From NCBI GenBank assembly GCA_964456235.1, contig CAYWDX010000001.1, forward strand, positions 125,935 to 189,934: a stretch of DNA of 64,000 bases. The letters run 5' to 3'. How positions within the stretch are numbered: the first letter of the stretch is position 1; the number at the start of each line of letters is the position of its first letter. Shown here piece by piece: positions 1 through 64,000 of this stretch. The stretch comes from an uncultured Candidatus Saccharibacteria bacterium. GTDB taxonomy: Bacteria; Patescibacteriota; Minisyncoccia; UBA6257; 2-01-FULL-56-20. A model generated the notes under the pieces. It did not search any database. It had not been told where the DNA came from and saw only the letters and a program-made list of their open reading frames with translations. A program made the position numbers and the translations under genes.

Positions 1-199
1 CGTTATTCACCTGCGCCACAGAAACGACGATAATTGATCCGGCGCCGGTTGAGCTGACGGCGCAGTTTACTGTCCCTGATCCTCCCCGAGCGCAGTTTGC
101 AGCTTGCACGACCGAAAGAGCCGCGTTCGCCGTTGGAGCCACGCAGAGGGAGATACTAACGATAAGGGTAAAGAGTACGTACGCGTATCGCTTCATCGA
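1..199 (-). CDS. hypothetical secreted protein (N-terminal part only; gene runs off the window start)
   Basis: Minus-strand ATG at 197-199 gives MKRYAYVLFTLIVSISLCVAPTANA..., a signal-peptide-like N-terminus; open to the window edge. Confidence 0.35.
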
Positions 200-280
200 T
201 GAATGTAGATGAGCGTAATAAAGACGCCCTGTATAAAAATTATATCACAGCGACCAGGCACTTTCTGATATAATAAGGAT

Positions 281-793
281 ATGAAGCGCCGTCATTCTGA
301 TGCTGGTCGCTCGTATATCTGGGTAGCGGTCGTCATTGTCGCGGTCGGTGTCGTTATTTATTATTTCGCACCCAAATTGAGTGGCCCTTCGTCGGGACAG
401 TCCGGGAGTTCATTCAAGCCAATCATGGTACAGGGAACGATTCCGGCTTCAAGTTATGGCGCCGGTGCGGTCGGAACAAAAACGGCGACGAGCGTGACGC
501 TCCAAACGCCGGTTTCTTCTGCGACGCTCGGCACGATCGTCGGCATGGCGAAGATCAGTTCCGGCGCCGGCGTCAACTTCACGACCACGGTCATCGGCCT
601 CACGGACCCAAAAACTAAAAAATTGCTCGGCAGCACGCCGTTCGGCGCCGATGGGTCATATCAATTTTTCGTGGAGCCGGGTGAATATATCCTCTCGATG
701 GTGAGCGGCCCCTTAAAAAGCGGTTCGCTCCCCCAGCGCGTCTACGTTGGCGTTGGCGAAGTTTTGAATATTAACTTTTTCGTTCACCGCTAG
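281..793 (+). CDS. membrane-anchored protein with carboxypeptidase-regulatory-like (CarboxypepD_reg) beta-sandwich domain
   Basis: AAGGAT SD 4 nt before ATG; N-terminal TM helix (IWVAVVIVAVGVVIYYF); C-terminal ...GADGSYQFFVEPGEYILSMVS... pattern typical of CarboxypepD_reg. Confidence 0.55.
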   Translation: MKRRHSDAGRSYIWVAVVIVAVGVVIYYFAPKLSGPSSGQSGSSFKPIMVQGTIPASSYGAGAVGTKTATSVTLQTPVSSATLGTIVGMAKISSGAGVNFTTTVIGLTDPKTKKLLGSTPFGADGSYQFFVEPGEYILSMVSGPLKSGSLPQRVYVGVGEVLNINFFVHR

Positions 794-818
794 TTGGTTC
801 GCTACGCTAGCTTGCTCG

Positions 819-1439
819 CTAAAGGTGGAGCAGTTGAATTTGTCCGGAGCTCGCCGTGTTCACGTTGGTGCCGGCTGCATAATTATTTCCCAATTGCCCG
901 CCCGCTGCATTATTTCCCGAACCGCCCGACCAATCGCTCTGGCCGGCCACATCACTCACGCTGCGCGTGAGGAATAGTTGATAGGTCGTCGAACTGCCGG
1001 TCCCCGATGCGTTCGCGACCACCGTTACCTTGATCGTCGAGGGGTCGAACGTGTTGCCGCTCGCAACCGTCGTCGCGTTGCCGCTTCCGTCGCGATAGAT
1101 GGTGTCGAGATAAAAGAAGCGGGTGTAGGTCGTGCTATTCACCGTCACCGATTGCCCCGTCGAGGTTCCGACCACCACAAACACCGAACTGCTCGGCGTT
1201 AAGTAATAGAGGTTCGCCGAGGTCGTCGCGAGCGTGAGTATGGTATTCCAATTCCCTGGCGCCCACGCCTGCACGTTGCCGAGCAGCTCACTCGCCAGTG
1301 AAGATTTCGCCTGGACCTGGCCCACCTGGTTATTTTGCAAAATGGCGGGCCGGATCAGCGATGCGGCAACCGCAAGAAGCACGGTGCCGATCCCGACGGC
1401 GATGAGAACCTCGATGATCGATTGTCCCTTATGGCGCAT
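819..1439 (-). CDS. type IV pilin-like / pseudopilin (prepilin N-terminal cleavage-methylation domain)
   Basis: N-terminus MRHKGQSIIEVLIAVGIGTVLL = class III signal motif G|QSIIEVLIA with Glu at +5; Thr/Ser-rich body. Confidence 0.7.
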   Translation of the reverse strand: MRHKGQSIIEVLIAVGIGTVLLAVAASLIRPAILQNNQVGQVQAKSSLASELLGNVQAWAPGNWNTILTLATTSANLYYLTPSSSVFVVVGTSTGQSVTVNSTTYTRFFYLDTIYRDGSGNATTVASGNTFDPSTIKVTVVANASGTGSSTTYQLFLTRSVSDVAGQSDWSGGSGNNAAGGQLGNNYAAGTNVNTASSGQIQLLHL

Positions 1440-1444
1440 GGCAA

Positions 1445-2650
1445 TTAGAATTGGCTCGTCAGTTGGTAGATCGGAACGATGATCGAGAGAGCGATCACGG
1501 CAACAATAATGCCCATAGCAATGAGGAGTGCCGGCTCGAGGAGCGAAACCAGCGCCCGAATATTCCCATCAATGTTCGTTTCGTAAAAATCTGAAAGCGT
1601 CACGAGCACTTCGTCGAGATGGCCGGCGCGTTCGGAAATTGCAATGAGGTTCGTGACCGATTTCGGGAACACTTCCTCGCGCCGAAATGATTCGCCAATC
1701 GTGAGCCCCTTTGCGAGTCCGTCGTGGGCAACGCGCTCGAGCGCCGCGGCAAAATCCCGATTCCCCACGGTCTGCGATGCAATCATAATGCTGTCAACGA
1801 TCGGCATACCGGCCTTCATGAGCGAACTCATCGTCGCCGCCATGCGTTGGACCGCGAGGTCGACATAAATCTTTCTGATGACCGGCAATGCGATCAGCAA
1901 TCGGTTCCATAACCGCTTGCCGGTTTCGGTTTTGTTGATGACGAACAGGAAGGCGATGATGACCGCGAAGAAGATGCCATAGAGCCAGAGGATGTTCGAT
2001 CCGATAAAGAGGCCGACACTGAACACGACGCGCGAGAAGAGCGGCGGGGTGATCGCGCTGCCGTTGAAAACGTTCGCGAGCTTGGGCAGCGCAAAGGTGA
2101 CCAGGAAGGTAAGGATCGCGAGCGCCATAACCAAAACAACGATGGGGTAGACGAGGGCCGATTTCACTTTGGCGCGGAGCTCTGCTTCTCGCTGGAGAGA
2201 AACCGAAAGTTCCTCGAATGTTTTCTGCAAATTGCCCGACGCCTCCGCCGCTTTCACGAGGTTTACGAATGTCGGCGAAAATGTTTCAGGATGTTTGGCG
2301 AACGCCGCGTAAAACGGCTGGCCACGCGTGAGGTTATTGTGCACCTCAAGCAAAAAATCGCGCATCGCCGGCTGGTCGAAATCCGCGATCAAAATATTGA
2401 TGGCCGAGAGGAGATCGGTGCCCACCCGCAACATAAGCGCGAGATATTTCGCGAGGAACACCTTATCGCTCACGCTGATGCCGCCCCAAAACTTCACCGA
2501 CTTCAGGCCCTTTTCCTTGATAGGTTTCACCGACAATGGCCTCATATCCTTCGCCGAGAGATAGCGGAGGACTTCATTCAAGGTGCTCGCTTCGAAATCT
2601 TCCTCAACGGAATTTCCGGCGCGATCGACGGCCAAATAGTGAAACAGCAT
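1445..2650 (-). CDS. pilC: type IV pilus assembly platform protein PilC (GspF family)
   Basis: 401 aa, two T2SS_F-type repeats, three TM segments; directly downstream of pilB. Confidence 0.9.
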   Translation of the reverse strand: MLFHYLAVDRAGNSVEEDFEASTLNEVLRYLSAKDMRPLSVKPIKEKGLKSVKFWGGISVSDKVFLAKYLALMLRVGTDLLSAINILIADFDQPAMRDFLLEVHNNLTRGQPFYAAFAKHPETFSPTFVNLVKAAEASGNLQKTFEELSVSLQREAELRAKVKSALVYPIVVLVMALAILTFLVTFALPKLANVFNGSAITPPLFSRVVFSVGLFIGSNILWLYGIFFAVIIAFLFVINKTETGKRLWNRLLIALPVIRKIYVDLAVQRMAATMSSLMKAGMPIVDSIMIASQTVGNRDFAAALERVAHDGLAKGLTIGESFRREEVFPKSVTNLIAISERAGHLDEVLVTLSDFYETNIDGNIRALVSLLEPALLIAMGIIVAVIALSIIVPIYQLTSQF

Positions 2651-2675
2651 GTATCAATAGTATACCACGCGCCGA

Positions 2676-4397
2676 CTACTCCCGAATCACGCGCAGCACT
2701 TCTTCGAGCGTCGTTTGTGCGAGTCCCGCCTTCTCGAGACCGTCTTCGAACATCGTCTTCATGCCTTCTTTCCATGCCGTCGCGCGGAGTTCTTCCAAAC
2801 TGAAACGTTCAGCCATAATTTTTTCTTTGACGGCTTCGGTGATGCGGAAAATTTCGAAAATGCCGAGGCGGCCGCGATAGCCGGTCATGCCGCACGCGGA
2901 ACAACCCTTCCCGCGGAATTGCGTCTTCTGCACTTTGGCGCGCTCTGGCGGAATTTGCAGATCCTTCAACTGTTGCGCGACGGTTTTCATCGTGCTCTCA
3001 TCGACGTCGTACGAATAGATGCACGACTGGCAGATCTGGCGGACCAAGCGCTGTGCGACGACGAGGTTTAAAACCGAGACGACGAGGAACGGCGGCACTT
3101 TGAGATCGAAGAAGCGCGGGATCGAGGTCGGCGCGTCGTTCGTGTGGAGCGATGAAAGCAATAAGTGGCCCGTGAGCGCTGCCTGCACGCTGATTTCGGC
3201 GGTTTCGGCGTCTCGAATTTCGCCGACCATCACGATGTTCGGGTCCTGACGCAAAATCGCGCGCAGGCCCGAAGCGAAGGTGATCCCCGCCTGCGGGTTG
3301 ATTTGCATCTGGTTCACGTAGCGCATGTTGTATTCGATCGGGTCTTCAATCGTCGTCACGTTCACCTGCGGCTTGTTCAGAATATTCATGAGCGCGTAGA
3401 GCGTCGTCGTTTTACCGGAACCGGTTGGGCCGCAGGAAAGCACCATGCCGTAGGATTTTTTCAATTCTTCCGTAATGATCGCCGAATCGGTCTCGTTCAA
3501 ACCAAGTTCCTCGAGCGAAAGCGGTTTCTGCGTCGCTTCCAGCAAACGCATTTCAATTTTTTCACCGTAGAAGGTGGGGATCACCGATACGCGGATGTCG
3601 ATCGGCTGGTTCCCTACTTCGTAGCGGAAGCGCCCGTCCTGCGGCAAAAAGTGCTCGTCAATTTTCAAGCCGGCGAGCAATTTGAGGCGCGCGACGATCG
3701 CGGTGTGGACCGCTTTCGCGACGTCCATGATCTCGTACAAAATACCGTCGATGCGGTAGCGGATGAACATGGAATCTTCCAGGACTTCAATGTGGATGTC
3801 CGACGCGCGCGAAGCGAGGGCATACGAAAGGATGTTGTCCACGATGCCGACGATCGGCAACTCGCTCGCCGCCTCCTCCGGCGTCTTCGCGCGCGTCGCG
3901 AGGGACGCTTTGATGTTATCCTCGATCAGTTTTTTGAAATCCTGGCCCAATTCGTATCCGTAAATTGAGAAGCCGCGGTTCAAATCTTCCTGCGTCGCGA
4001 GCATGGGATGGATCTTCCCGTGCAAGCGCTCAGTGAGGAACGAAACCGTTTCCAAATCCGACGGGTCCACCATCGCCGCATCAAACGAGCCATCGGCCTC
4101 GCGCGCGAACACCACCACCTGGCGCTGGCGGGCGATGTCTTCCGGAAGGATCTTCACGACCGACGAATCAATTTTTTGCTTATCGAAATCTACCTGGGGC
4201 ACGCCAAGTTCGCGCGCGATCAGGCTTTGGATATAGTCCGCCGCCATGAAGCCGCCCGAAATAAGCACGTCGATAATGCTCTGATTTTTTCGCTCGGCGT
4301 CGACCGCAAGCTCGTCAAATTTTTCCGGAGAAAGAAGCCCTTCGGATGTCGCTAATTTTTTTATTTCAGAAACAGGCAGCGGGAGCCGCATACTCAT
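2676..4397 (-). CDS. pilB: type IV pilus assembly ATPase PilB (GspE family)
   Basis: Walker A GPTGSGKTTT, N-terminal GSPII_E_N-like domain, C-terminal tetracysteine CQSC...CSAC zinc motif. Confidence 0.92.
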   Translation of the reverse strand: MSMRLPLPVSEIKKLATSEGLLSPEKFDELAVDAERKNQSIIDVLISGGFMAADYIQSLIARELGVPQVDFDKQKIDSSVVKILPEDIARQRQVVVFAREADGSFDAAMVDPSDLETVSFLTERLHGKIHPMLATQEDLNRGFSIYGYELGQDFKKLIEDNIKASLATRAKTPEEAASELPIVGIVDNILSYALASRASDIHIEVLEDSMFIRYRIDGILYEIMDVAKAVHTAIVARLKLLAGLKIDEHFLPQDGRFRYEVGNQPIDIRVSVIPTFYGEKIEMRLLEATQKPLSLEELGLNETDSAIITEELKKSYGMVLSCGPTGSGKTTTLYALMNILNKPQVNVTTIEDPIEYNMRYVNQMQINPQAGITFASGLRAILRQDPNIVMVGEIRDAETAEISVQAALTGHLLLSSLHTNDAPTSIPRFFDLKVPPFLVVSVLNLVVAQRLVRQICQSCIYSYDVDESTMKTVAQQLKDLQIPPERAKVQKTQFRGKGCSACGMTGYRGRLGIFEIFRITEAVKEKIMAERFSLEELRATAWKEGMKTMFEDGLEKAGLAQTTLEEVLRVIRE

Positions 4398-4402
4398 ATG
4401 AT

Positions 4403-4438
4403 AACAAAAAGTAACATCCCGGCCTACGCCGGGATGTT
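4403..4438 (-). terminator. rho-independent terminator downstream of major pilin gene
   Basis: 11-bp perfect stem AACATCCCGGC-CTAC-GCCGGGATGTT at 4413-4438 followed on the minus strand by ACTTTTTGTTAT. Confidence 0.6.
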
Positions 4439-4459
4439 ACCGAAACTATGAGGTGACGG

Positions 4460-5095
4460 TTAGAGCGTTAAACTCGTACCCTGCTCGTACATGAAATTGC
4501 TGCTGCCGCCGTCTGCGTTGTTCACGTCAGCCGTACCGGTGCTGTATTTCAAGCTCTCCATCTCCATACCAATCTTGTAGTTCGTGCCGCTCATGATGTA
4601 GGTGTAGAACATACCACAGCTTGAGAGGGCCGTCGTACCGCACGATGCGCTGCCCGGCGAGTTGATCGGATCAACCGGAAGTTGGCCGATCGGTGCGCCT
4701 GAGCTGATGGCGCCGAAGTTCACCGGAATCCATCCAGATCCCGTAATCACGCGCGAGCTCGAGTTGTTCAGCGACGTCGCCGTCGTGAGCCACTGCGCGC
4801 ACGAGGTGGTGGCTGCGTAGACGCCCGACTGGTTCGGGACATAGAAAGCTGTACCCGTCGCCATACTCGCATAGCAGATCGCCGCCGTTCCAAGGGAAGG
4901 CGAACTCACATCGGCGAGATAAAGCGCGAGGGCGCTCTTCAACGTTGCCGCATCCGAGACGCGGTTGGAATCCCGGGCCTGACGCAGAAGTTCGGCTGGG
5001 TTCAAGCTCAAAATGACCACGGTCGCGAGGACGGCAATGATAGCGATCACGATCAACAGTTCAATGAGCGTGAATGCCTTACGATTCTTTTTCAT
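4460..5095 (-). CDS. pilA: type IV major pilin (PilA-like)
   Basis: MKKNRKAFTLIELLIVIAIIAVLATVV: canonical prepilin motif G/A|FTLIELLIV with E+5; 211 aa. Confidence 0.8.
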   Translation of the reverse strand: MKKNRKAFTLIELLIVIAIIAVLATVVILSLNPAELLRQARDSNRVSDAATLKSALALYLADVSSPSLGTAAICYASMATGTAFYVPNQSGVYAATTSCAQWLTTATSLNNSSSRVITGSGWIPVNFGAISSGAPIGQLPVDPINSPGSASCGTTALSSCGMFYTYIMSGTNYKIGMEMESLKYSTGTADVNNADGGSSNFMYEQGTSLTL

Positions 5096-5161
5096 TATTG
5101 TCTTTGTTCTGGTGCAAAACCCGACCTTTATATATAGAACGATTATATCATGACGCGTTTT

Positions 5162-5881
5162 TTAGGCCTGAATATTCATTGTGGATAACTCTTTTGGCGG
5201 ATCTGCTTCGAATTTCAATCGCCGCCCGTCGCGCGCGGTAAATTCAAGCGAAAGCGCATGAAGCGCGAGGCGCGATGCCGCATGAGATTTTCCGTACAGT
5301 CGATCCCCGATGACCGGGTGGCCGATGCTTGCGAGATGAACGCGGATTTGGTGGGTCCGTCCCGTCTTTGGAACCACTTCAAGTAAAGAATTTTCGCCAA
5401 TCTTTTTCACCACGCGATATTCGGTGACGGCCTCCTTCATCATTTTGTTTGAATGGATGCTGCGTTTCAACGTTCCGCTCCGAATTCCGATCGGCGCATC
5501 AATCACGCCGTGATGTTGTTTGGGCATACCCACAACCAACGCGAGATATTTCTTTTTGATCTCATGTTTTTGGAAAAGCGATTTGAAATATTCGAATGAG
5601 TCCTGGGTGCGCGCGACGAGCATCACACCCGAAGTGTCCTTGTCGAGCCGGTGCACAATCCCCGGCCGCAGCTCCGGGTCATCGCCCACTTTTTTCAGTT
5701 CCGGGTAACGTTTGACGAGCCAATCGACGAGCGTATCGTGCTTGCTGCTCGTACTGGGCGCGCCGGGATGTCCCGTGGCGTGCCGGGCGGCGTGCACCTG
5801 CCAGCCGGAGGGCTTATTGATGACAAGAAAATCCTTTTCTTCGTGGATGACCTCGGGGCCCACTAGAACGCCGGGTGCCAT
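5162..5881 (-). CDS. RluA-family 23S rRNA/tRNA pseudouridine synthase
   Basis: Catalytic motif HRLDKDTSGVMLVAR; 239 aa. Confidence 0.85.
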   Translation of the reverse strand: MAPGVLVGPEVIHEEKDFLVINKPSGWQVHAARHATGHPGAPSTSSKHDTLVDWLVKRYPELKKVGDDPELRPGIVHRLDKDTSGVMLVARTQDSFEYFKSLFQKHEIKKKYLALVVGMPKQHHGVIDAPIGIRSGTLKRSIHSNKMMKEAVTEYRVVKKIGENSLLEVVPKTGRTHQIRVHLASIGHPVIGDRLYGKSHAASRLALHALSLEFTARDGRRLKFEADPPKELSTMNIQA

Positions 5882-5989
5882 TGCGTGATCGAAAGGTCGC
5901 GGATAAAGAGCGCGAGACAGAATATAACCACGGCAACCACAACGAGCGTGACGAAGTATCGTTTCATCGGTTTATTTATCCTAGCATAT

Positions 5990-8944
5990 TCATTTTTTAC
6001 AGAGCTGGTTTAATTTTTTTCGCGTGAGCGTGCCGAAGATACCGGTTCCCGCGGTCAATTGCTGCGGAGTGAGAATGTCGGCGGCGAAAATTTCCTGGAA
6101 TGCGCCCACGGCGCGCGCCCTGGCGGGGCCAAAATATTCGGTTTCGTGCCCAGGCGACCCTGGCCCATCCGCCGCTACCTGCGTAAGAGAACTTTTGTTG
6201 AGTGTTTGTTGCAATAATTGCACGCTATTCCCCGTCGCGCCTTCCTGTAAATTTTTTCTGAATGCGGCGGCGCAGTTACTGCCGAGCTGAAGCGCTATCA
6301 ATTTTTGTTTGAGTGCGATGAGTTGCGATTTGAGATCTGGTGTTGGCGTTGCCGATCCCCGCGCCGCGGTCGTCGTACTCACGCCGAGCACTTTTCCATT
6401 TTCCTGGAGCGGCGGTGATTGATTGTTCTGATTGTGCGCGGGAGGATCTTGGGCGACCGAACTGCCACCGCTCGATCCACCGCTCGATGGAGCATTCACG
6501 GGCGGCGTTGATGTCGGCGACGAGGGCGTTGATGTTGGCGACGGTGGTGCCGGCGACACATTGCCGACCGGTTGAATCACGTCATCCATCGCACCGTCGC
6601 CATCATTATCCATCTTCAAAGCCAAGTCGCTCTGCGGATTTACAAAATGGAGCTGCGCCGTGGTGCTGGCGCTCGCGAGCGAGATCAACGGATACGTGAC
6701 CGTACTGCTTACCATGGCGCCGTCATATTCTTTTATCTGCATGCGGAATATTCCTGCGTCTGATGCGCGGCCCACGATGGTATAAAATTCCCCAGCCGGC
6801 AATGCTGGCACCAAGGCGAAAAGATTACTGCCGAAAACATCGTATTCAGCTCCTGGAATCGTAGCCATAAGGATTCCCGATGTCGCCATGCTAAGCTCGC
6901 GACCTTGGGAGTCGTAAATATCAAGCGTGACCGGGCCGTTGACGCTGACCTCGAAGTTTCGAGGGCGCAGACCCATGCAATCGGGAGGGTTCATGGAAAT
7001 TCCCCGAGGCAGCGTGGTCGTCCCCGTGCCCGCAAGAATGTCTTTAATAAATTCTAGCGGGATGGCGTCAGTTGCGAGCCCCATATGATCGGTCCCCGTT
7101 TGGTCGCCAAGGATGAAATACGTATTCGAACTATTTGCCAAATTCAGAGCGCTCAACTCCGGGATGGTGCCGTCACCAATATCGCGCCTTACTTCAACGA
7201 CACCGCCGTCATACAAATCAAACCCCACGATGGTCGGGCGGTTGCAGCCGATGATGTTGTATATACTCGAAACATGTATCGGCATCGCGTCCACGGCATC
7301 ATGAAAATTGTCGGCGAGATGCGAGAGCGGCGCATTCGGCCCCATCGAATGACCGTGGTCTAATATTTCATCTTTCCCATTTCTCAAATCATGAATGTAG
7401 TCGCCGGCGATAGTCGCGTAGCGAGCGCTCGGCAGCATTTCATAAATTGCCGGCATATTTTCGACAATCATTTTCGCTTCGCGCGGATTCAAGCCGAGAC
7501 CAAGCCAATTCATGCCAAGATCGTCGCCGTAGTTTAGCATTTGGTATGCGCGGGGCGTGCCCAGTTGCGGAACGCCGAGCAGGATAGCTTTGTCGATGTC
7601 CGTATGCGACGCAAGATATTCTTCGAGAAGCAGCCCGCCCATGCTGTGCGCGATCACGTTAACTTTTCCCGTCGGGGAAATCCTCACGGCGCGCGCAATC
7701 ACCGACGCAAGCGAATCCGTCGAACTCTCGATCGAGATGCGCCAGTCATAGGGCGCGGCGAAAAGATCGCGGCCTTCTGTATAGCCGTTTTGGACAAGCA
7801 TATCAATCAAATTTTGATACAACTTTTTCTCGAACGTGACGCCGAGAAAGCTCGTCGTAACGTTGCGCAGGATGTCGGTTGGGGAAAGTTGCCGATCGGC
7901 AAATGGCGTGCCGTCGGCATCGAGGGCTAAGAAATCTAAATAGCCATCATTTGATGAAGTGATCATCTGCGATGCACTCGGCCACGCTTCCCCGCCATCG
8001 GCGCGAACAAGACGCGAACCCATGATGCCGGGAATGATGACGACCGGCTCCCGAATCGCTTCTGGCAGCGTTGCGGTTGGTATATTGAAATCGATATTGC
8101 CTGGGCTCCGAAATTCAATCCAGGGCGAAGTGAACCCGCCGGTACGATCAACCGCTCGCGCGGCCCAATGATATGCCCCTGGCGCGAGGCCGGCCACCGT
8201 TCCCGACGCGACTTCACCGATGCCGACTGAATGAGTCGTGATCGTAGTGCTCCCCGATAATGGAACTGCGATCGGTTCGACTTCGATCTGCAAGGCGGCG
8301 GTGTCGGACGCGAAAAACATCTGCATGGTTGCGCCGAATGATACGGCACTCCCCGATGCCACGCCGTTCTCCGGAATCGTGGTCGTCGTGCCGAAAAAAT
8401 ATTGCGCGAGGTTTGTGAAGCCCACCGGGGATCCGACGCCGTCAGAATCACCGAAAACTAAATACGGATAAAATGCACCATCACTCCCCCGCGTGCCATA
8501 GACTTGCGCATCAAATGAACCGGAAGAAGAAAACTGAACGCTCACGCCGGTATCGCCCGCCCCGCCGTAATTAATATTCACGTCGTCGAACGTGTAGACC
8601 GCTTTTTGCCCAAGCTTCCCGGCCGCTTCCGCCGATGTTACGCAGTGTATATAAACCTGGTTTCCTCCGCGAAAGATGTTTACGAGCACGCCGGTATTGG
8701 GCGCGACCGGACAAAACGCGCTCACCCCTCGCTGCGAGTCATTTAAAATATTCATCTCCACTTGCAGATGGCTTACATGGCCCAGCGCATCGGCATATGC
8801 TGCGCCGAGCGGGCTCATGACAACGCTTGACGTTGCATCATCAAAATACTGGGCGTACAAATTCGCTGCATCCGCGTGATGCGTCCACAATAAAAACCAG
8901 GCGCCGGCCGCCACGCTGGCGACCGCAAAAAATTTCTTTTGCAT
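5990..8944 (-). CDS. secreted LCAT-like alpha/beta-hydrolase (lipase/acyltransferase) with C-terminal peptidoglycan-binding (PG_binding_1-like) domain
   Basis: Signal peptide MQKKFFAVASVAAGAWFLLWTHHADA; PGIMGSRL...AAPYDWR...NVIAHSMGGLL (GxSxG nucleophile elbow plus YDWR, LCAT/PDAT-like); Pro/Ser/Thr linker PSPTSTPSSPTSTPP; C-terminal ...NSVQLLQQTLN...DGPGSPGHETEYFGPARARAVGAFQ...TAGTGIFGTLT... PG-binding repeat pattern. Confidence 0.7.
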   Translation of the reverse strand: MQKKFFAVASVAAGAWFLLWTHHADAANLYAQYFDDATSSVVMSPLGAAYADALGHVSHLQVEMNILNDSQRGVSAFCPVAPNTGVLVNIFRGGNQVYIHCVTSAEAAGKLGQKAVYTFDDVNINYGGAGDTGVSVQFSSSGSFDAQVYGTRGSDGAFYPYLVFGDSDGVGSPVGFTNLAQYFFGTTTTIPENGVASGSAVSFGATMQMFFASDTAALQIEVEPIAVPLSGSTTITTHSVGIGEVASGTVAGLAPGAYHWAARAVDRTGGFTSPWIEFRSPGNIDFNIPTATLPEAIREPVVIIPGIMGSRLVRADGGEAWPSASQMITSSNDGYLDFLALDADGTPFADRQLSPTDILRNVTTSFLGVTFEKKLYQNLIDMLVQNGYTEGRDLFAAPYDWRISIESSTDSLASVIARAVRISPTGKVNVIAHSMGGLLLEEYLASHTDIDKAILLGVPQLGTPRAYQMLNYGDDLGMNWLGLGLNPREAKMIVENMPAIYEMLPSARYATIAGDYIHDLRNGKDEILDHGHSMGPNAPLSHLADNFHDAVDAMPIHVSSIYNIIGCNRPTIVGFDLYDGGVVEVRRDIGDGTIPELSALNLANSSNTYFILGDQTGTDHMGLATDAIPLEFIKDILAGTGTTTLPRGISMNPPDCMGLRPRNFEVSVNGPVTLDIYDSQGRELSMATSGILMATIPGAEYDVFGSNLFALVPALPAGEFYTIVGRASDAGIFRMQIKEYDGAMVSSTVTYPLISLASASTTAQLHFVNPQSDLALKMDNDGDGAMDDVIQPVGNVSPAPPSPTSTPSSPTSTPPVNAPSSGGSSGGSSVAQDPPAHNQNNQSPPLQENGKVLGVSTTTAARGSATPTPDLKSQLIALKQKLIALQLGSNCAAAFRKNLQEGATGNSVQLLQQTLNKSSLTQVAADGPGSPGHETEYFGPARARAVGAFQEIFAADILTPQQLTAGTGIFGTLTRKKLNQLCKK

Positions 8945-9003
8945 GGCCGGGATTCTACCACAACCGCCATTAAAAACTGATTAAAATTTCGAGCCCCTTG
9001 GGG

Positions 9004-9075
9004 TGCGCGTGGTAGGGATCGAACCTACGCTCTCTCGATTATCAGTCGAGTGCTTTACCACTAAGCTACACGCGC
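9004..9075 (-). tRNA. tRNA-Ile (anticodon GAU)
   Basis: Sense GCGCGTGTAGCTTAGTGGTAAAGCACTCGACTGATAATCGAGAGAGCGTAGGTTCGATCCCTACCACGCGCA; 7-bp acceptor, GGTTCGATCC T-loop, anticodon loop CTGATAA; no encoded CCA. Confidence 0.85.
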
Positions 9076-9096
9076 GTCACGATCGTGCGATCGCGG

Positions 9097-9168
9097 TGCG
9101 TCCTGGAGGGATCGGACCTCCGGCCTCTACAGTGTCATTGTAGCGCTCTACCACTGAGCTAAGGACGC
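9097..9168 (-). tRNA. tRNA-Val (anticodon GAC)
   Basis: Sense GCGTCCTTAGCTCAGTGGTAGAGCGCTACAATGACACTGTAGAGGCCGGAGGTCCGATCCCTCCAGGACGCA; cloverleaf fits; no encoded CCA. Confidence 0.85.
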
Positions 9169-9210
9169 GGAATATTCATGCGAACAACCGTATGATACGC
9201 CGTACAGCCT

Positions 9211-9429
9211 TTATTTGACAAGCCCGCGGAGGTCGAGCGACTGGGCGCCCTTCAGATTGAAGTTCGCATTTTGCCCATCGGCGTTGCTCGGATTCGCTAT
9301 CCGATCGATCGCTCCGAACATATTACCGATCCCCCAGCTCGATAGGGCGATCAAAAAACCGAGCAGCACGAGCGCGAGCGTCGTGAGGATAATTTCAGGA
9401 TATTTGCGGAAAAAATTTTTTAATGACAT
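9211..9429 (-). CDS. small hypothetical membrane protein (72 aa)
   Basis: Single TM helix ILTTLALVLLGFLIALSSW; no recognisable domain. Confidence 0.4.
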   Translation of the reverse strand: MSLKNFFRKYPEIILTTLALVLLGFLIALSSWGIGNMFGAIDRIANPSNADGQNANFNLKGAQSLDLRGLVK

Positions 9430-9449
9430 GGGGGTGATTCGGCTTTGGT

Positions 9450-9971
9450 CTATCCTCGCGAAAATACCCTGCCGTGGGCTGTCAACGTATACCCATTCGC
9501 ATTGCTCACCAGGTCAAAAGTGTCAACCGCTATGAGAAATCCGGACGATTCAGTTTCCGCATCTTTGAGGAATGCAACGAGGTTCGCTGCGGAGCCGCTT
9601 GCCGTGATGGTGAAGCCGTCGCTCGCTGGCACATTGGCAGTCGTCGGAGCATTCACGCCCGTGAATGCGGCGGTGGCGGCAACACTATGGGACAGTCCGA
9701 CCCCAGTGACCCAGTCCGGGAAGCCGATGAGGCTGTCGTGCGATGGCAATAATTTTTGCATCGCCGCAAGATAGGGCATCGTGGTCGAAGCATCATTTTT
9801 TAAAACGGCGAGCTGGCTCACGATTGAATTTTGCTGGTCAATAAACGATTTATCCGAAATAATTTTGTCGCTTTGCGCCGCCAGGTCGCTTGAAAAGGAA
9901 TAAGCGCCGAACGACACGCCGGCGATTGCAATGACAATGACACACAGACCCACGATCCACTCCCGCTTCAT
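9450..9971 (-). CDS. hypothetical membrane-anchored protein (possibly PilO/GspM-like pilus or secretion accessory)
   Basis: N-terminal TM (WIVGLCVIVIAIAGVSF) then ~150 aa extracytoplasmic domain; PilO-like topology only, no diagnostic motif. Confidence 0.45.
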   Translation of the reverse strand: MKREWIVGLCVIVIAIAGVSFGAYSFSSDLAAQSDKIISDKSFIDQQNSIVSQLAVLKNDASTTMPYLAAMQKLLPSHDSLIGFPDWVTGVGLSHSVAATAAFTGVNAPTTANVPASDGFTITASGSAANLVAFLKDAETESSGFLIAVDTFDLVSNANGYTLTAHGRVFSRG

Positions 9972-10049
9972 ATGTTCATTGTAACATTTAGATTAAAATT
10001 TGATTAAGCACTGCTTGTGTTTTTGCGCGCGCTCGGCTAGGGATGAATT

Positions 10050-11087
10050 ATGCACGAATCTTTTTTCTACAACGCGCTCGCCAGTGCGGTAGACGGCGAT
10101 CGGAGAACATTAATCGGCATTAAGAAAAAATGTGGGTCATGGGAACGGGCCTATGCCCTGCACCGAACCATACGGCGCCCCGACGATGCATTCACCGTGC
10201 CGGACGCAGAAAAAGCATGGGCGGAGCTTGAGCGTTTCGATGTTCGCCTGGTGATGGCGGGCGAGCCAGATTACCCGACCCTGCTCAAAGAAATCATCGA
10301 TCCCCCATTCGGCCTCTATATATTAGGGAGGCTCCCAAAGGAGCCGTACTTTGCCGCAGTGGGCACCCGCCGGGCAACCCCGGAAGGAACGGCCACCATG
10401 CGCAGGTTTACTGCGACGCTCGCGCGCGCCGGATTTGCGATTGTGAGTGGCCTTGCCCTTGGCATGGATGCGGCGGCTCACGAGGGCTGCCTGGAGGGAG
10501 GCGGCACAACCATTGCCGTTTTGGCTGGCGGCTTGCACGATGTTTACCCCGGCGAAAACAAAAAGTTGGCAGAAAAAATTCTCGCGCAGGGCGGCGCATT
10601 GGTGTCGGAATATCCGATCGGATCACCGCCATATCCGAGCCGCTTCATCGAGCGCAATCGGATCATCGCCGGGCTTTCTCGCGGCGCGCTGATCATGGAA
10701 ACTCCTGAAAAGTCAGGTGCGCTCGCCACGGCGCGCCTCGCGATGGAAGAAAACCGCGACGTGTTTGTGGTACCTGGCGCGATTGCGAATAAAAACTATG
10801 AAGGGTCGCATGCGCTGATCCGTCAAGGGGCGGAGCTCGTGACGTCGCCCGAGCAAATTTTAGAATCGTATGGGATTATGCCGCGGGAAAATATAGATCG
10901 CGTAATCATCGATGCATCATCCGAAGAAAAGCAGGTTTTAAAAGCCCTGCGCGATACTCGCGCCCCACTCGACGTTGACAAAATTTTGGCGGCGACTAAA
11001 CTGGAACCCCAAACCGTGAACCGGACGCTCGCGTTCCTTCTTTCTAAAGATTTGATTAAAGAGCGCAACGGCAGGTATACAATATAA
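10050..11087 (+). CDS. dprA: DNA-processing protein DprA (Smf)
   Basis: Rossmann-like core GLALGMDAAAHEGCLEGGGTTIAVLAGGLHDVYP...RNRIIAGLS...VVPG; C-terminal winged-helix-like tail. Confidence 0.88.
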   Translation: MHESFFYNALASAVDGDRRTLIGIKKKCGSWERAYALHRTIRRPDDAFTVPDAEKAWAELERFDVRLVMAGEPDYPTLLKEIIDPPFGLYILGRLPKEPYFAAVGTRRATPEGTATMRRFTATLARAGFAIVSGLALGMDAAAHEGCLEGGGTTIAVLAGGLHDVYPGENKKLAEKILAQGGALVSEYPIGSPPYPSRFIERNRIIAGLSRGALIMETPEKSGALATARLAMEENRDVFVVPGAIANKNYEGSHALIRQGAELVTSPEQILESYGIMPRENIDRVIIDASSEEKQVLKALRDTRAPLDVDKILAATKLEPQTVNRTLAFLLSKDLIKERNGRYTI

Positions 11088-11093
11088 AACACT

Positions 11094-13331
11094 ATGGAAC
11101 TGGTAATCGTTGAGTCCCCCACCAAAGCGAAAACCATCGGGAAATTCATCGGAAAAGAGTTTACGGTGGAATCTTCCTACGGTCACGTGCGCGACCTGCC
11201 GAAAAGCAAGGTTGGCATTGATGTTGAACACGATTTTGAGCCGCAATACGTAATTCCGAACAAGGCGAAACCCGTGGTAGCAAACTTGAAAAAGCTGGCC
11301 GCCGATGCGGATGGCGTGATTCTCGCGACCGATGAAGACCGCGAAGGCGAAGCGATCGCGTGGCACCTAGTCACCGCGCTCGGGCTCGAGAAGCACCGCG
11401 AAAAAATCCAGCGCATCGCTTTCCACGAAATTACCGAGTCGGCGATCAAGAAGGCGTTGCAGAACCCGCGCGAGCTTGACCTAAACCTGGTTGACGCGCA
11501 GCAGGCGCGGCGCGTGCTCGATCGCCTGGTGGGCTATGGCTTGTCGCCATTTTTGTGGCGCAAGGTCCGCTACGGACTCTCGGCCGGGCGCGTACAGTCG
11601 GTCGCGGTGCGCCTCGTCGTCGAGCGCGAGCGGCAGATCCAAAAATTTAAGCAGGAAGAATATTGGATGATCGAAGCAAATTTTGCACAAGCCGGAAAAA
11701 CGGCCACGTTCCCCGCCACGCTCATTTCAATCGGAGGGAAATCGCTTGGCAAAATGGAGATTTCGAGCGGGCGCAAGGCAAAAGAAATAATAGAGGGGCT
11801 GAAGGGCGCAAATTACCACGTCGCGAATATTGCCGTCAAAGAAGTGCGGCGGAACCCGGCCGCTCCGTTCACCACCTCCACCTTGCAGCAGGAAGCCGCG
11901 AGGAAGCTGGGCTATTCTGCAAAACAAACCATGGTGGTCGCGCAGAAATTGTACGAGCGCGGGTTCATCACCTATATGAGAACCGACAGCGTCCATCTCG
12001 CGGAGACGGCGCTCGCAAGCGCGCGCGACGTGATCGGCGCAGAATTTGGAAAAGAGTATGCGCTCCCCGAACCGCGGCGCTATGCAACGAAGAGCAAGGG
12101 CGCGCAGGAAGCGCACGAGGCGATCCGTCCAACCGATTTGCGCGCGACGTCCGGCCACGCCCTCGGCATCAAAGAACGCAACGATCTTCGCCTCTATGAT
12201 TTGATTTGGAAGCGGACGATCGCGTCGCAAATGAAAGAAGCTCTTCTCGAACAGACGGCGGTGGACATCGAGGCGGAGACGGCGAAAAAAGAAATTTTCC
12301 GCGCGAACGGGCAGGTGGTGAAATTTGACGGATTCATCCGCGCATATACCGAAGGCCGCGACGAAGAAGACAAGGCGGGCGGCGAATTGGAAGGCGAATT
12401 GCCTAAATTGGCGGAGGGCGCGAAGCTTGCTGCAAAAGAGGTCAAGCCGATCCAGCACTTCACGGAGCCTCCCCCGCGCTACACCGATGCGACGCTCGTA
12501 AAGGCACTCGAAACCGAGGGTATCGGGCGGCCGTCAACGTATGCACCGACGCTTTCGACCATCCAGGATCGCGGCTACGTGGAAAAAGTTGATAAAAAAT
12601 ACCATCCAACCGACATTGGTTTTGTGGTCAACGATTTGCTCGTCGAAAATTTCCCCGAGATTGTCGACCTTAAATTTACTTCCGAAGTTGAGAAGGAACT
12701 CGACGATGTGGCCGAAGGAAAAATGAAATGGACTGACCTCTGCCGCTCGTTCTACACGCCGTTCAAGAAAGAACTTGATGAAAAGGAGGCGTCGGTCGAA
12801 AAGCAGGTTGAAATTTCGACGACGCCGTGCCCGCATTGCGAAAAACCGATGGTGATCAAATTCGGACGCATGGGCAAATTTCTCGCCTGCCCCGATCCGG
12901 CGGTCAAGGTGACGCTCCCGATGCCGGAAGAAGCCGCCAAAATCCGCGAGCTCGAAGAAAAAACGCGCGACGAGCGCTGCCCGATTTGCGGCAAGCCCAT
13001 GAAAGTGCGGCGCGGGCGCTTCGGTTTCTTTTTGGGATGCACCGATTATCCGAACTGCAAAGGCGTCGCAAAAATTTGGGACAAAACCGGATTCAAATGT
13101 CCGGCCTGCGGCGACAATCCGCTCCGCAACGCGAACCCTGGCGACATTGTCTTGAAAAAATCGCGTGGGCGCGGGAAACCGTTCTACGCCTGCACGCGCT
13201 ACCCCGATTGCACCTTTGTGATGAATAAAAAACCAGAAAGTGACGAAGAACTTGCCGAGGCATATAAAAAGTGGAAAGAAAATCCGCCGAAGCCCAAGAT
13301 TGCTAAAAAGAAAAAGATGGAGGAAGCATAG
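11094..13331 (+). CDS. topA: DNA topoisomerase I
   Basis: Toprim N-terminus LVIVESPTKAKTIGKF...YGHVRDLP; multiple C-terminal C4 zinc ribbons; Lys-rich tail; conserved dprA-topA linkage. Confidence 0.95.
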   Translation: MELVIVESPTKAKTIGKFIGKEFTVESSYGHVRDLPKSKVGIDVEHDFEPQYVIPNKAKPVVANLKKLAADADGVILATDEDREGEAIAWHLVTALGLEKHREKIQRIAFHEITESAIKKALQNPRELDLNLVDAQQARRVLDRLVGYGLSPFLWRKVRYGLSAGRVQSVAVRLVVERERQIQKFKQEEYWMIEANFAQAGKTATFPATLISIGGKSLGKMEISSGRKAKEIIEGLKGANYHVANIAVKEVRRNPAAPFTTSTLQQEAARKLGYSAKQTMVVAQKLYERGFITYMRTDSVHLAETALASARDVIGAEFGKEYALPEPRRYATKSKGAQEAHEAIRPTDLRATSGHALGIKERNDLRLYDLIWKRTIASQMKEALLEQTAVDIEAETAKKEIFRANGQVVKFDGFIRAYTEGRDEEDKAGGELEGELPKLAEGAKLAAKEVKPIQHFTEPPPRYTDATLVKALETEGIGRPSTYAPTLSTIQDRGYVEKVDKKYHPTDIGFVVNDLLVENFPEIVDLKFTSEVEKELDDVAEGKMKWTDLCRSFYTPFKKELDEKEASVEKQVEISTTPCPHCEKPMVIKFGRMGKFLACPDPAVKVTLPMPEEAAKIRELEEKTRDERCPICGKPMKVRRGRFGFFLGCTDYPNCKGVAKIWDKTGFKCPACGDNPLRNANPGDIVLKKSRGRGKPFYACTRYPDCTFVMNKKPESDEELAEAYKKWKENPPKPKIAKKKKMEEA

Positions 13332-13364
13332 CTTGTTTCCTCGCGGGGACAGGGCTAGGATTGA

Positions 13365-14864
13365 ATGATGGCGGCCGCTCCTATTCTCGACAACCTCATC
13401 GAAAAAGAACCGAATGGCTTGGTTGCTCAAGCGTTTGCGTTTTCAGAAAAAGCGCACGTCGCACAGGCGCGGCGGTCGGGCGAACCCTACTTCCACCATC
13501 TCCTCGAAACCGCCGAGACGCTCGCCGAATGGAAAATGGATGACGTGACGATCGCGGCGGGACTCCTCCACGACAGCGTCGAAGATACCGGCGTCCCCCT
13601 CGCTGCAATCAAAAAAGAATTTGGCGAAGATGTTTCATCGCTCGTCGACGGCGTGACGAAGCTCGGCCACCTGAAATATCGCGGCGCGGCCGAGAAGGCG
13701 GAGAACATGCGCAAAATGATCCTCGCCCTTTCGGAAGATTTGCGCGTGGTGTTCATTAAACTTGCGGACCGGCTCCACAATATGAAAACGCTCGCGGCGC
13801 TGCCTCCCGAAAAACAAAAGCGGGTGGCGCTCGAGACGGATGAGATCTATGCATCCCTCGCCTATCGGCTCGGGATGCACGGTTTGAGCGGCGAGCTGCA
13901 GGACCTCGCGCTGCCGTATCTGCATCCAAAAGAATACGATTGGCTTTTAAAGACGACGAAGGAACACTACGACGAGCGTTTGCAATATTTGAAAAAAGTG
14001 AAGCCGGCGCTCATGCGCCTCCTCGTGAAACACGACTTGAAGCCGGTCGCGATCGAAATCCGCGCCAAGCGCTACGCCAGTTTGTACAAAAAATTACTGC
14101 GGCGCGACATGGACATCAATAAAATACACGATCTCGTCGCGATGCGCGTGATTTTTGATGGCATCCCCGCCTGTTATGCGGCGCTCGGCGTGATACACGA
14201 AGCGTGGCCGCCCGTCCCCCATCGCATCAAAGATTATATCGCGATCCCCAAGCCGAACGGCTATCGCAGCTTGCACACGACGGTTGCAGGGCCGGGCCAT
14301 AAAACCGTTGAGATCCAAATCAAAACCGCGGCGATGCTCCAGGAAAACGAGTACGGCGTGGCGGCACACTGGCTGTACGACCGGAAGCGGCGCGGCGAGC
14401 CGATCCATTATCGTGGCAAGCGGCTCGCGAAAGAACTGGAGTGGGTCCAACAGCTTGCCGACTGGCAAAAACATTTTGAGAAGCGCGCGGAGAATCCCGA
14501 AGAATTTTTGGAAGCGATGAAAGTGAATTTTTTCACTGATCGTATTTTTGCCGTGACGCCGCGGGGCGACGCTATTGATTTGCCGGTTGGCGCAACGCCG
14601 GTTGACTTTGCGTATCACGTGCACACGGCGATCGGTAACGGCGCGGTCGGCGCGAAAGTGAACGGTACGATCGTGCCGCTCCAGCACCGATTGAAATCCG
14701 GCGACGTCGTCGAGATCCTCGTACAAAAAGGGAAGAAGCCGTCCGAAGACTGGCTCCATTTTGTGAAAACGCACATCGCGCGCGACCACATCCGCCAGGC
14801 GTTGCGCGCGCGGCGGTTGTTCGCGCGCGGTGCAGAATTTTTTAGCCGGAGGATCAGAAAGTAA
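13365..14864 (+). CDS. rel: short bifunctional (p)ppGpp synthetase/hydrolase Rel (HD + RelA/SpoT synthetase + TGS; no ACT/RIS C-terminal region)
   Basis: HD motif HHLLETAE...LLHDSVEDT; synthetase motif DLVAMRVIF; TGS-like FAVTPRGDAIDLPVGATPVDFAYHVHTAIG; only 499 aa. Confidence 0.9.
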   Translation: MMAAAPILDNLIEKEPNGLVAQAFAFSEKAHVAQARRSGEPYFHHLLETAETLAEWKMDDVTIAAGLLHDSVEDTGVPLAAIKKEFGEDVSSLVDGVTKLGHLKYRGAAEKAENMRKMILALSEDLRVVFIKLADRLHNMKTLAALPPEKQKRVALETDEIYASLAYRLGMHGLSGELQDLALPYLHPKEYDWLLKTTKEHYDERLQYLKKVKPALMRLLVKHDLKPVAIEIRAKRYASLYKKLLRRDMDINKIHDLVAMRVIFDGIPACYAALGVIHEAWPPVPHRIKDYIAIPKPNGYRSLHTTVAGPGHKTVEIQIKTAAMLQENEYGVAAHWLYDRKRRGEPIHYRGKRLAKELEWVQQLADWQKHFEKRAENPEEFLEAMKVNFFTDRIFAVTPRGDAIDLPVGATPVDFAYHVHTAIGNGAVGAKVNGTIVPLQHRLKSGDVVEILVQKGKKPSEDWLHFVKTHIARDHIRQALRARRLFARGAEFFSRRIRK

Positions 14865-14868
14865 AGCG

Positions 14869-15927
14869 CTACAGTTCCCCCTTCCCCAGCCGCTGCATAA
14901 TGCCGCGCAATTCTTCTTCGGAATAAAATGTGATCGTGATCGATCCTTTCGCCTGGCCCTGGTAGATTTCCACCGGCGCACCGAGGTCCATGCTCAACGT
15001 GTCTTGCATCGCTCGCAATTCTGGCGGCAATTTTTCTTCACTCTTCGGCGGACGCCCCCGACGCGGCGTGCCATCCTCGGCGTGCGCCGGAGCCATCCCA
15101 CGATCCACGCGTTCTTTTGCTTCGCGAATCGTCAAATGGTTATGCACGATATCTTCAAAAAGATGTTTTTGCGCGGCCGGTTCCTGGATCGCCAGCAAGA
15201 GGCGCGCGTGGCTCTCCGAGAGCTGCTGATGCTCGACAGCCGCGCGAATATATTCTGGCAGATCAAGCAAGCGCATCGTGTTCGCGACGCTTTCACGCGA
15301 CTTCCCAAGTTTTGCGGCGATTTCGCGCTGCGTCATGCGAAATTCTTCCTGGAGGCGCTGGAACGCGCGCGCCGTCTCGATCGCGTTCAAGTTTTCACGC
15401 TGGATATTTTCAATAACGGCGAGCTCGAGTTTCTCCCGTTCAAGATTTACGTTGCGGATGATCGCCGGAACGCGGGCGAGGCCGAGCGATTTCGCCGCGA
15501 GCAAGCGCCGCTCCCCCGCGATGAGTTCGTATCCGACGTCAATGCCGGTCGGCGATTCCTTTTCAACTTTCGTAACCACGATTGGCTGCAAAATCCCGAA
15601 TTCGCGAATTGAATTTGCGAGATCGCGGAGCGCTGCCTCGTCGAACATGCGCCGTGGCTGCCCGGGATTTGGCGCGATCTTATCTACTTCAATTTGGAAA
15701 ATTGATTCTTGGGTTGGCGGGTCGGCTGGGCGACTGACGACTGCTGGCGCAGGCTTTGAAACCGGTTGGGCCGGCTGCGGCTGCGTCGGCTGCGATTGAA
15801 CTGCTTGGGGCTGCTGCGGCTGTGTTGTTTGCGGCGGGGCGGACTGCGCCGGCGGCGCACTATTCTGATCGCCACTATTGCTACTTCCCTTCTGCGGAAT
15901 CAGCGATTCGAGTCCTTTCCCGAGCAT
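14869..15927 (-). CDS. parB: chromosome partitioning protein ParB (Spo0J) with Pro/Gln-rich N-terminal linker
   Basis: LGKGLESLIPQ box, ParB nuclease-like domain IAGERRLLAAKSLG, HTH TQREIAAKLGKSRESVANTMRLL; immediately downstream of parA. Confidence 0.88.
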   Translation of the reverse strand: MLGKGLESLIPQKGSSNSGDQNSAPPAQSAPPQTTQPQQPQAVQSQPTQPQPAQPVSKPAPAVVSRPADPPTQESIFQIEVDKIAPNPGQPRRMFDEAALRDLANSIREFGILQPIVVTKVEKESPTGIDVGYELIAGERRLLAAKSLGLARVPAIIRNVNLEREKLELAVIENIQRENLNAIETARAFQRLQEEFRMTQREIAAKLGKSRESVANTMRLLDLPEYIRAAVEHQQLSESHARLLLAIQEPAAQKHLFEDIVHNHLTIREAKERVDRGMAPAHAEDGTPRRGRPPKSEEKLPPELRAMQDTLSMDLGAPVEIYQGQAKGSITITFYSEEELRGIMQRLGKGEL

Positions 15928-15943
15928 GGCGGCGAAAAATTAA

Positions 15944-16762
15944 CTAAATATTAAAATTCCCGAAATTCTCGCTCGCGACGACCTCGCGGGGCGCTGTCAA
16001 TTGTTCCTCCTGCGCCAACACTTCACGCGCGAGCGCCGCATAGGCGCGAGCGCCCGGCGAGTCCGGCCGGTAGAGCATGATCGGCTTCGAAAAGCTCGGG
16101 GCTTCGGCCAGCGCGACGGCGCGGGGAATCTCCACGGAAAAAACGTGGTGCGGAAAATGCTCGCGGATGTTTTTCGCCACCTCCCTGCCCAGCCGCTCGC
16201 GGGCGTCAAGCATCGTGATGAGCGCCCCCGTCACGCGGATCGGGTGGTTCAAGTTTGCGCGGATCAGTCCAATCGTTTCCAAAAGCTGGCCCAGCCCTTC
16301 CAAGCTGTAATATTCTGTCTGAACCGGAATCAAAACCTCGTCGGCGGCCATGAGGCCGTTCACCGTAAGCAAACTTAAGCTGGGCGGAAGGTCAATCAGA
16401 ATGTAATCGTACTCGTGGCGTAGGCGGTTGATGAATTTCCTCAAAAAATATTCCCGATCAGGAGCATCGACAAGTTCGACGAGCGCGCCCGCAAGGTGCG
16501 GGGCAGCCGGTGCGAGTTGAAAGTTGTATATAATAGTGGGCCTCACAATTTCGCTATGCGAAGCCGCGCCCAAAATGCCATGATAGACGCTCACCGGGCT
16601 CTTGATGTCGTGCCCGAGCGCGGAACTTGCGTTTGCTTGCGGATCAAAATCCACGAGGAGTACCCGGCGCCCGGCGGCGGCGAGGTAGCTGCCCAAATTT
16701 ACTGAAGTCGTCGTCTTCCCGACGCCTCCTTTTTGGTTGCAAATCGCGATCACCCGCGCCAT
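15944..16762 (-). CDS. parA: chromosome partitioning ATPase ParA (Soj)
   Basis: Deviant Walker A VIAICNQKGGVGKTTTSVNL; 272 aa. Confidence 0.93.
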   Translation of the reverse strand: MARVIAICNQKGGVGKTTTSVNLGSYLAAAGRRVLLVDFDPQANASSALGHDIKSPVSVYHGILGAASHSEIVRPTIIYNFQLAPAAPHLAGALVELVDAPDREYFLRKFINRLRHEYDYILIDLPPSLSLLTVNGLMAADEVLIPVQTEYYSLEGLGQLLETIGLIRANLNHPIRVTGALITMLDARERLGREVAKNIREHFPHHVFSVEIPRAVALAEAPSFSKPIMLYRPDSPGARAYAALAREVLAQEEQLTAPREVVASENFGNFNI

Positions 16763-16835
16763 ATGCCTTGATTTTACCTTGATAAATCACTATTATCAAT
16801 TCGCAATGGCGCGTTCGTTGGTTCGCGCCGCGTGC

Positions 16836-16918
16836 GCCCGGGTGGCGGAATGGCAGACGCGTTGGACTCAAAATCCAATGATCGCAAGGTCGTGAGGGTT
16901 CGACTCCCTCCCCGGGCA
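16836..16918 (+). tRNA. tRNA-Leu (anticodon CAA)
   Basis: GCCCGGGTGGCGGAATGGCAGACGCGTTGGACTCAAAATCCAATGATCGCAAGGTCGTGAGGGTTCGACTCCCTCCCCGGGCA; long variable arm, anticodon loop CTCAAAA. Confidence 0.85.
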
Positions 16919-16988
16919 CGATAATAAAAAAGGGACCGAAATCATCGATCCCCTGGCCACGTTGCGGTAATGCTGCCGCAAAGAATGG

Positions 16989-17291
16989 CTAGACAAGCAA
17001 GGCGGTTGCTCGTTCGCGCAGCGTTGATTCTATTTTGCCTTTGAAGGGCAACGCGGCAAAAGGCAGCCTGCTCTCAAGAGCAATCTCCGAATCTCTCACG
17101 GTGAGCGTTCCGGAAACCGAGAAACCCATCGCAGAAAAACTGAATGTGCCAGTATTACCGTTCCAGCTTTCCCGGAGGTCGCTGATCTTGTCGGCGAACT
17201 GCGTTTTGACCTGGCTGAGAAGACTCTTGATGCGAGTGAGCGCCTCGTCCTGAGGAAGACGATGGGAAACGGATATGTTCAAACTTGGCAT
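16989..17291 (-). CDS. PHA_gran_rgn-like small protein (putative polyhydroxyalkanoic-acid-system family; function unknown)
   Basis: From internal ATG (MPSLNISVSHRLPQDEALTRIKSLL...FSFSAMGFSVSGTLTV...LPFKGKIESTLRE) the pattern resembles the ~90-100 aa PHA_gran_rgn family; the ORF-track start at 17348 is probably too far upstream. Confidence 0.45.
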   Translation of the reverse strand: MPSLNISVSHRLPQDEALTRIKSLLSQVKTQFADKISDLRESWNGNTGTFSFSAMGFSVSGTLTVRDSEIALESRLPFAALPFKGKIESTLRERATALLV

Positions 17292-17439
17292 TTCCTCTGA
17301 TCTCCTTATGCTGTGACAAGATACATAAGCACCGGCATATGCTAGCATTTATATGCATTATATTCAACAGGGGTTTGACTCTACAAAGGTCAAGGGTGCA
17401 TAGCAAAAAAAGCGGCACCCATGCTGCTGGTAAGTCCGT

Positions 17440-18096
17440 TCAGATTTTTCCTTCTCGATATGCCGGCATCCCGAATAATTCGCTAATTTTTACAAATTCC
17501 AAGCCCTTCGCGCGAGCAGCCTTAATGATAGAAGGCAGGATCGCAATCGTATCCTTTGGCCGTTCAGAATCAATTTTGAGGTCATGTCCGTCATGAAGCA
17601 GGATGATTGCTCCATTCCTTAATTTTTCGGCGATCTCTTTTATCTGTGCCTCTTGCGAGCGGTTGACGCGTGAATAAGCTGATGCCAGTATTGGAATCAA
17701 ATCGAGCTGTTTTAAAATTTTGTCGGTGCCCATGTTAAACGCCAGCTCTGGCGATGGGCGAAAAAAATGGGGATACACTCCGAGCATGTCATAAATTGTA
17801 TTTAATGAATTTTTAACTTTTTCATCAGATGCTTTCTGCCAGAATGATTTCCATTTGGAAAAAATTTCGTCTTGATGAGCGTGCCCTCCGATTTCATGAC
17901 CTTCATCAATGATGCGCTTCACGACCGCCGGCAACTTGCGCATATTGTCAGGAATCAAGAAAAAAGTTGCTTTTATCGAATGTTTCTGAAGAATATCAAG
18001 GATTTCGTCTGTCCATAACGAAGGCCCGTCGTCAAGAGTAAGAGAAATTCGAGGGAGATCTTTGGGCCCGCGACGATATTTGATCAGATACCGCAT
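17440..18096 (-). CDS. polysaccharide deacetylase (NodB homology domain)
   Basis: LTLDDGPS...TFFLI and HAHQDE His-motifs of the CE4 family. Confidence 0.85.
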   Translation of the reverse strand: MRYLIKYRRGPKDLPRISLTLDDGPSLWTDEILDILQKHSIKATFFLIPDNMRKLPAVVKRIIDEGHEIGGHAHQDEIFSKWKSFWQKASDEKVKNSLNTIYDMLGVYPHFFRPSPELAFNMGTDKILKQLDLIPILASAYSRVNRSQEAQIKEIAEKLRNGAIILLHDGHDLKIDSERPKDTIAILPSIIKAARAKGLEFVKISELFGMPAYREGKI

Positions 18097-18127
18097 ATCA
18101 TGATGGTAGCATCTCCTTTGGCGATCA

Positions 18128-18158
18128 CGAAAAATAAAACCTGCCGCGAGGGCAGGTT
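18128..18158 (-). terminator. rho-independent terminator (minus strand)
   Basis: Stem AACCTGCC-GCGAG-GGCAGGTT (18138-18158) followed on the minus strand by TTTATTTTT. Confidence 0.5.
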
Positions 18159-18368
18159 CTATTCCAAGATCAAATTATGATCTAGCGGCGAGAGCGCTTG
18201 CGAGAGTGCTTCTTAGATTTCTTCGCCTTCTTCTTGGATGCTTTCCGTTTTTTCATTATATTCGTATCGATGAGATTGTTTTCGACCTTTCTTGAACGAC
18301 AAAGTAAGTTCGTTCGTTATAAATTTATTGTAGCATATTGATTTTTCGGCAACGGTGGATAACGGCGG

Positions 18369-18452
18369 TGCCCGGGGTGGGAGTCGAACCCACAAACCCT
18401 TTCGGGTTAAGGATTTTAAGTCCTCTGCGTATACCAATTCCGCCACCCGGGC
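18369..18452 (-). tRNA. tRNA-Leu (anticodon UAA)
   Basis: Sense GCCCGGGTGGCGGAATTGGTATACGCAGAGGACTTAAAATCCTTAACCCGAAAGGGTTTGTGGGTTCGACTCCCACCCCGGGCA; long variable arm; acceptor stem identical to tRNA-Leu(CAA). Confidence 0.85.
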
Positions 18453-18531
18453 AGTTTTCAATTCGCATCCTAACGTTAAACGAAAACCAGCTCGGCCGCA
18501 ACGGCCGAGCTGGTGGTTATCTGATGGTTGG

Positions 18532-18738
18532 TTAGCCGCTCCAGTTATTCTCCTCGATTGCAAGAGTGCGTGACTTCCGCTGGGCGACAAATCCACGAGA
18601 GCCGTCCACGAGAAAAACATCGAACCGGCGCGGATCGACGTCCAGCTCGGAGAGCCTAGGATTGTCGCCGCAAACTTCGAAGTGGCCGTTCACGCGCCTA
18701 ACCGGAACCTGCATGTCGAACGGAGGATTGAATTTCAT
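18532..18738 (-). CDS. small hypothetical protein (68 aa) between tRNA genes
   Basis: Perfect AGGAGG SD 6 nt upstream of the second in-frame ATG (MKFNPPFDMQVPVRR...); no recognisable domain. Confidence 0.45.
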   Translation of the reverse strand: MKFNPPFDMQVPVRRVNGHFEVCGDNPRLSELDVDPRRFDVFLVDGSRGFVAQRKSRTLAIEENNWSG

Positions 18739-18780
18739 GGCCATCCTCCTACTATTATTAAGTTTATCAAATCGATGCGG

Positions 18781-18852
18781 AGGCCTGGGCGGGAATCGAA
18801 CCCGCGTATAAGAGTTTTGCAGACCCTTGCTTTACCACTTAGCAACCAGGCC
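18781..18852 (-). tRNA. tRNA-Cys (anticodon GCA)
   Basis: Sense GGCCTGGTTGCTAAGTGGTAAAGCAAGGGTCTGCAAAACTCTTATACGCGGGTTCGATTCCCGCCCAGGCCT. Confidence 0.85.
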
Positions 18853-18898
18853 GTTTGCTCCTATCTTACGCAAGACGCGCAGCTTTATCAAACCGCTA

Positions 18899-19228
18899 TT
18901 AAACGCCGCGGTTCAGCGTTTTTTCAACTGCCGCGGCATTTTCCAAACCGTGATCGACGACGAAAGAAATTTGCGGCATCGGTTTGATGTTGATTTTTTT
19001 CCATAAGAGATGCTGCAGCCGGCCGGTCGCGCTATTCAGGATCGCGAGTGCGCGCGCGGCCGCCTCCGATGGAATGACGCTCACCCGGACGGATGCATGA
19101 TCGAGTTTTGCATCAACATCAACGCTCGTTATCGTGACGAGCGCGCCGCCAAACTCAAGCTCGCGCACTATAATGTTGCTCAATTCCTCGCGTATCAATT
19201 TCCCGACCCTCTCCGAACGAAATTTCAT
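18899..19228 (-). CDS. rbfA: ribosome-binding factor A
   Basis: 109 aa, MKFRSERVGKLIREELSNII... RbfA KH-like fold signature; immediately downstream of infB. Confidence 0.88.
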   Translation of the reverse strand: MKFRSERVGKLIREELSNIIVRELEFGGALVTITSVDVDAKLDHASVRVSVIPSEAAARALAILNSATGRLQHLLWKKINIKPMPQISFVVDHGLENAAAVEKTLNRGV

Positions 19229-19253
19229 GCCGTTGGTGCGTTATCGTTGCGCG

Positions 19254-20870
19254 TTACTTGTGGATCACGAGCACGTCCCCCACCTGCACCGCGTGTTGCG
19301 AACTCAAGAGGACGCCGATTTCTTTTCCTTCTTCTGCTTGCGTGATTTCTGATTTCTTTTCGCGAAGGTTAAGGACGCGCGCCGTGCCGAGCGCCGTCTG
19401 GGCGACGTCTTCGTTCTTGCGGATGATGTTCGCCGTCGCCTTCTCGCGGAACATGCCCGCCGTAATTTTCCCGCCGACGAGTTGCTTGTCGAGTTTATCC
19501 TGGTTGAAGACGGCGAGAACCTCGAGCTTGCCCGTGACGGCCGGGCCGGCGCTTCCTTCCAAAAATTCTTGCACCGCTTTTTCGAGATCGTAGACAATCT
19601 TTGAGGTTATGATGGATACGCTCTGCGCTTCGGCGAGCGTCTGCGCGCCTTTCTCGACGCGGTTTTTGAAACCGACGATCGTGGCGCTGGTCGCGAGCGC
19701 GTGCTTCACGTCGCCGTCGGTGATGTCGCCGACGGATGAATCCACCATTTTCAATTCTTTACCGTCGGGATGTTTGATATTTCCGAGGACCCGCTCCAGC
19801 GCTTCAAGCGAACCGGCGTCGGATGCTTTAAGGACGAGGTTGAGCGTCTGGGGTTTTTTACCGCTACCGACATTGCCTGCGCCGTTTACATTGCCGGTCA
19901 CACTCGCGCCACCCGCGCCTGCTGCCGCCCCTTTATTATTAGCACCGGCCCCAGCCGTCTTTGTGTTTTGGGCAAGTCTTGATTCGGCATCTTTGCCGGT
20001 CGTGAACGTTTCACCAGCGCGCGGGAGTTCTTCGAGGCCGATGACTGTCGCGGGCGACGAGGCCGGTAGTTCAGCGATTGCCTCTCCTAAAAAGTTTTCG
20101 AGAATTTTTACTTTTCCGCGCACGATACTCCCTTCTGCGTTCCGGGAAACAATTTCATCGCCGCGCTTCACGACGCCATCTTTTATAATGACCGTCGCCT
20201 CAAGACCGCGCCGCGGATCCCGCCTCGCCTCCAAAACAAAACCCGATCCCGCGGCGCCTGGATCATACGTCAAGTGCTCCAAATCCGCCGCGAGCAACAC
20301 GAGGTCGAGTAATTCTTCCACGCCCGCGCCGGTTTTTGCAGAAATTCCCTGCGCACTCACCTGTCCGCCGTATCCCTCGAGCATGACGCCCGCATTCATC
20401 AAATCAACTTTTGCTTTTTCGAGCCCGGCGCCACCCGCCCCGACCGCGCCGCCTACTCCGCCATCGGCGAGCCGGTCAATTTTATTGAGCGCGACGATGA
20501 ACGGAGTTTTTGTTTCATCCAAAATCTGGATCGCTTCTTTGGTTTGCGGCTTCACGCCTTCGTCCGCGGCAACGACGAGGATCGCGAGATCGGCGATCGT
20601 CGCACCGCGCGAGCGCATGGCGGTGAACGCCTCGTGCCCGGGCGTGTCAATGAACGTAATTTTTCGCGCGGCGCCTTGGTGGCCCGCGGGCGCATGCTCG
20701 ATTTCATACGAACCGACCGCCTGCGTGATGCCGCCCGCTTCGCGCGCGGCGACATTCGCTTTGCGGATGTAGTCGAGGAGCGTCGTCTTGCCGTGATCGA
20801 CGTGGCCCATGACCACCACGATCGGCGCGCGTGTTTTTGTACCGCTTTTTGGTGCAGATTTGGCCTCCAT
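19254..20870 (-). CDS. infB: translation initiation factor IF-2 (short form, 538 aa, lacks long N-terminal region)
   Basis: G-domain VVVMGHVDHGKTTLLD...DTPGHEAF...NKIDR; Gly/Ala-rich internal linker. Confidence 0.93.
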   Translation of the reverse strand: MEAKSAPKSGTKTRAPIVVVMGHVDHGKTTLLDYIRKANVAAREAGGITQAVGSYEIEHAPAGHQGAARKITFIDTPGHEAFTAMRSRGATIADLAILVVAADEGVKPQTKEAIQILDETKTPFIVALNKIDRLADGGVGGAVGAGGAGLEKAKVDLMNAGVMLEGYGGQVSAQGISAKTGAGVEELLDLVLLAADLEHLTYDPGAAGSGFVLEARRDPRRGLEATVIIKDGVVKRGDEIVSRNAEGSIVRGKVKILENFLGEAIAELPASSPATVIGLEELPRAGETFTTGKDAESRLAQNTKTAGAGANNKGAAAGAGGASVTGNVNGAGNVGSGKKPQTLNLVLKASDAGSLEALERVLGNIKHPDGKELKMVDSSVGDITDGDVKHALATSATIVGFKNRVEKGAQTLAEAQSVSIITSKIVYDLEKAVQEFLEGSAGPAVTGKLEVLAVFNQDKLDKQLVGGKITAGMFREKATANIIRKNEDVAQTALGTARVLNLREKKSEITQAEEGKEIGVLLSSQHAVQVGDVLVIHK

Positions 20871-20952
20871 AACCCGTGAAATATATCAAGAAATCTTGTA
20901 CTTATCAACCTATTTTGCTATTGTTCTTTTGTTTGATGGTGAGGTGTTTTAT

Positions 20953-21042
20953 GGAGGCGTGGCTGAGCGGCCGAAAGCAACTTCCTGCTAAGAAGTTAAG
21001 GGAGCAATCCCTTCGAAGGTTCGAATCCTTCCGCCTCCGCCA
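20953..21042 (+). tRNA. tRNA-Ser (anticodon GCU), CCA encoded
   Basis: GGAGGCGTGGCTGAGCGGCCGAAAGCAACTTCCTGCTAAGAAGTTAAGGGAGCAATCCCTTCGAAGGTTCGAATCCTTCCGCCTCCGCCA; long variable arm; the only tRNA here with genomic CCA. Confidence 0.88.
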
Positions 21043-21104
21043 GATTACCAACTTTGAACCTAAGTAAAATAAGGGTATCTTGGATCAAAGATGTCATCAA
21101 AATT

Positions 21105-22163
21105 ATGAAAACTAAGTCCTTAAACAAAAATTTACATTCAGCAAGAACTGCTAAAACAGATGAGTTTTACACTCAACTTATTGATATTGAAAAAGAGGTA
21201 AAACACTATAAAGATCAATTTCGCGGTAAGGTTGTGTATTGCAACTGTGATGATCCGTTTGAAAGCAATTTTTTCCGATATTTTGTGCTCAATTTCAACA
21301 AGCTTGGATTAAAACGACTTATCACAACTAGTTACAAACCATCGCCTATCGCTAACACGCAATTAGGTTTATTCGGGAATGATAAGACTCTCGCAAAGAT
21401 AAAAGGTCGCCCTAAGGTAACTGCTAACAAATTTATCATTAATGAAGCGAAAGATATTGACGGTGATGGCGAATTCAACTTGAAAGACGTTGCTAATCAG
21501 TTAAAGGCAAACAAAAATAACGAGTGGACACCCCTTGAAGGAGATGGTGATTTTCGTAGTGAGGAATCCATAAATTTACTTAAACAATCCGATATTATTG
21601 TAACTAATCCACCATTTTCTTTATTCCGTGAATATCTAGCACAATTAATTGAATACAATAAAAAGTTTTTGATTCTCGGCGATCAAAATGCGGTTACTTA
21701 CAAAGAACCTTTTGGATACATTCAAAATAACAAGTTGTGGCTTGGTTATGATAACGGCGGTACAAAATGGTTTCAAGTTCCAATGGATTACGACATACCA
21801 ACCGAATCAAGAAAGAAAATTGAAAAAGGTATCAAATATTTTAGCATGGGAAGAATTTTGTGGTTTACAAATCTTGATACTACAAAACGACACGATAACT
21901 TAGTACTGTATAAAAAATATGCACCAAAGGAATTTCCTAAATATGACAACTTTGATGTTATAAATGTTGATAAAGTTTCTGACATTCCGATGAACTACGA
22001 CGGTGTTATGGGTGTTCCGATCACATTTGTTGATAAATATAATCCTAAACAATTTGAAATTTTAGGCATAGCAAATTCCGCAAGATGGATTGGTTATAAG
22101 TGCCTCACCCTCATTAAGGGTAGAAAAATATATAATCGCATTTTAATTAAAAGAAAAAAATAA
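21105..22163 (+). CDS. N6-adenine DNA methyltransferase, EcoRI-methylase-like family (NPPF motif)
   Basis: Motifs DEFYTQ, VVYCNCDDPFESNFF, GDGDFRS, IIVTNPPFSLFREYL, YDGVMGVPITFVDKYNPKQF; the ORF-track start 21054 is a TTG 12 nt after the tRNA, so the start was moved to the first ATG (MKTKSLN...). Confidence 0.75.
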   Translation: MKTKSLNKNLHSARTAKTDEFYTQLIDIEKEVKHYKDQFRGKVVYCNCDDPFESNFFRYFVLNFNKLGLKRLITTSYKPSPIANTQLGLFGNDKTLAKIKGRPKVTANKFIINEAKDIDGDGEFNLKDVANQLKANKNNEWTPLEGDGDFRSEESINLLKQSDIIVTNPPFSLFREYLAQLIEYNKKFLILGDQNAVTYKEPFGYIQNNKLWLGYDNGGTKWFQVPMDYDIPTESRKKIEKGIKYFSMGRILWFTNLDTTKRHDNLVLYKKYAPKEFPKYDNFDVINVDKVSDIPMNYDGVMGVPITFVDKYNPKQFEILGIANSARWIGYKCLTLIKGRKIYNRILIKRKK

Positions 22164-22164
22164 T

Positions 22165-23256
22165 ATGAAAATTAATCTACATAAAATTCAAATCCGTAAA
22201 GTTTTTGGTGGGTATAAGGATAGTGCCGAAGAGGGAGTCGTTGCTTATGGCGGTAAGCTGGATATTCGACCAAAATACCAGCGAGAATTCGTTTACAAAC
22301 CTGAACAACGCAATGCTGTTATAAATACTGTTCAAAATGAATTTCCACTTAACGTCATGTATTGGATAGAAAATAGTGCTGGTAAATATGAGTTGCTCGA
22401 TGGTCAACAGCGCACTTTAAGTATTTGTCAGTATGTTAATGGTGACTATTCAATTAATGACCGCTATTTCCATAATCTGACCAATGAAGAAAAAGATCAG
22501 ATTCTTGACTACGAACTCATGATCTATTTTTGTGATGGAACAGATAAGGAGCGTATTAAATGGTTCGAGGTGATTAATACGGCTGGTGAAAAACTTACAC
22601 CGCAAGAGTTGCTTAATGCCGTGTATACCGGATCATGGCTCTCAGATGCAAAATTAAAATTTAGTAAATCAGGCTGTGCCGCATATCTTTTGGCGAATGA
22701 CGATGGACAGTTAGTAAGTGGTTCTCCAATTCGGCAGGAATATCTTGAAACTGCATTATCTTGGATCAATAATGGCGATGTTGCTGGCTATATGGCAAAG
22801 CATCAGCACGACAAAAATGCTGAAAAGTTATGGGAATATTTCCAAAATGTAATTGCGTGGGTACGAAAAAATTTCACAAATTATCGTAAAGAAATGGCAA
22901 GTGTGAATTGGGGCGAGCTATACAACGAATTCAAAGATAAAAAGCTAACTGCTACCAAAATTGAAGCAGAGATTAGCAAATTAATGCAGGATGAGGACGT
23001 TACCAAAAAGTCGGGTATCTATCCGTATGTTTTGATGAGGCAAGAAAGGTATCTTTCGATTCGTGCCTTCACAGACAAAATGAAACGTGAAGCATTTGAG
23101 AGGCAAAATGGTAAGTGTTCATTTTGTAAGAAAAAATTTGATATTTCCGAAATGGAAGCCGATCATATTTCACCTTGGCACGAAGGTGGAAAAACCATAG
23201 CTCAAAATTGCCAAATGTTGTGCAAGCAGGACAATCGCACTAAATCTGGAAAATAA
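22165..23256 (+). CDS. DUF262 (ParB/Srx-like) + HNH endonuclease two-domain protein (GmrSD-like architecture)
   Basis: N-terminal ELLDGQQRTLSI (DGQQR hallmark of DUF262); C-terminal CSFCKK...ADHISPWHEGGKTIAQNCQMLCKQDNRTK (CxxC...DHIxP...GG...N...LCxxxN HNH/His-Me finger); start is 1 nt after the MTase stop. Confidence 0.75.
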   Translation: MKINLHKIQIRKVFGGYKDSAEEGVVAYGGKLDIRPKYQREFVYKPEQRNAVINTVQNEFPLNVMYWIENSAGKYELLDGQQRTLSICQYVNGDYSINDRYFHNLTNEEKDQILDYELMIYFCDGTDKERIKWFEVINTAGEKLTPQELLNAVYTGSWLSDAKLKFSKSGCAAYLLANDDGQLVSGSPIRQEYLETALSWINNGDVAGYMAKHQHDKNAEKLWEYFQNVIAWVRKNFTNYRKEMASVNWGELYNEFKDKKLTATKIEAEISKLMQDEDVTKKSGIYPYVLMRQERYLSIRAFTDKMKREAFERQNGKCSFCKKKFDISEMEADHISPWHEGGKTIAQNCQMLCKQDNRTKSGK

Positions 23257-23263
23257 AAACTTT

Positions 23264-24370
23264 TTAGGCTGGTTGAACAAATTTAACTCGAGGTCTTAAG
23301 TGGGAAAATTTTCTCCAAGCATCTTTTACACCCATTTCATGTAGTTCGTGTGCAACCCTTCCAGCAACTATAGCCGGAGATACATTAATCTCCTTTGCGA
23401 ACTTGATAATACGATCATCAGCAGAAACTCTGTCACCAGCTTTAAACTCATTAAACTTTGCATCAGAAATCAAAGTTTTACGTGCAAATTCATCGGCTTC
23501 TTTTTCTTTATCCGCTAATTCACTGTTTTCTCTTTTCTCAAACTCTATAAACTGGTCCTTTTTACCATGTTTAAGTAAATGGCCAATTTCATGAAAGAAA
23601 GTGAACCAAAAACGATCTATGTGAGCACCCCTCAAACTTACTTGTATAAGTGCTTTATCAGCTGAAAGCCATCTTGTAGCACCATCAACAAAAGTATTTG
23701 AAAAATAAGGCACAAAAGCAACAGCAACGCCAGATTCTGAACAAATCTCTTGTATGCCTTTTTCAATACCAGTAACATCTTTTTTGGTTAATGCCCGCAA
23801 ACTTTCAATTGAGTTTGTCAGCTTATCTTTATCAAAAGATTTAGTCTGTATTTTGTTTCCCTCGATCTCACCACATCTAAGCCATGCGGCAAGACATTCA
23901 TGCGACAAATTACTCTGTTTAGATTGTCTAAATGCAACCTGATGAGTTTTTTGGACAAATCCTAAAGAGCTTACACCAAAGAAGTTTAAGAGATTAAACA
24001 CCTTTTCTTTTGAATCTTTTGATTTTGGTACATAATTCCATTTTGCCAACTCTTTATAGCAATCAAATTTATCTAAGGAAGGCAACTCCTTTTCTAGCTT
24101 TTTATCTCTTTCAATTCTTGCCAATGTTTCCTGATAGCTTCTTTCAAGGCTATTCCAAAACACAGGAGACATGCCGAATACAGCAGAAAGCTTTAACGCT
24201 GTTTCCGGGGTAATAGGGTTCTTTCCCTGAATAATCTCATTGATTGTCTTTGGAGTAAGATCTGTTCTTGCGGCAAGATCAGTCTGGGTCATGTTTACGT
24301 TATCCAATAACTCCTTAAGAGTATTACCTGGATGAATTGCGATATTTGGATTGAAATCGTTTGTAGCCAT
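23264..24370 (-). CDS. higA: HigA-like HTH (XRE) antitoxin fused to ImmA/IrrE (COG2856) zinc-metallopeptidase domain
   Basis: N-terminus IHPGNTLKELLDNVNMTQTDLAARTDLTPKTINEIIQGKNPITPETALKLSAVFGMSPVFW (HigA HTH); C-terminal HEIGHLLKH (HExxH); start taken at ATG (MATNDF...) 4 nt after the higB stop rather than the upstream TTG. Confidence 0.75.
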   Translation of the reverse strand: MATNDFNPNIAIHPGNTLKELLDNVNMTQTDLAARTDLTPKTINEIIQGKNPITPETALKLSAVFGMSPVFWNSLERSYQETLARIERDKKLEKELPSLDKFDCYKELAKWNYVPKSKDSKEKVFNLLNFFGVSSLGFVQKTHQVAFRQSKQSNLSHECLAAWLRCGEIEGNKIQTKSFDKDKLTNSIESLRALTKKDVTGIEKGIQEICSESGVAVAFVPYFSNTFVDGATRWLSADKALIQVSLRGAHIDRFWFTFFHEIGHLLKHGKKDQFIEFEKRENSELADKEKEADEFARKTLISDAKFNEFKAGDRVSADDRIIKFAKEINVSPAIVAGRVAHELHEMGVKDAWRKFSHLRPRVKFVQPA

Positions 24371-24374
24371 ATGT

Positions 24375-24689
24375 TTAGTGGTAATCAATTATTTCAATAA
24401 TCATGACCTTGCTTATCGACTTTAGATCTTGAGGATCTCCATTTAAATAGGTGATGATTATTCGATACGGATGTTTGATATCTAAAGCATAACATTTTTT
24501 CAGCTTACCCTTTAACGGGTGCAGTCTGATTTGAGGAAGCTTCGATATATCAGACAGACTCTCCGCAGACAATAACTCATTAATCCTCTGGACTATCAAT
24601 TCTGCCTGAAGATGGCCGTATCTCCTCTTTAATAAGGCACCATCTTCGCAGGTTTTCTTGAGTTTTTTGTCTTTAAAGGAGAGTTCCAT
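24375..24689 (-). CDS. higB: HigB-family (RelE/ParE superfamily) mRNA interferase toxin
   Basis: MELSFKDKKLKK...RLHPLKGKLKK...YLNGD...IIDYH matches the HigB pattern (xSFKxKxLKK / LHPLKG / NGD / DYH C-terminus). Confidence 0.8.
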   Translation of the reverse strand: MELSFKDKKLKKTCEDGALLKRRYGHLQAELIVQRINELLSAESLSDISKLPQIRLHPLKGKLKKCYALDIKHPYRIIITYLNGDPQDLKSISKVMIIEIIDYH

Positions 24690-24792
24690 TCTAATGCTAT
24701 AGGACGGTTATTAGAGTAAATCATTACTACCCGAGTGTAGCAAAACTCACTAAATATGTCAAATGTGGATAACCCAATAGGTTAATGATATT

Positions 24793-24820
24793 TTGACATT
24801 GTGCAGGAAGAGCATATAAT
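24793..24820 (+). promoter_or_regulatory. near-consensus sigma70-type promoter (TTGACA-16-TATAAT)
   Basis: ttgaca at 24793-24798, 16-nt spacer, tataat at 24815-24820; lies in the higB / DUF2188-ORF divergent intergenic region. Confidence 0.55.
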
Positions 24821-24861
24821 TGAAAACGTTTGAGGCTCGACAAACATTTTATCAAAAATAA

Positions 24862-25110
24862 TTTTGCAAACGCCAAATAGCCACAAAACAATACAAGCAA
24901 GTTTGGGTCAGTCCAATCGGTGATGATTGGAAAGTGAAAAGCGCCGGGGCTGATCGAGCTGCCGCAATCGTAGACACGAAAGCGGAAGCGGTGGAGCTAG
25001 CACGTGAGATCGCGATCAATAAGAAAGCAGAACTTATTGTTCAAAACGCAGATGGTGAGATTGGGTGGAGGAATTCGTATGGTCACGATTCTTTCCCTCC
25101 TCGGGGATAG
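24862..25110 (+). CDS. DUF2188-like small protein ORF lacking a canonical start codon (possible pseudogene or non-AUG start)
   Basis: Frame translates ...QYKQVWVSPIGDDWKVKSAGADRAAAIVDTKAEAVELAREIAINKKAELIVQNADGEIGWRNSYGHDSFPPRG*, matching the DUF2188 pattern (VWVSP..G.W.VK..G..RA......A.A...AR.IA......EL..QG.DG.I...NSYG.DP.PP); no in-frame ATG/GTG/TTG covers the domain, only an internal GTG that would give 58 aa. Confidence 0.4.
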   Translation, partial: FCKRQIATKQYKQVWVSPIGDDWKVKSAGADRAAAIVDTKAEAVELAREIAINKKAELIVQNADGEIGWRNSYGHDSFPPRG

Positions 25111-25411
25111 TACAAAGAAAACTGACCAACGGCCAGTTTTCTCCGATTCTTATTCAAAGTCGTCCCGCAGTGGGCGACTTTGTTATTCTAACATGAACGT
25201 AAATTTATATTATCCACTTTTTAGTTGATCGAATAATCAACAACATTGTTTCCTTTATCCGATTTTGGCTTGGGAACTTCAAACCATTCAGGATGGACTT
25301 TGTAGATAGACCTTAATTTCTGTATACTTTTATCAAGATCCTCGAATTTGAGCCGTGTTTCTGGTTCAAAGTTGTGGCAATCGTCCCCGCAGCTGTTACA
25401 CTTACAACCAA

Positions 25412-26185
25412 CTACCGCAGAAGCAGGAACGCGAAAATGATTGCGAATATTATCCGGTAAACGCCGAATGAGGTGAACTTGTGGTTTTTGATGTAGTCCA
25501 GGAGAAATTTCACCGCGAAATAAGCGGTAACAAAGGCAACCAGAAACCCTGCGGCGAGCATGCCATAGCCGCCGCTCGCAATTCCGGCGTGGCTTTTATA
25601 AAGATCGTAGCCCGATGCCGCGATCATCGTAGGCACCGCGAGCAGGAATGAAAACTCGACGATCGCGCGGCGGCGCACGCCGAGAAGCATGCCGCCGACA
25701 ATCGTTGCCGCCGCGCGGGAGACGCCGGGTATGACGGCGAGGGACTGCGCGCACCCAATCAAGAACGCTTGTCGGTATGAAAGAGAGCGCGCTTCGCTCA
25801 CGTGAAATTCCTGCTCGCGATGGAACGCCTCGAACAAGATGAGGACCGCGCCGCCGAGGAGGAGCATCCATAAAATCAATATCGTATCTTCAAAGAAAAA
25901 ACCTTTAATGATTTTGTAGAGAACGAAGCCGATCACGGCGGTCGGGACGAAAGCGACAATGATGCGCTTGTTGGTCTCCCAGTCCGCGAGGAATCGTTTA
26001 GCGTAGAGTGCGACGACCGCAAGGATCGCGCCCAGTTGAATAAAAATTTCGAAGGTGGTCAGGAAAACCGTTTGCGGCAGTTTGAAAAGGTCTGCGATTA
26101 AGACTTGGTGTGCTGTCGACGATACCGGAAGAAACTCGGTCAAGCCCTCGATCGCGCCCAAGATAATGGAATGAAAAAGGGTCAT
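25412..26185 (-). CDS. uppP: undecaprenyl-diphosphatase UppP (BacA)
   Basis: GAIEGLTEFLPVSSTAHQVL signature; 8 predicted TM segments. Confidence 0.9.
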   Translation of the reverse strand: MTLFHSIILGAIEGLTEFLPVSSTAHQVLIADLFKLPQTVFLTTFEIFIQLGAILAVVALYAKRFLADWETNKRIIVAFVPTAVIGFVLYKIIKGFFFEDTILILWMLLLGGAVLILFEAFHREQEFHVSEARSLSYRQAFLIGCAQSLAVIPGVSRAAATIVGGMLLGVRRRAIVEFSFLLAVPTMIAASGYDLYKSHAGIASGGYGMLAAGFLVAFVTAYFAVKFLLDYIKNHKFTSFGVYRIIFAIIFAFLLLR

Positions 26186-26814
26186 TATGAAGAAGAGTTA
26201 AGAGAGGACGATGGCGACGATCCCGATGACGATGACGGAGGCGATGCTCCCGAGCCGGGCGTGGGAGTCCTCGCAGTCGTTCCAAAGAGAGCTTTTCGCT
26301 CTTGGCCCAAGAGCCGGTGGACAGCCCACGCGACCGCCATTCCAATCACCGCACCTCCTATTATATCAGTCGGCCAATGAACGCCGGCATACACCCGCGC
26401 TAGTCCATTCCCAATCGCAAAAATGAAAAGCCAAGCTCCCCATGTACGATCCGCATACCATACGATGAGCGCGAGTGCGAAAAACCACGCGGCATGAGCC
26501 GAAGGAAAGGACCACCCGCCTTCTTGGACGAGCGGGACAAATCCATAAACATCAAATGGCCGGGGCTCGTGATAGAACCAGCGGATGATTTCCACGATGA
26601 GACCGCGCCCCACCATGACGGCGAGTGCTCCTTCCGCAAAAAGATATGCGCGCTTGCGCCACTCGCCTGCCTGCCACGCGAGCAGCAAAAACGCAGCCAC
26701 TAAAAAATATGGCACGTAGGTTGCAAAAAAAATCCCGAGGTCATCGAGAAGAACATGGCGTCCGGCGAATTGATGGATCCACGAGAAGGCAGCTTGGTCG
26801 AATGAGTTCATCAC
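26185..26814 (-). CDS. PAP2-family membrane phosphatase (PgpB/undecaprenyl-PP phosphatase-like)
   Basis: PAP2 motifs YHEPRP, PSAHAAW, GVHWPTD; overlaps the uppP start by 1 nt; Ser/Pro-rich C-terminal tail. Confidence 0.85.
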   Translation of the reverse strand: MMNSFDQAAFSWIHQFAGRHVLLDDLGIFFATYVPYFLVAAFLLLAWQAGEWRKRAYLFAEGALAVMVGRGLIVEIIRWFYHEPRPFDVYGFVPLVQEGGWSFPSAHAAWFFALALIVWYADRTWGAWLFIFAIGNGLARVYAGVHWPTDIIGGAVIGMAVAWAVHRLLGQERKALFGTTARTPTPGSGASPPSSSSGSSPSSSLNSSS

Positions 26815-26834
26815 TCCATCCTACCGCGTCTTTA

Positions 26835-27038
26835 CTAACCGCGCACGTAGGGCAAGAGTCCCATGAACCGCGCCCGCTTGATCGCTTCAGCCAGTTTTCG
26901 TTGGTGTTTCGCGCAAATGCCGGTATGGCGCGGGTCAATAATCTTCGCCTGGCTCGAAACAAAGCGGCGCAAAAGCTCCACCTCCTTGTAGTCGATGTTC
27001 ATGATATTCTGCGAGCAGAAAAAACACTGTTGGGGCAT
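26835..27038 (-). CDS. rpsR: 30S ribosomal protein bS18
   Basis: [64 protein letters not shown]. Confidence 0.9.
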
Positions 27039-27062
27039 TTTAATAAATTCTTAATGTTTTCA

Positions 27063-27662
27063 TTAGACTTTCTTAACCTGGAGCGAGTCCAGTTCCACGG
27101 CGGTGTCGCGTCCGAAAATCGGAACAAGCACCTTGATGCTTCCCTTTTCCGTATTCACTTCAGCCACTTTGCCGTCGTATTCTTTGAACGGACCGTCGGT
27201 TATTTTTACCAGATCGCCAACTTTGAGGTCAAGCACCATCTTGCCTTCGTCCTTCGTCGAACGCGCGAGGAGCATGTCGACTTCATCTTTTGAAAGAGGC
27301 GTCGGCGTCGTGTTATCGGGGCCGACGAAACCGGTGACGCGCGGCGTGTTGCGCACGACATACCAGGAATCTTCCGTGAGAATCATTTCGACAAGCACAT
27401 AGCCCGGATAAATTTTTTCCTCCACGGTCTGGCGTTTACCGCCCTTCACGCGGATGGTTTTTTCTTTGGGAACCAAAATATTGAAAATTTTGTCGCCCAT
27501 CTCGAGCGATTCGACGCGCTGCTTCAAATAGCGCGCGACGGCCTCTTCATAACCGGAATAGGTCTGCACGGCATACCACTGCCGCATCTTGGGCGATTCG
27601 CTATGGGTTCCCGGGCGTGAAGGTTGCAAGGGCATGGTGATGAGGTGATTAAGAAATGACAA
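27063..27662 (-). CDS. nusG: transcription termination/antitermination factor NusG
   Basis: NGN domain WYAVQTYSGYEE; KOW motif KVGDLVKITDGPFKEYDGKVAEV; the true start may be the internal Met (MRQWYAV). Confidence 0.9.
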   Translation of the reverse strand: MSFLNHLITMPLQPSRPGTHSESPKMRQWYAVQTYSGYEEAVARYLKQRVESLEMGDKIFNILVPKEKTIRVKGGKRQTVEEKIYPGYVLVEMILTEDSWYVVRNTPRVTGFVGPDNTTPTPLSKDEVDMLLARSTKDEGKMVLDLKVGDLVKITDGPFKEYDGKVAEVNTEKGSIKVLVPIFGRDTAVELDSLQVKKV

Positions 27663-27837
27663 ATGATTTTATGATATTCGTGAAAAGATAATCGAAGAGG
27701 CCAAGAAACAGGGCGATGCCGAGCGCCATGATGATCACGATCGAGGTAAGGCGCACCGCTTCCTGGCGCGTCGGCCAGTTCACGTGACGCAACTCCTGGC
27801 GCGATTCTGCAAAAAAGCTTTTGAGTCGGGCGAACAT
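27649..27837 (-). CDS. secE: preprotein translocase subunit SecE
   Basis: 62 aa, single C-terminal TM; canonical secE-nusG order. Confidence 0.8.
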   Translation of the reverse strand: MFARLKSFFAESRQELRHVNWPTRQEAVRLTSIVIIMALGIALFLGLFDYLFTNIIKSFVIS

Positions 27838-27945
27838 TTTTTATTTTTACGATATATTGATTGCGCGCCGCACGCGGTTCGATGCGCCGAGCGCTACCCC
27901 CGAATTAAAATACCGCTATACTCGCGGCATTGGGAGGATGGCACC

Positions 27946-27974
27946 AGTATAGCCCTCGGGATGCCCCTCGTCAA
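27946..27974 (-). promoter_or_regulatory. candidate sigma70 promoter for secE-nusG (TTGACG-17-TATACT)
   Basis: Minus-strand ttgacg (27969-27974) and tatact (27946-27951) with a 17-nt spacer, ~100 nt upstream of secE. Confidence 0.45.
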
Positions 27975-28111
27975 CACGGCCGTGCCTGTGGATCCGGCGG
28001 GACTTGCACCCGCTTCCCCGGTCTGGCGAGAACGGGATCCTACTCCATAAACGACGGACCCATCCACAGGCGGAACGATGCTAACACATGCGCGATTAAA
28101 AAATGCTTAAA

Positions 28112-28142
28112 GAAAACAAAAACGGCCGCAGAGGCAGCCGTT
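28112..28142 (-). terminator. rho-independent terminator ~120 nt downstream of gyrB
   Basis: Minus strand AACGGCTGCCTCTGCGGCCGTT stem-loop followed by TTTTTGTTTTC. Confidence 0.55.
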
Positions 28143-28190
28143 AGCGCGCCAGACCGTGTATCCATCGTTTCCAACGGACCCCGTTCCTTG
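28112..28190 (-). ncRNA. candidate ~80-nt small RNA (promoter-to-terminator unit) in the gyrB-secE spacer; identity unknown
   Basis: Minus-strand TTGACA (28218-28223), 16-nt spacer, TATGCT (28196-28201), then ~80 nt ending at the terminator above; no ORF; no match by eye to SRP, tmRNA or RNase P motifs. Confidence 0.25.
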
Positions 28191-28258
28191 GCTCCAGCAT
28201 AACGCTAGAGCAAGAGATGTCAAGTAAGATTTTAATAACTTTTTAATGAAGGCAGTTC

Positions 28259-30355
28259 TTATGCCTGCAAATCCAAGTTCTGCACGGTCGCCGCGTGCGC
28301 CTGGATGAAATTCTTGCGCGGCTCCACGGCATCGCCCATCAAAATGTCGAAAAGCTTGTCAGCTTTTTCAGCGTCGTCGATCGTCACCTGTTTCATTAAG
28401 CGATTTTCCGGATTCATCGTCGTTTCCCAAAGCTGGTCGGCATTCATTTCGCCGAGACCCTTGTAGCGCTGCACATTCGGCGTGCGTTTTGCATCGCCGC
28501 TTTCAGCCACTTCCAAACCCTCTTCGGCGGCATCCCCAGCAGTGCGAGTAACCCCGGTCTCCGCAGCTTTCGCACCTGCTTTTTTAACACCGGCCTTCGC
28601 CGCAGGCGCAGCTTTTTGCAATTCCGCGATCACTTTTGTTTTTTCAGCATCAGAAAACGCGTAACGGAACGCTTTACCAAGTTGGACGCGATAGAGTGGC
28701 GGCTGCGCGATATACAAAAACCCTCCCTCGACTACCGCTTTGAAATAACGGTAGAAAAGCGTAAGGAGGAGCGTCCGGATGTGCGCGCCGTCCACGTCAG
28801 CATCGGTCATGATGATAATTTTGTGGTAGCGCAACTTTTCCATATTAAATTCCTCGCCGATCGCCGTGCCGATGGCGACGACAAGCGCGCGGACCTCGGC
28901 GTTCGCGAGCATCTTGTCAAGGCGCGCACGTTCTACGTTCAGAATTTTTCCGCGCAAAGGCAGGATCGCTTGCGTGTGGCGATTGCGCCCCTGCTTTGCG
29001 GTACCTCCCGCCGAGTCGCCCTCTACTATAAATAACTCTGAATCGGCGGCACTCTTCGAAATGCAGTCGGCGAGCTTGCCCGGCAGCGTGAGCCCTTCGA
29101 ACGCGCCCTTGCGGAGCACGGTCTCGCGCGCCGCGCGCGCCGCCATGCGCGCCCGTGCCGTCAACATGACTTTTGCGAGAATCCCCTTCGCTTCTTGCGG
29201 ATGTTTTTCCAAAAATTCCTTGAGCGCCTCGTTCATCACGGCTTCAACGGCGGTGCGGGCTTCAGGATTGCCGAGCTTGGCTTTCGTTTGCCCCTCAAAC
29301 TGCGGCTCGCGCAATTTTATAGAAACGATAGCGACGAGGCCTTCGCGCATGTCATCGCTCGTCAGATTTTCGTCTTTCTCTTTGAGATATCCTTCGCCGC
29401 GCGCGTAATTGTTGAGCGATCGGGTGAGCGCGGAACGAAAACCGGTCAGGTGCATGCCGCCGTCGGGCGTGTAAATATTATTCGCAAAGCTCATCTCCTG
29501 CACTTTCGTGTCATCGACATAGAGGAACGCGACCTCGACGCCGATTTTTTCCTGGTCCTTATCTATATAAAAAACATCTTCATGGAGCCGATTTTTTTTC
29601 TCGGCCAGGAATTTTACGAACGAAAGCAATCCACCTTCAAAATAGAAGCCGTGGAATACGGGCACCGCCCCGCGGCGATCGAACACGTTGATGCGCACTC
29701 CCTTTGTGAGATAGGCCTGCTGTCGCAGGTGATCGAGTATCGTCTTCTCGTTAAATTCGAGTTCGGAAAAAATTTGCTGGTCCGGCGAGAACGTGACGCG
29801 CGTGCCATGCCGCTTCGATGCGCCGACCTTCTTTACCTTATATTTCGGTTTGCCGCGCTCATATTCCTGCACGAACATCCCCCCGTCGCGCTCGACTTCG
29901 ACTTTGAGCCACTCTGAAAGCGCGTTCACGACCGACACGCCGACGCCATGCAAGCCGCCGGAAACTTTATATGATTCGCCGCCGAATTTTCCGCCAGCGT
30001 GGAGCGTGGTGAGCACCGTTTCGAGCGCTGACTTTTTTGTTTGTGCATGCGTTTCAACCGGAATGCCGCGGCCGTCGTCGACAACGCTCACGCGGTTTTT
30101 CGGCAAAAGTTCGATCGTTATATTCTTCGCGTAGCTGGCCATCGCCTCGTCGATCGAGTTGTCGACGACTTCCCAGATCAGGTGGTGCAATCCAAGCGAG
30201 CCGGTCGAACCGATGTACATGCCCGGCCGCTTGCGGACCGGCTCAAGGCCTTCGAGAACATAGATATCCTTCGCGCTGTAGGAGGCGCTGCCCTTCGTAT
30301 CGTTTTTCTCTTCCTTTTTCGATTTAGGCGCGGTTTTTGTTGCTTTTTCGGGCAT
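28259..30355 (-). CDS. gyrB: DNA gyrase subunit B
   Basis: GHKL ATPase N-terminus (YSAKDIYVLEGLEPVRKRPGMYIGST...LHHLIWEVVDNSIDEAM), Toprim EGDSAGG, Ala/Lys-rich insert near the C-terminus. Confidence 0.95.
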   Translation of the reverse strand: MPEKATKTAPKSKKEEKNDTKGSASYSAKDIYVLEGLEPVRKRPGMYIGSTGSLGLHHLIWEVVDNSIDEAMASYAKNITIELLPKNRVSVVDDGRGIPVETHAQTKKSALETVLTTLHAGGKFGGESYKVSGGLHGVGVSVVNALSEWLKVEVERDGGMFVQEYERGKPKYKVKKVGASKRHGTRVTFSPDQQIFSELEFNEKTILDHLRQQAYLTKGVRINVFDRRGAVPVFHGFYFEGGLLSFVKFLAEKKNRLHEDVFYIDKDQEKIGVEVAFLYVDDTKVQEMSFANNIYTPDGGMHLTGFRSALTRSLNNYARGEGYLKEKDENLTSDDMREGLVAIVSIKLREPQFEGQTKAKLGNPEARTAVEAVMNEALKEFLEKHPQEAKGILAKVMLTARARMAARAARETVLRKGAFEGLTLPGKLADCISKSAADSELFIVEGDSAGGTAKQGRNRHTQAILPLRGKILNVERARLDKMLANAEVRALVVAIGTAIGEEFNMEKLRYHKIIIMTDADVDGAHIRTLLLTLFYRYFKAVVEGGFLYIAQPPLYRVQLGKAFRYAFSDAEKTKVIAELQKAAPAAKAGVKKAGAKAAETGVTRTAGDAAEEGLEVAESGDAKRTPNVQRYKGLGEMNADQLWETTMNPENRLMKQVTIDDAEKADKLFDILMGDAVEPRKNFIQAHAATVQNLDLQA

Positions 30356-30459
30356 AGTTTTAGAGCCAACGTGAGGCTTTAAAGATGCTTCATTTTACCA
30401 CGTTTTGGGGTCAATTTCCAACCCTCCTCAAGCATTAAAATCTTGTTAAAATATACCCA

Positions 30460-32325
30460 ATGAATGCCCTCGCGCGAGCTGAAAAAGAACTGAAGAAAAT
30501 TGCGAATCTTCCAAGGGGAATTGCCCGGAGTCAAGCTAATACTCTCGAGCCGCTGAATAATGCAACCCTTATTGTTTCTGATGCGCGAGACCGGGCGTCT
30601 CTTCTCGCGAACGTTCATCCCGATAAAAAAGTCCGTGATAACGCCGAGAAAGAAATTCAAAAACTCTCAAAATTTTTCCCAAAACTTTATTCGAGAGAAG
30701 ATCTTTACCGTGCCGTCAAAACTGTTTCGCCTCGAAACCTTGACCCTGTGGCGCGACGATTTAGAGAAAAAGAGTTGCTCAATTTCAAACTTTCCGGCAT
30801 TGAAAAATCAGTGCCTGTTCGTCGTGAAATTAAAAAAATGATTGCGAAAATGGTAAAACTGGGGCAAGTTTTTGATAGAACGATTAAGGATGATGTGCGC
30901 CATCTCGCGGTCAAAGCTAGCGAGCTCGAAGGGATGCCAGCAGACTATCTCGAAGCTCGTCCGGCGGATGAGAACGGCGTGGTCGAAATCTCTACACAGT
31001 ATCCGGATTATTATCCAGCCATGCAGCATATGAAGAGTGGCACTATGCGTAAGAAATTATTTTCCCTTTCGATCAATCGTGGTTGGCCGAAGAATGATAA
31101 GGCGTTACGCCAGTTACTCGCCACGCGCCAACGCATTGCTCAATTACTTGGATATAAAGATTGGGCGTATTATTCTATGTTCGACAAAATGGCCAAGTCC
31201 CCCTCGACCGCATGGAGTTTCCTCAACCATGCTAGCCAGCTTGCCAAACCTACCTCGCTGCGCGATATGGGGTCGCTCCTCAAAAGGAAGAAAGAAGATC
31301 TCCCTCGCGCACGCGCGATAGATCCATGGGATCTTCAATATTACGAAACGATTGTCGCCAAGGAAAAGATTGGCGTCGATTTGAAACAGGTGCGCGAATA
31401 TTTTCCCTTTAAGAATGTGAAGCCGGGCATCCTCGGGATCACTGAACGCTTATTCGGTCTTACCTATCGCCGCCTCACGGTCAAAACCTGGCATGAAGAT
31501 GTGGAGGCTTATGACGTGTATCGAAGAAAAGTTAAGATTGGCCGATTCTATTTAGACCTACACCCACGGCAAGGTAAATATAATCATGCAGCTTGCTTCG
31601 GCCTGAAGGCGGGCATCAAAGGGAGGCAACTCCCAGAAGCAGTTCTTGTCTGTAATTTCTCCCGCGGTCTTGCGACTCACGAAGAAGTCACCACCTTCCT
31701 CCACGAGTTCGGCCATCTTGTTCATTTTATTCTTGGTGGGCACCAACACTGGGTGCGCTTCTCTGGATATTCTGGCGAACATGATTTCATTGAATCACCT
31801 TCGCAAATGCTCGAGGCATGGGCGCTCGATTTTGAAACCGTCAAAAGATTTGCGCGTCATTATAGAACTGGGAAGCCGATACCCCGGGCTCTCTTTGAGC
31901 GGATAATAAAATCTGACAGATTCGGGCGCGGCACATGGATACGTCGTCAAATCTTTTATTCGGCGCTCGCACTTCGCTATCATCAAGAAAAAAATCCTCT
32001 CCGGGCCAACTTATCGGGCATTATGAAAAAATTACAGAAAAAATATGATTTAATTACATATCCACCGGGCGCCCATTTCTATACGAATTTTGGACACCTC
32101 TATGGTTATTCTGCCCTCTATTATACTTACCCCTGGTCACGCGCGATTGCGGAAGACATTCTCTCACCTTTCAAAAAACGGGGTATGTATAACAAAAAAG
32201 TTGCGAGTGAATACGCTGAAAAAATCCTCGCGCAGGGCGGCTCCAAAGATAGTAATAAGCTTATTCGCGATTTTCTTGGGAGAAAATGGCAGCTGAAAGC
32301 TTTCGAGAAATGGCTGAGAGAATGA
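30460..32325 (+). CDS. M3-family zinc oligopeptidase (oligopeptidase A / Dcp-like)
   Basis: HEFGHLVHF HExxH motif in M3 context; 621 aa. Confidence 0.88.
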   Translation: MNALARAEKELKKIANLPRGIARSQANTLEPLNNATLIVSDARDRASLLANVHPDKKVRDNAEKEIQKLSKFFPKLYSREDLYRAVKTVSPRNLDPVARRFREKELLNFKLSGIEKSVPVRREIKKMIAKMVKLGQVFDRTIKDDVRHLAVKASELEGMPADYLEARPADENGVVEISTQYPDYYPAMQHMKSGTMRKKLFSLSINRGWPKNDKALRQLLATRQRIAQLLGYKDWAYYSMFDKMAKSPSTAWSFLNHASQLAKPTSLRDMGSLLKRKKEDLPRARAIDPWDLQYYETIVAKEKIGVDLKQVREYFPFKNVKPGILGITERLFGLTYRRLTVKTWHEDVEAYDVYRRKVKIGRFYLDLHPRQGKYNHAACFGLKAGIKGRQLPEAVLVCNFSRGLATHEEVTTFLHEFGHLVHFILGGHQHWVRFSGYSGEHDFIESPSQMLEAWALDFETVKRFARHYRTGKPIPRALFERIIKSDRFGRGTWIRRQIFYSALALRYHQEKNPLRANLSGIMKKLQKKYDLITYPPGAHFYTNFGHLYGYSALYYTYPWSRAIAEDILSPFKKRGMYNKKVASEYAEKILAQGGSKDSNKLIRDFLGRKWQLKAFEKWLRE

Positions 32326-32392
32326 CCCATAATAAAATCGGGAGCCCTGTCGCACTTGCGCAAGCGGGAACTTAATTAAATAATTATTAAAT

Positions 32393-33178
32393 ATGAAGGA
32401 GACGAAGGTCCTGATGGGCATGCCCGTCACGGTGGAAATTGTTGATGCGCAAGCGGACGTGAACGACGGCCGAGGTGCGGAAGACGCGATTCGCGCCGTC
32501 TTCGATTATTTCAATTACATTGATGAGAAATTCAGCACCTATAAAGATGCGAGCGAAATTGTGGCGATCAACCGCGGCGAACTTCCGCCAGAACAATGGA
32601 GCGAGGATATGAAAACGGTTTTTATTCTTGCGGAAAAGACCAAGATGCTCACCGATGGCTACTTCGATATCAAGATGCCGGACGGCAAGTACGATCCTTC
32701 AGGCATCGTGAAGGGTTGGGCGGTGTGGAATGCATCAGACATCATCACGAAGGCCGGCTTCAAACATTTTTATGTTGACGCCGGCGGCGACATTCAAACG
32801 AGCGGCATGAACGCCGAAGGGGAAAAATGGGTGGTCCACATTAAGAATCCGTGGAATAACGATGAAACCATGAAGGTGGTCTGCCTTTCGGGCGAAGGCA
32901 TCGCGACATCTGGAACCCATATCCGCGGCGATCACATCTACAATCCCCGCACGGGCGCCAAGGCGAGTGAAATCGCGAGCTTGACCGTGATCGGTCCGAA
33001 TGTCTATGAAGCTGATCGATTTGCGACGGGCGCGTTCGCGATGGGCAATAACGCAATCAGTTACATCGAAAATTTGCGCGACATGGCAAGTTTCCCTCTC
33101 GAGGGATATGCGATCGACAACAAGAAGATTGTTACGATGACGAACGGCTTCGCGAAGTATGTGGCCGAAGCGTCGTGA
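32393..33178 (+). CDS. ApbE-family FAD:protein FMN transferase-like protein
   Basis: ApbE-like motifs DPSGIVKGWAV and YVDAGGDI; 261 aa (shorter than typical ApbE). Confidence 0.65.
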   Translation: MKETKVLMGMPVTVEIVDAQADVNDGRGAEDAIRAVFDYFNYIDEKFSTYKDASEIVAINRGELPPEQWSEDMKTVFILAEKTKMLTDGYFDIKMPDGKYDPSGIVKGWAVWNASDIITKAGFKHFYVDAGGDIQTSGMNAEGEKWVVHIKNPWNNDETMKVVCLSGEGIATSGTHIRGDHIYNPRTGAKASEIASLTVIGPNVYEADRFATGAFAMGNNAISYIENLRDMASFPLEGYAIDNKKIVTMTNGFAKYVAEAS

Positions 33179-33668
33179 AATTTGCTGCCGGCTCCGCGGG
33201 AAGAATCCAATCGCCGAGCCATTTTAGAAAGGCTTCCCGCCGCGGCTCAAAAACAACTTCTTGAATGTGCATGCGCGGGTGCGCCTCGGGCGTGTATTCA
33301 TAGTGGCCGCGCAATTCGCCATCATCAAAAAGCCGCAAGTGGTATTGGTATTCCCATCCATCGAGGATGCGCAGGCTAAGCACTTCGCCATCGTCGCGCC
33401 ACGCGAAGAAATGATTGCCGAATCCTTTGTTCCCGATGTCCGTTAAGAATTTTTTAATATCCGCTCCTTCGCGCAGCCAGCCGAGCAAATATTCCTGCCG
33501 GCCAACGTGGTTCAACAAACCGACCTGCGAAAGCAGGTCACGAAAGAATGGGTTGAACGGCGAGTAAAGGCGCCAAAAGCCAAACTTGACACGATGCCAT
33601 GCGTCCCCCGTGAGAGGAATTTTTGATGCTGGAATCTTCGACTTGAGCTCTTCGGTAACCGCTTGCAT
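33132..33668 (-). CDS. hypothetical protein
   Basis: 178-aa ORF with no recognisable motifs; convergent 47-nt overlap with the apbE end; start uncertain. Confidence 0.4.
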   Translation of the reverse strand: MQAVTEELKSKIPASKIPLTGDAWHRVKFGFWRLYSPFNPFFRDLLSQVGLLNHVGRQEYLLGWLREGADIKKFLTDIGNKGFGNHFFAWRDDGEVLSLRILDGWEYQYHLRLFDDGELRGHYEYTPEAHPRMHIQEVVFEPRREAFLKWLGDWILPAEPAANFTTLRPHTSRSRSSS

Positions 33669-33712
33669 TAATCCTTATTATATCATCGCCGGCCGCCAAA
33701 AATCCAGCATTT

Positions 33713-34375
33713 TTATGCTGCGGCGTGATCAAATGCAATATCCCAAACTTTCCCGGCCACGTTCCGTGCGGGTCCATGATAGGGATAATGATGGAGATCA
33801 ATGAACGGCAGACTGTTGCATTCGATCACGCCGCAAACCTGTTCTTGCCACGGCTTCGCCATGTCTTCGATCATGAAGTCAACGCCGACGAGTGGGTCAT
33901 CGAGCACCTCGCCGATTTTTATGAACATCTTTTCGTTTTCGGGATGGATCATTGGAATTTCTGTTGTCGTCGCGCCGACGGCCCGGCTCACTTTTGGATG
34001 CAGTACCACCATCACTCCTTTTTTAGGGACGCTATTCAGCGAAAGATTTTGCTCCTTGAGCGTCGCGCGAACTTCATCGTCAACGACGATCATATGAAAA
34101 ATTGGCCCAGCGCGCAACGGATTTTTATTTTCATGCTCGATGAGCGTCTTGATGGCGTTGTTACCATCCCCCATCACATGCGGCGCCTCCCGCCGCATCA
34201 CGCCCACGATTTTCCCGCCGACCAGCGTGACGCGGAAGACAAAACCCGGGAGTTCCTGCTCCACGACGACGCGCGGGGAAATTTCTTTGGCTTTTTGAAA
34301 CGCCTTGGTGAGTTCGATCGCATTCGTAATGTGAAGATAGGTGTGGCGACTGCGCGACCCGAGCGTTGGCTTCAC
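33713..34375 (-). CDS. ATP-grasp ligase, C-terminal portion (ATP-binding and catalytic half)
   Basis: ISPRVVVEQELPGFVFRVTLVGGKIVGVMRR...GVDFMIED: ATP-grasp central and C-domain pattern; lacks the N-terminal half, which sits in the upstream ORF in a different frame. Confidence 0.6.
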   Translation of the reverse strand: MKPTLGSRSRHTYLHITNAIELTKAFQKAKEISPRVVVEQELPGFVFRVTLVGGKIVGVMRREAPHVMGDGNNAIKTLIEHENKNPLRAGPIFHMIVVDDEVRATLKEQNLSLNSVPKKGVMVVLHPKVSRAVGATTTEIPMIHPENEKMFIKIGEVLDDPLVGVDFMIEDMAKPWQEQVCGVIECNSLPFIDLHHYPYHGPARNVAGKVWDIAFDHAAA

Positions 34376-34452
34376 GATCGCGGCGGCTGGGGCGGCGGAT
34401 GGCGCAGCGGCCGGCCCCGGCGCGTTTTTAATTTTTATTTCATTAAAAATTT

Positions 34453-35031
34453 CTAAAGCCCCGGCGAGCGAGCGCTTCCGCCCTGCGGCACTGGGATCCC
34501 CGCCTTCTTAAATTTCGAAAGTATGATGCCCTTGTCATCCATCCAATTGAGCGCCGCTTCAGGGGCGTTCCGGGGACGCGGGAGACCGTCAAAGAAGCGC
34601 GTGTCGTCGCCGAGCGTCGCATAAAAAAGTTCGCGCGGGAGGCCGAAGGGGCGAAATTCCCGCATCAGAATCCCTCGGTGATTCGCTTCTTCCCGGAGCA
34701 CTCGCGCGCGCCAGGTATTTTCTTCATCGGGGTGCTCCATGATGCGGCCTAAGCCAAGGGCAGCCAGAATATTCAGGATTGACGGGGCCAGGCGGCCTGG
34801 TTCGAGCACGGCGATGAACGGGCGCACGGCTTGCCACAGGGCGTCGAGCGGCCGGCTGAAGTAATCAATAAAATAATCCAGCTCGATCGAAAGCCGCTCG
34901 GCGCGGTGCGAGACCGCGACCGGACCGCAATCAGCACATTCGATGCGCGCGTTCATGTTAGTTTGCGCGCCGCATGAGCTACATCGGATTTTTCGGCTGG
35001 AGCATACTCGCGTGATTCCCTTCCGTGTCAA
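34453..35031 (-). CDS. ATP-grasp ligase, N-terminal portion, with 4-Cys zinc-ribbon (possible frameshift split from the downstream ORF)
   Basis: CSSCGAQT...CADCGP zinc ribbon; ends ...DKGIILSKFKKAGIPVPQG, the typical entry to the ATP-grasp core that continues in ORF 33713..34375; the two are 77 nt apart and out of frame; an internal Met (MNARIECADCGP) is an alternative start that avoids overlap with the VOC gene. Confidence 0.5.
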   Translation of the reverse strand: MTRKGITRVCSSRKIRCSSCGAQTNMNARIECADCGPVAVSHRAERLSIELDYFIDYFSRPLDALWQAVRPFIAVLEPGRLAPSILNILAALGLGRIMEHPDEENTWRARVLREEANHRGILMREFRPFGLPRELFYATLGDDTRFFDGLPRPRNAPEAALNWMDDKGIILSKFKKAGIPVPQGGSARSPGL

Positions 35032-35392
35032 TGAACCCCGCGTAGAGTCCCACGCCCGGGATATCGTCAGGCTTGCCGGCGACCTGCATGCCGCCGAGCA
35101 CCTTGCCGCCCGCCGCAGTCACCCGCTTCATCGCCTCCTCAATGTTATCCACCGCAATCGTCACGCGCGTCATCTGATCCGGCTTCGTCTTGTCATAAAA
35201 TCCGCCGTTGATCTGCCCAGGATTTTTCACCATGCGGTTTTCATCGGTCTCGGCCGTCGTCACGACAACATAGTTCCCCATTTCGGGACCCAGCTGCTGC
35301 GACTTCCATCCAAATGCGTCCTCGTAAAATTTCATCATGCGCGCCTTGTCCTCCGCCGGCATTTCAAAATGCACCACAGGATTTGTTTTCAT
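34979..35392 (-). CDS. VOC-family (glyoxalase/bleomycin-resistance fold) protein
   Basis: 137 aa, paired beta-alpha-beta-beta-beta modules; VVHFEM...GNHASM pattern. Confidence 0.75.
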   Translation of the reverse strand: MKTNPVVHFEMPAEDKARMMKFYEDAFGWKSQQLGPEMGNYVVVTTAETDENRMVKNPGQINGGFYDKTKPDQMTRVTIAVDNIEEAMKRVTAAGGKVLGGMQVAGKPDDIPGVGLYAGFIDTEGNHASMLQPKNPM

Positions 35393-35457
35393 CGTAACGT
35401 TAATGATTTTTTAATAAGGTTTATTTGCGACGTTTTCTATTCTATCATAGGTGGGAT

Positions 35458-35488
35458 AGGTTTTCACCCCGGATATAGATTTTCACCC
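35458..35488 (+). promoter_or_regulatory. direct repeat AG[G/A]TTTTCACCC x2 (19-bp spacing) overlapping a -35 region; candidate response-regulator site
   Basis: aggttttcaccc at 35458-35469 and agattttcaccc at 35477-35488; TATATT -10 at 35501-35506 lies 7 nt before the ATG at 35513, suggesting a leaderless transcript. Confidence 0.3.
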
Positions 35489-35512
35489 TAAGCAACGCCC
35501 TATATTTCAAAC

Positions 35513-36799
35513 ATGAAGCATAAATTCTTATCGCTCACGCTCTTCATGATTACCATCCTCACGATGGCGACCAATACCTATGGGCCTCTTGCCGCGCAAA
35601 CGGCCTGGGCCCAGGCGACGCCTCCGCCGCCGGCCGGAATCAGCACGGCGGGCTCTCTTCAGGATCAGATTGATGCCAGCAATCAGCAGATTACGACGCT
35701 GAATCAGCAGATTGCGCAGTACCAGTCTGAACTCCAACAGATCGGGTCAGACAAGCGCACGCTCCAGGCGGCGATTAAATCGCTCGACCTCCAGCGCAGC
35801 ACGGTTGAGGCGCAGATCACGATCACCCAGCGCCAGATGGCGATCACACAATTGCAAGTGCAGCAACTTGGTGGCGAAATTACCGACACGCAACAGGCGA
35901 TCATGAACGACCAAAATTCTTTGGGCGCCTACATACGCGATCTTCAAAAAAATGAAAACATTCCCCTCTTGATCCAAGTGCTTTCCTCGAGCGACATCAC
36001 GCAGGCGTGGACGGATCTGAATGCAAACTTGCAGATGCAGGAATATGCGCAGAACGAAATGCAGGCGCTCCAGGTACAGGAGAAAAGTTTGGCGAACGCG
36101 AAGGCAAATTCGCAGGCGAAGCAACAGGTCCTTACGTCGCAACAAAAATCTCTCGCAACGCAACAGAAAACGCTCGCGCAAACCGTGCAGTCGAAGAATC
36201 AACTTCTCGCCGACACGAATGCGAAGGAATCAACGTACCAACAACTTCTTGCCGCGGCTGAGGCGGAGCTGAACAGTTTCTCTGCGTTCGTGCAGAATGC
36301 TGGTGGATCAAAATTACTTGCCAATCAAACGAATTGCGACGCCTGGGGCTGCTATTACAGTCAGCGCGATTCAGCATGGGGCGCGCAGGCGCTGAATGGC
36401 ACGCGCTACACGCTCGCGAGCGACGGCTGCTTGATCACCTCGATGGCGATGGTGCTCACGCACTACGGCCTGCGCGACGTGACGCCCGCGACCATCAACG
36501 GGAATCCGGCGAATTTCGCATCGTATTACCCGGCCTATCTTCTCTACACGATTGTGGTGGATGGCGTGACAGCGACGCGCAAGACGGCTTCACTCGATGC
36601 CACGCTCGCAACCGGAAATCCCGTCATCGTCGGCCTCCGGGCTTATGGCGGCACGCACTTTGTCGTACTCGTGAGCGGCGCCCGAGGCCACTATATTATG
36701 CGCGACCCCTACGTCGCCGGCGGCAAAGACATCAGCTTCACCGATCGCTACGCCGTCCGCAGCATCTTCAGTATTGCGAAAGTGGTGGTGGGGAGCTAG
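35513..36799 (+). CDS. secreted coiled-coil + C-terminal Cys/His peptidase (C39-like/CHAP-like) protein; PcsB-like putative peptidoglycan hydrolase
   Basis: Signal peptide; ~250 aa Gln/Leu-rich heptad coiled coil; C-terminal NCDAWGCYYSQRDSAWG...DGCLITSMAMVLTHYG...GGTHFVVLV resembles peptidase_C39-like/CHAP catalytic Cys and His regions. Confidence 0.7.
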   Translation: MKHKFLSLTLFMITILTMATNTYGPLAAQTAWAQATPPPPAGISTAGSLQDQIDASNQQITTLNQQIAQYQSELQQIGSDKRTLQAAIKSLDLQRSTVEAQITITQRQMAITQLQVQQLGGEITDTQQAIMNDQNSLGAYIRDLQKNENIPLLIQVLSSSDITQAWTDLNANLQMQEYAQNEMQALQVQEKSLANAKANSQAKQQVLTSQQKSLATQQKTLAQTVQSKNQLLADTNAKESTYQQLLAAAEAELNSFSAFVQNAGGSKLLANQTNCDAWGCYYSQRDSAWGAQALNGTRYTLASDGCLITSMAMVLTHYGLRDVTPATINGNPANFASYYPAYLLYTIVVDGVTATRKTASLDATLATGNPVIVGLRAYGGTHFVVLVSGARGHYIMRDPYVAGGKDISFTDRYAVRSIFSIAKVVVGS

Positions 36800-36818
36800 G
36801 GCTGATAAAAATCTTTTG

Positions 36819-36905
36819 CGGAAGGGGCGAGATTCGAACTCGCGGTACCATTTCTGGCACACGATCTTTCCAGGATCGCCAGTTAAACCACTCCTGCACC
36901 CTTCC
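36819..36905 (-). tRNA. tRNA-Ser (anticodon GGA)
   Basis: Sense GGAAGGGTGCAGGAGTGGTTTAACTGGCGATCCTGGAAAGATCGTGTGCCAGAAATGGTACCGCGAGTTCGAATCTCGCCCCTTCCG; long variable arm. Confidence 0.85.
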
Positions 36906-36949
36906 TTACTATTATTTTTTTCCTGCGAGTACTTTAGCACAAACGGTGC

Positions 36950-37864
36950 CTACTTTGAAAGCGCCTGGAGTGCGGCGATGCGTTCTTCGATCGGCGGGTG
37001 CGTCATAAAAAGCTTGTGCCACCAGGAGACGCCCTGGCCCTTGAACGGATTGTCGAGCCACATATGCGCGGTCGAATCTTTTGCAGAGCGCATGGGCGTT
37101 TGGTCGACGGCGATCTTTTGGAGGGCGGCGATGAGGCCTTCCGGATAGCGCGTGAGGAGGACGCCCGAGGCGTCCGCGAGCGCTTCGCGCCGGCGCGAAA
37201 TCGCGAGTTGGATCAGCATCGTGCCGATCGGCGCGAGGATCGACAGCACGATCGCCGCGATGAAGAAAATTTCTTGCGCTTCCCCGTTCTGCCCGCCACC
37301 GCGACGCCCGCCGCCTCCGAAGCCACCCCAGAATATGGAGCGGAGGAAGACGTCGGCAATCAACGAAATGATGCCTGCGAGGATGGCGGCGACGGTCGAA
37401 ACGAGGATGTCGCGATTTCCCACATGTGAAAGTTCGTGCGCAATCACGCCTTCAAGTTCGGTTTTATCGAGGCGCGCGAGCGCGCCCTGCGTTACGGCGA
37501 CGGCCGCGTGCTGCGGGCCACGCCCGGTGGCGAACGCGTTGATCTGCGCTTCGGGTGTCACGTAGATCGCAGGCATCGGAAGCCCCGCCGCGATCGTCAG
37601 GTTTTCAACAATATTATAGAGCGCGGGATTGTCGTGTTTTTCGATCGGCACCGCGCGAGCGAGCGAGAGCGCGATCGACGCCGAGGCGTAATAGCTGATC
37701 AGCGAATAAATAATGCTGAAAATGATCGCGAAGATGAGGAAGCTTGGATCGCCGTAGTAACCCGAAATCACCCAACCGATCGCGGCGAGTACGATAAAAA
37801 ACACGACAAACATGAGCCACGTCCGGCGCACATTCGACGCCTGGTACTGGTAAAGATTAGCCAT
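36950..37864 (-). CDS. htpX: membrane zinc metalloprotease HtpX (M48)
   Basis: HELSHVGNRD HExxH motif, multiple TM segments, Gly-rich loop. Confidence 0.9.
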   Translation of the reverse strand: MANLYQYQASNVRRTWLMFVVFFIVLAAIGWVISGYYGDPSFLIFAIIFSIIYSLISYYASASIALSLARAVPIEKHDNPALYNIVENLTIAAGLPMPAIYVTPEAQINAFATGRGPQHAAVAVTQGALARLDKTELEGVIAHELSHVGNRDILVSTVAAILAGIISLIADVFLRSIFWGGFGGGGRRGGGQNGEAQEIFFIAAIVLSILAPIGTMLIQLAISRRREALADASGVLLTRYPEGLIAALQKIAVDQTPMRSAKDSTAHMWLDNPFKGQGVSWWHKLFMTHPPIEERIAALQALSK

Positions 37865-37867
37865 CTG

Positions 37868-38413
37868 CTAGAATTTCACCGAAACCGCCTGTTTCTCCGC
37901 GTCCGAAAGATTGCCGAAAAATTCCATCGCCGTGAATCCCATCATGCGCGCAAATAAATTCGTTGGGAAAATTTGGATCTTCGTGTTCAGATCGCGCACC
38001 ATGCCATTGTAGAAGCGGCGGGCGGCTTGGATTTTGTCTTCGGTGTCGGTCAATTCGTTCTGTAAATTCAAAAAGTTTTCGTTCGCCTTGAGCTGCGGAT
38101 AATTTTCCGCAACCGCAAAGAGTGATTTCAACGCGCCGCTCAAAGCATCTTCCGCGCCGGCCTTCGCCGCGCCCGTCGCCTGCATCGCCCGCGATCGCGC
38201 CTGCGTCACTTTTTCAAAAACGCCCGACTCGTGCGCCATGTACCCCTTCACCGATTCAACGAGGTTCGGAATGAGGTCGTAGCGGCGCTTCAACTGCACG
38301 TCGATGTCGGACCACGCCTCCTGCGCCCGGTTGCGCGTGCGAACGAGGCCGTTATATGCGGCGATGAGCCATACGACGATGATGACGACTGCTGCGACTA
38401 TCCACGTGATCAT
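37868..38413 (-). CDS. lemA: LemA-family membrane protein
   Basis: N-terminal TM plus conserved LemA pattern NGLVRTRNRAQEAWSDIDVQLKRRYDLIPNLVESVKGY. Confidence 0.88.
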   Translation of the reverse strand: MITWIVAAVVIIVVWLIAAYNGLVRTRNRAQEAWSDIDVQLKRRYDLIPNLVESVKGYMAHESGVFEKVTQARSRAMQATGAAKAGAEDALSGALKSLFAVAENYPQLKANENFLNLQNELTDTEDKIQAARRFYNGMVRDLNTKIQIFPTNLFARMMGFTAMEFFGNLSDAEKQAVSVKF

Positions 38414-38435
38414 GTTTTTATTATACGCCTATGAG

Positions 38436-40061
38436 TTAGTAATCCTCCCCGCCCATCATGCCGCCGGGCATTCCTGCGGGGCCTGCGGTCTTTTTCTCGG
38501 GGATGTTCGTGACGGCGGCGCCAACCGTGAGATAGTTCGCGGCCACCGAAACGGCGTTCGTGAATGCGGCGCGCGTCACTTTCAAGGGGTCGATGATACC
38601 GGCCTCTTTGAGATCCCCAATTTCATTTTTGATTGCATTGAAGCCCGTCCAAGCCTTGCCGCCGCCGCGCTTTTGGATCTGCGAGATCACGCGATCAGGC
38701 GACTCGCCGCTGTTCGTGACGATCGCGCGGAGCGGTGCTTCAAGCGCGCGCATCAAAATGGTTGACGCGCCGCTCTTTGCCGTGACCGCCGGGAGCGCAT
38801 TCCACAATGCAATGCCGCCGCCGGGCACGATCCCTTCTTCCATGGCCGCGCGCGTTGCTGCAACCGCATCCTCAACCCGCTGCTTCAATTCTTTTTGCGC
38901 CGCTTCCGTGGGCGAGCCTACTTTAATCACCGCGACGCCGCCGGAAAGTTTGCCGAGGCGCTCCTGCAATTTCTCTTTATCAAAATCAGAATCAGTTTTT
39001 TTGATCTGCGCTTTGATTTGCGCCACGCGATCCTCGATCGCTTTCTTCTCGCCGCGCCCGCCGACGACCGTCGTCGCGTCTTTTGTCGAAACAACGCGAT
39101 GCGCGCGGCCCAGGTCGTCAACCGTCGCGGCCTCAAGTTTCTTGCCAGTCTCTTCTGAAATCAGTGTTGCGCCGGCCACGATTGCGATGTCCTGCAGCAT
39201 TTCTTTTTTGCGGTCGCCGAAGCCCGGCGCTTTTACCGCGAGCACATTAAATACGCCCCGCAGTTTGTTCACGATGAGCGTCGTAAGCGCCTCGCCTTCG
39301 ACATCGTCGGCAACAATCAAGAGTTCCTTTTTGCCGCTCTGCACCACTTTTTCGAGGAGCTGCAAAATGTCCTGGATCGAAGAAATTTTCTTGTCGGTCA
39401 CGAGAATGTACGGGTCCTCAAGCGCCGCCTCCATCCGCTCCTGGTTCGTCACCATGTATTGCGAAACGTAGCCGCGGTCAAACTGCATGCCTTCGACAAT
39501 TTCGAAGGAATTGCCGATCGTGTTCGAATCTTCAACCGTCACGACGCCCTCCTTGCCGATTTTTTCCATCACGGTCGCGATGAGGCCGCCGATTTCCGCA
39601 TCCTTCGCGGAAAGCGTCGCCACTTCTTTTATTTTTTTATTGTCATTGATAAGTTCGCGTTGGTCTTCGAGCGCTTTCGCAACCGCGTGGCTCGCCTGCT
39701 TGAGCTCTTCGGCGAGCTGGATCACATTAAAACCTTTCTCGCGGATTACCTTCTCTCCCTCATCGATCATCGCGTGCGCGAGGACGGTCGCCGTCGTCGT
39801 GCCATCGCCTACGCCGTCGTTTGTTTTATCAGCCGCCTGCTTGATAAATTCGGCGCCAACATTTTCCCACTTGTCTTCGAGCTCGATTTCCTTCGCCACC
39901 GTCACGCCGTCAAACGTAACCATGGGCGCGCCATAGCCCTTTTCGATCACCACCGCGCGGCCGCGGGGGCCGAGCGTCATAATGACGGCTGACGCCAATT
40001 TGTCGATGCCTTTCTTCATCGCTGCTCGCGCATCCTCGTTGAATTTAATTTGTTTTGCCAT
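38436..40061 (-). CDS. groL: chaperonin GroEL
   Basis: 541 aa; AAVEEGIVPGGG and C-terminal GGM repeat (MPGGMMGG). Confidence 0.97.
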   Translation of the reverse strand: MAKQIKFNEDARAAMKKGIDKLASAVIMTLGPRGRAVVIEKGYGAPMVTFDGVTVAKEIELEDKWENVGAEFIKQAADKTNDGVGDGTTTATVLAHAMIDEGEKVIREKGFNVIQLAEELKQASHAVAKALEDQRELINDNKKIKEVATLSAKDAEIGGLIATVMEKIGKEGVVTVEDSNTIGNSFEIVEGMQFDRGYVSQYMVTNQERMEAALEDPYILVTDKKISSIQDILQLLEKVVQSGKKELLIVADDVEGEALTTLIVNKLRGVFNVLAVKAPGFGDRKKEMLQDIAIVAGATLISEETGKKLEAATVDDLGRAHRVVSTKDATTVVGGRGEKKAIEDRVAQIKAQIKKTDSDFDKEKLQERLGKLSGGVAVIKVGSPTEAAQKELKQRVEDAVAATRAAMEEGIVPGGGIALWNALPAVTAKSGASTILMRALEAPLRAIVTNSGESPDRVISQIQKRGGGKAWTGFNAIKNEIGDLKEAGIIDPLKVTRAAFTNAVSVAANYLTVGAAVTNIPEKKTAGPAGMPGGMMGGEDY

Positions 40062-40103
40062 ATGGTTTAATAATTTTTTAATTAAAAATTTATTAAAGGC
40101 CCT

Positions 40104-40400
40104 CTATTCGATAACGGCGAGGATGTCGTCCTCGTCGCCGACCAAATATTTTTTCCCTTCGATTTCAATTTCGTCCGGGCCATACTTTTTAAAAAGCACG
40201 ACATCGCCCACCTTTACGCCCATCGGCTGCATCTCGCCCTTGTCATTCCGCTTGCCCGGGCCCACGGCAAGCACTTTCCCCTTGATCGGCTTTTCACGCT
40301 CGGCGGTTTCGGGCAGCACGATGCCACCCTTTGTGACCTTTTCTTCCCCCAACGGCTCCAAAAAAATGTGATTGGTTAATGGTTTAAGGTTCATCACCAA
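40104..40400 (-). CDS. groS: co-chaperonin GroES
   Basis: 98 aa, mobile loop TKGGIVLPETA. Confidence 0.95.
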   Translation of the reverse strand: MVMNLKPLTNHIFLEPLGEEKVTKGGIVLPETAEREKPIKGKVLAVGPGKRNDKGEMQPMGVKVGDVVLFKKYGPDEIEIEGKKYLVGDEDDILAVIE

Positions 40401-40421
40401 AAATTAAAGATTTATTAAGAT

Positions 40422-40448
40422 TTAGCACTCACGACCAATGAGTGCCAA
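40422..40448. promoter_or_regulatory. CIRCE operator (HrcA-binding inverted repeat) upstream of groES
   Basis: TTAGCACTC-N9-GAGTGCCAA versus consensus TTAGCACTC-N9-GAGTGCTAA (one mismatch). Confidence 0.8.
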
Positions 40449-40453
40449 CCAGA

Positions 40454-40481
40454 ATTGTAGCGGAGAGCGCCGCCGTGTCAA
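40454..40481 (-). promoter_or_regulatory. sigma70-type promoter of groES-groEL (TTGACA-16-TACAAT) just upstream of CIRCE
   Basis: Minus-strand ttgaca (40476-40481), 16-nt spacer, tacaat (40454-40459); CIRCE begins ~6 nt downstream. Confidence 0.6.
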
Positions 40482-40512
40482 GCCGCGACTGCCATAGGAA
40501 ACCCGCTTGCGG

Positions 40513-41448
40513 CTACGCCATCTTCACCTCGTCGTAAATATTCAAAACTGCCTTCACCGCGTCGCCGGCCGAAATGTTATTTTGCCGATAGATGCCATCC
40601 GTCACATCCCCTATCGCCCAAATGCCCGGCGCGGACGTCCGCTGCGTGCGCGCATCAACTTTAATGTCGCCGCGGTCATCAAGATCGACAACGCCTTTCA
40701 CGAAATCAGAATTTGGGATAAGGCCGACCTCGACGAACACTCCTTCGACGGCGAGCTCCTTCGATTCATTCGTTTTCACATCGTGATAGCGCACGCCCGT
40801 CACCTGCGCGGAACCGAGCACTTCGTCCACGACGCCATTCCAAATGATTTCCACTTTCGGATTGTTGCGTACCTTGTCTTGTGAGACCGGATCGCCCTTC
40901 AAAACTTCCGAACGGATCATCAAATAAATCTTTTTTGCGTAGGGGTGCAAATCAAGCACGCTCTCAAGCGCCGAATTGCCGCCGCCAACCACGACAACGG
41001 TTTTGTTGTCGAAAAGCGGCGCGTCGCACGTGGAACAATAGACCACGCCCCGGCCCTCGTGTTCTTTTTCCCCCGGGACATTCAAACGCTTGCGGCTGCT
41101 GCCCGACGCGATCAAAACATATTTTGTTTCGTGCGTTTTCCCGTTGCGCGTCAAAACGCGGTAGCCGCCGGCCGCGCCAGCGGCGCCTGCCATTGTTTCG
41201 ACGCCCGTCACGAGGTCATCGTCAATAATTTCGATCCCACTTTGCGCGCGAATATGTTCCTCGAGCGCTTTTGCCAGATCATAGCCCGTGAGCGATTTGG
41301 TTCCGATCCAATTTTCGATGCCGCCCGAAATTGCCGACTGGCCGCCGAAGCTGTCGGTGATCAATAACGTTTTAATTTTTTTGCGGGCTGCGTAGACGCC
41401 GGCAGAAACCCCGCCTGGTCCCGCGCCCACAATGATCAGGTCATACAT
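40513..41448 (-). CDS. trxB: thioredoxin-disulfide reductase
   Basis: FAD motif IIVGAGPGG, redox-active CSTCD, NADPH motif VVVVGGGNSA. Confidence 0.92.
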   Translation of the reverse strand: MYDLIIVGAGPGGVSAGVYAARKKIKTLLITDSFGGQSAISGGIENWIGTKSLTGYDLAKALEEHIRAQSGIEIIDDDLVTGVETMAGAAGAAGGYRVLTRNGKTHETKYVLIASGSSRKRLNVPGEKEHEGRGVVYCSTCDAPLFDNKTVVVVGGGNSALESVLDLHPYAKKIYLMIRSEVLKGDPVSQDKVRNNPKVEIIWNGVVDEVLGSAQVTGVRYHDVKTNESKELAVEGVFVEVGLIPNSDFVKGVVDLDDRGDIKVDARTQRTSAPGIWAIGDVTDGIYRQNNISAGDAVKAVLNIYDEVKMA

Positions 41449-41466
41449 GGCGCGCTAAAAACTTTT

Positions 41467-41706
41467 TTATTTTTGCGGAACGAGCAAATCCTCGAGCGTT
41501 TTTTTGTCAAAACCGACGAGTATTTGGCCATCAACATCAATCACCGGCACGCCCATCTGGTGAGATTTCGCGAACATCTCCTCGCGCGCCTTTAAATCCG
41601 ACGCGACGTTGTGTTCCGTGTACGCAATCCCATTTTTCGTGAAAAAATCTTTCGCCATCTTGCAGTAGACGCAGGTTGGGGTGCTGTAAATGGTTACGGT
41701 CGCCAT
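41467..41706 (-). CDS. glutaredoxin-like protein (NrdH/YruB-type)
   Basis: 79 aa, TIYSTPTCVYCKMAK CxxC motif. Confidence 0.8.
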   Translation of the reverse strand: MATVTIYSTPTCVYCKMAKDFFTKNGIAYTEHNVASDLKAREEMFAKSHQMGVPVIDVDGQILVGFDKKTLEDLLVPQK

Positions 41707-41764
41707 GGTTTTAATAAAGTTTTAATGAAAAATTTGTTAAAAAATATCGCACAAAGACTTTTCC

Positions 41765-41938
41765 ATTATAATCGGGGCTCTGATTTTTCCGCAAAGAGCT
41801 GCCAGGCACTTACGAGAATGAGAACGATGCCGCAGAGGGCCGAACTCCACTTCGCGAGGGAGATGTCGCTGAATTGAAGGAGCCACGGCGAGAGCAAGAG
41901 CCAGATCCCGATCGCGCCCTGTGTCCACGTTGCTGCCA
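41765..41938 (-). CDS. small SPW-repeat membrane protein (57 aa, GTG start)
   Basis: Frame not in the ORF track: (V)AATWTQGAIGIWLLLSPWLLQFSDISLAKWSSALCGIVLILVSAW...; contains an LSPW motif and two TM helices; TAA stop immediately upstream of the GTG. Confidence 0.35.
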
Positions 41939-41996
41939 CGCAACTATTTTACGCCGCCCCGCGCAGGCGAGTCAAATCAAAAACCTTGCCAGAAGC

Positions 41997-43469
41997 CTAT
42001 CGTACGAAGAGATAATCAGGATTGGTCACCTTTCCCGAAGCGAACTTGCCCAAATAAGTGCCGCTTGCGTCAAATATCTGGACGTTGTTGCTGGTATTAT
42101 CCGAAACATAGATCGTTCCATTTGCATCAACCGTCACGCCAGAGGTTCCCCTAAACTGTCCGGTACTCGTGCCATACGACCCGAATTTCATAAGGAAATT
42201 TCCACTCGAATCAAATTTCTGAACGCGATCCTGGTTACCGCTACCGCCGTCTGCGACATAAATATTGTTACCTGAATCGACGGCGAGGCCACGGATGTTA
42301 AGGAACTGTCCATCGCTCGAACCATATGAGCCGAACTGCGCGAGGTAGTTACCGCCAGAGTCAAACTTTTCAACCCGCAAATGTGAAATGTTCCCGCTGT
42401 CAACCGCATATACATTGCCACTTGAATCAACGCCGATGCCGGAAACACCGTTGAATTGGCCGTCGCCCGATCCTGAAGTGCCGAACTGAAGCACATAGTT
42501 TCCATTCGAATCGAATTTCTCTACCCGATGGTTCCCTCCATCGCCCGCATAGACATATCCATCGAGGCTAGTACCAATACCCAACTGGGACCCCCCTGCC
42601 GCGCTAAATTGGCCGTTCCCACTTCCTGACGACCCAGACTGGAGCAGATAGTTCCCATTTGAATCAAATTTCTGGATGCGGTGATTCCCTCCGTCTTGCA
42701 CCCAGATATTGCCGGTAGAATCCACCGTCACGCCCCACGCAAAGCTCAATTGGCCGTTCCCACTTCCTGAAGAACCGACGGTGGCGAGATAATTCCCGTT
42801 GTAATCAAATTTTTGGACGCGGCTAGCGCTGAAATCTGCGACCCACACGCACGGACCGCCGTTTGCGCATCCATAATCTTCCTTAATGAGCGTGAGTGAA
42901 GTGCCTTTCGCGTAGAGGAAAGGGATGGGACCGCCGCCGCCCGTTTCTTGTCCAGAGTATTTCACCGACTGTACATTTGCCGTAATTTCATAATTCGTCC
43001 CATCGGTCGCATAGGCGTAGTAAGAACCGGTCGAGGTCTGGTTTTTCGGGTCAACCGGGAGAAGTCCGATCGGTGAGCCGCCGGTCACTTTGGTGAGGTC
43101 AACTGGAATCCATCCCGTACCATCAACGTTGCGATAATTTTGCGAAGAAACACACCAGTAGGTTTGCCCAGCGGGAAGGGTAACCAAGCCGAGCGATGAA
43201 CAGGTGCTGGTCTGTGCACCGGAGAGCGTAGGATCGGGCACTGAAACGTAAATAGTGTTCGCGGCTCCCAGCGACGTGATGTTTTTGGCGAGCGGGAGGA
43301 CTGAATCCAGTTGGCTGATGTCAGCAATGCGCGTGCTGTCGTTCGCCTGGAGCGAAAGCTCGGACGGGTTGAGGAAATAAATGACGGTGAGCGCGCCAGC
43401 CGCGATGACCGCGATCACGATCAAAATTTCTGGCAACGTGAAACCGCGCCGGCGAATAATATTCTTCAT
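41997..43469 (-). CDS. type IV pilin-like protein fused to C-terminal NHL-repeat beta-propeller domain
   Basis: N-terminus MKNIIRRRGFTLPEILIVIAVIAAGAL (G|FTLPE prepilin motif); first ~190 aa resemble the pilA product (...TDGTNYEITANVQSVKYSG...AKGTSLTL); then ~6 NHL repeats (SGSGNGQF.....GV.VDS.GNIYV.D..N.R.QKFD). Confidence 0.75.
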   Translation of the reverse strand: MKNIIRRRGFTLPEILIVIAVIAAGALTVIYFLNPSELSLQANDSTRIADISQLDSVLPLAKNITSLGAANTIYVSVPDPTLSGAQTSTCSSLGLVTLPAGQTYWCVSSQNYRNVDGTGWIPVDLTKVTGGSPIGLLPVDPKNQTSTGSYYAYATDGTNYEITANVQSVKYSGQETGGGGPIPFLYAKGTSLTLIKEDYGCANGGPCVWVADFSASRVQKFDYNGNYLATVGSSGSGNGQLSFAWGVTVDSTGNIWVQDGGNHRIQKFDSNGNYLLQSGSSGSGNGQFSAAGGSQLGIGTSLDGYVYAGDGGNHRVEKFDSNGNYVLQFGTSGSGDGQFNGVSGIGVDSSGNVYAVDSGNISHLRVEKFDSGGNYLAQFGSYGSSDGQFLNIRGLAVDSGNNIYVADGGSGNQDRVQKFDSSGNFLMKFGSYGTSTGQFRGTSGVTVDANGTIYVSDNTSNNVQIFDASGTYLGKFASGKVTNPDYLFVR

Positions 43470-43527
43470 GAATAAATTATACCATACGATGCCGCGCAGG
43501 CGCGGCTACGACTTGAATGTAACGTTG

Positions 43528-44376
43528 CTATTTCAACGCCGCATCAATCACCTGCGCGAAATCGGCGTAGGGTTGCGCGCCGAGAACCGATGTTCCATTC
43601 ACGAAAAACGATGGCGTAGAATTGATTCCTGCTGCGGTGGCAGCCGCTCTCTCCTGTGCGACGAGCGACGCATTTTTATTCGTGTCGACACAGCTCGTGA
43701 AGGTCGTCATATTCAATCCCAAACCCTGGGCGAGCTTTACGAAGAGCGCCCGGTTATAGAAACCGTCGTTTTCCCCGCCCCCCTTCTGTTCATCACCCAC
43801 CTTGGCGGCGTAGAGCGCGTCGTGATATGGCCACAACTTGCCCTGATCGTTTGCGCATTCTGCTGCCTGCGCCGCCGCCGTTGATTCCGGCCCCAGGAAC
43901 GGGAAATTGCGGAACACTATTTTCACTTTTCCGCTGTTCACGTAATTCGCGATGATCTGCGGCTCCGTTTGCGAAAAGAATTGCGCGCAGAACGGGCACT
44001 GGTAATCGCCGTATTCGATGATCGTGACCGGCGCATTTTGTGCTCCGAGAATGGCGTCGCGCGCGCCGAGTTTCATGATCGCCTCGTTCGTTGCAAGAGC
44101 GCCCGCGCCTGCGCCGTTGCCGCCGCTGGGCGTCACGTTCGGGCGATACATCGTAGAAAAAACGAGCGCTCCGCCGATCACGGCGGCGGCAACTAAAACA
44201 CTGATAGCGAGAAAACGGTCGCGGGGCGCCTCGATCGGATGCGCCGGGTGCGAAGGCATCACCGGACCCATATTTTCGTGATTCCGCATTTCGTCCATGA
44301 AACCAGCATAGCACACCGGCGCTGTTCTATAATGAAAGGCAATGCCGATCGCAACTTCCCTTGCCCATTGGCTCAT
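43528..44376 (-). CDS. DsbA-family thiol:disulfide oxidoreductase (membrane-anchored)
   Basis: YQCPFCAQFF CxxC active site in a thioredoxin fold; N-terminal TM. Confidence 0.85.
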   Translation of the reverse strand: MSQWAREVAIGIAFHYRTAPVCYAGFMDEMRNHENMGPVMPSHPAHPIEAPRDRFLAISVLVAAAVIGGALVFSTMYRPNVTPSGGNGAGAGALATNEAIMKLGARDAILGAQNAPVTIIEYGDYQCPFCAQFFSQTEPQIIANYVNSGKVKIVFRNFPFLGPESTAAAQAAECANDQGKLWPYHDALYAAKVGDEQKGGGENDGFYNRALFVKLAQGLGLNMTTFTSCVDTNKNASLVAQERAAATAAGINSTPSFFVNGTSVLGAQPYADFAQVIDAALK

Positions 44377-44932
44377 AACGTATCGTTACCCGATCGCCTA
44401 CCCTCTCGCGATCGCGGAGGGGCCGGTCCTTATGATGATCGCGGGCTTCCTCGTGCGCACCGGCTTTCTCGATTTTTGGCCGATCTATTTTATTTTGATG
44501 GCGGGCGATCTCACCGGCGACATCGTGTGGTACAAAATCGGGCAGCATGGGGCGCGTCGATTCATCGACCGGTTTGGAAAATTTTTCAGCGTTTCCGAAG
44601 CCCACGTACTCCGCGCGGAAAAATTTTTCCAAGAGCATCAAACAAAAATTCTTTTTGTCTCAAAAATTACGATGGGCCTGGGATTTGCGCTCGCGACATT
44701 GATGGCCGCCGGCGCCGCGCGCGTTCCCTTCAAAAAATATATGATCGTGAACGCGCTCGGCCAGTTCATTTGGACGGGCATTCTCATGGCGATCGGCTTT
44801 TTCCTCGGCAATCTCTACACGCTCGTCGATAAAAGCCTGCGTTGGGGCTTCGTCACGGCCATCATCATCATGTTTGCGCTCATGATGATGGGATTTGCGA
44901 AGTACGTGCGGAAACGGGTGTCGGAGATGTAA
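44342..44932 (+). CDS. DedA-family (VTT domain) membrane protein
   Basis: DedA pattern ...FWPIYFILMAGDLTGDIVWYKIG..., 4-5 TM segments. Confidence 0.8.
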   Translation: MPIATSLAHWLITYRYPIAYPLAIAEGPVLMMIAGFLVRTGFLDFWPIYFILMAGDLTGDIVWYKIGQHGARRFIDRFGKFFSVSEAHVLRAEKFFQEHQTKILFVSKITMGLGFALATLMAAGAARVPFKKYMIVNALGQFIWTGILMAIGFFLGNLYTLVDKSLRWGFVTAIIIMFALMMMGFAKYVRKRVSEM

Positions 44933-44941
44933 AATAGAGGC

Positions 44942-46537
44942 ATGACGTTGTCTATCGTGATCCCTACGCTGAACGAAGCGTCGGGCATCGAGCGCCTCCT
45001 CGCGCAAATAAAAAATAAGCTTACCGAGATCGATTATGAGTTGATCGTCACCGACGACGGCTCGACCGACGGCACGGTCGGCATCGCGAAGCGCTACGCG
45101 AAAGTGATTTCTGAACCGAACCCGAATCGCACGATCGGCACGAACCGCAATAAGGGGGCTCGCCACGCGAAGGGCGAGTTTTTGGTTTTTATTGACGCCG
45201 ACATGTTCGTCCCCGAGCCGAATCATTTTTTCAAAGTGCTCCTTGATGAATTTCGCCGCGATCCGCAGCTCCTCGCTCAAACCGTAAATATTAAAGTGTA
45301 TCCCGACGAGGCGACGCGCGCGGACGACCTCTTCCTCGGCATCAGCAACCTCACGATGCGGTTCATGAACAATGCTCTCCGCATCGGCGCCTCGTCGGGC
45401 GAATTTCAAATCGTGCGGCGTTCGGCATTTGAACAAGTCGGCGGCTTCCGCGAACATCTCGTGGTCGCTGAAGATCAAGACCTCTTCCGGCGCCTCGCGA
45501 AAATCGGGCATACGCGCTTTGAGCATGGGCTCGAGGCGTGGAATGACGGGCGGCGCCCGCACACGGTTGGCTGGCTGCGGCTTTTCGCCCAATGGATTCG
45601 CAACTCAATCTCGTTGAGTTTCTGGGGCCGTTCCTACGACAAGACTTGGCATGAAGTGCGCTATTGGAAAATGAGTTTTGTGATCCCCGCCTACAATGAA
45701 GAGCATTACCTCGCCGATTGCCTGAAGGCGATCATGCGGCAAAAAGAAAAAACTTCCTACGAGATCGAGGTGATCGTGGTGAATAATGCTTCGACCGATC
45801 GCACCAGAGAAGTAGCGAAAGGATTTGCCGGCGTGAAAGTCGTTGACGAACCAAAAAAAGGGATCGTGTATGCGCGGCGCGCCGGTTTTCTCGCAGCGAC
45901 GGGCGATCTTATCGCGAATATCGATTCCGATTCGCGCCTCACGCCTGGTTGGATCAATAAAGTGGTGCAGGCGTTCGCGCGGGATGAAAAATTAGTTGCG
46001 ATTTCGGGCCCGTTCATCTATTACGACGCGCCGCGTTCGGTACGCATGGTTACACGCATGTTTTATGGCATCGGCTACCTCTTCTATTTCATCAACCGTT
46101 TCATACTACACACCGGATCCATGCTCCAGGGCGGAAATTTTGTCGTCAAAAAAACGGCGATCGACGCCATCGGCGGCTATGACACGTCAATCAGTTTTTA
46201 TGGAGAGGACACCGACCTCGCGCGACGCTTGAATAAAATCGGCCGCGTGCGATTTACCTTTAACCTGCCAATGTACTCTTCGAGCCGACGTCTCGCGAAG
46301 GAGGGCGCCTTCACGATCGGCCTCCGCTACGCCATGAATTATTTTTGGACGACTTTTTTCGGAAGGCCGTTCACGCACGCCTACATTGATATCCGCCCGG
46401 GCGAATCAAAACGCGGCGCCTCACTTTCCTTTACGCCGAACGAGGGGTGGAAGGAATGGGTGATCGGCGTAACCGCCCTCGTCCTTTTCGTCGCGATCAT
46501 TATTGGTCTTGCATACGCAATCTATTATTTCGCCTAG
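44942..46537 (+). CDS. tandem double-domain family-2 glycosyltransferase
   Basis: Two GT-A modules: LSIVIPTLNEASGIERLL...VTDDGSTDGT and SFVIPAYNEEHYLADCL...VVNNASTDRT; DxD-type motifs (IDAD, IDSD); C-terminal TM. Confidence 0.85.
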   Translation: MTLSIVIPTLNEASGIERLLAQIKNKLTEIDYELIVTDDGSTDGTVGIAKRYAKVISEPNPNRTIGTNRNKGARHAKGEFLVFIDADMFVPEPNHFFKVLLDEFRRDPQLLAQTVNIKVYPDEATRADDLFLGISNLTMRFMNNALRIGASSGEFQIVRRSAFEQVGGFREHLVVAEDQDLFRRLAKIGHTRFEHGLEAWNDGRRPHTVGWLRLFAQWIRNSISLSFWGRSYDKTWHEVRYWKMSFVIPAYNEEHYLADCLKAIMRQKEKTSYEIEVIVVNNASTDRTREVAKGFAGVKVVDEPKKGIVYARRAGFLAATGDLIANIDSDSRLTPGWINKVVQAFARDEKLVAISGPFIYYDAPRSVRMVTRMFYGIGYLFYFINRFILHTGSMLQGGNFVVKKTAIDAIGGYDTSISFYGEDTDLARRLNKIGRVRFTFNLPMYSSSRRLAKEGAFTIGLRYAMNYFWTTFFGRPFTHAYIDIRPGESKRGASLSFTPNEGWKEWVIGVTALVLFVAIIIGLAYAIYYFA

Positions 46538-46557
46538 TATTGTGATACAAGAAGATC

Positions 46558-47946
46558 ATGTCTGCCCGCAGTAAGGCGATCGTTTTCCTTCTTTTTCTCG
46601 GGGATGTCGTCGCGCTGTATGCGTGCCTTTTCCTTACGCTCTATGTGCGTTACGGCGGCGCATTTTACGATGCGTTCCTTGATGCGCACGTGCTGCCATT
46701 CTCGATCGTTTTTATACCGTGGCTGCTCATATTTTATATCGCAGGCCTCTATGACCTCCGCCGCCTCCGCAATAATCTCGATTTTTTTAAAACGTTAGCG
46801 CTCTCGCTCGGCACAAACGCGATCGTTGCCGTGCTCGTATTCTATCTCGTACCCGCGTTCGGCATCGCGCCCAAAACCAATCTTTTTATTTTCATTTTGA
46901 TTTTTGCCGTTATCGAATTGTTCTGGCGGCGCTTATGGAACCGGATGACGGAGTCGGCGGAGGCGCCGAATCGGGTGTTGCTCGTGGGGAATGGGAAAAC
47001 GACGGAAGAAATTCTTGAAACGCTCGCCGGCAATCCACAGTTCGGCTACACGATCGCCGCGCGCATTTCGGAAGATAAAGCCGATGAAAATCCCTCGGCT
47101 CTCGCGCGCATCGTGCGTGAGGCGAGCGCGAACCTCGTTGTTGTGCCGCGCGAGTTAAAACGGAAGGATACGCTCGCCCCGGCGCTCTATCAACTTTTTG
47201 GCGCCGGCACGATCATTCTCGACCTCGATACATTTTACGAAATTGTGATGCGCAAAGTGCCGCTGGGCGACGTGCGCGAAGCTTGGTTTTTGGAAAACAT
47301 CGAAGGCTCGGCGCGCTTTTACGATCCTTTCAAGCGCGCGGTGGAATTTTTATTGGCGCTCGTGACTGGCATCGTGCTCTTGCCGATCGAGATTTTGATC
47401 GCGCTCCTCGTGGCGGCCACCTCGCGCGGGCCGATCTTCATTCGGCAGGCGCGCGTCGGCGCGCTCGGCCGCAATTTCACGCTCATCAAATTCCGCAGCA
47501 TGGTGGCGCTCGCGCCGGACGGCCAGGCCGAAGCGAATGGCGCCCAGTGGGCCGCGAAAAACGACCGCCGCATAACGCCCGTGGGGCGGCTTCTCCGCGC
47601 GAGCCACCTTGACGAGCTCCCGCAGCTCTGGAACATCGTCCGCGGGCATACTTCATTTGTAGGCCCGCGCCCGGAACGCCCAGAATTCGTTGAGAAGTTA
47701 AAGCGCGAGATCCCCTTCTACGAGGTCCGGCTCTTGGTGAAGCCGGGCGTGACCGGGTGGGCGCAGATCAATTATCCAGCCGACGAGACGCTCGACGACG
47801 TGCGCCAAAAACTCCAGTATGATATTTACTACTTAAAAAACCGCTCGCCGATTCTTGACCTCGCGATCATTTTGAAAACGCTCAAATCGTTTTTCATTAA
47901 TCCGCAGCGGGAGAAAAAACTGGTGCAGCCGGCGAACCAATCCTAG
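46558..47946 (+). CDS. polyprenyl-phosphate sugar phosphotransferase (WbaP/WcaJ-like initiating enzyme)
   Basis: Bacterial sugar transferase domain: GPIFIRQARVGALGRNFTLIKFRSM...DELPQLWNIVRGHTSFVGPRPERP. Confidence 0.9.
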   Translation: MSARSKAIVFLLFLGDVVALYACLFLTLYVRYGGAFYDAFLDAHVLPFSIVFIPWLLIFYIAGLYDLRRLRNNLDFFKTLALSLGTNAIVAVLVFYLVPAFGIAPKTNLFIFILIFAVIELFWRRLWNRMTESAEAPNRVLLVGNGKTTEEILETLAGNPQFGYTIAARISEDKADENPSALARIVREASANLVVVPRELKRKDTLAPALYQLFGAGTIILDLDTFYEIVMRKVPLGDVREAWFLENIEGSARFYDPFKRAVEFLLALVTGIVLLPIEILIALLVAATSRGPIFIRQARVGALGRNFTLIKFRSMVALAPDGQAEANGAQWAAKNDRRITPVGRLLRASHLDELPQLWNIVRGHTSFVGPRPERPEFVEKLKREIPFYEVRLLVKPGVTGWAQINYPADETLDDVRQKLQYDIYYLKNRSPILDLAIILKTLKSFFINPQREKKLVQPANQS

Positions 47947-47965
47947 GGTCGCTATAATAAAAGGA

Positions 47966-48907
47966 ATGAAAATTATCGTGACGGGCGGAGCGGGATTCAT
48001 CGGTTCGCATGTGGTTGACGCGTATGTGAAAGCCGGGCACCGCGTGGCGGTGATCGATAACTTACTGACCGGCTTCCGCAAGAATTTGAATCCGCGCGCA
48101 ACGTTTTACAAAGCGGACATCACCGACCGCCATGCGATGAGCCGCATTTTCAAAAAAGAGCGGCCGGAAATCGTGAACCACCACGCGGCGATCGCCGAGG
48201 TCGTGAAGTCCCTGCGCGACCCGATCCCCACGCTCACGACGAATGTGCTCGGCACTACGAACGTGCTCTTGGCGTTCGGCGAATACGGGCGCGGGCACGG
48301 CAACCATGGGAACCCAGGGCGCAGTAAATTTATTTTTTCTTCGACCGGCGGCGCCATGTATGGCGACCCGAAGCGCTTGCCTGCAGATGAACGCGAAAAA
48401 ACGATCACACTTTCCCCGTATGGCCTTTCAAAACAGCTCGGCGAAGAAACGATAAAATTTTATGCCCGCCATTACGGGTTCAATTATTTCATTTTCCGTT
48501 ATGCGAACGTGTTCGGCCCGCGCCAGAATCCGAAAGGCGAGGCCGGCGTAATCGCCATATTTGGCGGGCTCATCAAGGCGGGTAAGCGGCCGATCATTTT
48601 TGGCGACGGCACGAAGGCGCGCGATTATGTCTATGTTGATGACGTGGCGCATGCGAACCTCCTCGCGCTCCGGCGCGGGAATGGCGAAACGGTGAATATC
48701 GGGCGCGGGAAATTGACGAGTGATCGAGAAATTTTTGACGCGGTTGCCGCGGAACTGGAATTCCGTGAGAAGCCGATCCATGCGCCGTATCGCACCGGCG
48801 AGCTCTATAAGATCAGCTTGAATGCGCAGAAGGCGCGGCGCGTGCTCGGATGGAAACCGAAGATGCCATTCAAGCTCGGCGTGCGGAAGGCGCTGAAAAA
48901 TTTGTAA
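47966..48907 (+). CDS. NAD-dependent nucleotide-sugar epimerase/dehydratase (SDR family)
   Basis: VTGGAGFIGSHVV Rossmann motif, YGLSK catalytic YxxxK. Confidence 0.88.
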   Translation: MKIIVTGGAGFIGSHVVDAYVKAGHRVAVIDNLLTGFRKNLNPRATFYKADITDRHAMSRIFKKERPEIVNHHAAIAEVVKSLRDPIPTLTTNVLGTTNVLLAFGEYGRGHGNHGNPGRSKFIFSSTGGAMYGDPKRLPADEREKTITLSPYGLSKQLGEETIKFYARHYGFNYFIFRYANVFGPRQNPKGEAGVIAIFGGLIKAGKRPIIFGDGTKARDYVYVDDVAHANLLALRRGNGETVNIGRGKLTSDREIFDAVAAELEFREKPIHAPYRTGELYKISLNAQKARRVLGWKPKMPFKLGVRKALKNL

Positions 48908-48910
48908 CGC

Positions 48911-50383
48911 ATGTTCAAACGAATACGATCGTTTTTGTTTGAAAATAAAACGGCGAAACAGACCGTCGCAAAAAATACGTTCTGGCTTTCGGTAACGAAC
49001 TTTGGCGGCCGCGCGGTGAAATCGATCATCGTCCTCTACGCCGCCCGCGTTTTGAACACGGCGGGCTACGGCGTATTTTCCTACGCGGTCACGCTCGCCG
49101 GTTTTTTCACGCTCTTCCTCGACCCCGGCGTGAACGCGATGGTGATGCGCGAAGTGCCGAAAGGCGACGAAGCAGAAAAGCGGTCGTTCCTCTCGACGAC
49201 GTTTGTCATCAAACTGATCCTCCTCGGCGTCGGCATCCCCTTCGTGCTACTGGTGGCGCCGCTCTTCAGCACGCTCCCGGGCGCGCCCGAACTGTTGCCG
49301 CTGGTCGCGCTCCTCGTGAGTTTTGACACCATCCGCGAGCTCTTCTCGGCCTTCATGCGCGCCCGGGAGCGGATGGAATGGGAGACCGCGAGCTTTATTA
49401 CGACGAACGTCGTCATTGTCCTTGCTGGCCTTTACTACCTTTCCATCTCCGCCACGCCTGCGGCGTTTGCCTGGGCCTATATCACCGGCACCGTCTGCGG
49501 GACGCTCGTTTCCATCGTCTTCCTCCGGGACTATCTCGGTGATCTTTTCTCCCGTTTTTCTAAAAAACTGGTTGGCCCTATCGTGCGCTCCGCGTGGCCG
49601 TTTGCAATCACGAGCGCCCTCGGCGCCCTGCTCACGAGCGCGGACGTCATCATCATCAGCTGGCTGCGGAGCGCATCCGACGTCGGCATTTATTCTGCGG
49701 CGGTGCGCATCGTGCAGGTGCTCTATTTGGTCCCCACCATTTTCCAATTCAGCACGCTGCCGCTCATCGCCCAGCTCGCGAATAAAGACAATGAGCGGTT
49801 GCGGAGCGTATTCGAACGGACGCTCGGCATGATTTTCCTCACGTCAGTCCCGCTCGCGATCGGCGGCATCATTCTTGCAAAACCGATCATGTCGCTCGTT
49901 TTCGGACCGCCCTACGTGCCCGGCGCGCCATCCTTCCAGGTCCTCATGCTCACGCTGTTCTTCGATTTCCCGCTCACGGTGATCAGCACCGCGATCTTCG
50001 CCTATAACCGGCAAAAAAATCTTATCGTTTCCGCTTCGATCGCCGGCGGGCTGAACGTAATTCTTGATTTACTCCTCATCCCGCCGTTCGGCATCACGGG
50101 TTCGGCGTTCGCAACGCTCATTGCGCAGGCAGCCACCAATTGGTACCTGTGGTCCGTCATGAAAAAAATAAATTATTTTGAAGTGTTGTCGAAACTCGGG
50201 AAAATTACGGCGGCAGGAATCGGGATGGGCGCCGTCACCCTCGCGCTTTATTTCGCCCACATCCATGCCGCTTTCAACATCGGCATTTCCGCGCTGGCTT
50301 ACTTCGCGTTTTTGAAATTATTCAACGAACCCTTGATGCAGGAGGTGCTGGTCACGCTCCACCTTACGAAAGCGACCGTTTAA
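48911..50383 (+). CDS. Wzx-type oligosaccharide flippase (polysaccharide biosynthesis protein, MOP superfamily)
   Basis: 490 aa, ~12-14 TM segments, N-terminal NTFWLSVTNFGGRAVKSIIVLYAARVL pattern. Confidence 0.85.
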   Translation: MFKRIRSFLFENKTAKQTVAKNTFWLSVTNFGGRAVKSIIVLYAARVLNTAGYGVFSYAVTLAGFFTLFLDPGVNAMVMREVPKGDEAEKRSFLSTTFVIKLILLGVGIPFVLLVAPLFSTLPGAPELLPLVALLVSFDTIRELFSAFMRARERMEWETASFITTNVVIVLAGLYYLSISATPAAFAWAYITGTVCGTLVSIVFLRDYLGDLFSRFSKKLVGPIVRSAWPFAITSALGALLTSADVIIISWLRSASDVGIYSAAVRIVQVLYLVPTIFQFSTLPLIAQLANKDNERLRSVFERTLGMIFLTSVPLAIGGIILAKPIMSLVFGPPYVPGAPSFQVLMLTLFFDFPLTVISTAIFAYNRQKNLIVSASIAGGLNVILDLLLIPPFGITGSAFATLIAQAATNWYLWSVMKKINYFEVLSKLGKITAAGIGMGAVTLALYFAHIHAAFNIGISALAYFAFLKLFNEPLMQEVLVTLHLTKATV

Positions 50384-51197
50384 GGCTCGAAAGAAATCGG
50401 TGCAATCTCCGCTGCGCGCCAAGCGGCAGGAACGAATACAGTTGCTGCGCCCGCGCGACCAGATAGGCCTTTCCGTAACCCGGGTACTCATGGCGATGCA
50501 GCTGCACGGTTCGCAAAATTTCTTCTGACTGCGAGCGTTTAAAAATGAACGTTTTGCTTTCTTCGGTCAGCCGGTAACGGATAAAATATTCCGGAAAATT
50601 ATAGAACGTGCCTCGGTTCCCCATCTTGAGCCACAAATCCCAGTCCTCGGCATTTTTGAACGGCCCGTACCCGCCAACGTCAAGCGCGAGCTTGCGCCGG
50701 AAGAGCACTGTCGAATGCGTGAAAGGGTTTGCGAGAAGCGCCCGCGCCCGAATGGTCGCGTCGTTCTCCGATTTCAAATAGCGGAATTTTTCTTGGTCGT
50801 GTTCGTCAACAACGATCACGCCGCCTCCGACGACAACGCAATCCGGGTGTGCATCCAAATAGGCGACCTGTTTTTTTAGTTTATCGCGATCACTCCACGT
50901 ATCATCATCGTCGAGGCGCGCGGCATATTCGCCGCGGGCCGCGCGCAATCCTTCATTCAACGTCCCCGAAATATCGGGATAATTATTTTTTTCATGATGG
51001 ACCGGGCGCACGCGGTGGTCGCTTTTCGCCAATGCATCGAGATACGCCCGCGTCCCGTCAGTCGAGGCGTCGTTAATTGCGATCAATTCCCAGTCATGGA
51101 ACGACTGCGCCGCAATGCTCTCCACCGCGCGTTTCAGCGTCGCCACGCGATTGAATGTCGGGAGAATGATGCTCACCCGCGGATCCCCGTTTTGCAT
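50364..51197 (-). CDS. family-2 glycosyltransferase
   Basis: VSIILPTFNRVATLKRAVESIAAQSFHDWELIAINDASTDGT; DDDD motif. Confidence 0.85.
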   Translation of the reverse strand: MQNGDPRVSIILPTFNRVATLKRAVESIAAQSFHDWELIAINDASTDGTRAYLDALAKSDHRVRPVHHEKNNYPDISGTLNEGLRAARGEYAARLDDDDTWSDRDKLKKQVAYLDAHPDCVVVGGGVIVVDEHDQEKFRYLKSENDATIRARALLANPFTHSTVLFRRKLALDVGGYGPFKNAEDWDLWLKMGNRGTFYNFPEYFIRYRLTEESKTFIFKRSQSEEILRTVQLHRHEYPGYGKAYLVARAQQLYSFLPLGAQRRLHRFLSSLKRSLS

Positions 51198-51307
51198 CCC
51201 ACTATTATATACTCGGAACGCCGGGATTATATACTCCGGCCGAAAGATCGAAACGCCGAAAAGGCTATGAAGATCGGTTTTTTTGTGCTAGAGTAGCCTC
51301 GTAAAAC

Positions 51308-52081
51308 ATGAAAACTATTATTTTGTGCGGTGGCCGTGGCTCGCGCATGAAAGAGGAAACCGAATTTCGTCCGAAGCCGCTCGTCACCGTGGGCGACAAG
51401 CCGATCCTGTGGCACATCATGAAAATCTATGCCCATCATGGGTTTAATGATTTTATTCTCGCGCTCGGCTACAAGGGCCACATGATTAAAGAATATTTCC
51501 TAAACCGCCGCATCATTGCGGGCGACTTCTCGCTCAACACGAAAACCGACGAAAAGACATTTCACGATGAACCGCCGGAAGATTTCAAAATCACTTTTGC
51601 CGAAACGGGTCTCGATAGCAATACGTCTGATCGCGTGCTCTTGAGCAAGAAATATCTCGGGGACGATGATTTCATGGTCACGTTCGGAGACGGCGTCTCG
51701 GACATTGATCTCAAGGCGCTCGTGGATTTCCATAAAAAACAGGGCACGGTCGGGACCGTCACCGGCGTCCACCTGAAATCGAAGTATGGCGTCATGAAAT
51801 TTGATCCGGAAAAGAAAAAGGTCACTCGATTCGACCAGAAGCCATTGATGTCGGACCATGTCGCCGGCGGTTTCATGATTTTCAAGAAGAAAGCGCTCGA
51901 TTATTTCCGCCCGGGCGAAATTCTCGAAATCGGACTCGGCAGGATGGTTGAGGAAGGGCAACTTTCGCTCTATCAACACGAAGGATTCTGGCGCGCGATG
52001 GACACCTACCAAGAAGTAGAAGAGTTGAATGACCTGTGGCGCAAGAACCAACCTTGGGCAATATGGAAAAAATCCTCGTAA
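51308..52081 (+). CDS. rfbF: glucose-1-phosphate cytidylyltransferase
   Basis: MKTIILCGGRGSRMKEETEFRPKPLV...ILALGYKGHMIKEYF, typical of RfbF (CDP-glucose pyrophosphorylase). Confidence 0.88.
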   Translation: MKTIILCGGRGSRMKEETEFRPKPLVTVGDKPILWHIMKIYAHHGFNDFILALGYKGHMIKEYFLNRRIIAGDFSLNTKTDEKTFHDEPPEDFKITFAETGLDSNTSDRVLLSKKYLGDDDFMVTFGDGVSDIDLKALVDFHKKQGTVGTVTGVHLKSKYGVMKFDPEKKKVTRFDQKPLMSDHVAGGFMIFKKKALDYFRPGEILEIGLGRMVEEGQLSLYQHEGFWRAMDTYQEVEELNDLWRKNQPWAIWKKSS

Positions 52082-53082
52082 CCGGCAACGAAGGATACAT
52101 CGGCTCCGTTCTCGTCGAAGAGCTCCTGGCGAAAGGTTATACGGTGACCGGCCTTGACTCCGGCGCCTTTAGCGACGTTGCATTCGTCCCCCGCCACAAT
52201 CCTCATCAGCAAATTTATAAAGATATTCGCGACGTGGAGCGCAAGGATTTGGAGGGGTGCGATGCCGTCATCCACCTCGCGGGGCTTTCGAACGATCCCC
52301 TGGGAGATCTTGACCCGTCGCTTACCTACGACATCAACCTCAACGCGACCGTCCGCCTCGCAGACTTTGCGAAACAGGCCGGCGTGAAGCGTTTTCTTTT
52401 TTCTTCTTCGTGCAGCTTGTACGGAGTTGCGGGCGACGCTCCGGTTGCCGAAGAAGCATCGTTCAATCCGCAAACGCCGTATGCCGAGTCGAAAGTGAAG
52501 GCGGAGGCGGCGATCGCACCGTTTGCCGGACCGGATTTTTGCCCCGTATATTTGCGGAACTCGACCGTCTTCGGCATTTCGCCGCGCATGCGCCTTGACC
52601 TTGTCGTGCAAAACCTTGCCGCGTCGGGTTACCTGACTGGGAAAATCACCATCATGAGCGACGGCACTCCTTGGCGGCCGCTCGTCCACGTTCGGGACGT
52701 CGCGGGCGCTTTCATATTTTTCTTGGAACAGCCGGCCGGCCGCGTTGGCAACCGGGCGTTCAACATCGGGAAGACGGAAAATAATTTGCGCGTGCGCGAT
52801 ATCGCGGAAATCGTCAAAACCGTTTTGCCGAACACGACCGTGGTGATCGAAAATAAAACGCCGAGCGACACGAGGTCCTACCGCGTTGATTTTTCAAAAC
52901 TGTATGCGCTCGGTTTTGTCCCTCAACACGACGTGCTCGCCGGCGTGCGGGAGATTTGTGAGGCCTTCAAAACTCACGGCCTTACCGCGCAGGATTTTCA
53001 GTCAGACAGCTTCATCACGCTCAAGCGGTACCTCGCCCTGAAGCAAAGCGGGCGCATGGGCAACGACCTGCGCATCAAATAG
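52063..53082 (+). CDS. NAD-dependent epimerase/dehydratase (SDR) acting on a CDP- or NDP-hexose
   Basis: ILVTGNEGYIGSVLV Rossmann motif; YAESK catalytic YxxxK; start moved to the MEKILVTG Met. Confidence 0.8.
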   Translation: MEKILVTGNEGYIGSVLVEELLAKGYTVTGLDSGAFSDVAFVPRHNPHQQIYKDIRDVERKDLEGCDAVIHLAGLSNDPLGDLDPSLTYDINLNATVRLADFAKQAGVKRFLFSSSCSLYGVAGDAPVAEEASFNPQTPYAESKVKAEAAIAPFAGPDFCPVYLRNSTVFGISPRMRLDLVVQNLAASGYLTGKITIMSDGTPWRPLVHVRDVAGAFIFFLEQPAGRVGNRAFNIGKTENNLRVRDIAEIVKTVLPNTTVVIENKTPSDTRSYRVDFSKLYALGFVPQHDVLAGVREICEAFKTHGLTAQDFQSDSFITLKRYLALKQSGRMGNDLRIK

Positions 53083-53140
53083 CGCGCCGGGGTTTTCTCG
53101 ATCGTCGAATTCGCCCAGTTCGCGCAGCTTGCCGAGTCCG

Positions 53141-54007
53141 TTAGACTTTCTTTCGGGTGAAGAGGCGCGTGACGACAACGAGATTCCAAAACAGGAGTTT
53201 TATTTTTTGCCAAACAGAAAGTCCGGGCACCGTCATCAAAAATGCCATATTCGCAAATTCATTTTTCGTGCGCGCGAGGCGAACGTTCAAGCCGCGATAA
53301 AGCTTCTTTGGCCCGAACGGCATGTCTTTGGTTGAGGTCGAGCCGGGAAGCGTTCCTTTGTGGTACAGCGCTTCGGGCGTGGCGAGCAAGAAATATCCGC
53401 GCGACAAACCGTGCAGCGAGAGACTGATGTCGGCTTCGTACGCGTCGGTGTTTTCGAGATGGCCCGCGACGCTCTTCCGCCAAACTCCGTAAATAAAAAT
53501 GCCGCGGTTGTCGTGCGAATAAAAAAGCGTGAGCTGTTTCAATCGCCTATAGAGATCTTTTTCATCGGGGAAATAAAGGCGCGGATCACGTTTAATAACG
53601 CGGCCGTCTTCCCAAAAGAATGATTCGTGGCCCGTGTAGGCCAGCGCGGCTTTCGGATCCGCAAGGAGCGCATCCATGCAGAGTTTGAGAAAGGGCGGAT
53701 CCCACAGGTCATCGTCGGCTGCCATCATAAAATATTCTCCCGTCGCGATGATCGCCTGCAAGGCGTCATTAAAATTTATCGTCTGCCCCGCATTTTTTTC
53801 ACGCCGCGCATACCGCACGCGGTGGTCGCTCCGCATATATTCCTCACACACCGCCCGCGTCCCATCCGTCGAACCGTTATCGTAAACCAGAATCACGAAA
53901 TTCCGATAGGTCTGCGCGAGTAGCGAATCCATCGCCTTCTTGAGATGAGAGGCGCGATTGTAGGTTGGCATGCCGATCGCAACGAGCGGTTCGGAGGAAG
54001 AAAGCAT
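53141..54007 (-). CDS. family-2 glycosyltransferase
   Basis: VAIGMPTYNRASHLKKAMDSLLAQTYRNFVILVYDNGSTDGT; ADDD motif. Confidence 0.85.
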   Translation of the reverse strand: MLSSSEPLVAIGMPTYNRASHLKKAMDSLLAQTYRNFVILVYDNGSTDGTRAVCEEYMRSDHRVRYARREKNAGQTINFNDALQAIIATGEYFMMAADDDLWDPPFLKLCMDALLADPKAALAYTGHESFFWEDGRVIKRDPRLYFPDEKDLYRRLKQLTLFYSHDNRGIFIYGVWRKSVAGHLENTDAYEADISLSLHGLSRGYFLLATPEALYHKGTLPGSTSTKDMPFGPKKLYRGLNVRLARTKNEFANMAFLMTVPGLSVWQKIKLLFWNLVVVTRLFTRKKV

Positions 54008-54109
54008 TTTAGTATGCCTTATTATAGAGTATGTCCCACGTACTTGACAAAAAATTGAAAATAGATTACAATTTTCCTAGCATTATATCCAATAAGGAGG
54101 ATTCGAGAA

Positions 54110-54859
54110 ATGTTCGCCGAGCAAGATGCGCAAGCGCTCCTCGGCACCATCCCGTGGGCCGAGGGACGCGAGATACCCATCATCAAAGGTCCTTACCGCC
54201 ACACGCTGGTGATCCTGTGCTCAGAGCATGGACGGCAGGAGGCGACTTTCGCCGACGGCGAAAAACATCGCTACTTCGGCTTCATGCGATTGAGTAGCGG
54301 CATGAGCGTGGTGCCCGTGCTACCTGATGGGCGCCTTCTCATGATCGTCGAGCAACGTCCGGCCCAAGGAAGAGTGGCTGAACGGCCCCACATCGTCCAG
54401 CGGAAGCGGAGCTCGGGGGGTCCCCTGGACCTCAGGGCGGTTGGTCCCTACAGCTCCCTGGAATTCCCTGGCGGTGCAACCGACCCAGCGGATGCCACGA
54501 TCACGATTGGTGCCTTGCGGGAGCTGAAGGAGGAAACGGAAGCGATCGACCAGAAAGTGATCGTGTATCGGTCGCGCTACTCGTATTACTCCTTGGGCTC
54601 TGACGTCACCACACACAACACGACAGCGGTTGTCTTCCTCTCGACGGGACAGTACGCGAGTAAGGTGAAGACTGATGGCGGCCTCACCGTGCTCGCTCTA
54701 ACCCCCGAAGAGGTCCGCTGGAACATCAATGGCGGCGTCATCGTGAGTGCGCAAGCAGGCGTTCTGCCATGGCATATTTACCTGGAAGCCATGGCTGCCA
54801 GAGAAAGCACGATGGCGTGCTCCGAGTTCTTCGTCGTGGACGAGCTCGATCTCAAGTAG
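54110..54859 (+). CDS. NUDIX-like hydrolase (degenerate Nudix box) embedded in the glycan cluster
   Basis: LEFPGGATDPADATITIGALRELKEETEA approximates GX5EX7REUXEEXGU with substitutions; 249 aa. Confidence 0.45.
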   Translation: MFAEQDAQALLGTIPWAEGREIPIIKGPYRHTLVILCSEHGRQEATFADGEKHRYFGFMRLSSGMSVVPVLPDGRLLMIVEQRPAQGRVAERPHIVQRKRSSGGPLDLRAVGPYSSLEFPGGATDPADATITIGALRELKEETEAIDQKVIVYRSRYSYYSLGSDVTTHNTTAVVFLSTGQYASKVKTDGGLTVLALTPEEVRWNINGGVIVSAQAGVLPWHIYLEAMAARESTMACSEFFVVDELDLK

Positions 54860-54881
54860 TCGGGTGCGCGAACGCAACCGC

Positions 54882-54917
54882 GCGCGGAGAGAATTTCTCT
54901 CCGCGCTTTTTATTTTT
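54882..54917 (+). terminator. rho-independent terminator after the NUDIX-like gene
   Basis: GCGCGGAGAGA-ATTT-CTCTCCGCGC stem-loop followed by TTTTTATTTTT. Confidence 0.7.
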
Positions 54918-54956
54918 GACACCTCGGTTGTCTTTCGCTACACTTGAGAGACTGTT

Positions 54957-56231
54957 ATGAATTATCCCTCCCATCATTCTTTGAAAACCGGGCACGTTGC
55001 CAATTGCCAGATCTGTAATTCAGAAAAATTACACACGGTCCTCGACCTTGGCCACCAGCCGCTCTGCGCCGCCATGCTCACGAAGGAAGAGCTGAATCAG
55101 CCGGAGACGAGCTATCCCCTGCGCATGATCTGGTGCGAGAATTGCAACGGCGTGCAGATCGATTATTGCGTTGATCGGGCAAAAGTGTTCAATCCGGACT
55201 ATCCCTACAAGAGCGGCGTCACGAAGGAACTCGTTGAATATCAGGCAAAAATTGCGGAGGGGCTGATCAAAAAACTAAATCTTAAGCCCGGCGATCTCGT
55301 TGTGGATGTGGGCTCAAACGATGGCACACTCCTCGCCGGCTTCAACGGAACGGGCGTGAAGACACTCGGCGTAGAGCCCACAAACATTGCACGGTTCGCG
55401 CGTGAAGCGGGCATCGACACCATCCAAGCTTTCTTTGATACAAAGGTTGCGGATGAGATCAAAAAGAAATATGGCTCGGCGGCGGTCGTCACGACCACGA
55501 ACACCTTTGCGCACGTGCAAGAACTCGGCGAGTTCATCATGGGCGCCTACAACTTACTAAAAGATGGTGGCCACCTCGTTTCCGAAACCCACTATCTTCT
55601 CGACGTCATCCAGGGTGGGCAGTTTGATACGATTTACCACGAGCATTTGCGCACATATTCCCTCACCTCCCTCGTTGCATTGTTCAATCAATACGATTTC
55701 ACCGTAGTTGATGTCGAACGCGGCAGCCGCTACGGCGGGAACATCCGTGTTTACGTCGCGAAGGGCAAGGGAAAGACGCCGGGCCCCGAAGTTGAGAAAT
55801 TACTAAAACTGGAGCGCGACTTTGGTTTGGATAAATTAAAAACCTATGAAGTTTTTGCCGATCGCGTGAAAAAAGCCCGGACCCATTTCATGGATTTCCT
55901 GATCAAAATGAAAAAAGATGGGAAGCGGGTCGTTGGTAATTCGTGCCCGGGCCGCTGCTCCACGCTTTTAAATTATTATGGCGCCGATACCGAGCTCATC
56001 CCCTACCTCGCCGAACAACCGGCATCTTTGAAGCTCAATATGTTTTTACCGGGCAAGCATCTGCCCGTGTATGACAATAAAATTCTTATCGAAGAGCAGC
56101 CGGATTATGTGATCTTGATGGCATGGCACTACGCGAAACCGATCATGGAACAGCTCAAAGCGCGCGGGCTCAAGTCCGACTTCATCGTGCCGCTCCCCGA
56201 CTTCACCATCGTTAAGAACTCTGAGGTTTAA
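54957..56231 (+). CDS. SAM-dependent sugar C-methyltransferase (TylC3/NovU-like: N-terminal Zn-ribbon + class I MTase + C-methyltransferase C-terminal domain)
   Basis: CQICNS...WCENCNG 4-Cys motif; SAM motif VVDVGSNDGTLL; overall 424-aa organisation typical of NDP-hexose 3-C-methyltransferases. Confidence 0.65.
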   Translation: MNYPSHHSLKTGHVANCQICNSEKLHTVLDLGHQPLCAAMLTKEELNQPETSYPLRMIWCENCNGVQIDYCVDRAKVFNPDYPYKSGVTKELVEYQAKIAEGLIKKLNLKPGDLVVDVGSNDGTLLAGFNGTGVKTLGVEPTNIARFAREAGIDTIQAFFDTKVADEIKKKYGSAAVVTTTNTFAHVQELGEFIMGAYNLLKDGGHLVSETHYLLDVIQGGQFDTIYHEHLRTYSLTSLVALFNQYDFTVVDVERGSRYGGNIRVYVAKGKGKTPGPEVEKLLKLERDFGLDKLKTYEVFADRVKKARTHFMDFLIKMKKDGKRVVGNSCPGRCSTLLNYYGADTELIPYLAEQPASLKLNMFLPGKHLPVYDNKILIEEQPDYVILMAWHYAKPIMEQLKARGLKSDFIVPLPDFTIVKNSEV

Positions 56232-57269
56232 TTGCTCAATAAGATGCTTAAGGTTGGCATCGTTGGATCGGGGTTCGGCCTCTATGGCCTCCTCCCGGCT
56301 TTTCGCGGCGTGAATGGGTGTCGCGTCGTGAGCATCGCCGGCAAAAATACTCCGCGCCTCCTCGACTACTGCGCAAGTATTGGCCTTCAAAATATTTATA
56401 CGGACTGGCGTTTGATGCTTGCGCATGAAAACTTGGACGCCGTTGCGATTGCCGTTGTCCCGGCGACCCAATACACGGTCGCGAAAACCGCGATTAAAAA
56501 GGGCTTGCACGTGTTTGCAGAAAAACCGCTCGCGGTCAATTCAAGGCAGGCGAAAGAACTTCTTACGCTCGCCAAAAAACATCGCGTCGCGCACGGGATG
56601 GATTTTATTTTCCCCGAAATCCCCGCCTGGCAAGAAGTTAAAAAAAAATTAAAAGAGAATCGCTACGGCAAGCTAAAATATATTTCTTCAAACTGGGATT
56701 TTCTCAGTTACGACATTAAAAATAAATTAAAAGGATGGAAAACGGACGCATCTGCCGGCGGCGGCGCACTTTCATTTTATTTTTCCCACGTGCTTTATTA
56801 TTTGGAATATTTTACTGGTCCGATCGTCGGGCTCGCGAGTCAGCTCACTTACTCACGGGCAAGCCGGAATGGCGGCGACACCGGCGTGGATGTTATTGTA
56901 CGCTTCAAAAAAGGTGCCCATGGCTACGCTCACCTTTCTTGCAACGCCCCCGACATGAATCAGCATGAGATACTTCTGGTTTTCGAAAAGGCGGCGATCG
57001 TCCTTTCGAGCGAGAATGGGAGCGTGGTGAATTTCTCCCTGACCATCCACCAGAATGGCAAAATAAAAAAATGGCGGCCGGCAAAAATCGCCAGAACGGC
57101 TCGCGCCAAGCAAGGAATCAAGAATGGTGAAGATGAGCGGGTGGCCGTGGTCCGACGGTTGGCTGAACGGTTTATAAAAGCTTGCCGCGGCGGACGGGCG
57201 ATGGTCCCCTCATTTGCCGATGGTGTGCGGGTCCAGGAATTGATCGAGATGATCAGGCGGCAGCAATAA
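56232..57269 (+). CDS. Gfo/Idh/MocA-family NAD(P)-dependent oxidoreductase (sugar dehydrogenase/ketoreductase)
   Basis: LKVGIVGSGFG Rossmann N-terminus, AEKPLA motif; start is 1 nt after the C-methyltransferase stop. Confidence 0.88.
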   Translation: MLNKMLKVGIVGSGFGLYGLLPAFRGVNGCRVVSIAGKNTPRLLDYCASIGLQNIYTDWRLMLAHENLDAVAIAVVPATQYTVAKTAIKKGLHVFAEKPLAVNSRQAKELLTLAKKHRVAHGMDFIFPEIPAWQEVKKKLKENRYGKLKYISSNWDFLSYDIKNKLKGWKTDASAGGGALSFYFSHVLYYLEYFTGPIVGLASQLTYSRASRNGGDTGVDVIVRFKKGAHGYAHLSCNAPDMNQHEILLVFEKAAIVLSSENGSVVNFSLTIHQNGKIKKWRPAKIARTARAKQGIKNGEDERVAVVRRLAERFIKACRGGRAMVPSFADGVRVQELIEMIRRQQ

Positions 57270-58092
57270 GCTTTTCCATCCACTCTTTTTTTGCTTCAAG
57301 CGCAACCGCCGGCGCTCCCGCGCCCGATGACCCTTCAAAGTGGACAAAGTCGCCGCACTTACGCACCGGCACGCCCGGTGCAATTTCAATAAGCGGTGAG
57401 TCGTAGAAATCAATGAGATCCGGGATGGCCGTCGTGATTTTTTCATCGAGTGGGATGCGGCCGCCGGTGTCAACGCCAAAGTCCGGCAAAAAGTTGATCA
57501 TCTTTCCTTTGAAACGCTCGGTGCGGAAAAATAGCAAGCCAACCCACAAATACACCGGGTAGTGCCACGGCGTGAGGCGCGGTTTCAACTTGATAGAAAT
57601 TCCCCATGCCTCGCTCTTCGCCAAATAATCCGAAGCCTTGACCGGCTTCGTCGGGAACAAGTCGTAGTCCCAAAAACCGAACGCCCAAGGCTTAAATCGC
57701 AGCACGATGTTGCGATAGGCCCAGTTCAGCGACATGCCGTGCGCCGTTCCAGCGTCGCGTTGTTTATTGCCAATATTCTCGCTCAAGCGGGCGTAATTGA
57801 AATTATTTTCGAGACAATATTTTTTGATTTCCTGTGATTTTTCCTCGTTGTTGGAATTATCGACGACAAAATAGTTGTAGGGATCTTTAAAAAATTTATT
57901 GAGTGCTTTCACTTGGAGCCTCACCAGACTCAAATCGTTAAACGCAACGGTAATTACTGCCATCTTTTTCGGATCAATATTATGGAACGACTCGAAAAGC
58001 GACACCCGGCGGACAAAGCCATAATTAATGAAGGGCAAAATAAAAAAACGCCAGGCCTTCCTGCGCCACCGTGCGAAAAAAGTTTTCGGCAT
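57253..58092 (-). CDS. hypothetical protein, possibly GT-A-fold glycosyltransferase-like
   Basis: MAVITVAFNDLSLVRLQVKALNKFF...YFVVDNSNN resembles the N-terminus of GT2-like nucleotide-sugar transferases; likely real start at the internal Met. Confidence 0.5.
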   Translation of the reverse strand: MPKTFFARWRRKAWRFFILPFINYGFVRRVSLFESFHNIDPKKMAVITVAFNDLSLVRLQVKALNKFFKDPYNYFVVDNSNNEEKSQEIKKYCLENNFNYARLSENIGNKQRDAGTAHGMSLNWAYRNIVLRFKPWAFGFWDYDLFPTKPVKASDYLAKSEAWGISIKLKPRLTPWHYPVYLWVGLLFFRTERFKGKMINFLPDFGVDTGGRIPLDEKITTAIPDLIDFYDSPLIEIAPGVPVRKCGDFVHFEGSSGAGAPAVALEAKKEWMEKLIAAA

Positions 58093-58173
58093 AATTCACT
58101 TATTATATTGATTTTTTTTGAAAAGAAAAGGCCCGCGGAAATTTTCCGCGGGCCGAAATCTGAAACTGTCGCA

Positions 58174-58887
58174 TCAGGCCGGAGTGCCGATCCGGATGTC
58201 GGTCAGGCCCTGGTACTTGCCGGCCGCGACATCCGCAAGCCCCTTGGCTTCGTTCTCGAGCCGCTTCTTGCCATCGGCAGAGTCGTACGCCGCGTCGATC
58301 GCGGAGTCGTACTTCCCGGGTTCGTGGTGGCGCAGGACCTCTTCCGCCGAGATGAAGTCGATCGCGCACCTCACCTGGGGATTCACCCGCAGCACGGCCT
58401 CGTAGAGCGCTTTCACCCGAGGCGCGTGATACTCATTCGTGAGAATGGCGATGTACTTCCACCCTTCACCATGAACGATCGTGAGCACCTCGGTGATGTT
58501 GGTGAGCGAGCTCGTGGAGCGATCCTCATGGATCACCTCAACCTCGGCGTCGTCGCCGACGAGCTCGGAGAACATCTTCCCGTAGACGAACGCCTCCGTT
58601 GGAATGTCCTCGCCGAACATCTTCACCTGATGAGGCGCCTTGCCCGTCGTGAAGACGAACTCGTCCGCCTCCCCGGCCTTGAACAAGGCCGCGGCGGCGA
58701 AGACGCGCATATCCCCGCCCATCATGCCGAATTGGTCACCGTGCGCATAATCGGTAGGCTTGAACTCGTCGCCGACCTTCATGAGGCCGCCGCCGAGAAC
58801 CACCACCGCATCATATTTCAATGGGAAACTCCTCTCTCTCCTCCTGCGAAGTTTAAGCCGTAAAACTACTGGCGGCATTATATTCAA
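58174..58887 (-). CDS. DUF218 (YdcF/SanA/ElyC-family) protein
   Basis: YDAVVVLGGGL motif and overall DUF218 pattern. Confidence 0.65.
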   Translation of the reverse strand: MNIMPPVVLRLKLRRRRERSFPLKYDAVVVLGGGLMKVGDEFKPTDYAHGDQFGMMGGDMRVFAAAALFKAGEADEFVFTTGKAPHQVKMFGEDIPTEAFVYGKMFSELVGDDAEVEVIHEDRSTSSLTNITEVLTIVHGEGWKYIAILTNEYHAPRVKALYEAVLRVNPQVRCAIDFISAEEVLRHHEPGKYDSAIDAAYDSADGKKRLENEAKGLADVAAGKYQGLTDIRIGTPA

Positions 58888-58936
58888 GAACTATAAAAAT
58901 GTCAATGGCCTGTCATTGCGACAGGCCATTTTATTT

Positions 58937-59998
58937 TTACGAAAGATACGACTTCTCTTCCGCCGGCGTGAGATCTGGGTCGAGCACGTCGAACTTCCCT
59001 TTGGCAAAGTGGATGTACTCGCGGACGATGTCGTCGAGCGCATATTTTGGCGACCACCCTATTTCTGCCGAAATGCGTTCGATATCGGGAATTTTATTCC
59101 ACGCCTCCTCGTAAAGCGGGCCGTACAATTTTTTAGGATCGGTTTCGCGGATTTCACTCTTTGATTCGCAAAGGGCCACGATTTTGTGCGCGAGATCTTT
59201 AATAGAAAGAATGTTCGCCGGATTGCCCACGTTGTAGATGCGCCCGTCGACGCCGGAATTCATGATCATAACGAATGCATCGACAATGTCTTGTACGTGA
59301 GTGAACGTGCGCTTCTGTGATCCATCGCCGAACACCGTGAGCGGTTCGTTCTTTAACGCTGCGTCCACAAAACGCGGCACCACAAAGCCCGATTCACCAT
59401 TCTGGTTGGGGCCAATGATATTAAACGGACGGACGAAGTTCACATGGAGCGGCTGCACTTTGGCGAGATTTAAGAGTGCGATCTCGGTCATCAATTTCCC
59501 CACGCCATATTCGAGACGCACCGTAACATTCGCCGGAACCACTTTCGGAATATCTTCGTGCTGGCCAAGACCGCCTTCTGGATGCTTGCCGTACACCTCG
59601 GATGTCGAAACCATGAGCAGTTTTGCGTTGTCGCGGAGCGCGAGGTCGGCCATTTTCACCGCATCATTCAGGATGATAAGCCCCATCCGCCCGGCATATT
59701 TTAAAACGCCGGCTGGCCCCACGGGGCTCGCAAGGTGGTAGATTTGGTCATATTTCGTGCCCGACTGCGGCTTATAATCATCAACGGTTGCCTTGATGAA
59801 GCGGATATTGTTCTTCTTGAAAAAATTGAGGCGGCGTTCAGGCACCGAAGAACTCGAAAGGTCGTCCACGATGTCCATCGTCCCAAATTTTTTTTGTCGG
59901 ACGAGCTCGTTCACTAAATGGGTGCCGATAAACCCGGTGCCACCCGTGACGAGGACGCGCGGCTTCGATTTATGTTCGGTCGGAGACATTCCCGTCAA
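58937..59998 (-). CDS. NAD-dependent epimerase/dehydratase; UDP-glucuronate decarboxylase (UXS)-like
   Basis: VLVTGGTGFIGTHLV; catalytic YGVGK (YxxxK); adjacent to the UGDH-family gene. Confidence 0.8.
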   Translation of the reverse strand: MTGMSPTEHKSKPRVLVTGGTGFIGTHLVNELVRQKKFGTMDIVDDLSSSSVPERRLNFFKKNNIRFIKATVDDYKPQSGTKYDQIYHLASPVGPAGVLKYAGRMGLIILNDAVKMADLALRDNAKLLMVSTSEVYGKHPEGGLGQHEDIPKVVPANVTVRLEYGVGKLMTEIALLNLAKVQPLHVNFVRPFNIIGPNQNGESGFVVPRFVDAALKNEPLTVFGDGSQKRTFTHVQDIVDAFVMIMNSGVDGRIYNVGNPANILSIKDLAHKIVALCESKSEIRETDPKKLYGPLYEEAWNKIPDIERISAEIGWSPKYALDDIVREYIHFAKGKFDVLDPDLTPAEEKSYLS

Positions 59999-60770
59999 TA
60001 TAATTCTTATTGAGTTTTTTTACAAGAGCGAGCAGCTCGAGCGGTGACTTATTTTTCGCAGCATCATCAATGAGCGCGCTGGTATCTTTTGGGAGACACG
60101 CTCCTCCAAATCCGCGGTACCCATCATGAAAGATATTAAGGTGAATTTCGCCGCCCATCCGTGGTGCAAACTTTACAATATTTTTTACGGTCTCGTAATC
60201 AATCCCTTTCGCATGGCAGTAATCATACATTTGATTGGCGAACGTATTCTTGGTGGCCATGAAACTGTTCAATACATACTTCACCATTTCCGATTCGTTT
60301 GCATCGCAAATCACCGCGCGCGCCGCCGGCGGTAACATCTTCATCACTTCGTCGGCGCGGCTTTTTGATACTAGGGTTATTCCCAGTACCTGGATGTCAG
60401 GTGATGCGAAATCTTTTGCTGCCGTTTTGGAATCCAAAAATTCAGGATTATGGAAAAGGACCACGTCCGGACGCTCTTTTTGGAATTTTTCTGTAGTGCC
60501 GGGAATGACCGTAGATTTTATGATCGTAATTTTCCCTTTCGGAAGCGCCTTGATGATCTCGCCAAGCGCCGAGGCATCCTGGGCACCATCATCTTTCGTT
60601 GGGGTCGGCAGACAAAGGAACAAATAATCCGCCCTCACCACCTCATCAAAACTGCCAATATCCTTGTATTTATCGAATAAAAAAAGTTGCTGGCCTTCTT
60701 GTGCTTTGTAGTAGGCCGCAACCGCATTCCCTACGACGCCAACGCCGATAATACCGATCGATGGTTTCAT
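59970..60770 (-). CDS. UDP-glucose/GDP-mannose dehydrogenase-family protein (short, 266 aa)
   Basis: GIIGVGVVGNAVA NAD-binding motif; catalytic GGACLPKD motif; lacks the usual C-terminal UDP-binding domain. Confidence 0.7.
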   Translation of the reverse strand: MKPSIGIIGVGVVGNAVAAYYKAQEGQQLFLFDKYKDIGSFDEVVRADYLFLCLPTPTKDDGAQDASALGEIIKALPKGKITIIKSTVIPGTTEKFQKERPDVVLFHNPEFLDSKTAAKDFASPDIQVLGITLVSKSRADEVMKMLPPAARAVICDANESEMVKYVLNSFMATKNTFANQMYDYCHAKGIDYETVKNIVKFAPRMGGEIHLNIFHDGYRGFGGACLPKDTSALIDDAAKNKSPLELLALVKKLNKNYIDGNVSDRT

Positions 60771-60788
60771 TGACCAAGAAATAATAGC

Positions 60789-61829
60789 TCACTCTCGCAC
60801 GAGGGACAAGAACAACCCCTCATATTTTTTCGCAGCCACATCCCACGTGTGGCCTTCCGCCTCCCGGCGGGCCGCCGCGGAAAACGTGCGGCGCAAATGT
60901 TCATCACTTAATAATTTTTTAATGATCGCGACGAACGCATCGATTTCTTTTTCATCTTGAGGGACGAGAAACCCCGATTCGCCATCTTTCAAGAATTCAA
61001 CGCTTCCCCCGCTCTTCGACATCACGGGCACCGCGCCCGATGCCATCGATTCCAGAATGCAAAGCGCCGCCGGCTCGCGCAGGCTGGGGAACACGAAGAT
61101 TTCGCTTGAGGCGAGGCAAATCGCCATATCTTCCCGCGACATGAGCGGAATCGATTGGAAATTCGGGATGTCCTGCGCGCGCGTGAGAAAATCACCCTCG
61201 AGCTCTGGCAGCGGCCGCCCCACGGCGAGGAACGTGGCGTCCGGGAGCCGGCGGGCAATTTCGATGAACACGTCGGGCCGTTTGCGGCCCTGGAGCGCGC
61301 CGACAAACGTGACGATCGGTTTTGAAATATTGACGCCGAATTTTTCTGCGAGATGCGGCACGTTGCGCTTCGAGGGATGGAAGAAATTCGGATCAATCCC
61401 GTTCAGCACGAATTCAACACGCGTTTTTGGGAAAAACTTTTTGATCGTTCCCGCGGAAAACGCGGAAGGCGCGATCACCATGTCGGCCTGTGAAAAAATA
61501 AATTTGCGCAGGAACCACGGCATCCGCACGCGCCAGTGCGGCTCGCTTTTTTTGAGCATGATGCTTTGATAATGGAGCGCGTATTTGGTTTTTTTCGGCC
61601 GGCCGAAAACGCCGAGCATTTCTTCTGGCCGCCCGACCCCAAACAGTATTTCGTACTTGCCCGATCGACCATCCCATAAGGTGGGGCCGCTTCCGACCCA
61701 CTCATCGGAAAATGGCGGCGATGGGAGGCGCCCGAACACGTTGGCCATCGTGGTCTCTACGGAATCATAGGGACGCCCATTGCGGGGCTTGAGCGAAAGG
61801 ATGGCGATTTTTTGATTTTTTTGGTCCAT
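60789..61829 (-). CDS. family-4 glycosyltransferase (GT-B, glycos_transf_1)
   Basis: C-terminal VFPSLREPAALCILESMASGAVPVMSKSGGSVEFLKDGESGFLV (EX7E motif). Confidence 0.88.
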   Translation of the reverse strand: MDQKNQKIAILSLKPRNGRPYDSVETTMANVFGRLPSPPFSDEWVGSGPTLWDGRSGKYEILFGVGRPEEMLGVFGRPKKTKYALHYQSIMLKKSEPHWRVRMPWFLRKFIFSQADMVIAPSAFSAGTIKKFFPKTRVEFVLNGIDPNFFHPSKRNVPHLAEKFGVNISKPIVTFVGALQGRKRPDVFIEIARRLPDATFLAVGRPLPELEGDFLTRAQDIPNFQSIPLMSREDMAICLASSEIFVFPSLREPAALCILESMASGAVPVMSKSGGSVEFLKDGESGFLVPQDEKEIDAFVAIIKKLLSDEHLRRTFSAAARREAEGHTWDVAAKKYEGLFLSLVRE

Positions 61830-61850
61830 ACGCGATGGCGATAGAGTTGA

Positions 61851-62756
61851 TTATAGGCGGACCCACTCCGGCGGGAAAGCGTCCGTGTCATCAAAGGAAT
61901 TATTGTGGAACATGTCTTTGGTTGCTATCACGATCTTCCCAGGATTTTTCGACAGCCATGCGCCCCACCACGAGAAGGTGCTATTCGGTAATATAAAATG
62001 CTGACACAAGCTCATTAAGTGCAAATCTTCATCATCGGCGAACGGCGCGTGGCCTTCCGCAATGAAAAAATGTTTCGGTTTGATTTTTAAATTTGCGCGG
62101 CACCATTCCACCTCATCGGAAAAAACAAAAACGGTGATGTCGTTGCCGACTCTCTTCTCTATATATTCGATCGCCCGGTCGTAATAGGTCTGTCCAACGA
62201 CGACGTGCAAGCTGCTCGGGATGATCCCCCACACGCGGTCGCCGCGGCGCACGTGGAGCGCGACCGCTTTTGATGCCGTGATCCGTTTGGCCATTTCGGC
62301 TGCGGGGCCCATGAGCGGGCGGCGGAATGTGAAATCTTTTCGGATGGCCGCCTCCTGGTCTTTAAAATATTTTTCCGATATCCACCCGCCGTGCAGGTAT
62401 ACATCGCCGCGCAGCGCGGCGACTTCGGGGATGAAGCCATAGGTTTTCGTGTCTTTCACCATCTTGAAACGGCCGAGCGACGCGAGCATGGGGCCGTAGA
62501 GTTTTCCGACGATCGCGGGGAGATAGGGGATTTTGACGGCATTAAAAAATTTTGCGGCGGGCGTCAAAGGAAAATTGCCAGCAAAATATTTATCTAAAAT
62601 ATAATGGCGTTTTGCAGCACCCGGGCGGGACATCGGGTCAAGGAGCTCGAGAGGGTCGAGCCGGAGCTTGGTCCCCTGACGCAGCGAAAGGGCGCGCCCC
62701 GCGGCATATTGAAACATTTGATTCCCAACTCCACCGCCAAGCGCAACCGTGACCAT
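61851..62756 (-). CDS. family-11 glycosyltransferase (alpha-1,2-fucosyltransferase-like)
   Basis: N-terminal GGGVGNQMFQYAAGRAL; HVRRGDRV motif; C-terminal ...NSTFSWWGAWL. Confidence 0.8.
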   Translation of the reverse strand: MVTVALGGGVGNQMFQYAAGRALSLRQGTKLRLDPLELLDPMSRPGAAKRHYILDKYFAGNFPLTPAAKFFNAVKIPYLPAIVGKLYGPMLASLGRFKMVKDTKTYGFIPEVAALRGDVYLHGGWISEKYFKDQEAAIRKDFTFRRPLMGPAAEMAKRITASKAVALHVRRGDRVWGIIPSSLHVVVGQTYYDRAIEYIEKRVGNDITVFVFSDEVEWCRANLKIKPKHFFIAEGHAPFADDEDLHLMSLCQHFILPNSTFSWWGAWLSKNPGKIVIATKDMFHNNSFDDTDAFPPEWVRL

Positions 62757-62763
62757 AGGAAAG

Positions 62764-63444
62764 CTATTTCCGTTCCCAATTCTCCCAAATAAAGTGGTAC
62801 CCCCAGGTCATCCGATGGGTTGCCGTGAGATTCCGATGGATTTCTTCCATCCGGGCGTCGGCATTCGGATAAAACTCGTGGAACTGCACCTGAAAATCTT
62901 TTACCCTTTTGAGCCAACCGGTTTTCATGAGATGGGGCAGTAATTCGTATTCACCTCCTTCAATATTAATTTTCAGGAGATCAATTTCGCGGATGCCGAG
63001 CTCATCCATCGCCGCACCAAATTCCCGCATTTTGATTTCCATGTTGGGGTTGCCGCGGAAAAAACTGGAAGCTGCTTCGTCGAGGTGAATCCGCCGGGTT
63101 TCATTTTTATCGCCCAGCCCATATTCGAACGTTTTGATGTGCGAATTTTTCTTGAAGCGGTTTTTGGTGCTCTCCGCGTAATCGTGCACGGGTTCAAAGA
63201 CGTAAACGCGGCAAAGATATTTTGCAAAAATGTCGCTCGCGAAATCACCCTTATAGCCACCGAGATCGACCACCACCGAGTGCTCGTTCAAAAAATCGTA
63301 ATCGATGCGGACGCCGGTATCGCCCCCCGCATCGGCAAATTTCTTTTGCGCTTTTTCGATGGGGCTATAGATAAACCGGTCCCGGATCCATTTCCCGCCG
63401 GCCAGCAAGGTCCGGCGCACTTTGTATTTACGGTTTTCGGTCAT
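62764..63444 (-). CDS. FkbM-family SAM-dependent methyltransferase
   Basis: VVVDLGGYKGDFA SAM motif I; IDLLKINIEGGEYELL pattern characteristic of Methyltransf_21/FkbM. Confidence 0.8.
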   Translation of the reverse strand: MTENRKYKVRRTLLAGGKWIRDRFIYSPIEKAQKKFADAGGDTGVRIDYDFLNEHSVVVDLGGYKGDFASDIFAKYLCRVYVFEPVHDYAESTKNRFKKNSHIKTFEYGLGDKNETRRIHLDEAASSFFRGNPNMEIKMREFGAAMDELGIREIDLLKINIEGGEYELLPHLMKTGWLKRVKDFQVQFHEFYPNADARMEEIHRNLTATHRMTWGYHFIWENWERK

Positions 63445-63538
63445 GCGAATAGAAGTTGAGTAATACTCAATACGATAATAATAGGCTTATAATACGCTGC
63501 TTGCGCGACCGCTTCAACCCTTGGTGTAACTTGAGCGA

Positions 63539-64000
63539 CTAGAGTCGCACCCAGCCTGCCGGCACCACATCGCGCTCCAAGGCGGGGTCGGCATACCACT
63601 GCTTCGGCGCCACGATTATTTTCTTGTCGTTTACATTCAGCCACGCGCCCCACCACGAGAAGGTGCTGTTCGCGACAATGTTGTGCTTGCATCGCGACAT
63701 CAGTTCAAGATGGAAGGCATCGTTGGGGCCCGCCGCTTCCGCCGGGACCAATGTCATCGGATACGGGAGCTTGAGGTGTCCGCGGCACCATGCGACGTCG
63801 TCCGAAAAAATAAAAAAGTGCGGCCGCTCCACACGTTCGGCAATGTATTTTGCCGCGCGGTCATAATAGGAGAGGTCCATTTTCCCATGCAACGCTTCGA
63901 CGTTTTTCATTGAGACGAAATCTCCGCGCCGCACGTGCACCGAAACCGACGTGAATCCGGCTTCGTCCATGGCGTTCGCAATCGCAAGCGCCTCGCCCCG
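63539..64000 (-). CDS. second family-11 glycosyltransferase paralog (C-terminal part; N-terminus beyond window end)
   Basis: VHVRRGDFV and ...NSTFSWWGAWLN... match the neighbouring GT11; the ORF is open at the window edge. Confidence 0.75.
   Translation of the reverse strand, partial: RGEALAIANAMDEAGFTSVSVHVRRGDFVSMKNVEALHGKMDLSYYDRAAKYIAERVERPHFFIFSDDVAWCRGHLKLPYPMTLVPAEAAGPNDAFHLELMSRCKHNIVANSTFSWWGAWLNVNDKKIIVAPKQWYADPALERDVVPAGWVRL

Follow-up and report, generated by a model that had tools for sequence, protein, structure and literature searches.

A putative modular type IV pilin carrying a six-bladed NHL beta-propeller in a Patescibacteria genome

A gene encoding a type IV pilin joined to an NHL beta-propeller was analysed in a stretch of 64,000 nucleotides, referred to here as the window. 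In the best explanation, which we infer with more confidence than doubt, the gene provides a bacterium of the Patescibacteria (CPR; Minisyncoccia/Paceibacterota) with a modular type IV pilin that serves as a propeller-displaying adhesin or host-recognition subunit. The fusion itself had been proposed from the DNA sequence (the original prediction) and was borne out, as the open reading frame has exactly the proposed limits, lies on the minus strand, and combines a prepilin signal, a pilin module, and an NHL propeller (Table 1). It is a single frame without a frameshift, the GC content across the pilin/NHL junction is flat at 0.53-0.54, and a contig of the Logan assembly, possibly built from the same reads, carries the gene with 100% identity across 2001 nt. 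A search for homologous pilin-NHL fusions returned at least nine further proteins from other samples with the same architecture (P0008, P0010, P0030, P0057, P0091, P0094, P0166, P0195, and P0250). Since all domain scores equal or exceed their curated thresholds and the arrangement recurs in other samples, the architecture is far beyond chance. The fusion is real and is not an assembly artefact.

The protein begins with MKNIIRRRGFTLPEILIVIAVIAAGAL, which contains the prepilin signal MKNIIRRRG/FTLPE. Gly-1, Phe+1, and Glu+5 are all present, as in class III signals; the mature N-terminus has an unusual Pro at +4, where homologs carry Ile or Val. Pfam N_methyl (PF07963) gave 22.9 bits, just above its cutoff of 21.2 and by a smaller margin than in the homologs, and TIGR02532 scored 26.2 against a cutoff of 16.3. 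According to the original prediction, the first ~190 residues should parallel the short pilin encoded beside pilB and share its GTSLTL block. In the BLASTP comparison, residues 7-194 of the fusion aligned to residues 5-211 of this pilin with 39% identity (E=8e-36), which covers the whole short pilin including GTSLTL.

The AF2 model of the fusion reached a pLDDT of 91 with a 72-sequence alignment, compared with only 50 from the single sequence, and its relative placement of the domains is not reliable as evidence. In this model, an alpha1 helix of ~50 residues that bends at the invariant Asn34-Pro35 is followed by a globular head with beta strands at residues 72-75, 103-107, 152-155, 160-165, and 185-189. 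The block pLDDT of the pilin half was mostly 80-96, with lower values at residues 31-40 and 171-190. The head contains the pair Cys90/Cys106, of which Cys106 is invariant and Cys90 at least 90% conserved among 150 relatives. When a profile of the pilin module was compared with the PDB, it matched type IV pilins and pseudopilins only (best E=4.3e-8); it covered the alpha1 helix of Geobacter PilA-N, Thermus PilA4, GspG, and PAK pilin, and some alignments reached residues 80-114. As judged from sequence and model, the N-terminal half is thus predicted to have the expected pilin fold and to be a complete type IV pilin module, to which the short pilin beside pilB/pilC is paralogous.

Table 1. Features of the pilin-NHL gene and of the related genes in the window
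Feature	Coordinates	Strand	Basis
Complete pilin-NHL gene, 490 aa + stop codon	41997..43469	minus	ATG-to-stop ORF from the ORF list
Class III (prepilin) leader, residues 1-9, MKNIIRRRG	43443..43469	minus	N_methyl and TIGR02532 above cutoffs; predicted cleavage after Gly9
Pilin alpha1 helix, residues 10-61	43287..43442	minus	AF2 helices 12-33 and 35-61; N-terminal half hydrophobic
Pilin globular head, residues 62-195	42885..43286	minus	BLASTP vs. pilin 4460-5095; AF2 strands; ends GTSLTL
Linker, residues 196-207, KEDYGCANGGPC, Cys201 and Cys207	42849..42884	minus	Motif conservation; block pLDDT 76-78
Six-bladed NHL beta-propeller, residues 208-490	42000..42848	minus	Five full blades and one velcro blade
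Extended -10 element, TGgTATAAT	43476..43484	minus	Read from sequence; ends 6 nt before ATG
DsbA-like thiol-disulfide oxidoreductase	43528..44376	minus	Thioredoxin_4 E=5.9e-37, DSBA E=1.9e-16; directly upstream of the pilin-NHL gene
Short pilin of the same family, 211 aa	4460..5095	minus	N_methyl 36.3 bits; directly upstream of pilB; 39% identity with the fusion's pilin half
PilB assembly ATPase	2676-4397	minus	T2SSE E=5e-117
PilC platform protein	1445-2650	minus	T2SSF E=1.3e-47
Second pilin class, 206 aa, MRHKG/QSIIEV	819..1439	minus	N_methyl 21.7 bits vs. 21.2; end of pilBC operon

The two halves are connected by a 12-residue linker that is probably disulfide-constrained, and its motif DYGCxxGGPCVW is kept in several pilin-NHL relatives. 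The 'DYG' junction was also found in lectin-cargo relatives (30/150). Behind the linker, the Pfam NHL model (PF01436) scored 91.5 bits (cutoff 20; E=1.5e-26) in four separately significant stretches, as the original prediction of an NHL region would have it. Its "about six NHL repeats" correspond to six blades, five of them whole (residues 223-269, 270-320, 321-370, 371-420, and 421-467) and one a velcro blade that residues 208-222 and 468-490 form together. By inspection, six xVxKFD motifs were located at residues 217, 264, 315, 365, 415, and 462. The predicted domain closes into a propeller of six blades and can be superposed on solved NHL domains; propellers that bind ligands (TRIM-NHL, LRP4/6, nidogen) come first among its structural neighbours, followed by enzymes. 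The B-C loops, assigned to the putative top face from general propeller topology, are the most variable element; their majority fraction is 0.35, compared with 0.64 in the strands and 0.63-0.66 in the A-B and C-D loops. Because of this variability, a binding face is favoured over a catalytic site. With a pI of 4.8 the propeller is acidic, and TRIM-NHL-like nucleic-acid binding, or DNA uptake in view of a DprA in the window, was considered unlikely for this reason.

A search with the pilin module gave 2,607 cluster representatives, and by its sequence the module is a member of this large CPR 'carrier' family with interchangeable C-terminal cargo. Among the closest relatives (best 150 of 2,607), 141 carry a C-terminal extension of at least 100 aa. 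The cargo of 99 of the 150 falls into a cluster whose scanned members, P0167 and P0175, are Laminin_G_3 lectins; a cluster of PPC repeats accounts for six, and Peptidase_S74 for one, and apart from the NHL proteins the other extensions have no assigned type. The dominant cargo is therefore a concanavalin-like lectin, as also found in the pilin-lectin L006, and NHL is rare (6/150). Several paralogs with differing cargo occur per genome; one MAG holds two pilin-NHL paralogs, and on another contig two lie adjacent to each other. The NHL domain was also found grafted on a second pilin scaffold, in P0038. No NHL fusion was among the matches listed when genome contigs were scanned with the family alignment, whose patterns were generic for pilins, and linker-specific DNA patterns matched zero metagenome contigs and then only that of P0057 itself; the collection-wide frequency is poorly sampled by these scans.

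The family may also be read more broadly, in a way that we regard as possible but on balance doubtful. The ~195-residue module would then be a lineage-wide carrier cassette of Paceibacterota/Minisyncoccia, behind whose conserved GTxLxLxPxDYG motif cargo (lectin, PPC, Ig-like, peptidase-chaperone, NHL, or other propellers) is swapped. The paralogs would share one pilus machine, and the set of cargo domains, among them the present propeller with hypervariable B-C loops, would encode which hosts the episymbiont can recognise.

The genomic surroundings were as originally described. The distance from the pilin-pilB-pilC operon (819-5095), given before as ~37 kb, was measured as 36.9 kb, and the fusion does adjoin the claimed redox genes, with dsbA upstream and grx, trxB, groES, and groEL downstream. 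PilB and PilC are the sole T4P machinery in the window and presumably assemble the fusion, and the 211-aa short pilin is presumed to be the major pilin of the filament that bears it. The 206-aa pilin at the end of the operon, a homolog of the first 200 residues of P0038 (36% identity, E=2e-27), may be a minor pilin that primes the filament or sits at its tip. Peptidase_A24 (PilD) was not found among the ~50 ORFs scanned in the window, in agreement with the earlier statement, and neither PilM/N/O nor the retraction ATPase PilT was found in the ORF scans of the window. T4P machinery lay beside none of the homologs whose neighbourhoods were examined.

The DsbA-like protein may oxidise both Cys pairs of the fusion. 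Its gene is absent beside the homologs in L001, L004, L019, and L021, so that the adjacency is not conserved. A functional tie to dsbA/trxB/grx was set aside, as these neighbours are not kept in relatives and the pilin-NHL gene has its own -10 box. The extended -10 element suggests a promoter specific to this gene and a leaderless mRNA. The same -10/ATG arrangement precedes at least 11 of 50 window genes, and SD-like motifs precede only 4 of the 50. Consensus scans for sigma-70 promoters and terminators around the gene performed no better than shuffled sequences.

In the mechanism that we propose, a prepilin peptidase encoded outside the window would cleave the fusion after Gly9, and the PilB/PilC machine would insert it, in low abundance, into the pilus via its alpha1 helix. 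The most probable location is the tip, as a pilus starts with its tip and is extended at the base, and the tip best accommodates a bulky modular pilin. This placement is drawn by analogy only, since the pilin module is a paralog of a major pilin and not a GspH/I/J/K-like tip pilin. The acidic propeller would project outward, and its variable face, formed by the B-C loops and the post-GQF residues of the D-A loops, would bind a ligand, probably a protein or glycan on the surface of another cell. The propeller would thereby act as an adhesin or host-recognition module. The minor or tip pilin with a candidate adhesin role that was originally suggested is consistent with all findings and has a direct precedent in PilX2 of the cultivated CPR bacterium TM7x; it keeps the status of a proposal, and the dsbA adjacency that had accompanied it is not a conserved trait. 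The 37 kb to the pilus operon, the homologs unlinked to T4P genes, the failure of the ORF scans of the window to find PilD, PilM, or PilT, the major-pilin ancestry of the module, and the atypical Pro+4 weigh against this explanation.

The rival that survives best, though we judge it unlikely, is that the protein is surface-anchored and no filament subunit. Its signal and pilin module would then serve for export and as an anchor in the membrane or a short pseudopilus, with T2SS pseudopilins and the substrate-binding proteins of the archaeal 'bindosome' as models, and the propeller would be a receptor or capture a substrate. This would suit a gene that lies apart from the pilus operon in the window as well as in each relative examined, the very many cargo-bearing pilin-like proteins in CPR genomes, and a window in which no retraction ATPase or PilM/N/O was found. 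However, not the signal alone but the entire pilin head is kept, at 39% identity to the operon pilin, and its conservation across ten family members is no lower than that of the propeller (0.61 and 0.58), which one would not readily expect of a mere anchor. Moreover, the modular pilins that have been studied experimentally are in filaments.

Less probable still is an enzyme displayed on the pilus or the cell surface. It would belong to the six-bladed SMP-30/PAL/Vgb type and act as a lactonase, lyase, or esterase on a host-cell or environmental substrate. Pfam SGL scored 30.3 bits (cutoff 26.3), there were weaker Phytase-like and Mala_s_1-like matches in the query and Arylesterase and Vgb_lyase matches in homologs, one homolog is named SMP-30/gluconolactonase family protein by NCBI, and modular pilins with peptidase cargo exist. 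The ScyF model reached only 209.6, under its cutoff of 350, and the ScyF equivalog and SMP-30 enzyme assignments were rejected on cutoffs and conservation.

We give even poorer odds to the fusion being the major subunit of a separate filament, which would homopolymerise into a pilus coated with propellers along its whole length. The pilin module is of the major-pilin type and not of the GspH-K type, and a position in the shaft is possible with a flexible linker (Raynaud et al., PMC8179133), but the linker here is short and probably disulfide-constrained, no dedicated ATPase or platform gene adjoins the gene here or in relatives, and several paralogs with different cargo per genome fit alternative low-copy subunits better. 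Finally, it is barely credible that misassembly or a sequencing artefact brought a pilin gene and an unrelated NHL gene together, as the metagenome-assembled source and the repetitive DNA of NHL repeats might suggest, given the identical 2-kb sequence in a second assembly (albeit possibly from the same reads), the flat GC and unbroken frame, and the recurrence of both architecture and junction motif in at least nine proteins of other samples.

The class to which the preferred reading, a modular pilin with a displayed propeller, assigns the protein is already known. Modular pilins were defined in 2021 as an IPR012902/N_methyl pilin module with a short linker and a well-defined domain that is not specific to pilus biology (Raynaud et al., PMC8179133), and the fusion has this build: a module that aligns end-to-end with a stand-alone pilin, the linker, and the NHL domain. 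The pilin-NHL architecture was catalogued in the same year, as the InterPro survey of that study (Dataset S1) lists one 'IPR012902 - NHL x3' protein together with many CPR examples (PMC8179133). A literature search for pilin, NHL, and Patescibacteria together found nothing. In S. sanguinis, the modular pilins PilB (vWA) and PilC (concanavalin-like lectin) function as adhesins and have been modelled at the pilus tip (PMC8179133, PMC9934059); the fusion resembles them in its order of pilin, short linker, and domain and in its predicted ligand binding at the tip. In contrast to them, its cargo is a six-bladed NHL propeller, which is not known to have been characterised on a pilin; its pilin module has the full size of the putative major pilin, of which it is a paralog, where theirs are small and dedicated minor pilins; and its gene is unlinked to the pil locus and resides in a CPR host.

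A close parallel is PilX2 of TM7x (Nanosynbacter lyticus, Saccharibacteria), a proposed tip adhesin with a C-terminal propeller that is needed for efficient host binding and not for filament extrusion (PMC11623550). Both are CPR pilins with a C-terminal beta-propeller, but that of PilX2 is a seven-bladed RCC1 propeller and its gene lies inside the pilus locus, unlike the pilin-NHL gene. Furthermore, PilX1 and PilX2 both lack a predicted PilD signal, whereas the fusion has a canonical one, and the lectin-like jelly roll of PilX1 parallels the dominant lectin cargo of the carrier family (PMC11623550). The relation to PilX2, compared by its published description, would be one of analogous architecture and not of family membership. 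Among diderm T4aP, PilY1/PilC likewise present a bulky propeller adhesin at the pilus tip, and some of these proteins contain NHL repeats (vWA-NHL-NHL-...-IPR008707; Raynaud survey, PMC8179133). However, PilY1 is no pilin and docks on a minor-pilin complex, whereas the fusion is itself a pilin, and the PilY1/PilC family (IPR008707, Neisseria_PilC) was not among its Pfam/NCBIfam matches at E up to 1. The NHL binding domains of TRIM71/LIN-41, TRIM2/3, Thin, Brat, and the M. tuberculosis PknD sensor differ from the one described here, which is fused to a pilin and not to a TRIM or kinase scaffold; the top face of TRIM-NHL is basic and binds RNA, whereas the present propeller is acidic and extracellular.

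How ultrasmall CPR/Patescibacteria find and attach to their hosts is largely unknown outside the cultivated Saccharibacteria, where the leading candidate for an adhesin is a pilin that bears a propeller. In the fusion, this design principle recurs in a Paceibacterota/Minisyncoccia lineage that is uncultivated; its propeller is of another kind and well folded, and residues 208-490 offer a concrete, soluble, expressible domain for ligand fishing. The picture of type IV pili is unchanged by this, and a known strategy is extended. The census of the carrier family, with its mostly lectin and rarely NHL cargo behind a partly shared junction, may be more useful than the single gene, as it suggests a minable catalogue of candidate host-recognition modules across CPR genomes. 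If the carrier-cassette reading is true, the family would constitute a modular host-range determinant comparable to the receptor-binding proteins of phages, and the independent appearance of NHL on two pilin scaffolds would indicate selection for that binding module.

The open reading frame predicted to join a type IV pilin to an NHL propeller was recovered exactly, and both halves of the original prediction held up. The N-terminus, MKNIIRRRG/FTLPEILIVIAVIAAGAL, matched the prepilin leader models N_methyl (Pfam; 22.9 against a cutoff of 21.2) and TIGR02532 (26.2 against 16.3), with Gly-1, Phe+1, and Glu+5 of the prepilin motif all present. The Pro at +4 was atypical, the relatives having Ile or Val at this position. 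Residues 7-194 matched the entire short pilin encoded beside pilB and pilC (39% identity, E=8e-36), and the alignment extended through its C-terminal GTSLTL. The rest of the protein matched the NHL repeat model (E=1.5e-26). About six repeats had been proposed, and six xVxKFD motifs were indeed found, corresponding to five complete blades and one composite blade made up of residues 208-222 and 468-490. Of the four cysteines, C90 and C106 belong to the pilin head and C201 and C207 to the linker KEDYGCANGGPC. A prepilin signal and a complete pilin module are joined by a short Cys-bracketed linker to a closed NHL propeller.

An AF2 prediction from the single sequence was poor (pLDDT 50) and was replaced by one based on a 72-sequence alignment, which had a mean pLDDT of 91 and a pTM of 0.76. 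In this model, the alpha1 helix spans residues 12-33 and 35-61 with a break at the family-invariant Asn34-Pro35, followed by a five-stranded pilin head (residues 72-189) and a propeller of 24 strands (residues 208-489). Since propellers filled both match lists of the fold search, the pilin module was checked separately using a 17-sequence profile against PDB sequences. All 22 matches were type IV pilins or pseudopilins, including Geobacter PilA-N (4.3e-8), Thermus PilA4, GspG, PAK pilin, and PilA5.

The redox-gene context described for the fusion gene was also borne out, with a DsbA-like gene immediately upstream and grx, trxB, groES, and groEL downstream. The DsbA-like protein could plausibly oxidise both Cys pairs of the fusion. 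Because DsbA was adjacent to none of the pilin-NHL homologs examined and the fusion gene is preceded by an extended -10 box of its own (TGgTATAAT, stopping 6 nt short of the ATG), the adjacency is considered incidental, at most opportunistic. Upstream of at least 11 of the 50 genes in the window, a TATAAT-like box ends 6-9 nt ahead of the start codon, and Shine-Dalgarno-like motifs were found for only 4 of the 50, a pattern suggesting that the source organism commonly makes leaderless mRNAs. The apparent 290-nt gap between the fusion gene and grx contains a small ORF encoding an SPW-repeat membrane protein, with an upstream promoter-like TTGACT-18 nt-TAAAAT whose -10 element stops 6 nt short of the GTG start codon. 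A VTT/DedA-family gene lies near the fusion gene, and another near the gene of the relative P0166. Just past the dsbA and VTT genes, next to the fusion gene, a surface-glycan locus begins.

Coordinates of the features discussed (in the window, except for the last row)
Feature	Position	Strand	Details
Second pilin	819-1439	-	206 aa, G/QSIIEV type; end of pilBC operon
Pilus operon	819-5095		pilin-pilB-pilC-second pilin
Short pilin	4460-5095		211 aa
LCAT-like secreted protein	5990-8944	-	984 aa; alpha/beta-hydrolase (lipase) domain and Pro/Ser/Thr-rich region
DprA	10050-11087	+	
Gene with upstream TATAAT-like box	15944-16762		
Defence or restriction island	21054-24388		EcoRI-like adenine methyltransferase (E=1e-129), then GmrSD-N/HNH endonuclease, HTH + Peptidase_M78 (IrrE-like) regulator
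Gene with upstream TATAAT-like box	30460-32325		
Region with several ORFs lacking a Pfam match	33132-36799		
Protein with signal-like N-terminus	35513-36799		428 aa; long Gln-rich coiled-coil-like region, Cys-containing C-terminal domain
Gene with upstream TATAAT-like box	37868-38413		
SPW-repeat membrane protein	41766-41939	-	57 aa; PF03779, 42 bits against cutoff 31.5
Promoter-like sequence of SPW-repeat ORF	41975..41946		
Pilin-NHL fusion	41997..43469	-	490 aa
Extended -10 box of fusion gene	43476-43484	-	
Gene with upstream TATAAT-like box	44342-44932		
Gene with upstream TATAAT-like box	44942-46537		
Surface-glycan locus	44942-63444		GT2, GT1, GT11 glycosyltransferases; sugar-nucleotide epimerases/dehydratases; UDP-glucose dehydrogenase fragment; Bac_transf priming transferase; flippase; methyltransferases
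Gene with upstream TATAAT-like box	47966-48907		
Gene with upstream TATAAT-like box	50364-51197		
Three consecutive large pilins	L001 10001-14377 (= L022)		P0010, P0250, and a 464-aa pilin

Several other loci were recorded. The small defence or restriction island is flanked by tRNA-Ser. The LCAT-like protein is a possible further surface or host-interaction factor; its gene is the second one upstream of the pilin operon, past a pseudouridine synthase gene. Gene calls at 33.7-35.5 kb are uncertain, as alternative ORFs overlap on both strands.

The pilus operon lies 36.9 kb from the fusion gene, in agreement with the distance originally given. The window encodes one PilB/PilC machine and two pilins besides the fusion, and no prepilin peptidase, PilM, or PilT was found among the roughly 50 ORFs scanned. 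A prepilin peptidase encoded elsewhere would cut the fusion after Gly9, and the PilB/PilC machine would then add it to the pilus in low copy number, with the propeller facing outward and binding a surface molecule of another cell. By analogy, the subunit most probably sits at the tip: the bulky modular pilins PilB and PilC of S. sanguinis were placed there by structural modelling (PMC8179133, PMC9934059), and deletion of PilX2, the propeller pilin of the Saccharibacteria strain TM7x, halved host binding while filaments were still made (PMC11623550). A position in the pilus shaft is conceivable. DprA is encoded around 5 kb from the pilBC operon, which is compatible with a role of the pilus in DNA uptake.

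The propeller of the fusion is acidic (pI 4.8; 23 Asp+Glu vs 16 Lys+Arg), so TRIM-NHL-like nucleic-acid binding is unlikely, as is a DNA-binding role of the fusion itself. Among ten family members, the B-C loops were the least conserved element, their majority fraction being 0.35; the strands reached 0.64 and the A-B and C-D loops 0.63-0.66. Variability was also seen in the D-A loops, at the residues directly following the conserved GSGNGQF, and blades 4 and 5 of the fusion have insertions in their B-C loops. In the usual propeller topology, the top face is made up of the B-C and D-A loops; it binds ligands in NHL and YWTD propellers and is catalytic in SMP-30- and PAL-type enzymes. That this putative top face is hypervariable favours diversifying ligand recognition over a conserved active site. 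Assignment to the ScyF equivalog was rejected, the score of 209.6 being far under the cutoff of 350.

Residues 1-212 were searched exhaustively (phmmer) against 1.84 billion cluster representatives, and 2,607 relatives of the pilin module were recovered at E≤1e-3, 566 of them at E≤1e-30. When the pilin module alone was used in a word-indexed search, the query itself and the full-length pilin-NHL relatives recovered by the exhaustive search were missed; therefore, absence from the indexed search is not evidence of absence. C-terminal extensions of at least 100 aa were present in 141 of the 150 best relatives. When these extensions were clustered and representatives scanned, one cluster accounted for 99 of the 150, its scanned members (P0167, P0175) carrying Laminin_G_3 concanavalin-like lectin domains. 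NHL cargo, the query included, accounted for six, a cluster with PPC repeats in its scanned members (P0205, P0245) for another six, and a Peptidase_S74 chaperone domain (P0311) for one, the remainder being several small clusters and singletons whose scanned members had no Pfam match. Big_7 cargo also occurred among the word-indexed matches. The nearest relatives of the pilin module were other modular pilins (44-57% identity), closer than the short pilin of the same genome, so the carrier is an established lineage and not a recent local duplication. A 'DYG' junction was shared by 30 of the 150 best relatives, of both the lectin and NHL types, suggesting that cargo is exchanged at a common boundary. 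The 608-aa P0038 bears an NHL propeller and a further C-terminal domain on a different scaffold, homologous to the second pilin (36% identity, E=2e-27); NHL propellers have thus been placed on two pilin types. A linker-specific DNA pattern matched a single JGI contig, and the NHL variant of the carrier family looks uncommon.

The same two-module architecture was found in other samples (P0008, P0010, P0030, P0057, P0091, P0094, P0166, P0195, P0250), several of these relatives sharing the junction motif DYGCxxGGPCVW. This recurrence ruled out an assembly artefact more decisively than did the 2 kb of the locus that were 100% identical in a second assembly, possibly of the same reads (Logan SRR12313479). 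The GC content across the junction was also flat (0.53-0.54). P0057 and P0166 are paralogs in one Ca. Paceibacterota MAG (GCA_035541415.1). GyrB encoded in the window had 81-85% identity to proteins labelled Minisyncoccia bacterium and Candidatus Paceibacterota bacterium, and the source organism is accordingly placed in the Patescibacteria/CPR, in line with the original guess. P0010 and P0250 are convergent paralogs on L001/L022, and the third pilin there has weak beta-propeller signals at its C-terminus. An integrase, a Replic_Relax protein, and a TrwB-like ATPase are encoded a few kb away, and the trio is possibly on a mobile region.

By every testable criterion, the protein is a type IV pilin, carries an NHL propeller, and is a modular pilin as defined by Raynaud et al. 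(2021), and the original interpretation is supported. Their InterPro survey of November 2020 listed more than 1,200 modular pilins in 264 architectures, many from CPR, already including one 'IPR012902 - IPR001258 x3' protein, and their Dataset S2 contains NHL repeats within PilY1/PilC tip adhesins (PMC8179133). A PilY1 identity of the fusion was rejected on Pfam and NCBIfam matches. PilX2 is analogous but not demonstrably homologous to the fusion, from which it differs in its seven-bladed RCC1 propeller, its non-canonical signal, and its position within a pilus locus (PMC11623550). No paper discussing a pilin-NHL protein in Patescibacteria was found in the literature searched. The fusion is an uncharacterised addition to a known class and would not surprise a pilus specialist. 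It is of modest interest, offering a tractable candidate module for host recognition by an uncultivated CPR lineage and a way into a large family of carrier pilins whose cargo is swappable.

Follow-up and report, generated by a model that had tools for sequence, protein, structure and literature searches.

Gene content of the glycan locus

The window, i.e. the whole 64-kb stretch of DNA that was analysed, carries from 44342 to 64000 a glycan locus of 20 closely spaced genes (about 97% coding), with intergenic gaps ranging from -46 to +110 nt. The gene content was checked by Pfam, NCBIfam and PDB sequence searches, two AlphaFold models and two fold searches, and all substrate and regiochemistry assignments given here rest on homology. 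According to curated HMM thresholds nearly all of the 20 genes are glycan-related: DedA, a tandem GT2, the initiating PGT, Wzx, five more glycosyltransferases and a hypothetical protein of GT-A fold are found alongside the other genes listed here. All glycan gene classes named in a first-pass annotation were retrieved by these searches, and the locus is not split by unrelated genes inside the window.

44342..44932, +, DedA/VTT-family membrane protein (PF09335 51.5 bits; four TM segments)
44942..46537, +, tandem (two-domain) GT2 (PF00535 221 bits, residues 4-187 and 245-410; C-terminal TM segment at about residue 502)
46558..47946, +, initiating polyprenyl-phosphate sugar-1-phosphate transferase (large PGT, Bac_transf; PF02397 198 bits; TIGR03025 336 bits vs a cut-off of 295.55; six TM segments)
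47966..48907, +, SDR1, GalE-like NDP-sugar epimerase-type SDR (PF01370 196 bits)
48911..50383, +, Wzx-type (MOP superfamily) flippase (PF01943 113.8 bits; PF13440)
50364..51197, -, GT2a (PF00535 117.7 bits)
51308..52081, +, NT, RfbF-like sugar-1-phosphate cytidylyltransferase (TIGR02623 252.8 bits, full length; PDB 1tzf 6e-56)
52036..53082, +, SDR2, likely true start ATG 52063 (6vo6 match; motif SSCSLYG/YAESK)
53141..54007, -, GT2b (PF00535 103.1 bits)
54110..54859, +, NUDIX-like protein of a small unnamed family (Nudix box, fold, Pfam)
54957..56231, +, C-MT, TylC3/TcaB9-type NDP-hexose C-methyltransferase (PF08421 71.3 vs 31.3 bits; PF08484 140.3 vs 23.5 bits; PF13489 57.8 bits)
56232..57269, +, GFO, Gfo/Idh/MocA sugar oxidoreductase, TTG start (PF01408, PF22725, PF02894)
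57253..58092, -, GT-A-fold glycosyltransferase, first described as a GT-like hypothetical (AF2 pLDDT 85.7; Foldseek)
58174..58887, -, DUF218 (YdcF/SanA-like) protein, probable form 58174-58821, 215 aa (PF02698 45.6 bits)
58937..59998, -, SDR3, UXS/ArnA-type UDP-glucuronate decarboxylase-like SDR (PDB human UXS1 1.5e-37)
59970..60770, -, short two-domain UGDH-like dehydrogenase, 266 aa (PF03721 and PF00984 only)
60789..61829, -, GT4 (GT-B; PF00534 85.9 bits; PF13692 72.6 bits)
61851..62756, -, GT11a, alpha-1,2-fucosyltransferase-type (PF01531 107.3 vs 23.9 bits)
62764..63444, -, FkbM-family methyltransferase (PF05050 42.2 bits; TIGR01444 56 vs 37.7 bits)
63539..64000, -, GT11b, cut by the window end (PF01531 105.7 bits for the window fragment)

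Genes overlap at the NT/SDR2 and SDR3/UGDH-like junctions, the latter by 29 nt. In a Logan contig (L001) the locus, with GT11b, runs on to about 64408, the 289-aa GT11b version scoring 107.1 bits on PF01531; Logan gene calls also support the shorter DUF218 form. The dedA gene had been counted into the locus, but lies just left of the start at 44942 then proposed; it opens the + strand block and is separated from the tandem GT2 by 9 nt. Three GT2 genes had been announced downstream of Wzx; only two stand-alone ones are present, interleaved with nucleotide-sugar genes. Other genes of the window include type IV pilus genes and DprA. Taken with the relatives of GT11b, PGT, Wzx, GT2a and the UGDH-like protein described below, they point to an ultra-small bacterium, probably of the Paceibacterota (Patescibacteria/CPR), as the host.

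Priming, assembly and export

The earlier reading of a Wzx-type, polyprenyl-phosphate-based glycan locus is supported. Ten TM segments are counted in Wzx by strict hydropathy. The nearest homologs of PGT, Wzx and GT2a belong to related bacterial MAGs (62% identity for PGT in locus L006, 54% for Wzx in L004 and L006, 68% for GT2a in L004), and those of GT11b to Paceibacterota MAGs. SDR1, whose best NCBIfam match is galE (173 bits, under the cut-off), shows the motif SSTGGAMYG/YGLSK and lacks the dehydratase D-E/D-K pair. DedA scores 63 bits on its best NCBIfam match, UptA, far under the cut-off of 250, and is therefore assigned at the family level and not as an equivalog; it stands at the head of the operon and may act as a transporter that recycles polyprenyl phosphate.

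The GT-A-fold protein has no Pfam or NCBIfam match and belongs to a very small family of only 12 homolog clusters (PF00535 in one of them), in which D78-N79-S80 and D142-x-D144 are invariant; the top Foldseek matches of its model are all GT-A transferases (SpsA, TarP, COLGALT1; probability 1.0). The large PGT primes the lipid carrier, eight transferase domains (those of the tandem GT2, GT2a, GT2b, the GT-A orphan, GT4 and the two GT11) are on hand to extend the unit, the FkbM-family protein, a probable sugar O-methyltransferase, can decorate it, and Wzx is its exporter. A fucose-type component had been suggested; the two GT11 genes are real, but neither gmd nor fcl is present, which weakens this reading.

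No Wzy, Wzz, ligase or oligosaccharyltransferase was found anywhere in the window, in agreement with the earlier failure to recognise Wzy or Wzz, and the only proteins with at least four predicted TM segments are PilC, BacA, an M48 peptidase, DedA, PGT and Wzx. The window thus does not encode polymerisation or final attachment, and the principle of one glycan for one locus is therefore an assumption.

A second nucleotide-sugar cassette (58937-60770) had been read as a UDP-xylose module. SDR3 displays the motif STSEVYG/YGVGK, of which STSEVYG is decarboxylase-type; its PDB search also matched ArnA and UDP-apiose/xylose synthase, and on PRK11908 it scores 133 bits, vs a cut-off of 294. The reading is weakened by the UGDH-like partner, in which the NAD-binding domain, the central domain and the catalytic motif GGACLPKD are kept but the C-terminal UDP-binding domain is missing: its match to 4a7p (446 aa) covers residues 82-300 and, compared with a normal UGDH of 440 aa, its 266 aa span residues about 80-300. 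No full-length UGDH occurs in the window, and the full-length UGDH of L055, used as a query, matched through its residues 78-297 only. Among the best 120 of 1132 UGDH-like homologs (E<=1e-10), lengths are 257-412 aa (257-300 aa in 117), PF03720 is never found and 118 carry PF03721 and PF00984 only. Many homologs bear Patescibacteria names (Nomurabacteria, Azambacteria, Nealsonbacteria, Paceibacterota), and these sequence relatives place the protein in a large Patescibacteria family; it is not a pseudogene. The cassette may supply a pentose or 4-keto-pentose, a role made uncertain by the missing UDP-binding domain.

A candidate sugar-branching cassette

The first cassette (51308-57269) starts with NT, for which TIGR02623 is by far the best model, as the initial assignment to rfbF implied; the score is nevertheless under the equivalog cut-off of 300.25, so that nucleotide and sugar are not certain, glucose-1-phosphate being the probable substrate. 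SDR2 is translationally coupled to NT. The C-MT is TylC3-like, as first described, passing the HMM thresholds and aligning full-length to solved TylC3, KijD1 and TcaB9 (1e-68 over residues 14-419 with 4rv9, D-mycarose 3-C-methyltransferase; 5t64 also matched), with a Cys-rich N-terminal domain (CxxC 17-20, C37, CxxC 60-63). The TTG start of GFO abuts the C-MT stop with a 0-nt gap, the Logan gene call mapping to 56244. The nearest named families and structures of GFO are sugar C3 dehydrogenases or ketoreductases (levoglucosan DH, UDP-GlcNAc 3-DH, glycoside 3-DH and 3rbv, ‘sugar 3-ketoreductase’). The NUDIX-like family recurs in metagenomic loci near RfbF-like, CDP-glucose-dehydratase-like, C-methyltransferase, RmlC and DegT genes: among 20 other loci, NT orthologs (44-59% identity) adjoin it in 12, dehydratase-type SDRs in 9, DegT in 7, and C-MT and RmlC in 6 each. 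The NUDIX-like protein of the window is most likely a CDP-sugar-directed Nudix pyrophosphatase.

A C-branched, methylated deoxyhexose had been predicted. The HMM scores and full-length structure matches of the C-MT make a C-branched sugar a reasonable prediction, but the deoxyhexose part is not supported, as no CDP- or dTDP-glucose 4,6-dehydratase occurs in the window and none of its three SDRs has the S/T-D-K/E motif. SDR2 was rejected as such an enzyme, since it lacks this motif and the CDP-glucose 4,6-dehydratase model gives it no more than 30.8 bits. Among solved structures SDR2 matches best 6vo6 (2.8e-39, 36% identity over 301 aa, with the FGISPRMRLDL block in common), which we take to be Cj1427, a C4 dehydrogenase, and whose PDB molecule name is ‘putative sugar-nucleotide epimerase/dehydratase’. 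Cj1427 is described as a C4 dehydrogenase, by which a 4-keto sugar is made without dehydration (PMC10680097). SDR2 is thus a candidate C4 dehydrogenase or reductase. As 36% identity does not prove C4-dehydrogenase activity, it could also be an epimerase or a terminal 4-ketoreductase, but the source of the 4-keto sugar would then be unexplained or lie elsewhere in the genome.

With SDR2 as a C4 dehydrogenase, the RfbF-like enzyme would activate a hexose-1-phosphate (with CDP-glucose as the most likely product), SDR2 would supply a 4-keto sugar with the 6-OH retained, and the TylC3-type enzyme would methylate a carbon adjoining the 4-ketone, C3 or, less likely, C5. GFO would carry out the redox step that is left, a keto reduction or an oxidation/reduction at C3; its role is ambiguous because C3 is a tertiary alcohol once methylated. 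The NUDIX-like protein may control the CDP-sugar pool or clear reactive intermediates. The predicted product is probably a C-methyl-branched hexose rather than a 6-deoxyhexose. On balance, we favour a single dense locus, about 20 kb long and with no fewer than 20 genes, whose product is a heteroglycan linked to polyprenyl phosphate and flipped by Wzx; it includes a proposed CDP-hexose branching cassette.

Comparison with related loci

The locus is a fairly ordinary surface-sugar cluster, whose sole unusual part is the predicted methyl-branched-sugar gene set, an uncharacterised CDP-hexose branching cassette. The NUDIX-CMT-GFO order is kept in L085 and L087 (40-76% identity), with C-MT orthologs at 76% and 54% identity, respectively, each followed by a GFO ortholog (56%). 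In both loci the CMT-GFO pair is accompanied by a bona fide dehydratase-type SDR, and the ancestral cassette therefore probably acted on 4-keto-6-deoxy sugars. The SDRs adjoining the NT orthologs of L085, L087 and L083 carry ASSDKAYG and match best the CDP-glucose 4,6-dehydratase model (193-207 bits), whereas the window has no SDR of this type. The C-MT and RmlC families both require a 4-keto substrate. L094 and L095, neither of which has a dehydratase-type SDR, bring together NT, an SDR2 ortholog (49-51% identity), C-MT, an RmlC-like 3,5-epimerase and NUDIX, and represent an independent recurrence of the combination of NT, SDR2 and C-MT found in the window.

Gene content and boundaries of the glycan locus

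Open reading frames were listed between 42 and 64 kb of the window and 20 plausible genes were scanned against Pfam and NCBIfam, revealing a compact, genuine Wzx-type heteroglycan locus. The gene inventory of the first-pass annotation is essentially right at the level of these families, but the number of GT2 genes, the left edge, the level of the RfbF assignment and the UGDH architecture needed correction. The locus had been started at 44942, and the dedA gene sits just left of this position (44342-44932); three stand-alone GT2 genes had been counted after Wzx, where two are present (50364-51197 and 53141-54007).

Genes of the locus, in order of position
44342-44932, + strand block: DedA/VTT protein
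44942-46537, + strand block: two-domain GT2 with a C-terminal transmembrane helix
46558-47946, + strand block: large Bac_transf phosphoglycosyl transferase, PGT (TIGR03025, 336 bits, cut-off 295.55)
47966-48907, + strand block: GalE-like SDR (SDR1)
48911-50383, + strand block: Wzx
50364-51197, - strand, middle section: stand-alone GT2 (GT2a)
51308-53082, middle section: RfbF-like nucleotidyltransferase (NT) and the SDR coupled to it (SDR2)
53141-54007, - strand, middle section: stand-alone GT2 (GT2b)
54110-57269, + strand, middle section: genes for the NUDIX-like protein, the C-methyltransferase and the Gfo/Idh/MocA oxidoreductase
window end back to 57253, - strand, convergent block: in order of transcription, GT11b (cut by the window end), FkbM, GT11a, GT4, short UGDH-like protein, UXS/ArnA-like SDR (SDR3), DUF218 and a 279-aa hypothetical protein

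Intergenic gaps range from -46 to +110 nt, about 97% of positions 44342-64000 is coding, and the GC content is similar to that of the flanks. Left of 44342 the genes are unrelated to glycans (DsbA-like, pilin-like NHL-repeat protein, thioredoxin reductase, GroEL, LemA and M48 peptidase), and farther upstream lie gyrB, BacA, PAP2, a low-GC restriction-modification/defence islet, IF-2, ParAB, RelA/SpoT, TopA, DprA and type IV pilus genes. On the right, exact matches to FkbM, GT11a and the UGDH-like protein were found in Logan contigs only, and none to the NUDIX-like protein; a 24.5-kb Logan contig stops inside GT11b at about 64410, some 410 nt beyond the window. Three independent assemblies break off about 1 kb or less from GT11b or its homolog, namely this Logan contig of the same organism (L001, 1-872; window ~64000-64410) and two related MAG contigs (L004, 344-1195; L006, 1009-1848), which suggests strain-level variability or a repeat just past GT11b. 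The closest homologs of GT11b (47-50% identity) come from Candidatus Paceibacterota and other bacterial MAGs among GTDB representatives; two of the loci that carry them also have homologs of Wzx (54%) and GT2a (39-68%), and one of these, L006, a PGT homolog (62%).

The initiating polyprenyl-phosphate sugar-phosphate transferase and the flippase are both well supported, the former by PF02397 (198 bits) in addition to TIGR03025, the latter by PF01943 (113.8 bits against 28.2) and at least ten transmembrane segments, as in the MOP/PST family. The statement of the first-pass annotation that no Wzy or Wzz was recognised is borne out across the window by the Pfam scan and a six-frame hydropathy scan: the 64 kb hold no Wzy polymerase, Wzy_C-type ligase or oligosaccharyltransferase (PF04932 had no match among 61 ORFs scanned), and the Pfam-scanned ORFs no Wzz/PCP or Wza. 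The only ORFs of the 64 kb with multiple transmembrane segments are PilC, BacA, the M48 peptidase, DedA, PGT and Wzx. The search for Wzy, Wzz or an oligosaccharyltransferase in the upstream 44 kb returned only housekeeping genes, the type IV pilus, the restriction-modification/defence islet, BacA and PAP2. Two relatives (L089 and L090) have Wzy_C genes close by, and the Wzy or ligase for the present glycan may lie outside the window. For DedA, membership of the DedA/VTT family is what the data show, its score against the NCBIfam equivalog UptA (NF052604) being 63 bits for a cut-off of 250.

Several genes outside the locus touch on the same subject. At window 25412-26814 and 17440-18096, BacA/UppP adjoins a PAP2 phosphatase, both candidate undecaprenyl-pyrophosphate phosphatases, and a polysaccharide deacetylase is present as well; these are lipid-carrier recycling and wall-modification genes that complement DedA. 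The type IV pilus genes (819-5095 and 41997-43469) code for two pilin-like N_methyl proteins, a T2SSF protein resembling PilC and a T2SSE ATPase resembling PilB. Immediately upstream of the glycan locus, beside the DsbA-like gene, lies the gene for an NHL-repeat protein of 490 aa that bears a pilin methylation motif at its N terminus; this protein and those of the pilus are possible glycosylation targets. The low-GC islet (20953-24388; 35-37% GC against about 54%) lies directly after tRNA-Ser(GCT). Its genes specify an adenine methylase of the EcoRI type, a GmrSD-N/HNH endonuclease and a regulator of the HTH-IrrE (M78) type, and it probably arose by horizontal acquisition of a restriction or defence island that inserted at the tRNA. 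On the - strand, next to tRNA genes, positions 5990-8944 encode an unusually large protein of 984 aa with an LCAT-like alpha/beta-hydrolase domain.

Glycosyltransferases and the UXS-like/UGDH-like pair

Both family 11 transferases pass PF01531 (gathering score 23.9), GT11a with 107.3 bits and GT11b with 105.7 and 107.1 bits, in agreement with the transferase half of the fucose reading proposed at first. The genes for GDP-L-fucose synthesis, gmd and fcl, were not found in the locus (on the three SDRs, the gmd model TIGR01472 reaches no more than 42 bits and the Fcl model no more than 54), which makes the fucose reading of the GT11 donor weaker than first stated. The 279-aa hypothetical protein (57253-58092, - strand), which the first-pass annotation called GT-like, is matched by neither Pfam nor NCBIfam, and 5.8 billion proteins yield just 12 clusters of homologs. 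That reading is supported by invariant DNS and DxD motifs and by an AlphaFold model (pLDDT 85.7) whose Foldseek neighbours are all GT-A glycosyltransferases (SpsA, TarP, COLGALT1; probability 1.0). The protein is effectively an orphan glycosyltransferase family with a predicted GT-A fold.

The proposed UDP-xylose module holds for one of its two members. SDR3 displays the decarboxylase-type motifs STSEVYG and YGVGK and matches human UXS1 (1.5e-37) and also ArnA; it stays below every NCBIfam cut-off (PRK11908, 133 against 294), and its product could be xylose, a 4-keto-pentose or apiose. Its upstream neighbour, which overlaps it, is a UGDH-like protein of 266 aa that keeps the NAD-binding and central domains (PF03721, PF00984) and the catalytic GGACLPKD, but it lacks the C-terminal UDP-binding domain (PF03720) and about 38 residues of the N-terminal domain, aligning to residues 82-300 of 446. 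The C-terminal domain of UGDH is encoded nowhere in the window. Because the UGDH-like protein is short and devoid of a UDP-binding domain, the formation of UDP-xylose by this locus alone is unproven. A related Nomurabacteria locus (L055) offers a point of comparison with a normal 440-aa UGDH and a 311-aa UXS; of this UGDH, only residues 78-297 find a counterpart in the window, and the L055 UXS shares only 31% identity with SDR3.

The short gene was also considered as a truncated pseudogene. This was rejected, since the best 120 of its 1132 homologs (E<=1e-10) have the same short architecture, some of them from named Patescibacteria lineages. These 120 proteins span 257-412 aa, with 117 of them between 257 and 300 aa, and one homolog (P0137) is fused to a CTP_transf_like domain. 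The homologs (P0074-P0192) stem mostly from Patescibacteria lineages, with records that name Nomurabacteria, Azambacteria, Nealsonbacteria, Paceibacterota and "Patescibacteria group", and NCBI labels them as hypothetical. Taken with the GT11b homologs and the pilus and competence genes of the window, this makes it probable that the DNA is of Patescibacteria (CPR) origin. A consistent partner was sought in three contexts (L088-L090); all are glycan loci, and their neighbours vary without a rule.

A probable CDP-hexose editing cassette with a C-methyltransferase

The C-methyltransferase has three domains above gathering score (PF08421, 71.3 against 31.3; PF13489, 57.8 against 27; PF08484, 140.3 against 23.5), and its N-terminal domain is Cys-rich (CxxC at 17-20, C37, CxxC at 60-63). 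It aligns over its full length with the D-mycarose 3-C-methyltransferase TylC3 (4rv9, 1e-68, residues 14-419), with 5t64 (2.4e-64), which we take to be KijD1, and with TcaB9 (3ndi, 3.6e-59). The first-pass annotation had made its prediction of a branched sugar dependent on this enzyme; with all three models passed and the solved TylC3 and TcaB9 structures matched, the predicted assignment is robust and the branched-sugar prediction survives. Its stop codon is followed without any gap (0 nt) by the TTG start of the Gfo/Idh/MocA gene, for which the gene call on the Logan contig corresponds to 56244. The nearest named relatives of this oxidoreductase work at C3 of pyranoses (levoglucosan dehydrogenase, UDP-GlcNAc 3-dehydrogenase, glycoside 3-dehydrogenases and the sugar 3-ketoreductase 3rbv), and it may serve either to reduce the remaining ketone or for oxidation/reduction at C3.

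Characterised enzymes of the TylC3 family methylate the carbon adjoining a C4 ketone. This ketone is normally made by a 4,6-dehydratase (PMC8987622, PMC3539893). The nucleotidyltransferase was initially read as rfbF, hence as a source of CDP-glucose. It is RfbF-like, with TIGR02623 as its best match over the full length and 1tzf at 6e-56, but with 252.8 bits it remains below the equivalog cut-off of 300.25, as do its orthologs in L085 and L094 (273-277 bits). A CDP-glucose 4,6-dehydratase with the S/T-D-K motif was not found in the window: the model TIGR02622 scores 30.8 bits on SDR2 and 58 bits on the first 103 residues only of SDR1, and does not match SDR3. The corresponding motifs read SSTGGAMYG in SDR1, SSCSLYG in SDR2 and STSEVYG in SDR3. 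The SDRs that follow orthologous nucleotidyltransferase genes elsewhere carry ASSDKAYG (SSDK in L085, L087 and L083), and in L085 and L087 the CDP-glucose 4,6-dehydratase model is the best match with 193-207 bits. The "deoxyhexose" part of the initial prediction finds no support in the three SDRs.

The best solved match of SDR2 is 6vo6 (2.8e-39, 36% identity, 138 bits against 107 for the next), with the block FGISPRMRLDL in common. This entry is presumably Cj1427, a C4 dehydrogenase; a text search for "6VO6" returned nothing relevant in the literature searched. With the help of 2-oxoglutarate, Cj1427 turns a GDP-heptose into the 4-keto sugar, and no dehydration takes place; enzymes of this type recycle a tightly bound NADH with 2-oxoglutarate (PMC10680097). 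An independent cassette (L094/L095) comprises NT, an ortholog of SDR2 (49-51%), a class I methyltransferase, a C-methyltransferase, RmlC and NUDIX, with radical-SAM genes after them. It is without a dehydratase-type SDR yet has a C-methyltransferase and RmlC, both needing a 4-keto substrate, which speaks for the SDR2 subfamily as the source of the 4-keto intermediate, or at the least as a group that acts on it. In L094 (387-12433; JGI Ga0209542_10002900) four radical-SAM genes lie on the flanks of the cassette; two of them have SPASM domains and one is B12-binding, a hint of further C-alkylation or unusual sugar chemistry. For the window we infer an oxidation at C4 and tentatively regard a C-methyl hexose, not a C-methyl 6-deoxyhexose, as the most likely product, with a confidence that stops a little short of even. 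A literature search for a described pathway combining RfbF and a C-methyltransferase gave no relevant match.

The NUDIX-like protein (54110-54859) has 72 homolog clusters, all of about 255 aa and all unnamed. It exceeds the gathering score of PF00293 and has a Nudix fold. The consensus of the family retains a canonical Nudix box (GGAVDPxE-x7-RELxEETGV, with E138 and E142 invariant; reference Gx5Ex7REUxEExGU), and in the window copy D replaces the first E and the spacer has one extra residue (GGATDPAD-x8-RELKEETEA). Its profile finds NudF, MutT and ADP-sugar pyrophosphatases in the PDB, the closest folds and profile matches being NDP-sugar and ADP-ribose pyrophosphatases. We examined the neighbours of 46 loci with NUDIX-like homologs by tblastn and counted those within 8 kb at the 20 loci that are non-redundant and have 6 kb of flank or more. 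The most frequent are an RfbF-like nucleotidyltransferase (at least 40% identity; 12/20), a dehydratase-type SDR (9/20) and a DegT aminotransferase (7/20), followed by an RmlC-like epimerase and a C-methyltransferase (6/20 each); a ThDP enzyme, a split transketolase and a Gfo/Idh/MocA ortholog were each found at 2/20 loci and an SDR2 ortholog at 1/20. In L085 and L087 the NUDIX, C-methyltransferase and Gfo/Idh/MocA genes stand in the order of the window (40-76% identity), followed by DegT. The family (window 54110-54859; loci L083-L087 and L093-L133) marks a group of predicted CDP-hexose editing cassettes in metagenomes.

Two other routes through the cassette have to be weighed against C4 oxidation. 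In the classical one, CDP-glucose would be converted to CDP-4-keto-6-deoxyglucose, C-methylated and keto-reduced into a C-methyl-branched 6-deoxyhexose, following a scheme that is demonstrated for mycarose and has been suggested for virenose; the dehydration would fall to a non-canonical SDR2 or to a dehydratase elsewhere in the genome. To our knowledge, all characterised TylC3-family enzymes use 4-keto-6-deoxy sugars. 4,6-dehydratases perform the first step of all deoxysugar pathways (PMC3539893, PMC8987622), the C-methyltransferase and Gfo/Idh/MocA pairs of L085/L087 and the C-methyltransferases of L103/L132 adjoin SDRs with the SDK motif, and of the contig, at least 323 kb long, the window covers just 64 kb. 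We still consider this route somewhat unlikely: the acid/base pair is present in none of the three SDRs; three dehydratase-type SDRs used as tblastn queries against the window returned only 24-34% matches, all to these non-dehydratase SDRs, and no closer copy; SDR2 occupies the exact slot of the dehydratase beside NT but belongs to a different SDR subfamily, and the same substitution is seen again in L094/L095. The other route would follow mycarose, with the NUDIX-like protein as a single-domain relative of the 2,3-dehydratases EvaA and TylX3, the Gfo/Idh/MocA enzyme as a KijD10/TylC1-like 3-ketoreductase and the methylation at C3, giving a 2-deoxy-3-C-methyl sugar. The trio of Nudix-fold, Gfo/Idh/MocA and TylC3-type proteins does parallel the 2,3-dehydratase, 3-ketoreductase and 3-C-methyltransferase of mycarose and kijanose pathways, its order is kept in three loci, and 3rbv is among the matches of the oxidoreductase. 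NDP-hexose 2,3-dehydratases are themselves members of the Nudix superfamily (PMC8987622). This route is nonetheless very improbable, and a 2,3-dehydratase-like role of the NUDIX-like protein is a low-probability rival: PF03559 matches 0/34 aligned members of the family and PF00293 all 34, the family consensus retains the hydrolase box, and the protein has a single domain of 249 aa without the double Nudix-like architecture of EvaA (447 aa). Moreover, it occurs without the C-methyltransferase in 14/20 loci and without the Gfo/Idh/MocA gene in 18/20, its partner being the NT/SDR pair. Because of the canonical family box, the Pfam pattern and the pyrophosphatase profile matches, the NUDIX-like protein is favoured as a predicted CDP-sugar-directed pyrophosphatase, analogous to WcaH of the colanic acid cluster.

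A further question is whether the locus makes one glycan. It could instead be a mosaic of two or three independent modules, namely the + strand initiation/flippase operon, the CDP-sugar cassette and the - strand GT/UXS-like operon, acting on different acceptors (e.g. a wall polymer and O-glycosylated pilin or S-layer proteins), with Wzx serving only one of them. The three to five transcription units on alternating strands, the nearby pilin-like genes and the assemblies that stop at or near GT11b, suggestive of strain-variable content, would fit such an arrangement, as would L004/L006, which have only PGT, Wzx, GT2a and GT11 in common with the window (38-68% identity) and differ in the remainder. 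We judge it unlikely, considering that a single PGT and a single flippase accompany eight transferase domains, that unrelated genes are absent, intergenic space is almost nil and GC is uniform with the flanks, and that single O-antigen and capsule loci are commonly mixed-strand.

Returning to C4 oxidation, a wider reading of the cassette NT-SDR2-NUDIX-CMT-GFO can be proposed, although we hold it as doubtful. The cassette would make an undescribed CDP-activated C-methyl hexose that keeps its 6-hydroxyl, a Cj1427-type C4 dehydrogenase replacing the 4,6-dehydratase at entry. The Nudix protein of about 255 aa would be obligatory in a group of CDP-hexose editing pathways, widespread in Patescibacteria and other uncultured bacteria, that draw on radical-SAM enzymes, aminotransferases, C-methyltransferases and ThDP/transketolase branching enzymes. 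The surface of ultra-small episymbionts would then carry branched sugars of a kind otherwise familiar from antibiotics, and the short UGDH-like protein would represent a second sugar-oxidising activity in the same loci.

Significance and likeness to known systems

Patescibacteria are believed to rely on contact with host microbes through the cell surface. The chemistry of C-methyl-branched sugars has mostly been studied in actinomycete antibiotics and in a few LPS sugars such as virenose, and the present cassette suggests that glycans of Patescibacteria may include such sugars. An abundance of surface-modification genes in genomes of this group has been described before (PMC12911398), and this locus is a well-resolved example. 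It provides leads on three enzymes: a 6vo6-type SDR where a 4,6-dehydratase was expected, a Nudix family that is conserved and linked to CDP-hexose pathways, and a very large UGDH-like family devoid of a UDP-binding domain. The functional assignments are predicted, and the findings leave the understanding of glycan loci unchanged.

In its overall composition the locus resembles Wzx/Wzy clusters for O-antigen, capsule or exopolysaccharide (e.g. colanic acid wca and Gram-positive cps), which likewise gather a large Bac_transf PGT, a MOP-type Wzx, GT2, GT4 and GT11 transferases and nucleotide-sugar genes in one compact locus; the colanic acid cluster also has a Nudix gene (WcaH/Gmm) among its sugar-nucleotide genes. 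In contrast to them, the window lacks Wzy, Wzz/PCP, Wza and a ligase within 64 kb, a DedA gene heads the operon, and the locus probably belongs to a member of the Patescibacteria, with no outer membrane. SDR3, by its STSEVYG and YxxxK motifs, its match to human UXS1 and its position beside a UGDH-family gene, recalls the UGDH-UXS (UDP-xylose) and ArnA (UDP-4-keto-pentose) modules, from which the window departs by the two-domain UGDH partner and the distance of SDR3 from the L055 UXS. The RfbF-like cytidylyltransferase is shared with CDP-3,6-dideoxyhexose and yersiniose loci (RfbF/DdhA and RfbG/DdhB, then E1/E3 or YerE/YerF). The comparison loci L085, L087, L109 and L122, with dehydratase-type SDRs and ThDP/transketolase-type branching enzymes, recall YerE, whereas the window has no RfbG, E1/E3 or ThDP enzyme.

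The pathways of mycarose, tetronitrose and kijanose (TylC3, EryBIII, TcaB9, KijD1) and of virenose use the same three-domain C-methyltransferase (Zn-binding, class I SAM and PF08484), and TylC3-type pathways combine it, as here, with a nucleotidyltransferase, an SDR and a Gfo/Idh/MocA oxidoreductase. Unlike them, the window has no 4,6-dehydratase, 2,3-dehydratase (PF03559) or RmlC, and its coupled SDR is probably of the 6vo6 subfamily, which we take to be that of Cj1427. Activation in the window is RfbF-like (CDP), neither by RmlA (dTDP) nor GDP-based as in the TylC3-type and virenose pathways. Like the cassette of the window, the pathway put forward for virenose in the LPS of Coxiella burnetii (PMC3539893) is set in a surface glycan rather than an antibiotic cluster. 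A parallel in logic to the proposed route is the capsular heptose pathway of Campylobacter jejuni (PMC10680097), where a plain C4 oxidation without 6-deoxygenation is followed by the editing of neighbouring carbons and by reduction at C4. That pathway, with Cj1427, epimerases and C4 reductases, handles a GDP-heptose, whereas a CDP-hexose is probable here, edited by a C-methyltransferase and with a Gfo/Idh/MocA enzyme, in place of an SDR, as the candidate reductase.
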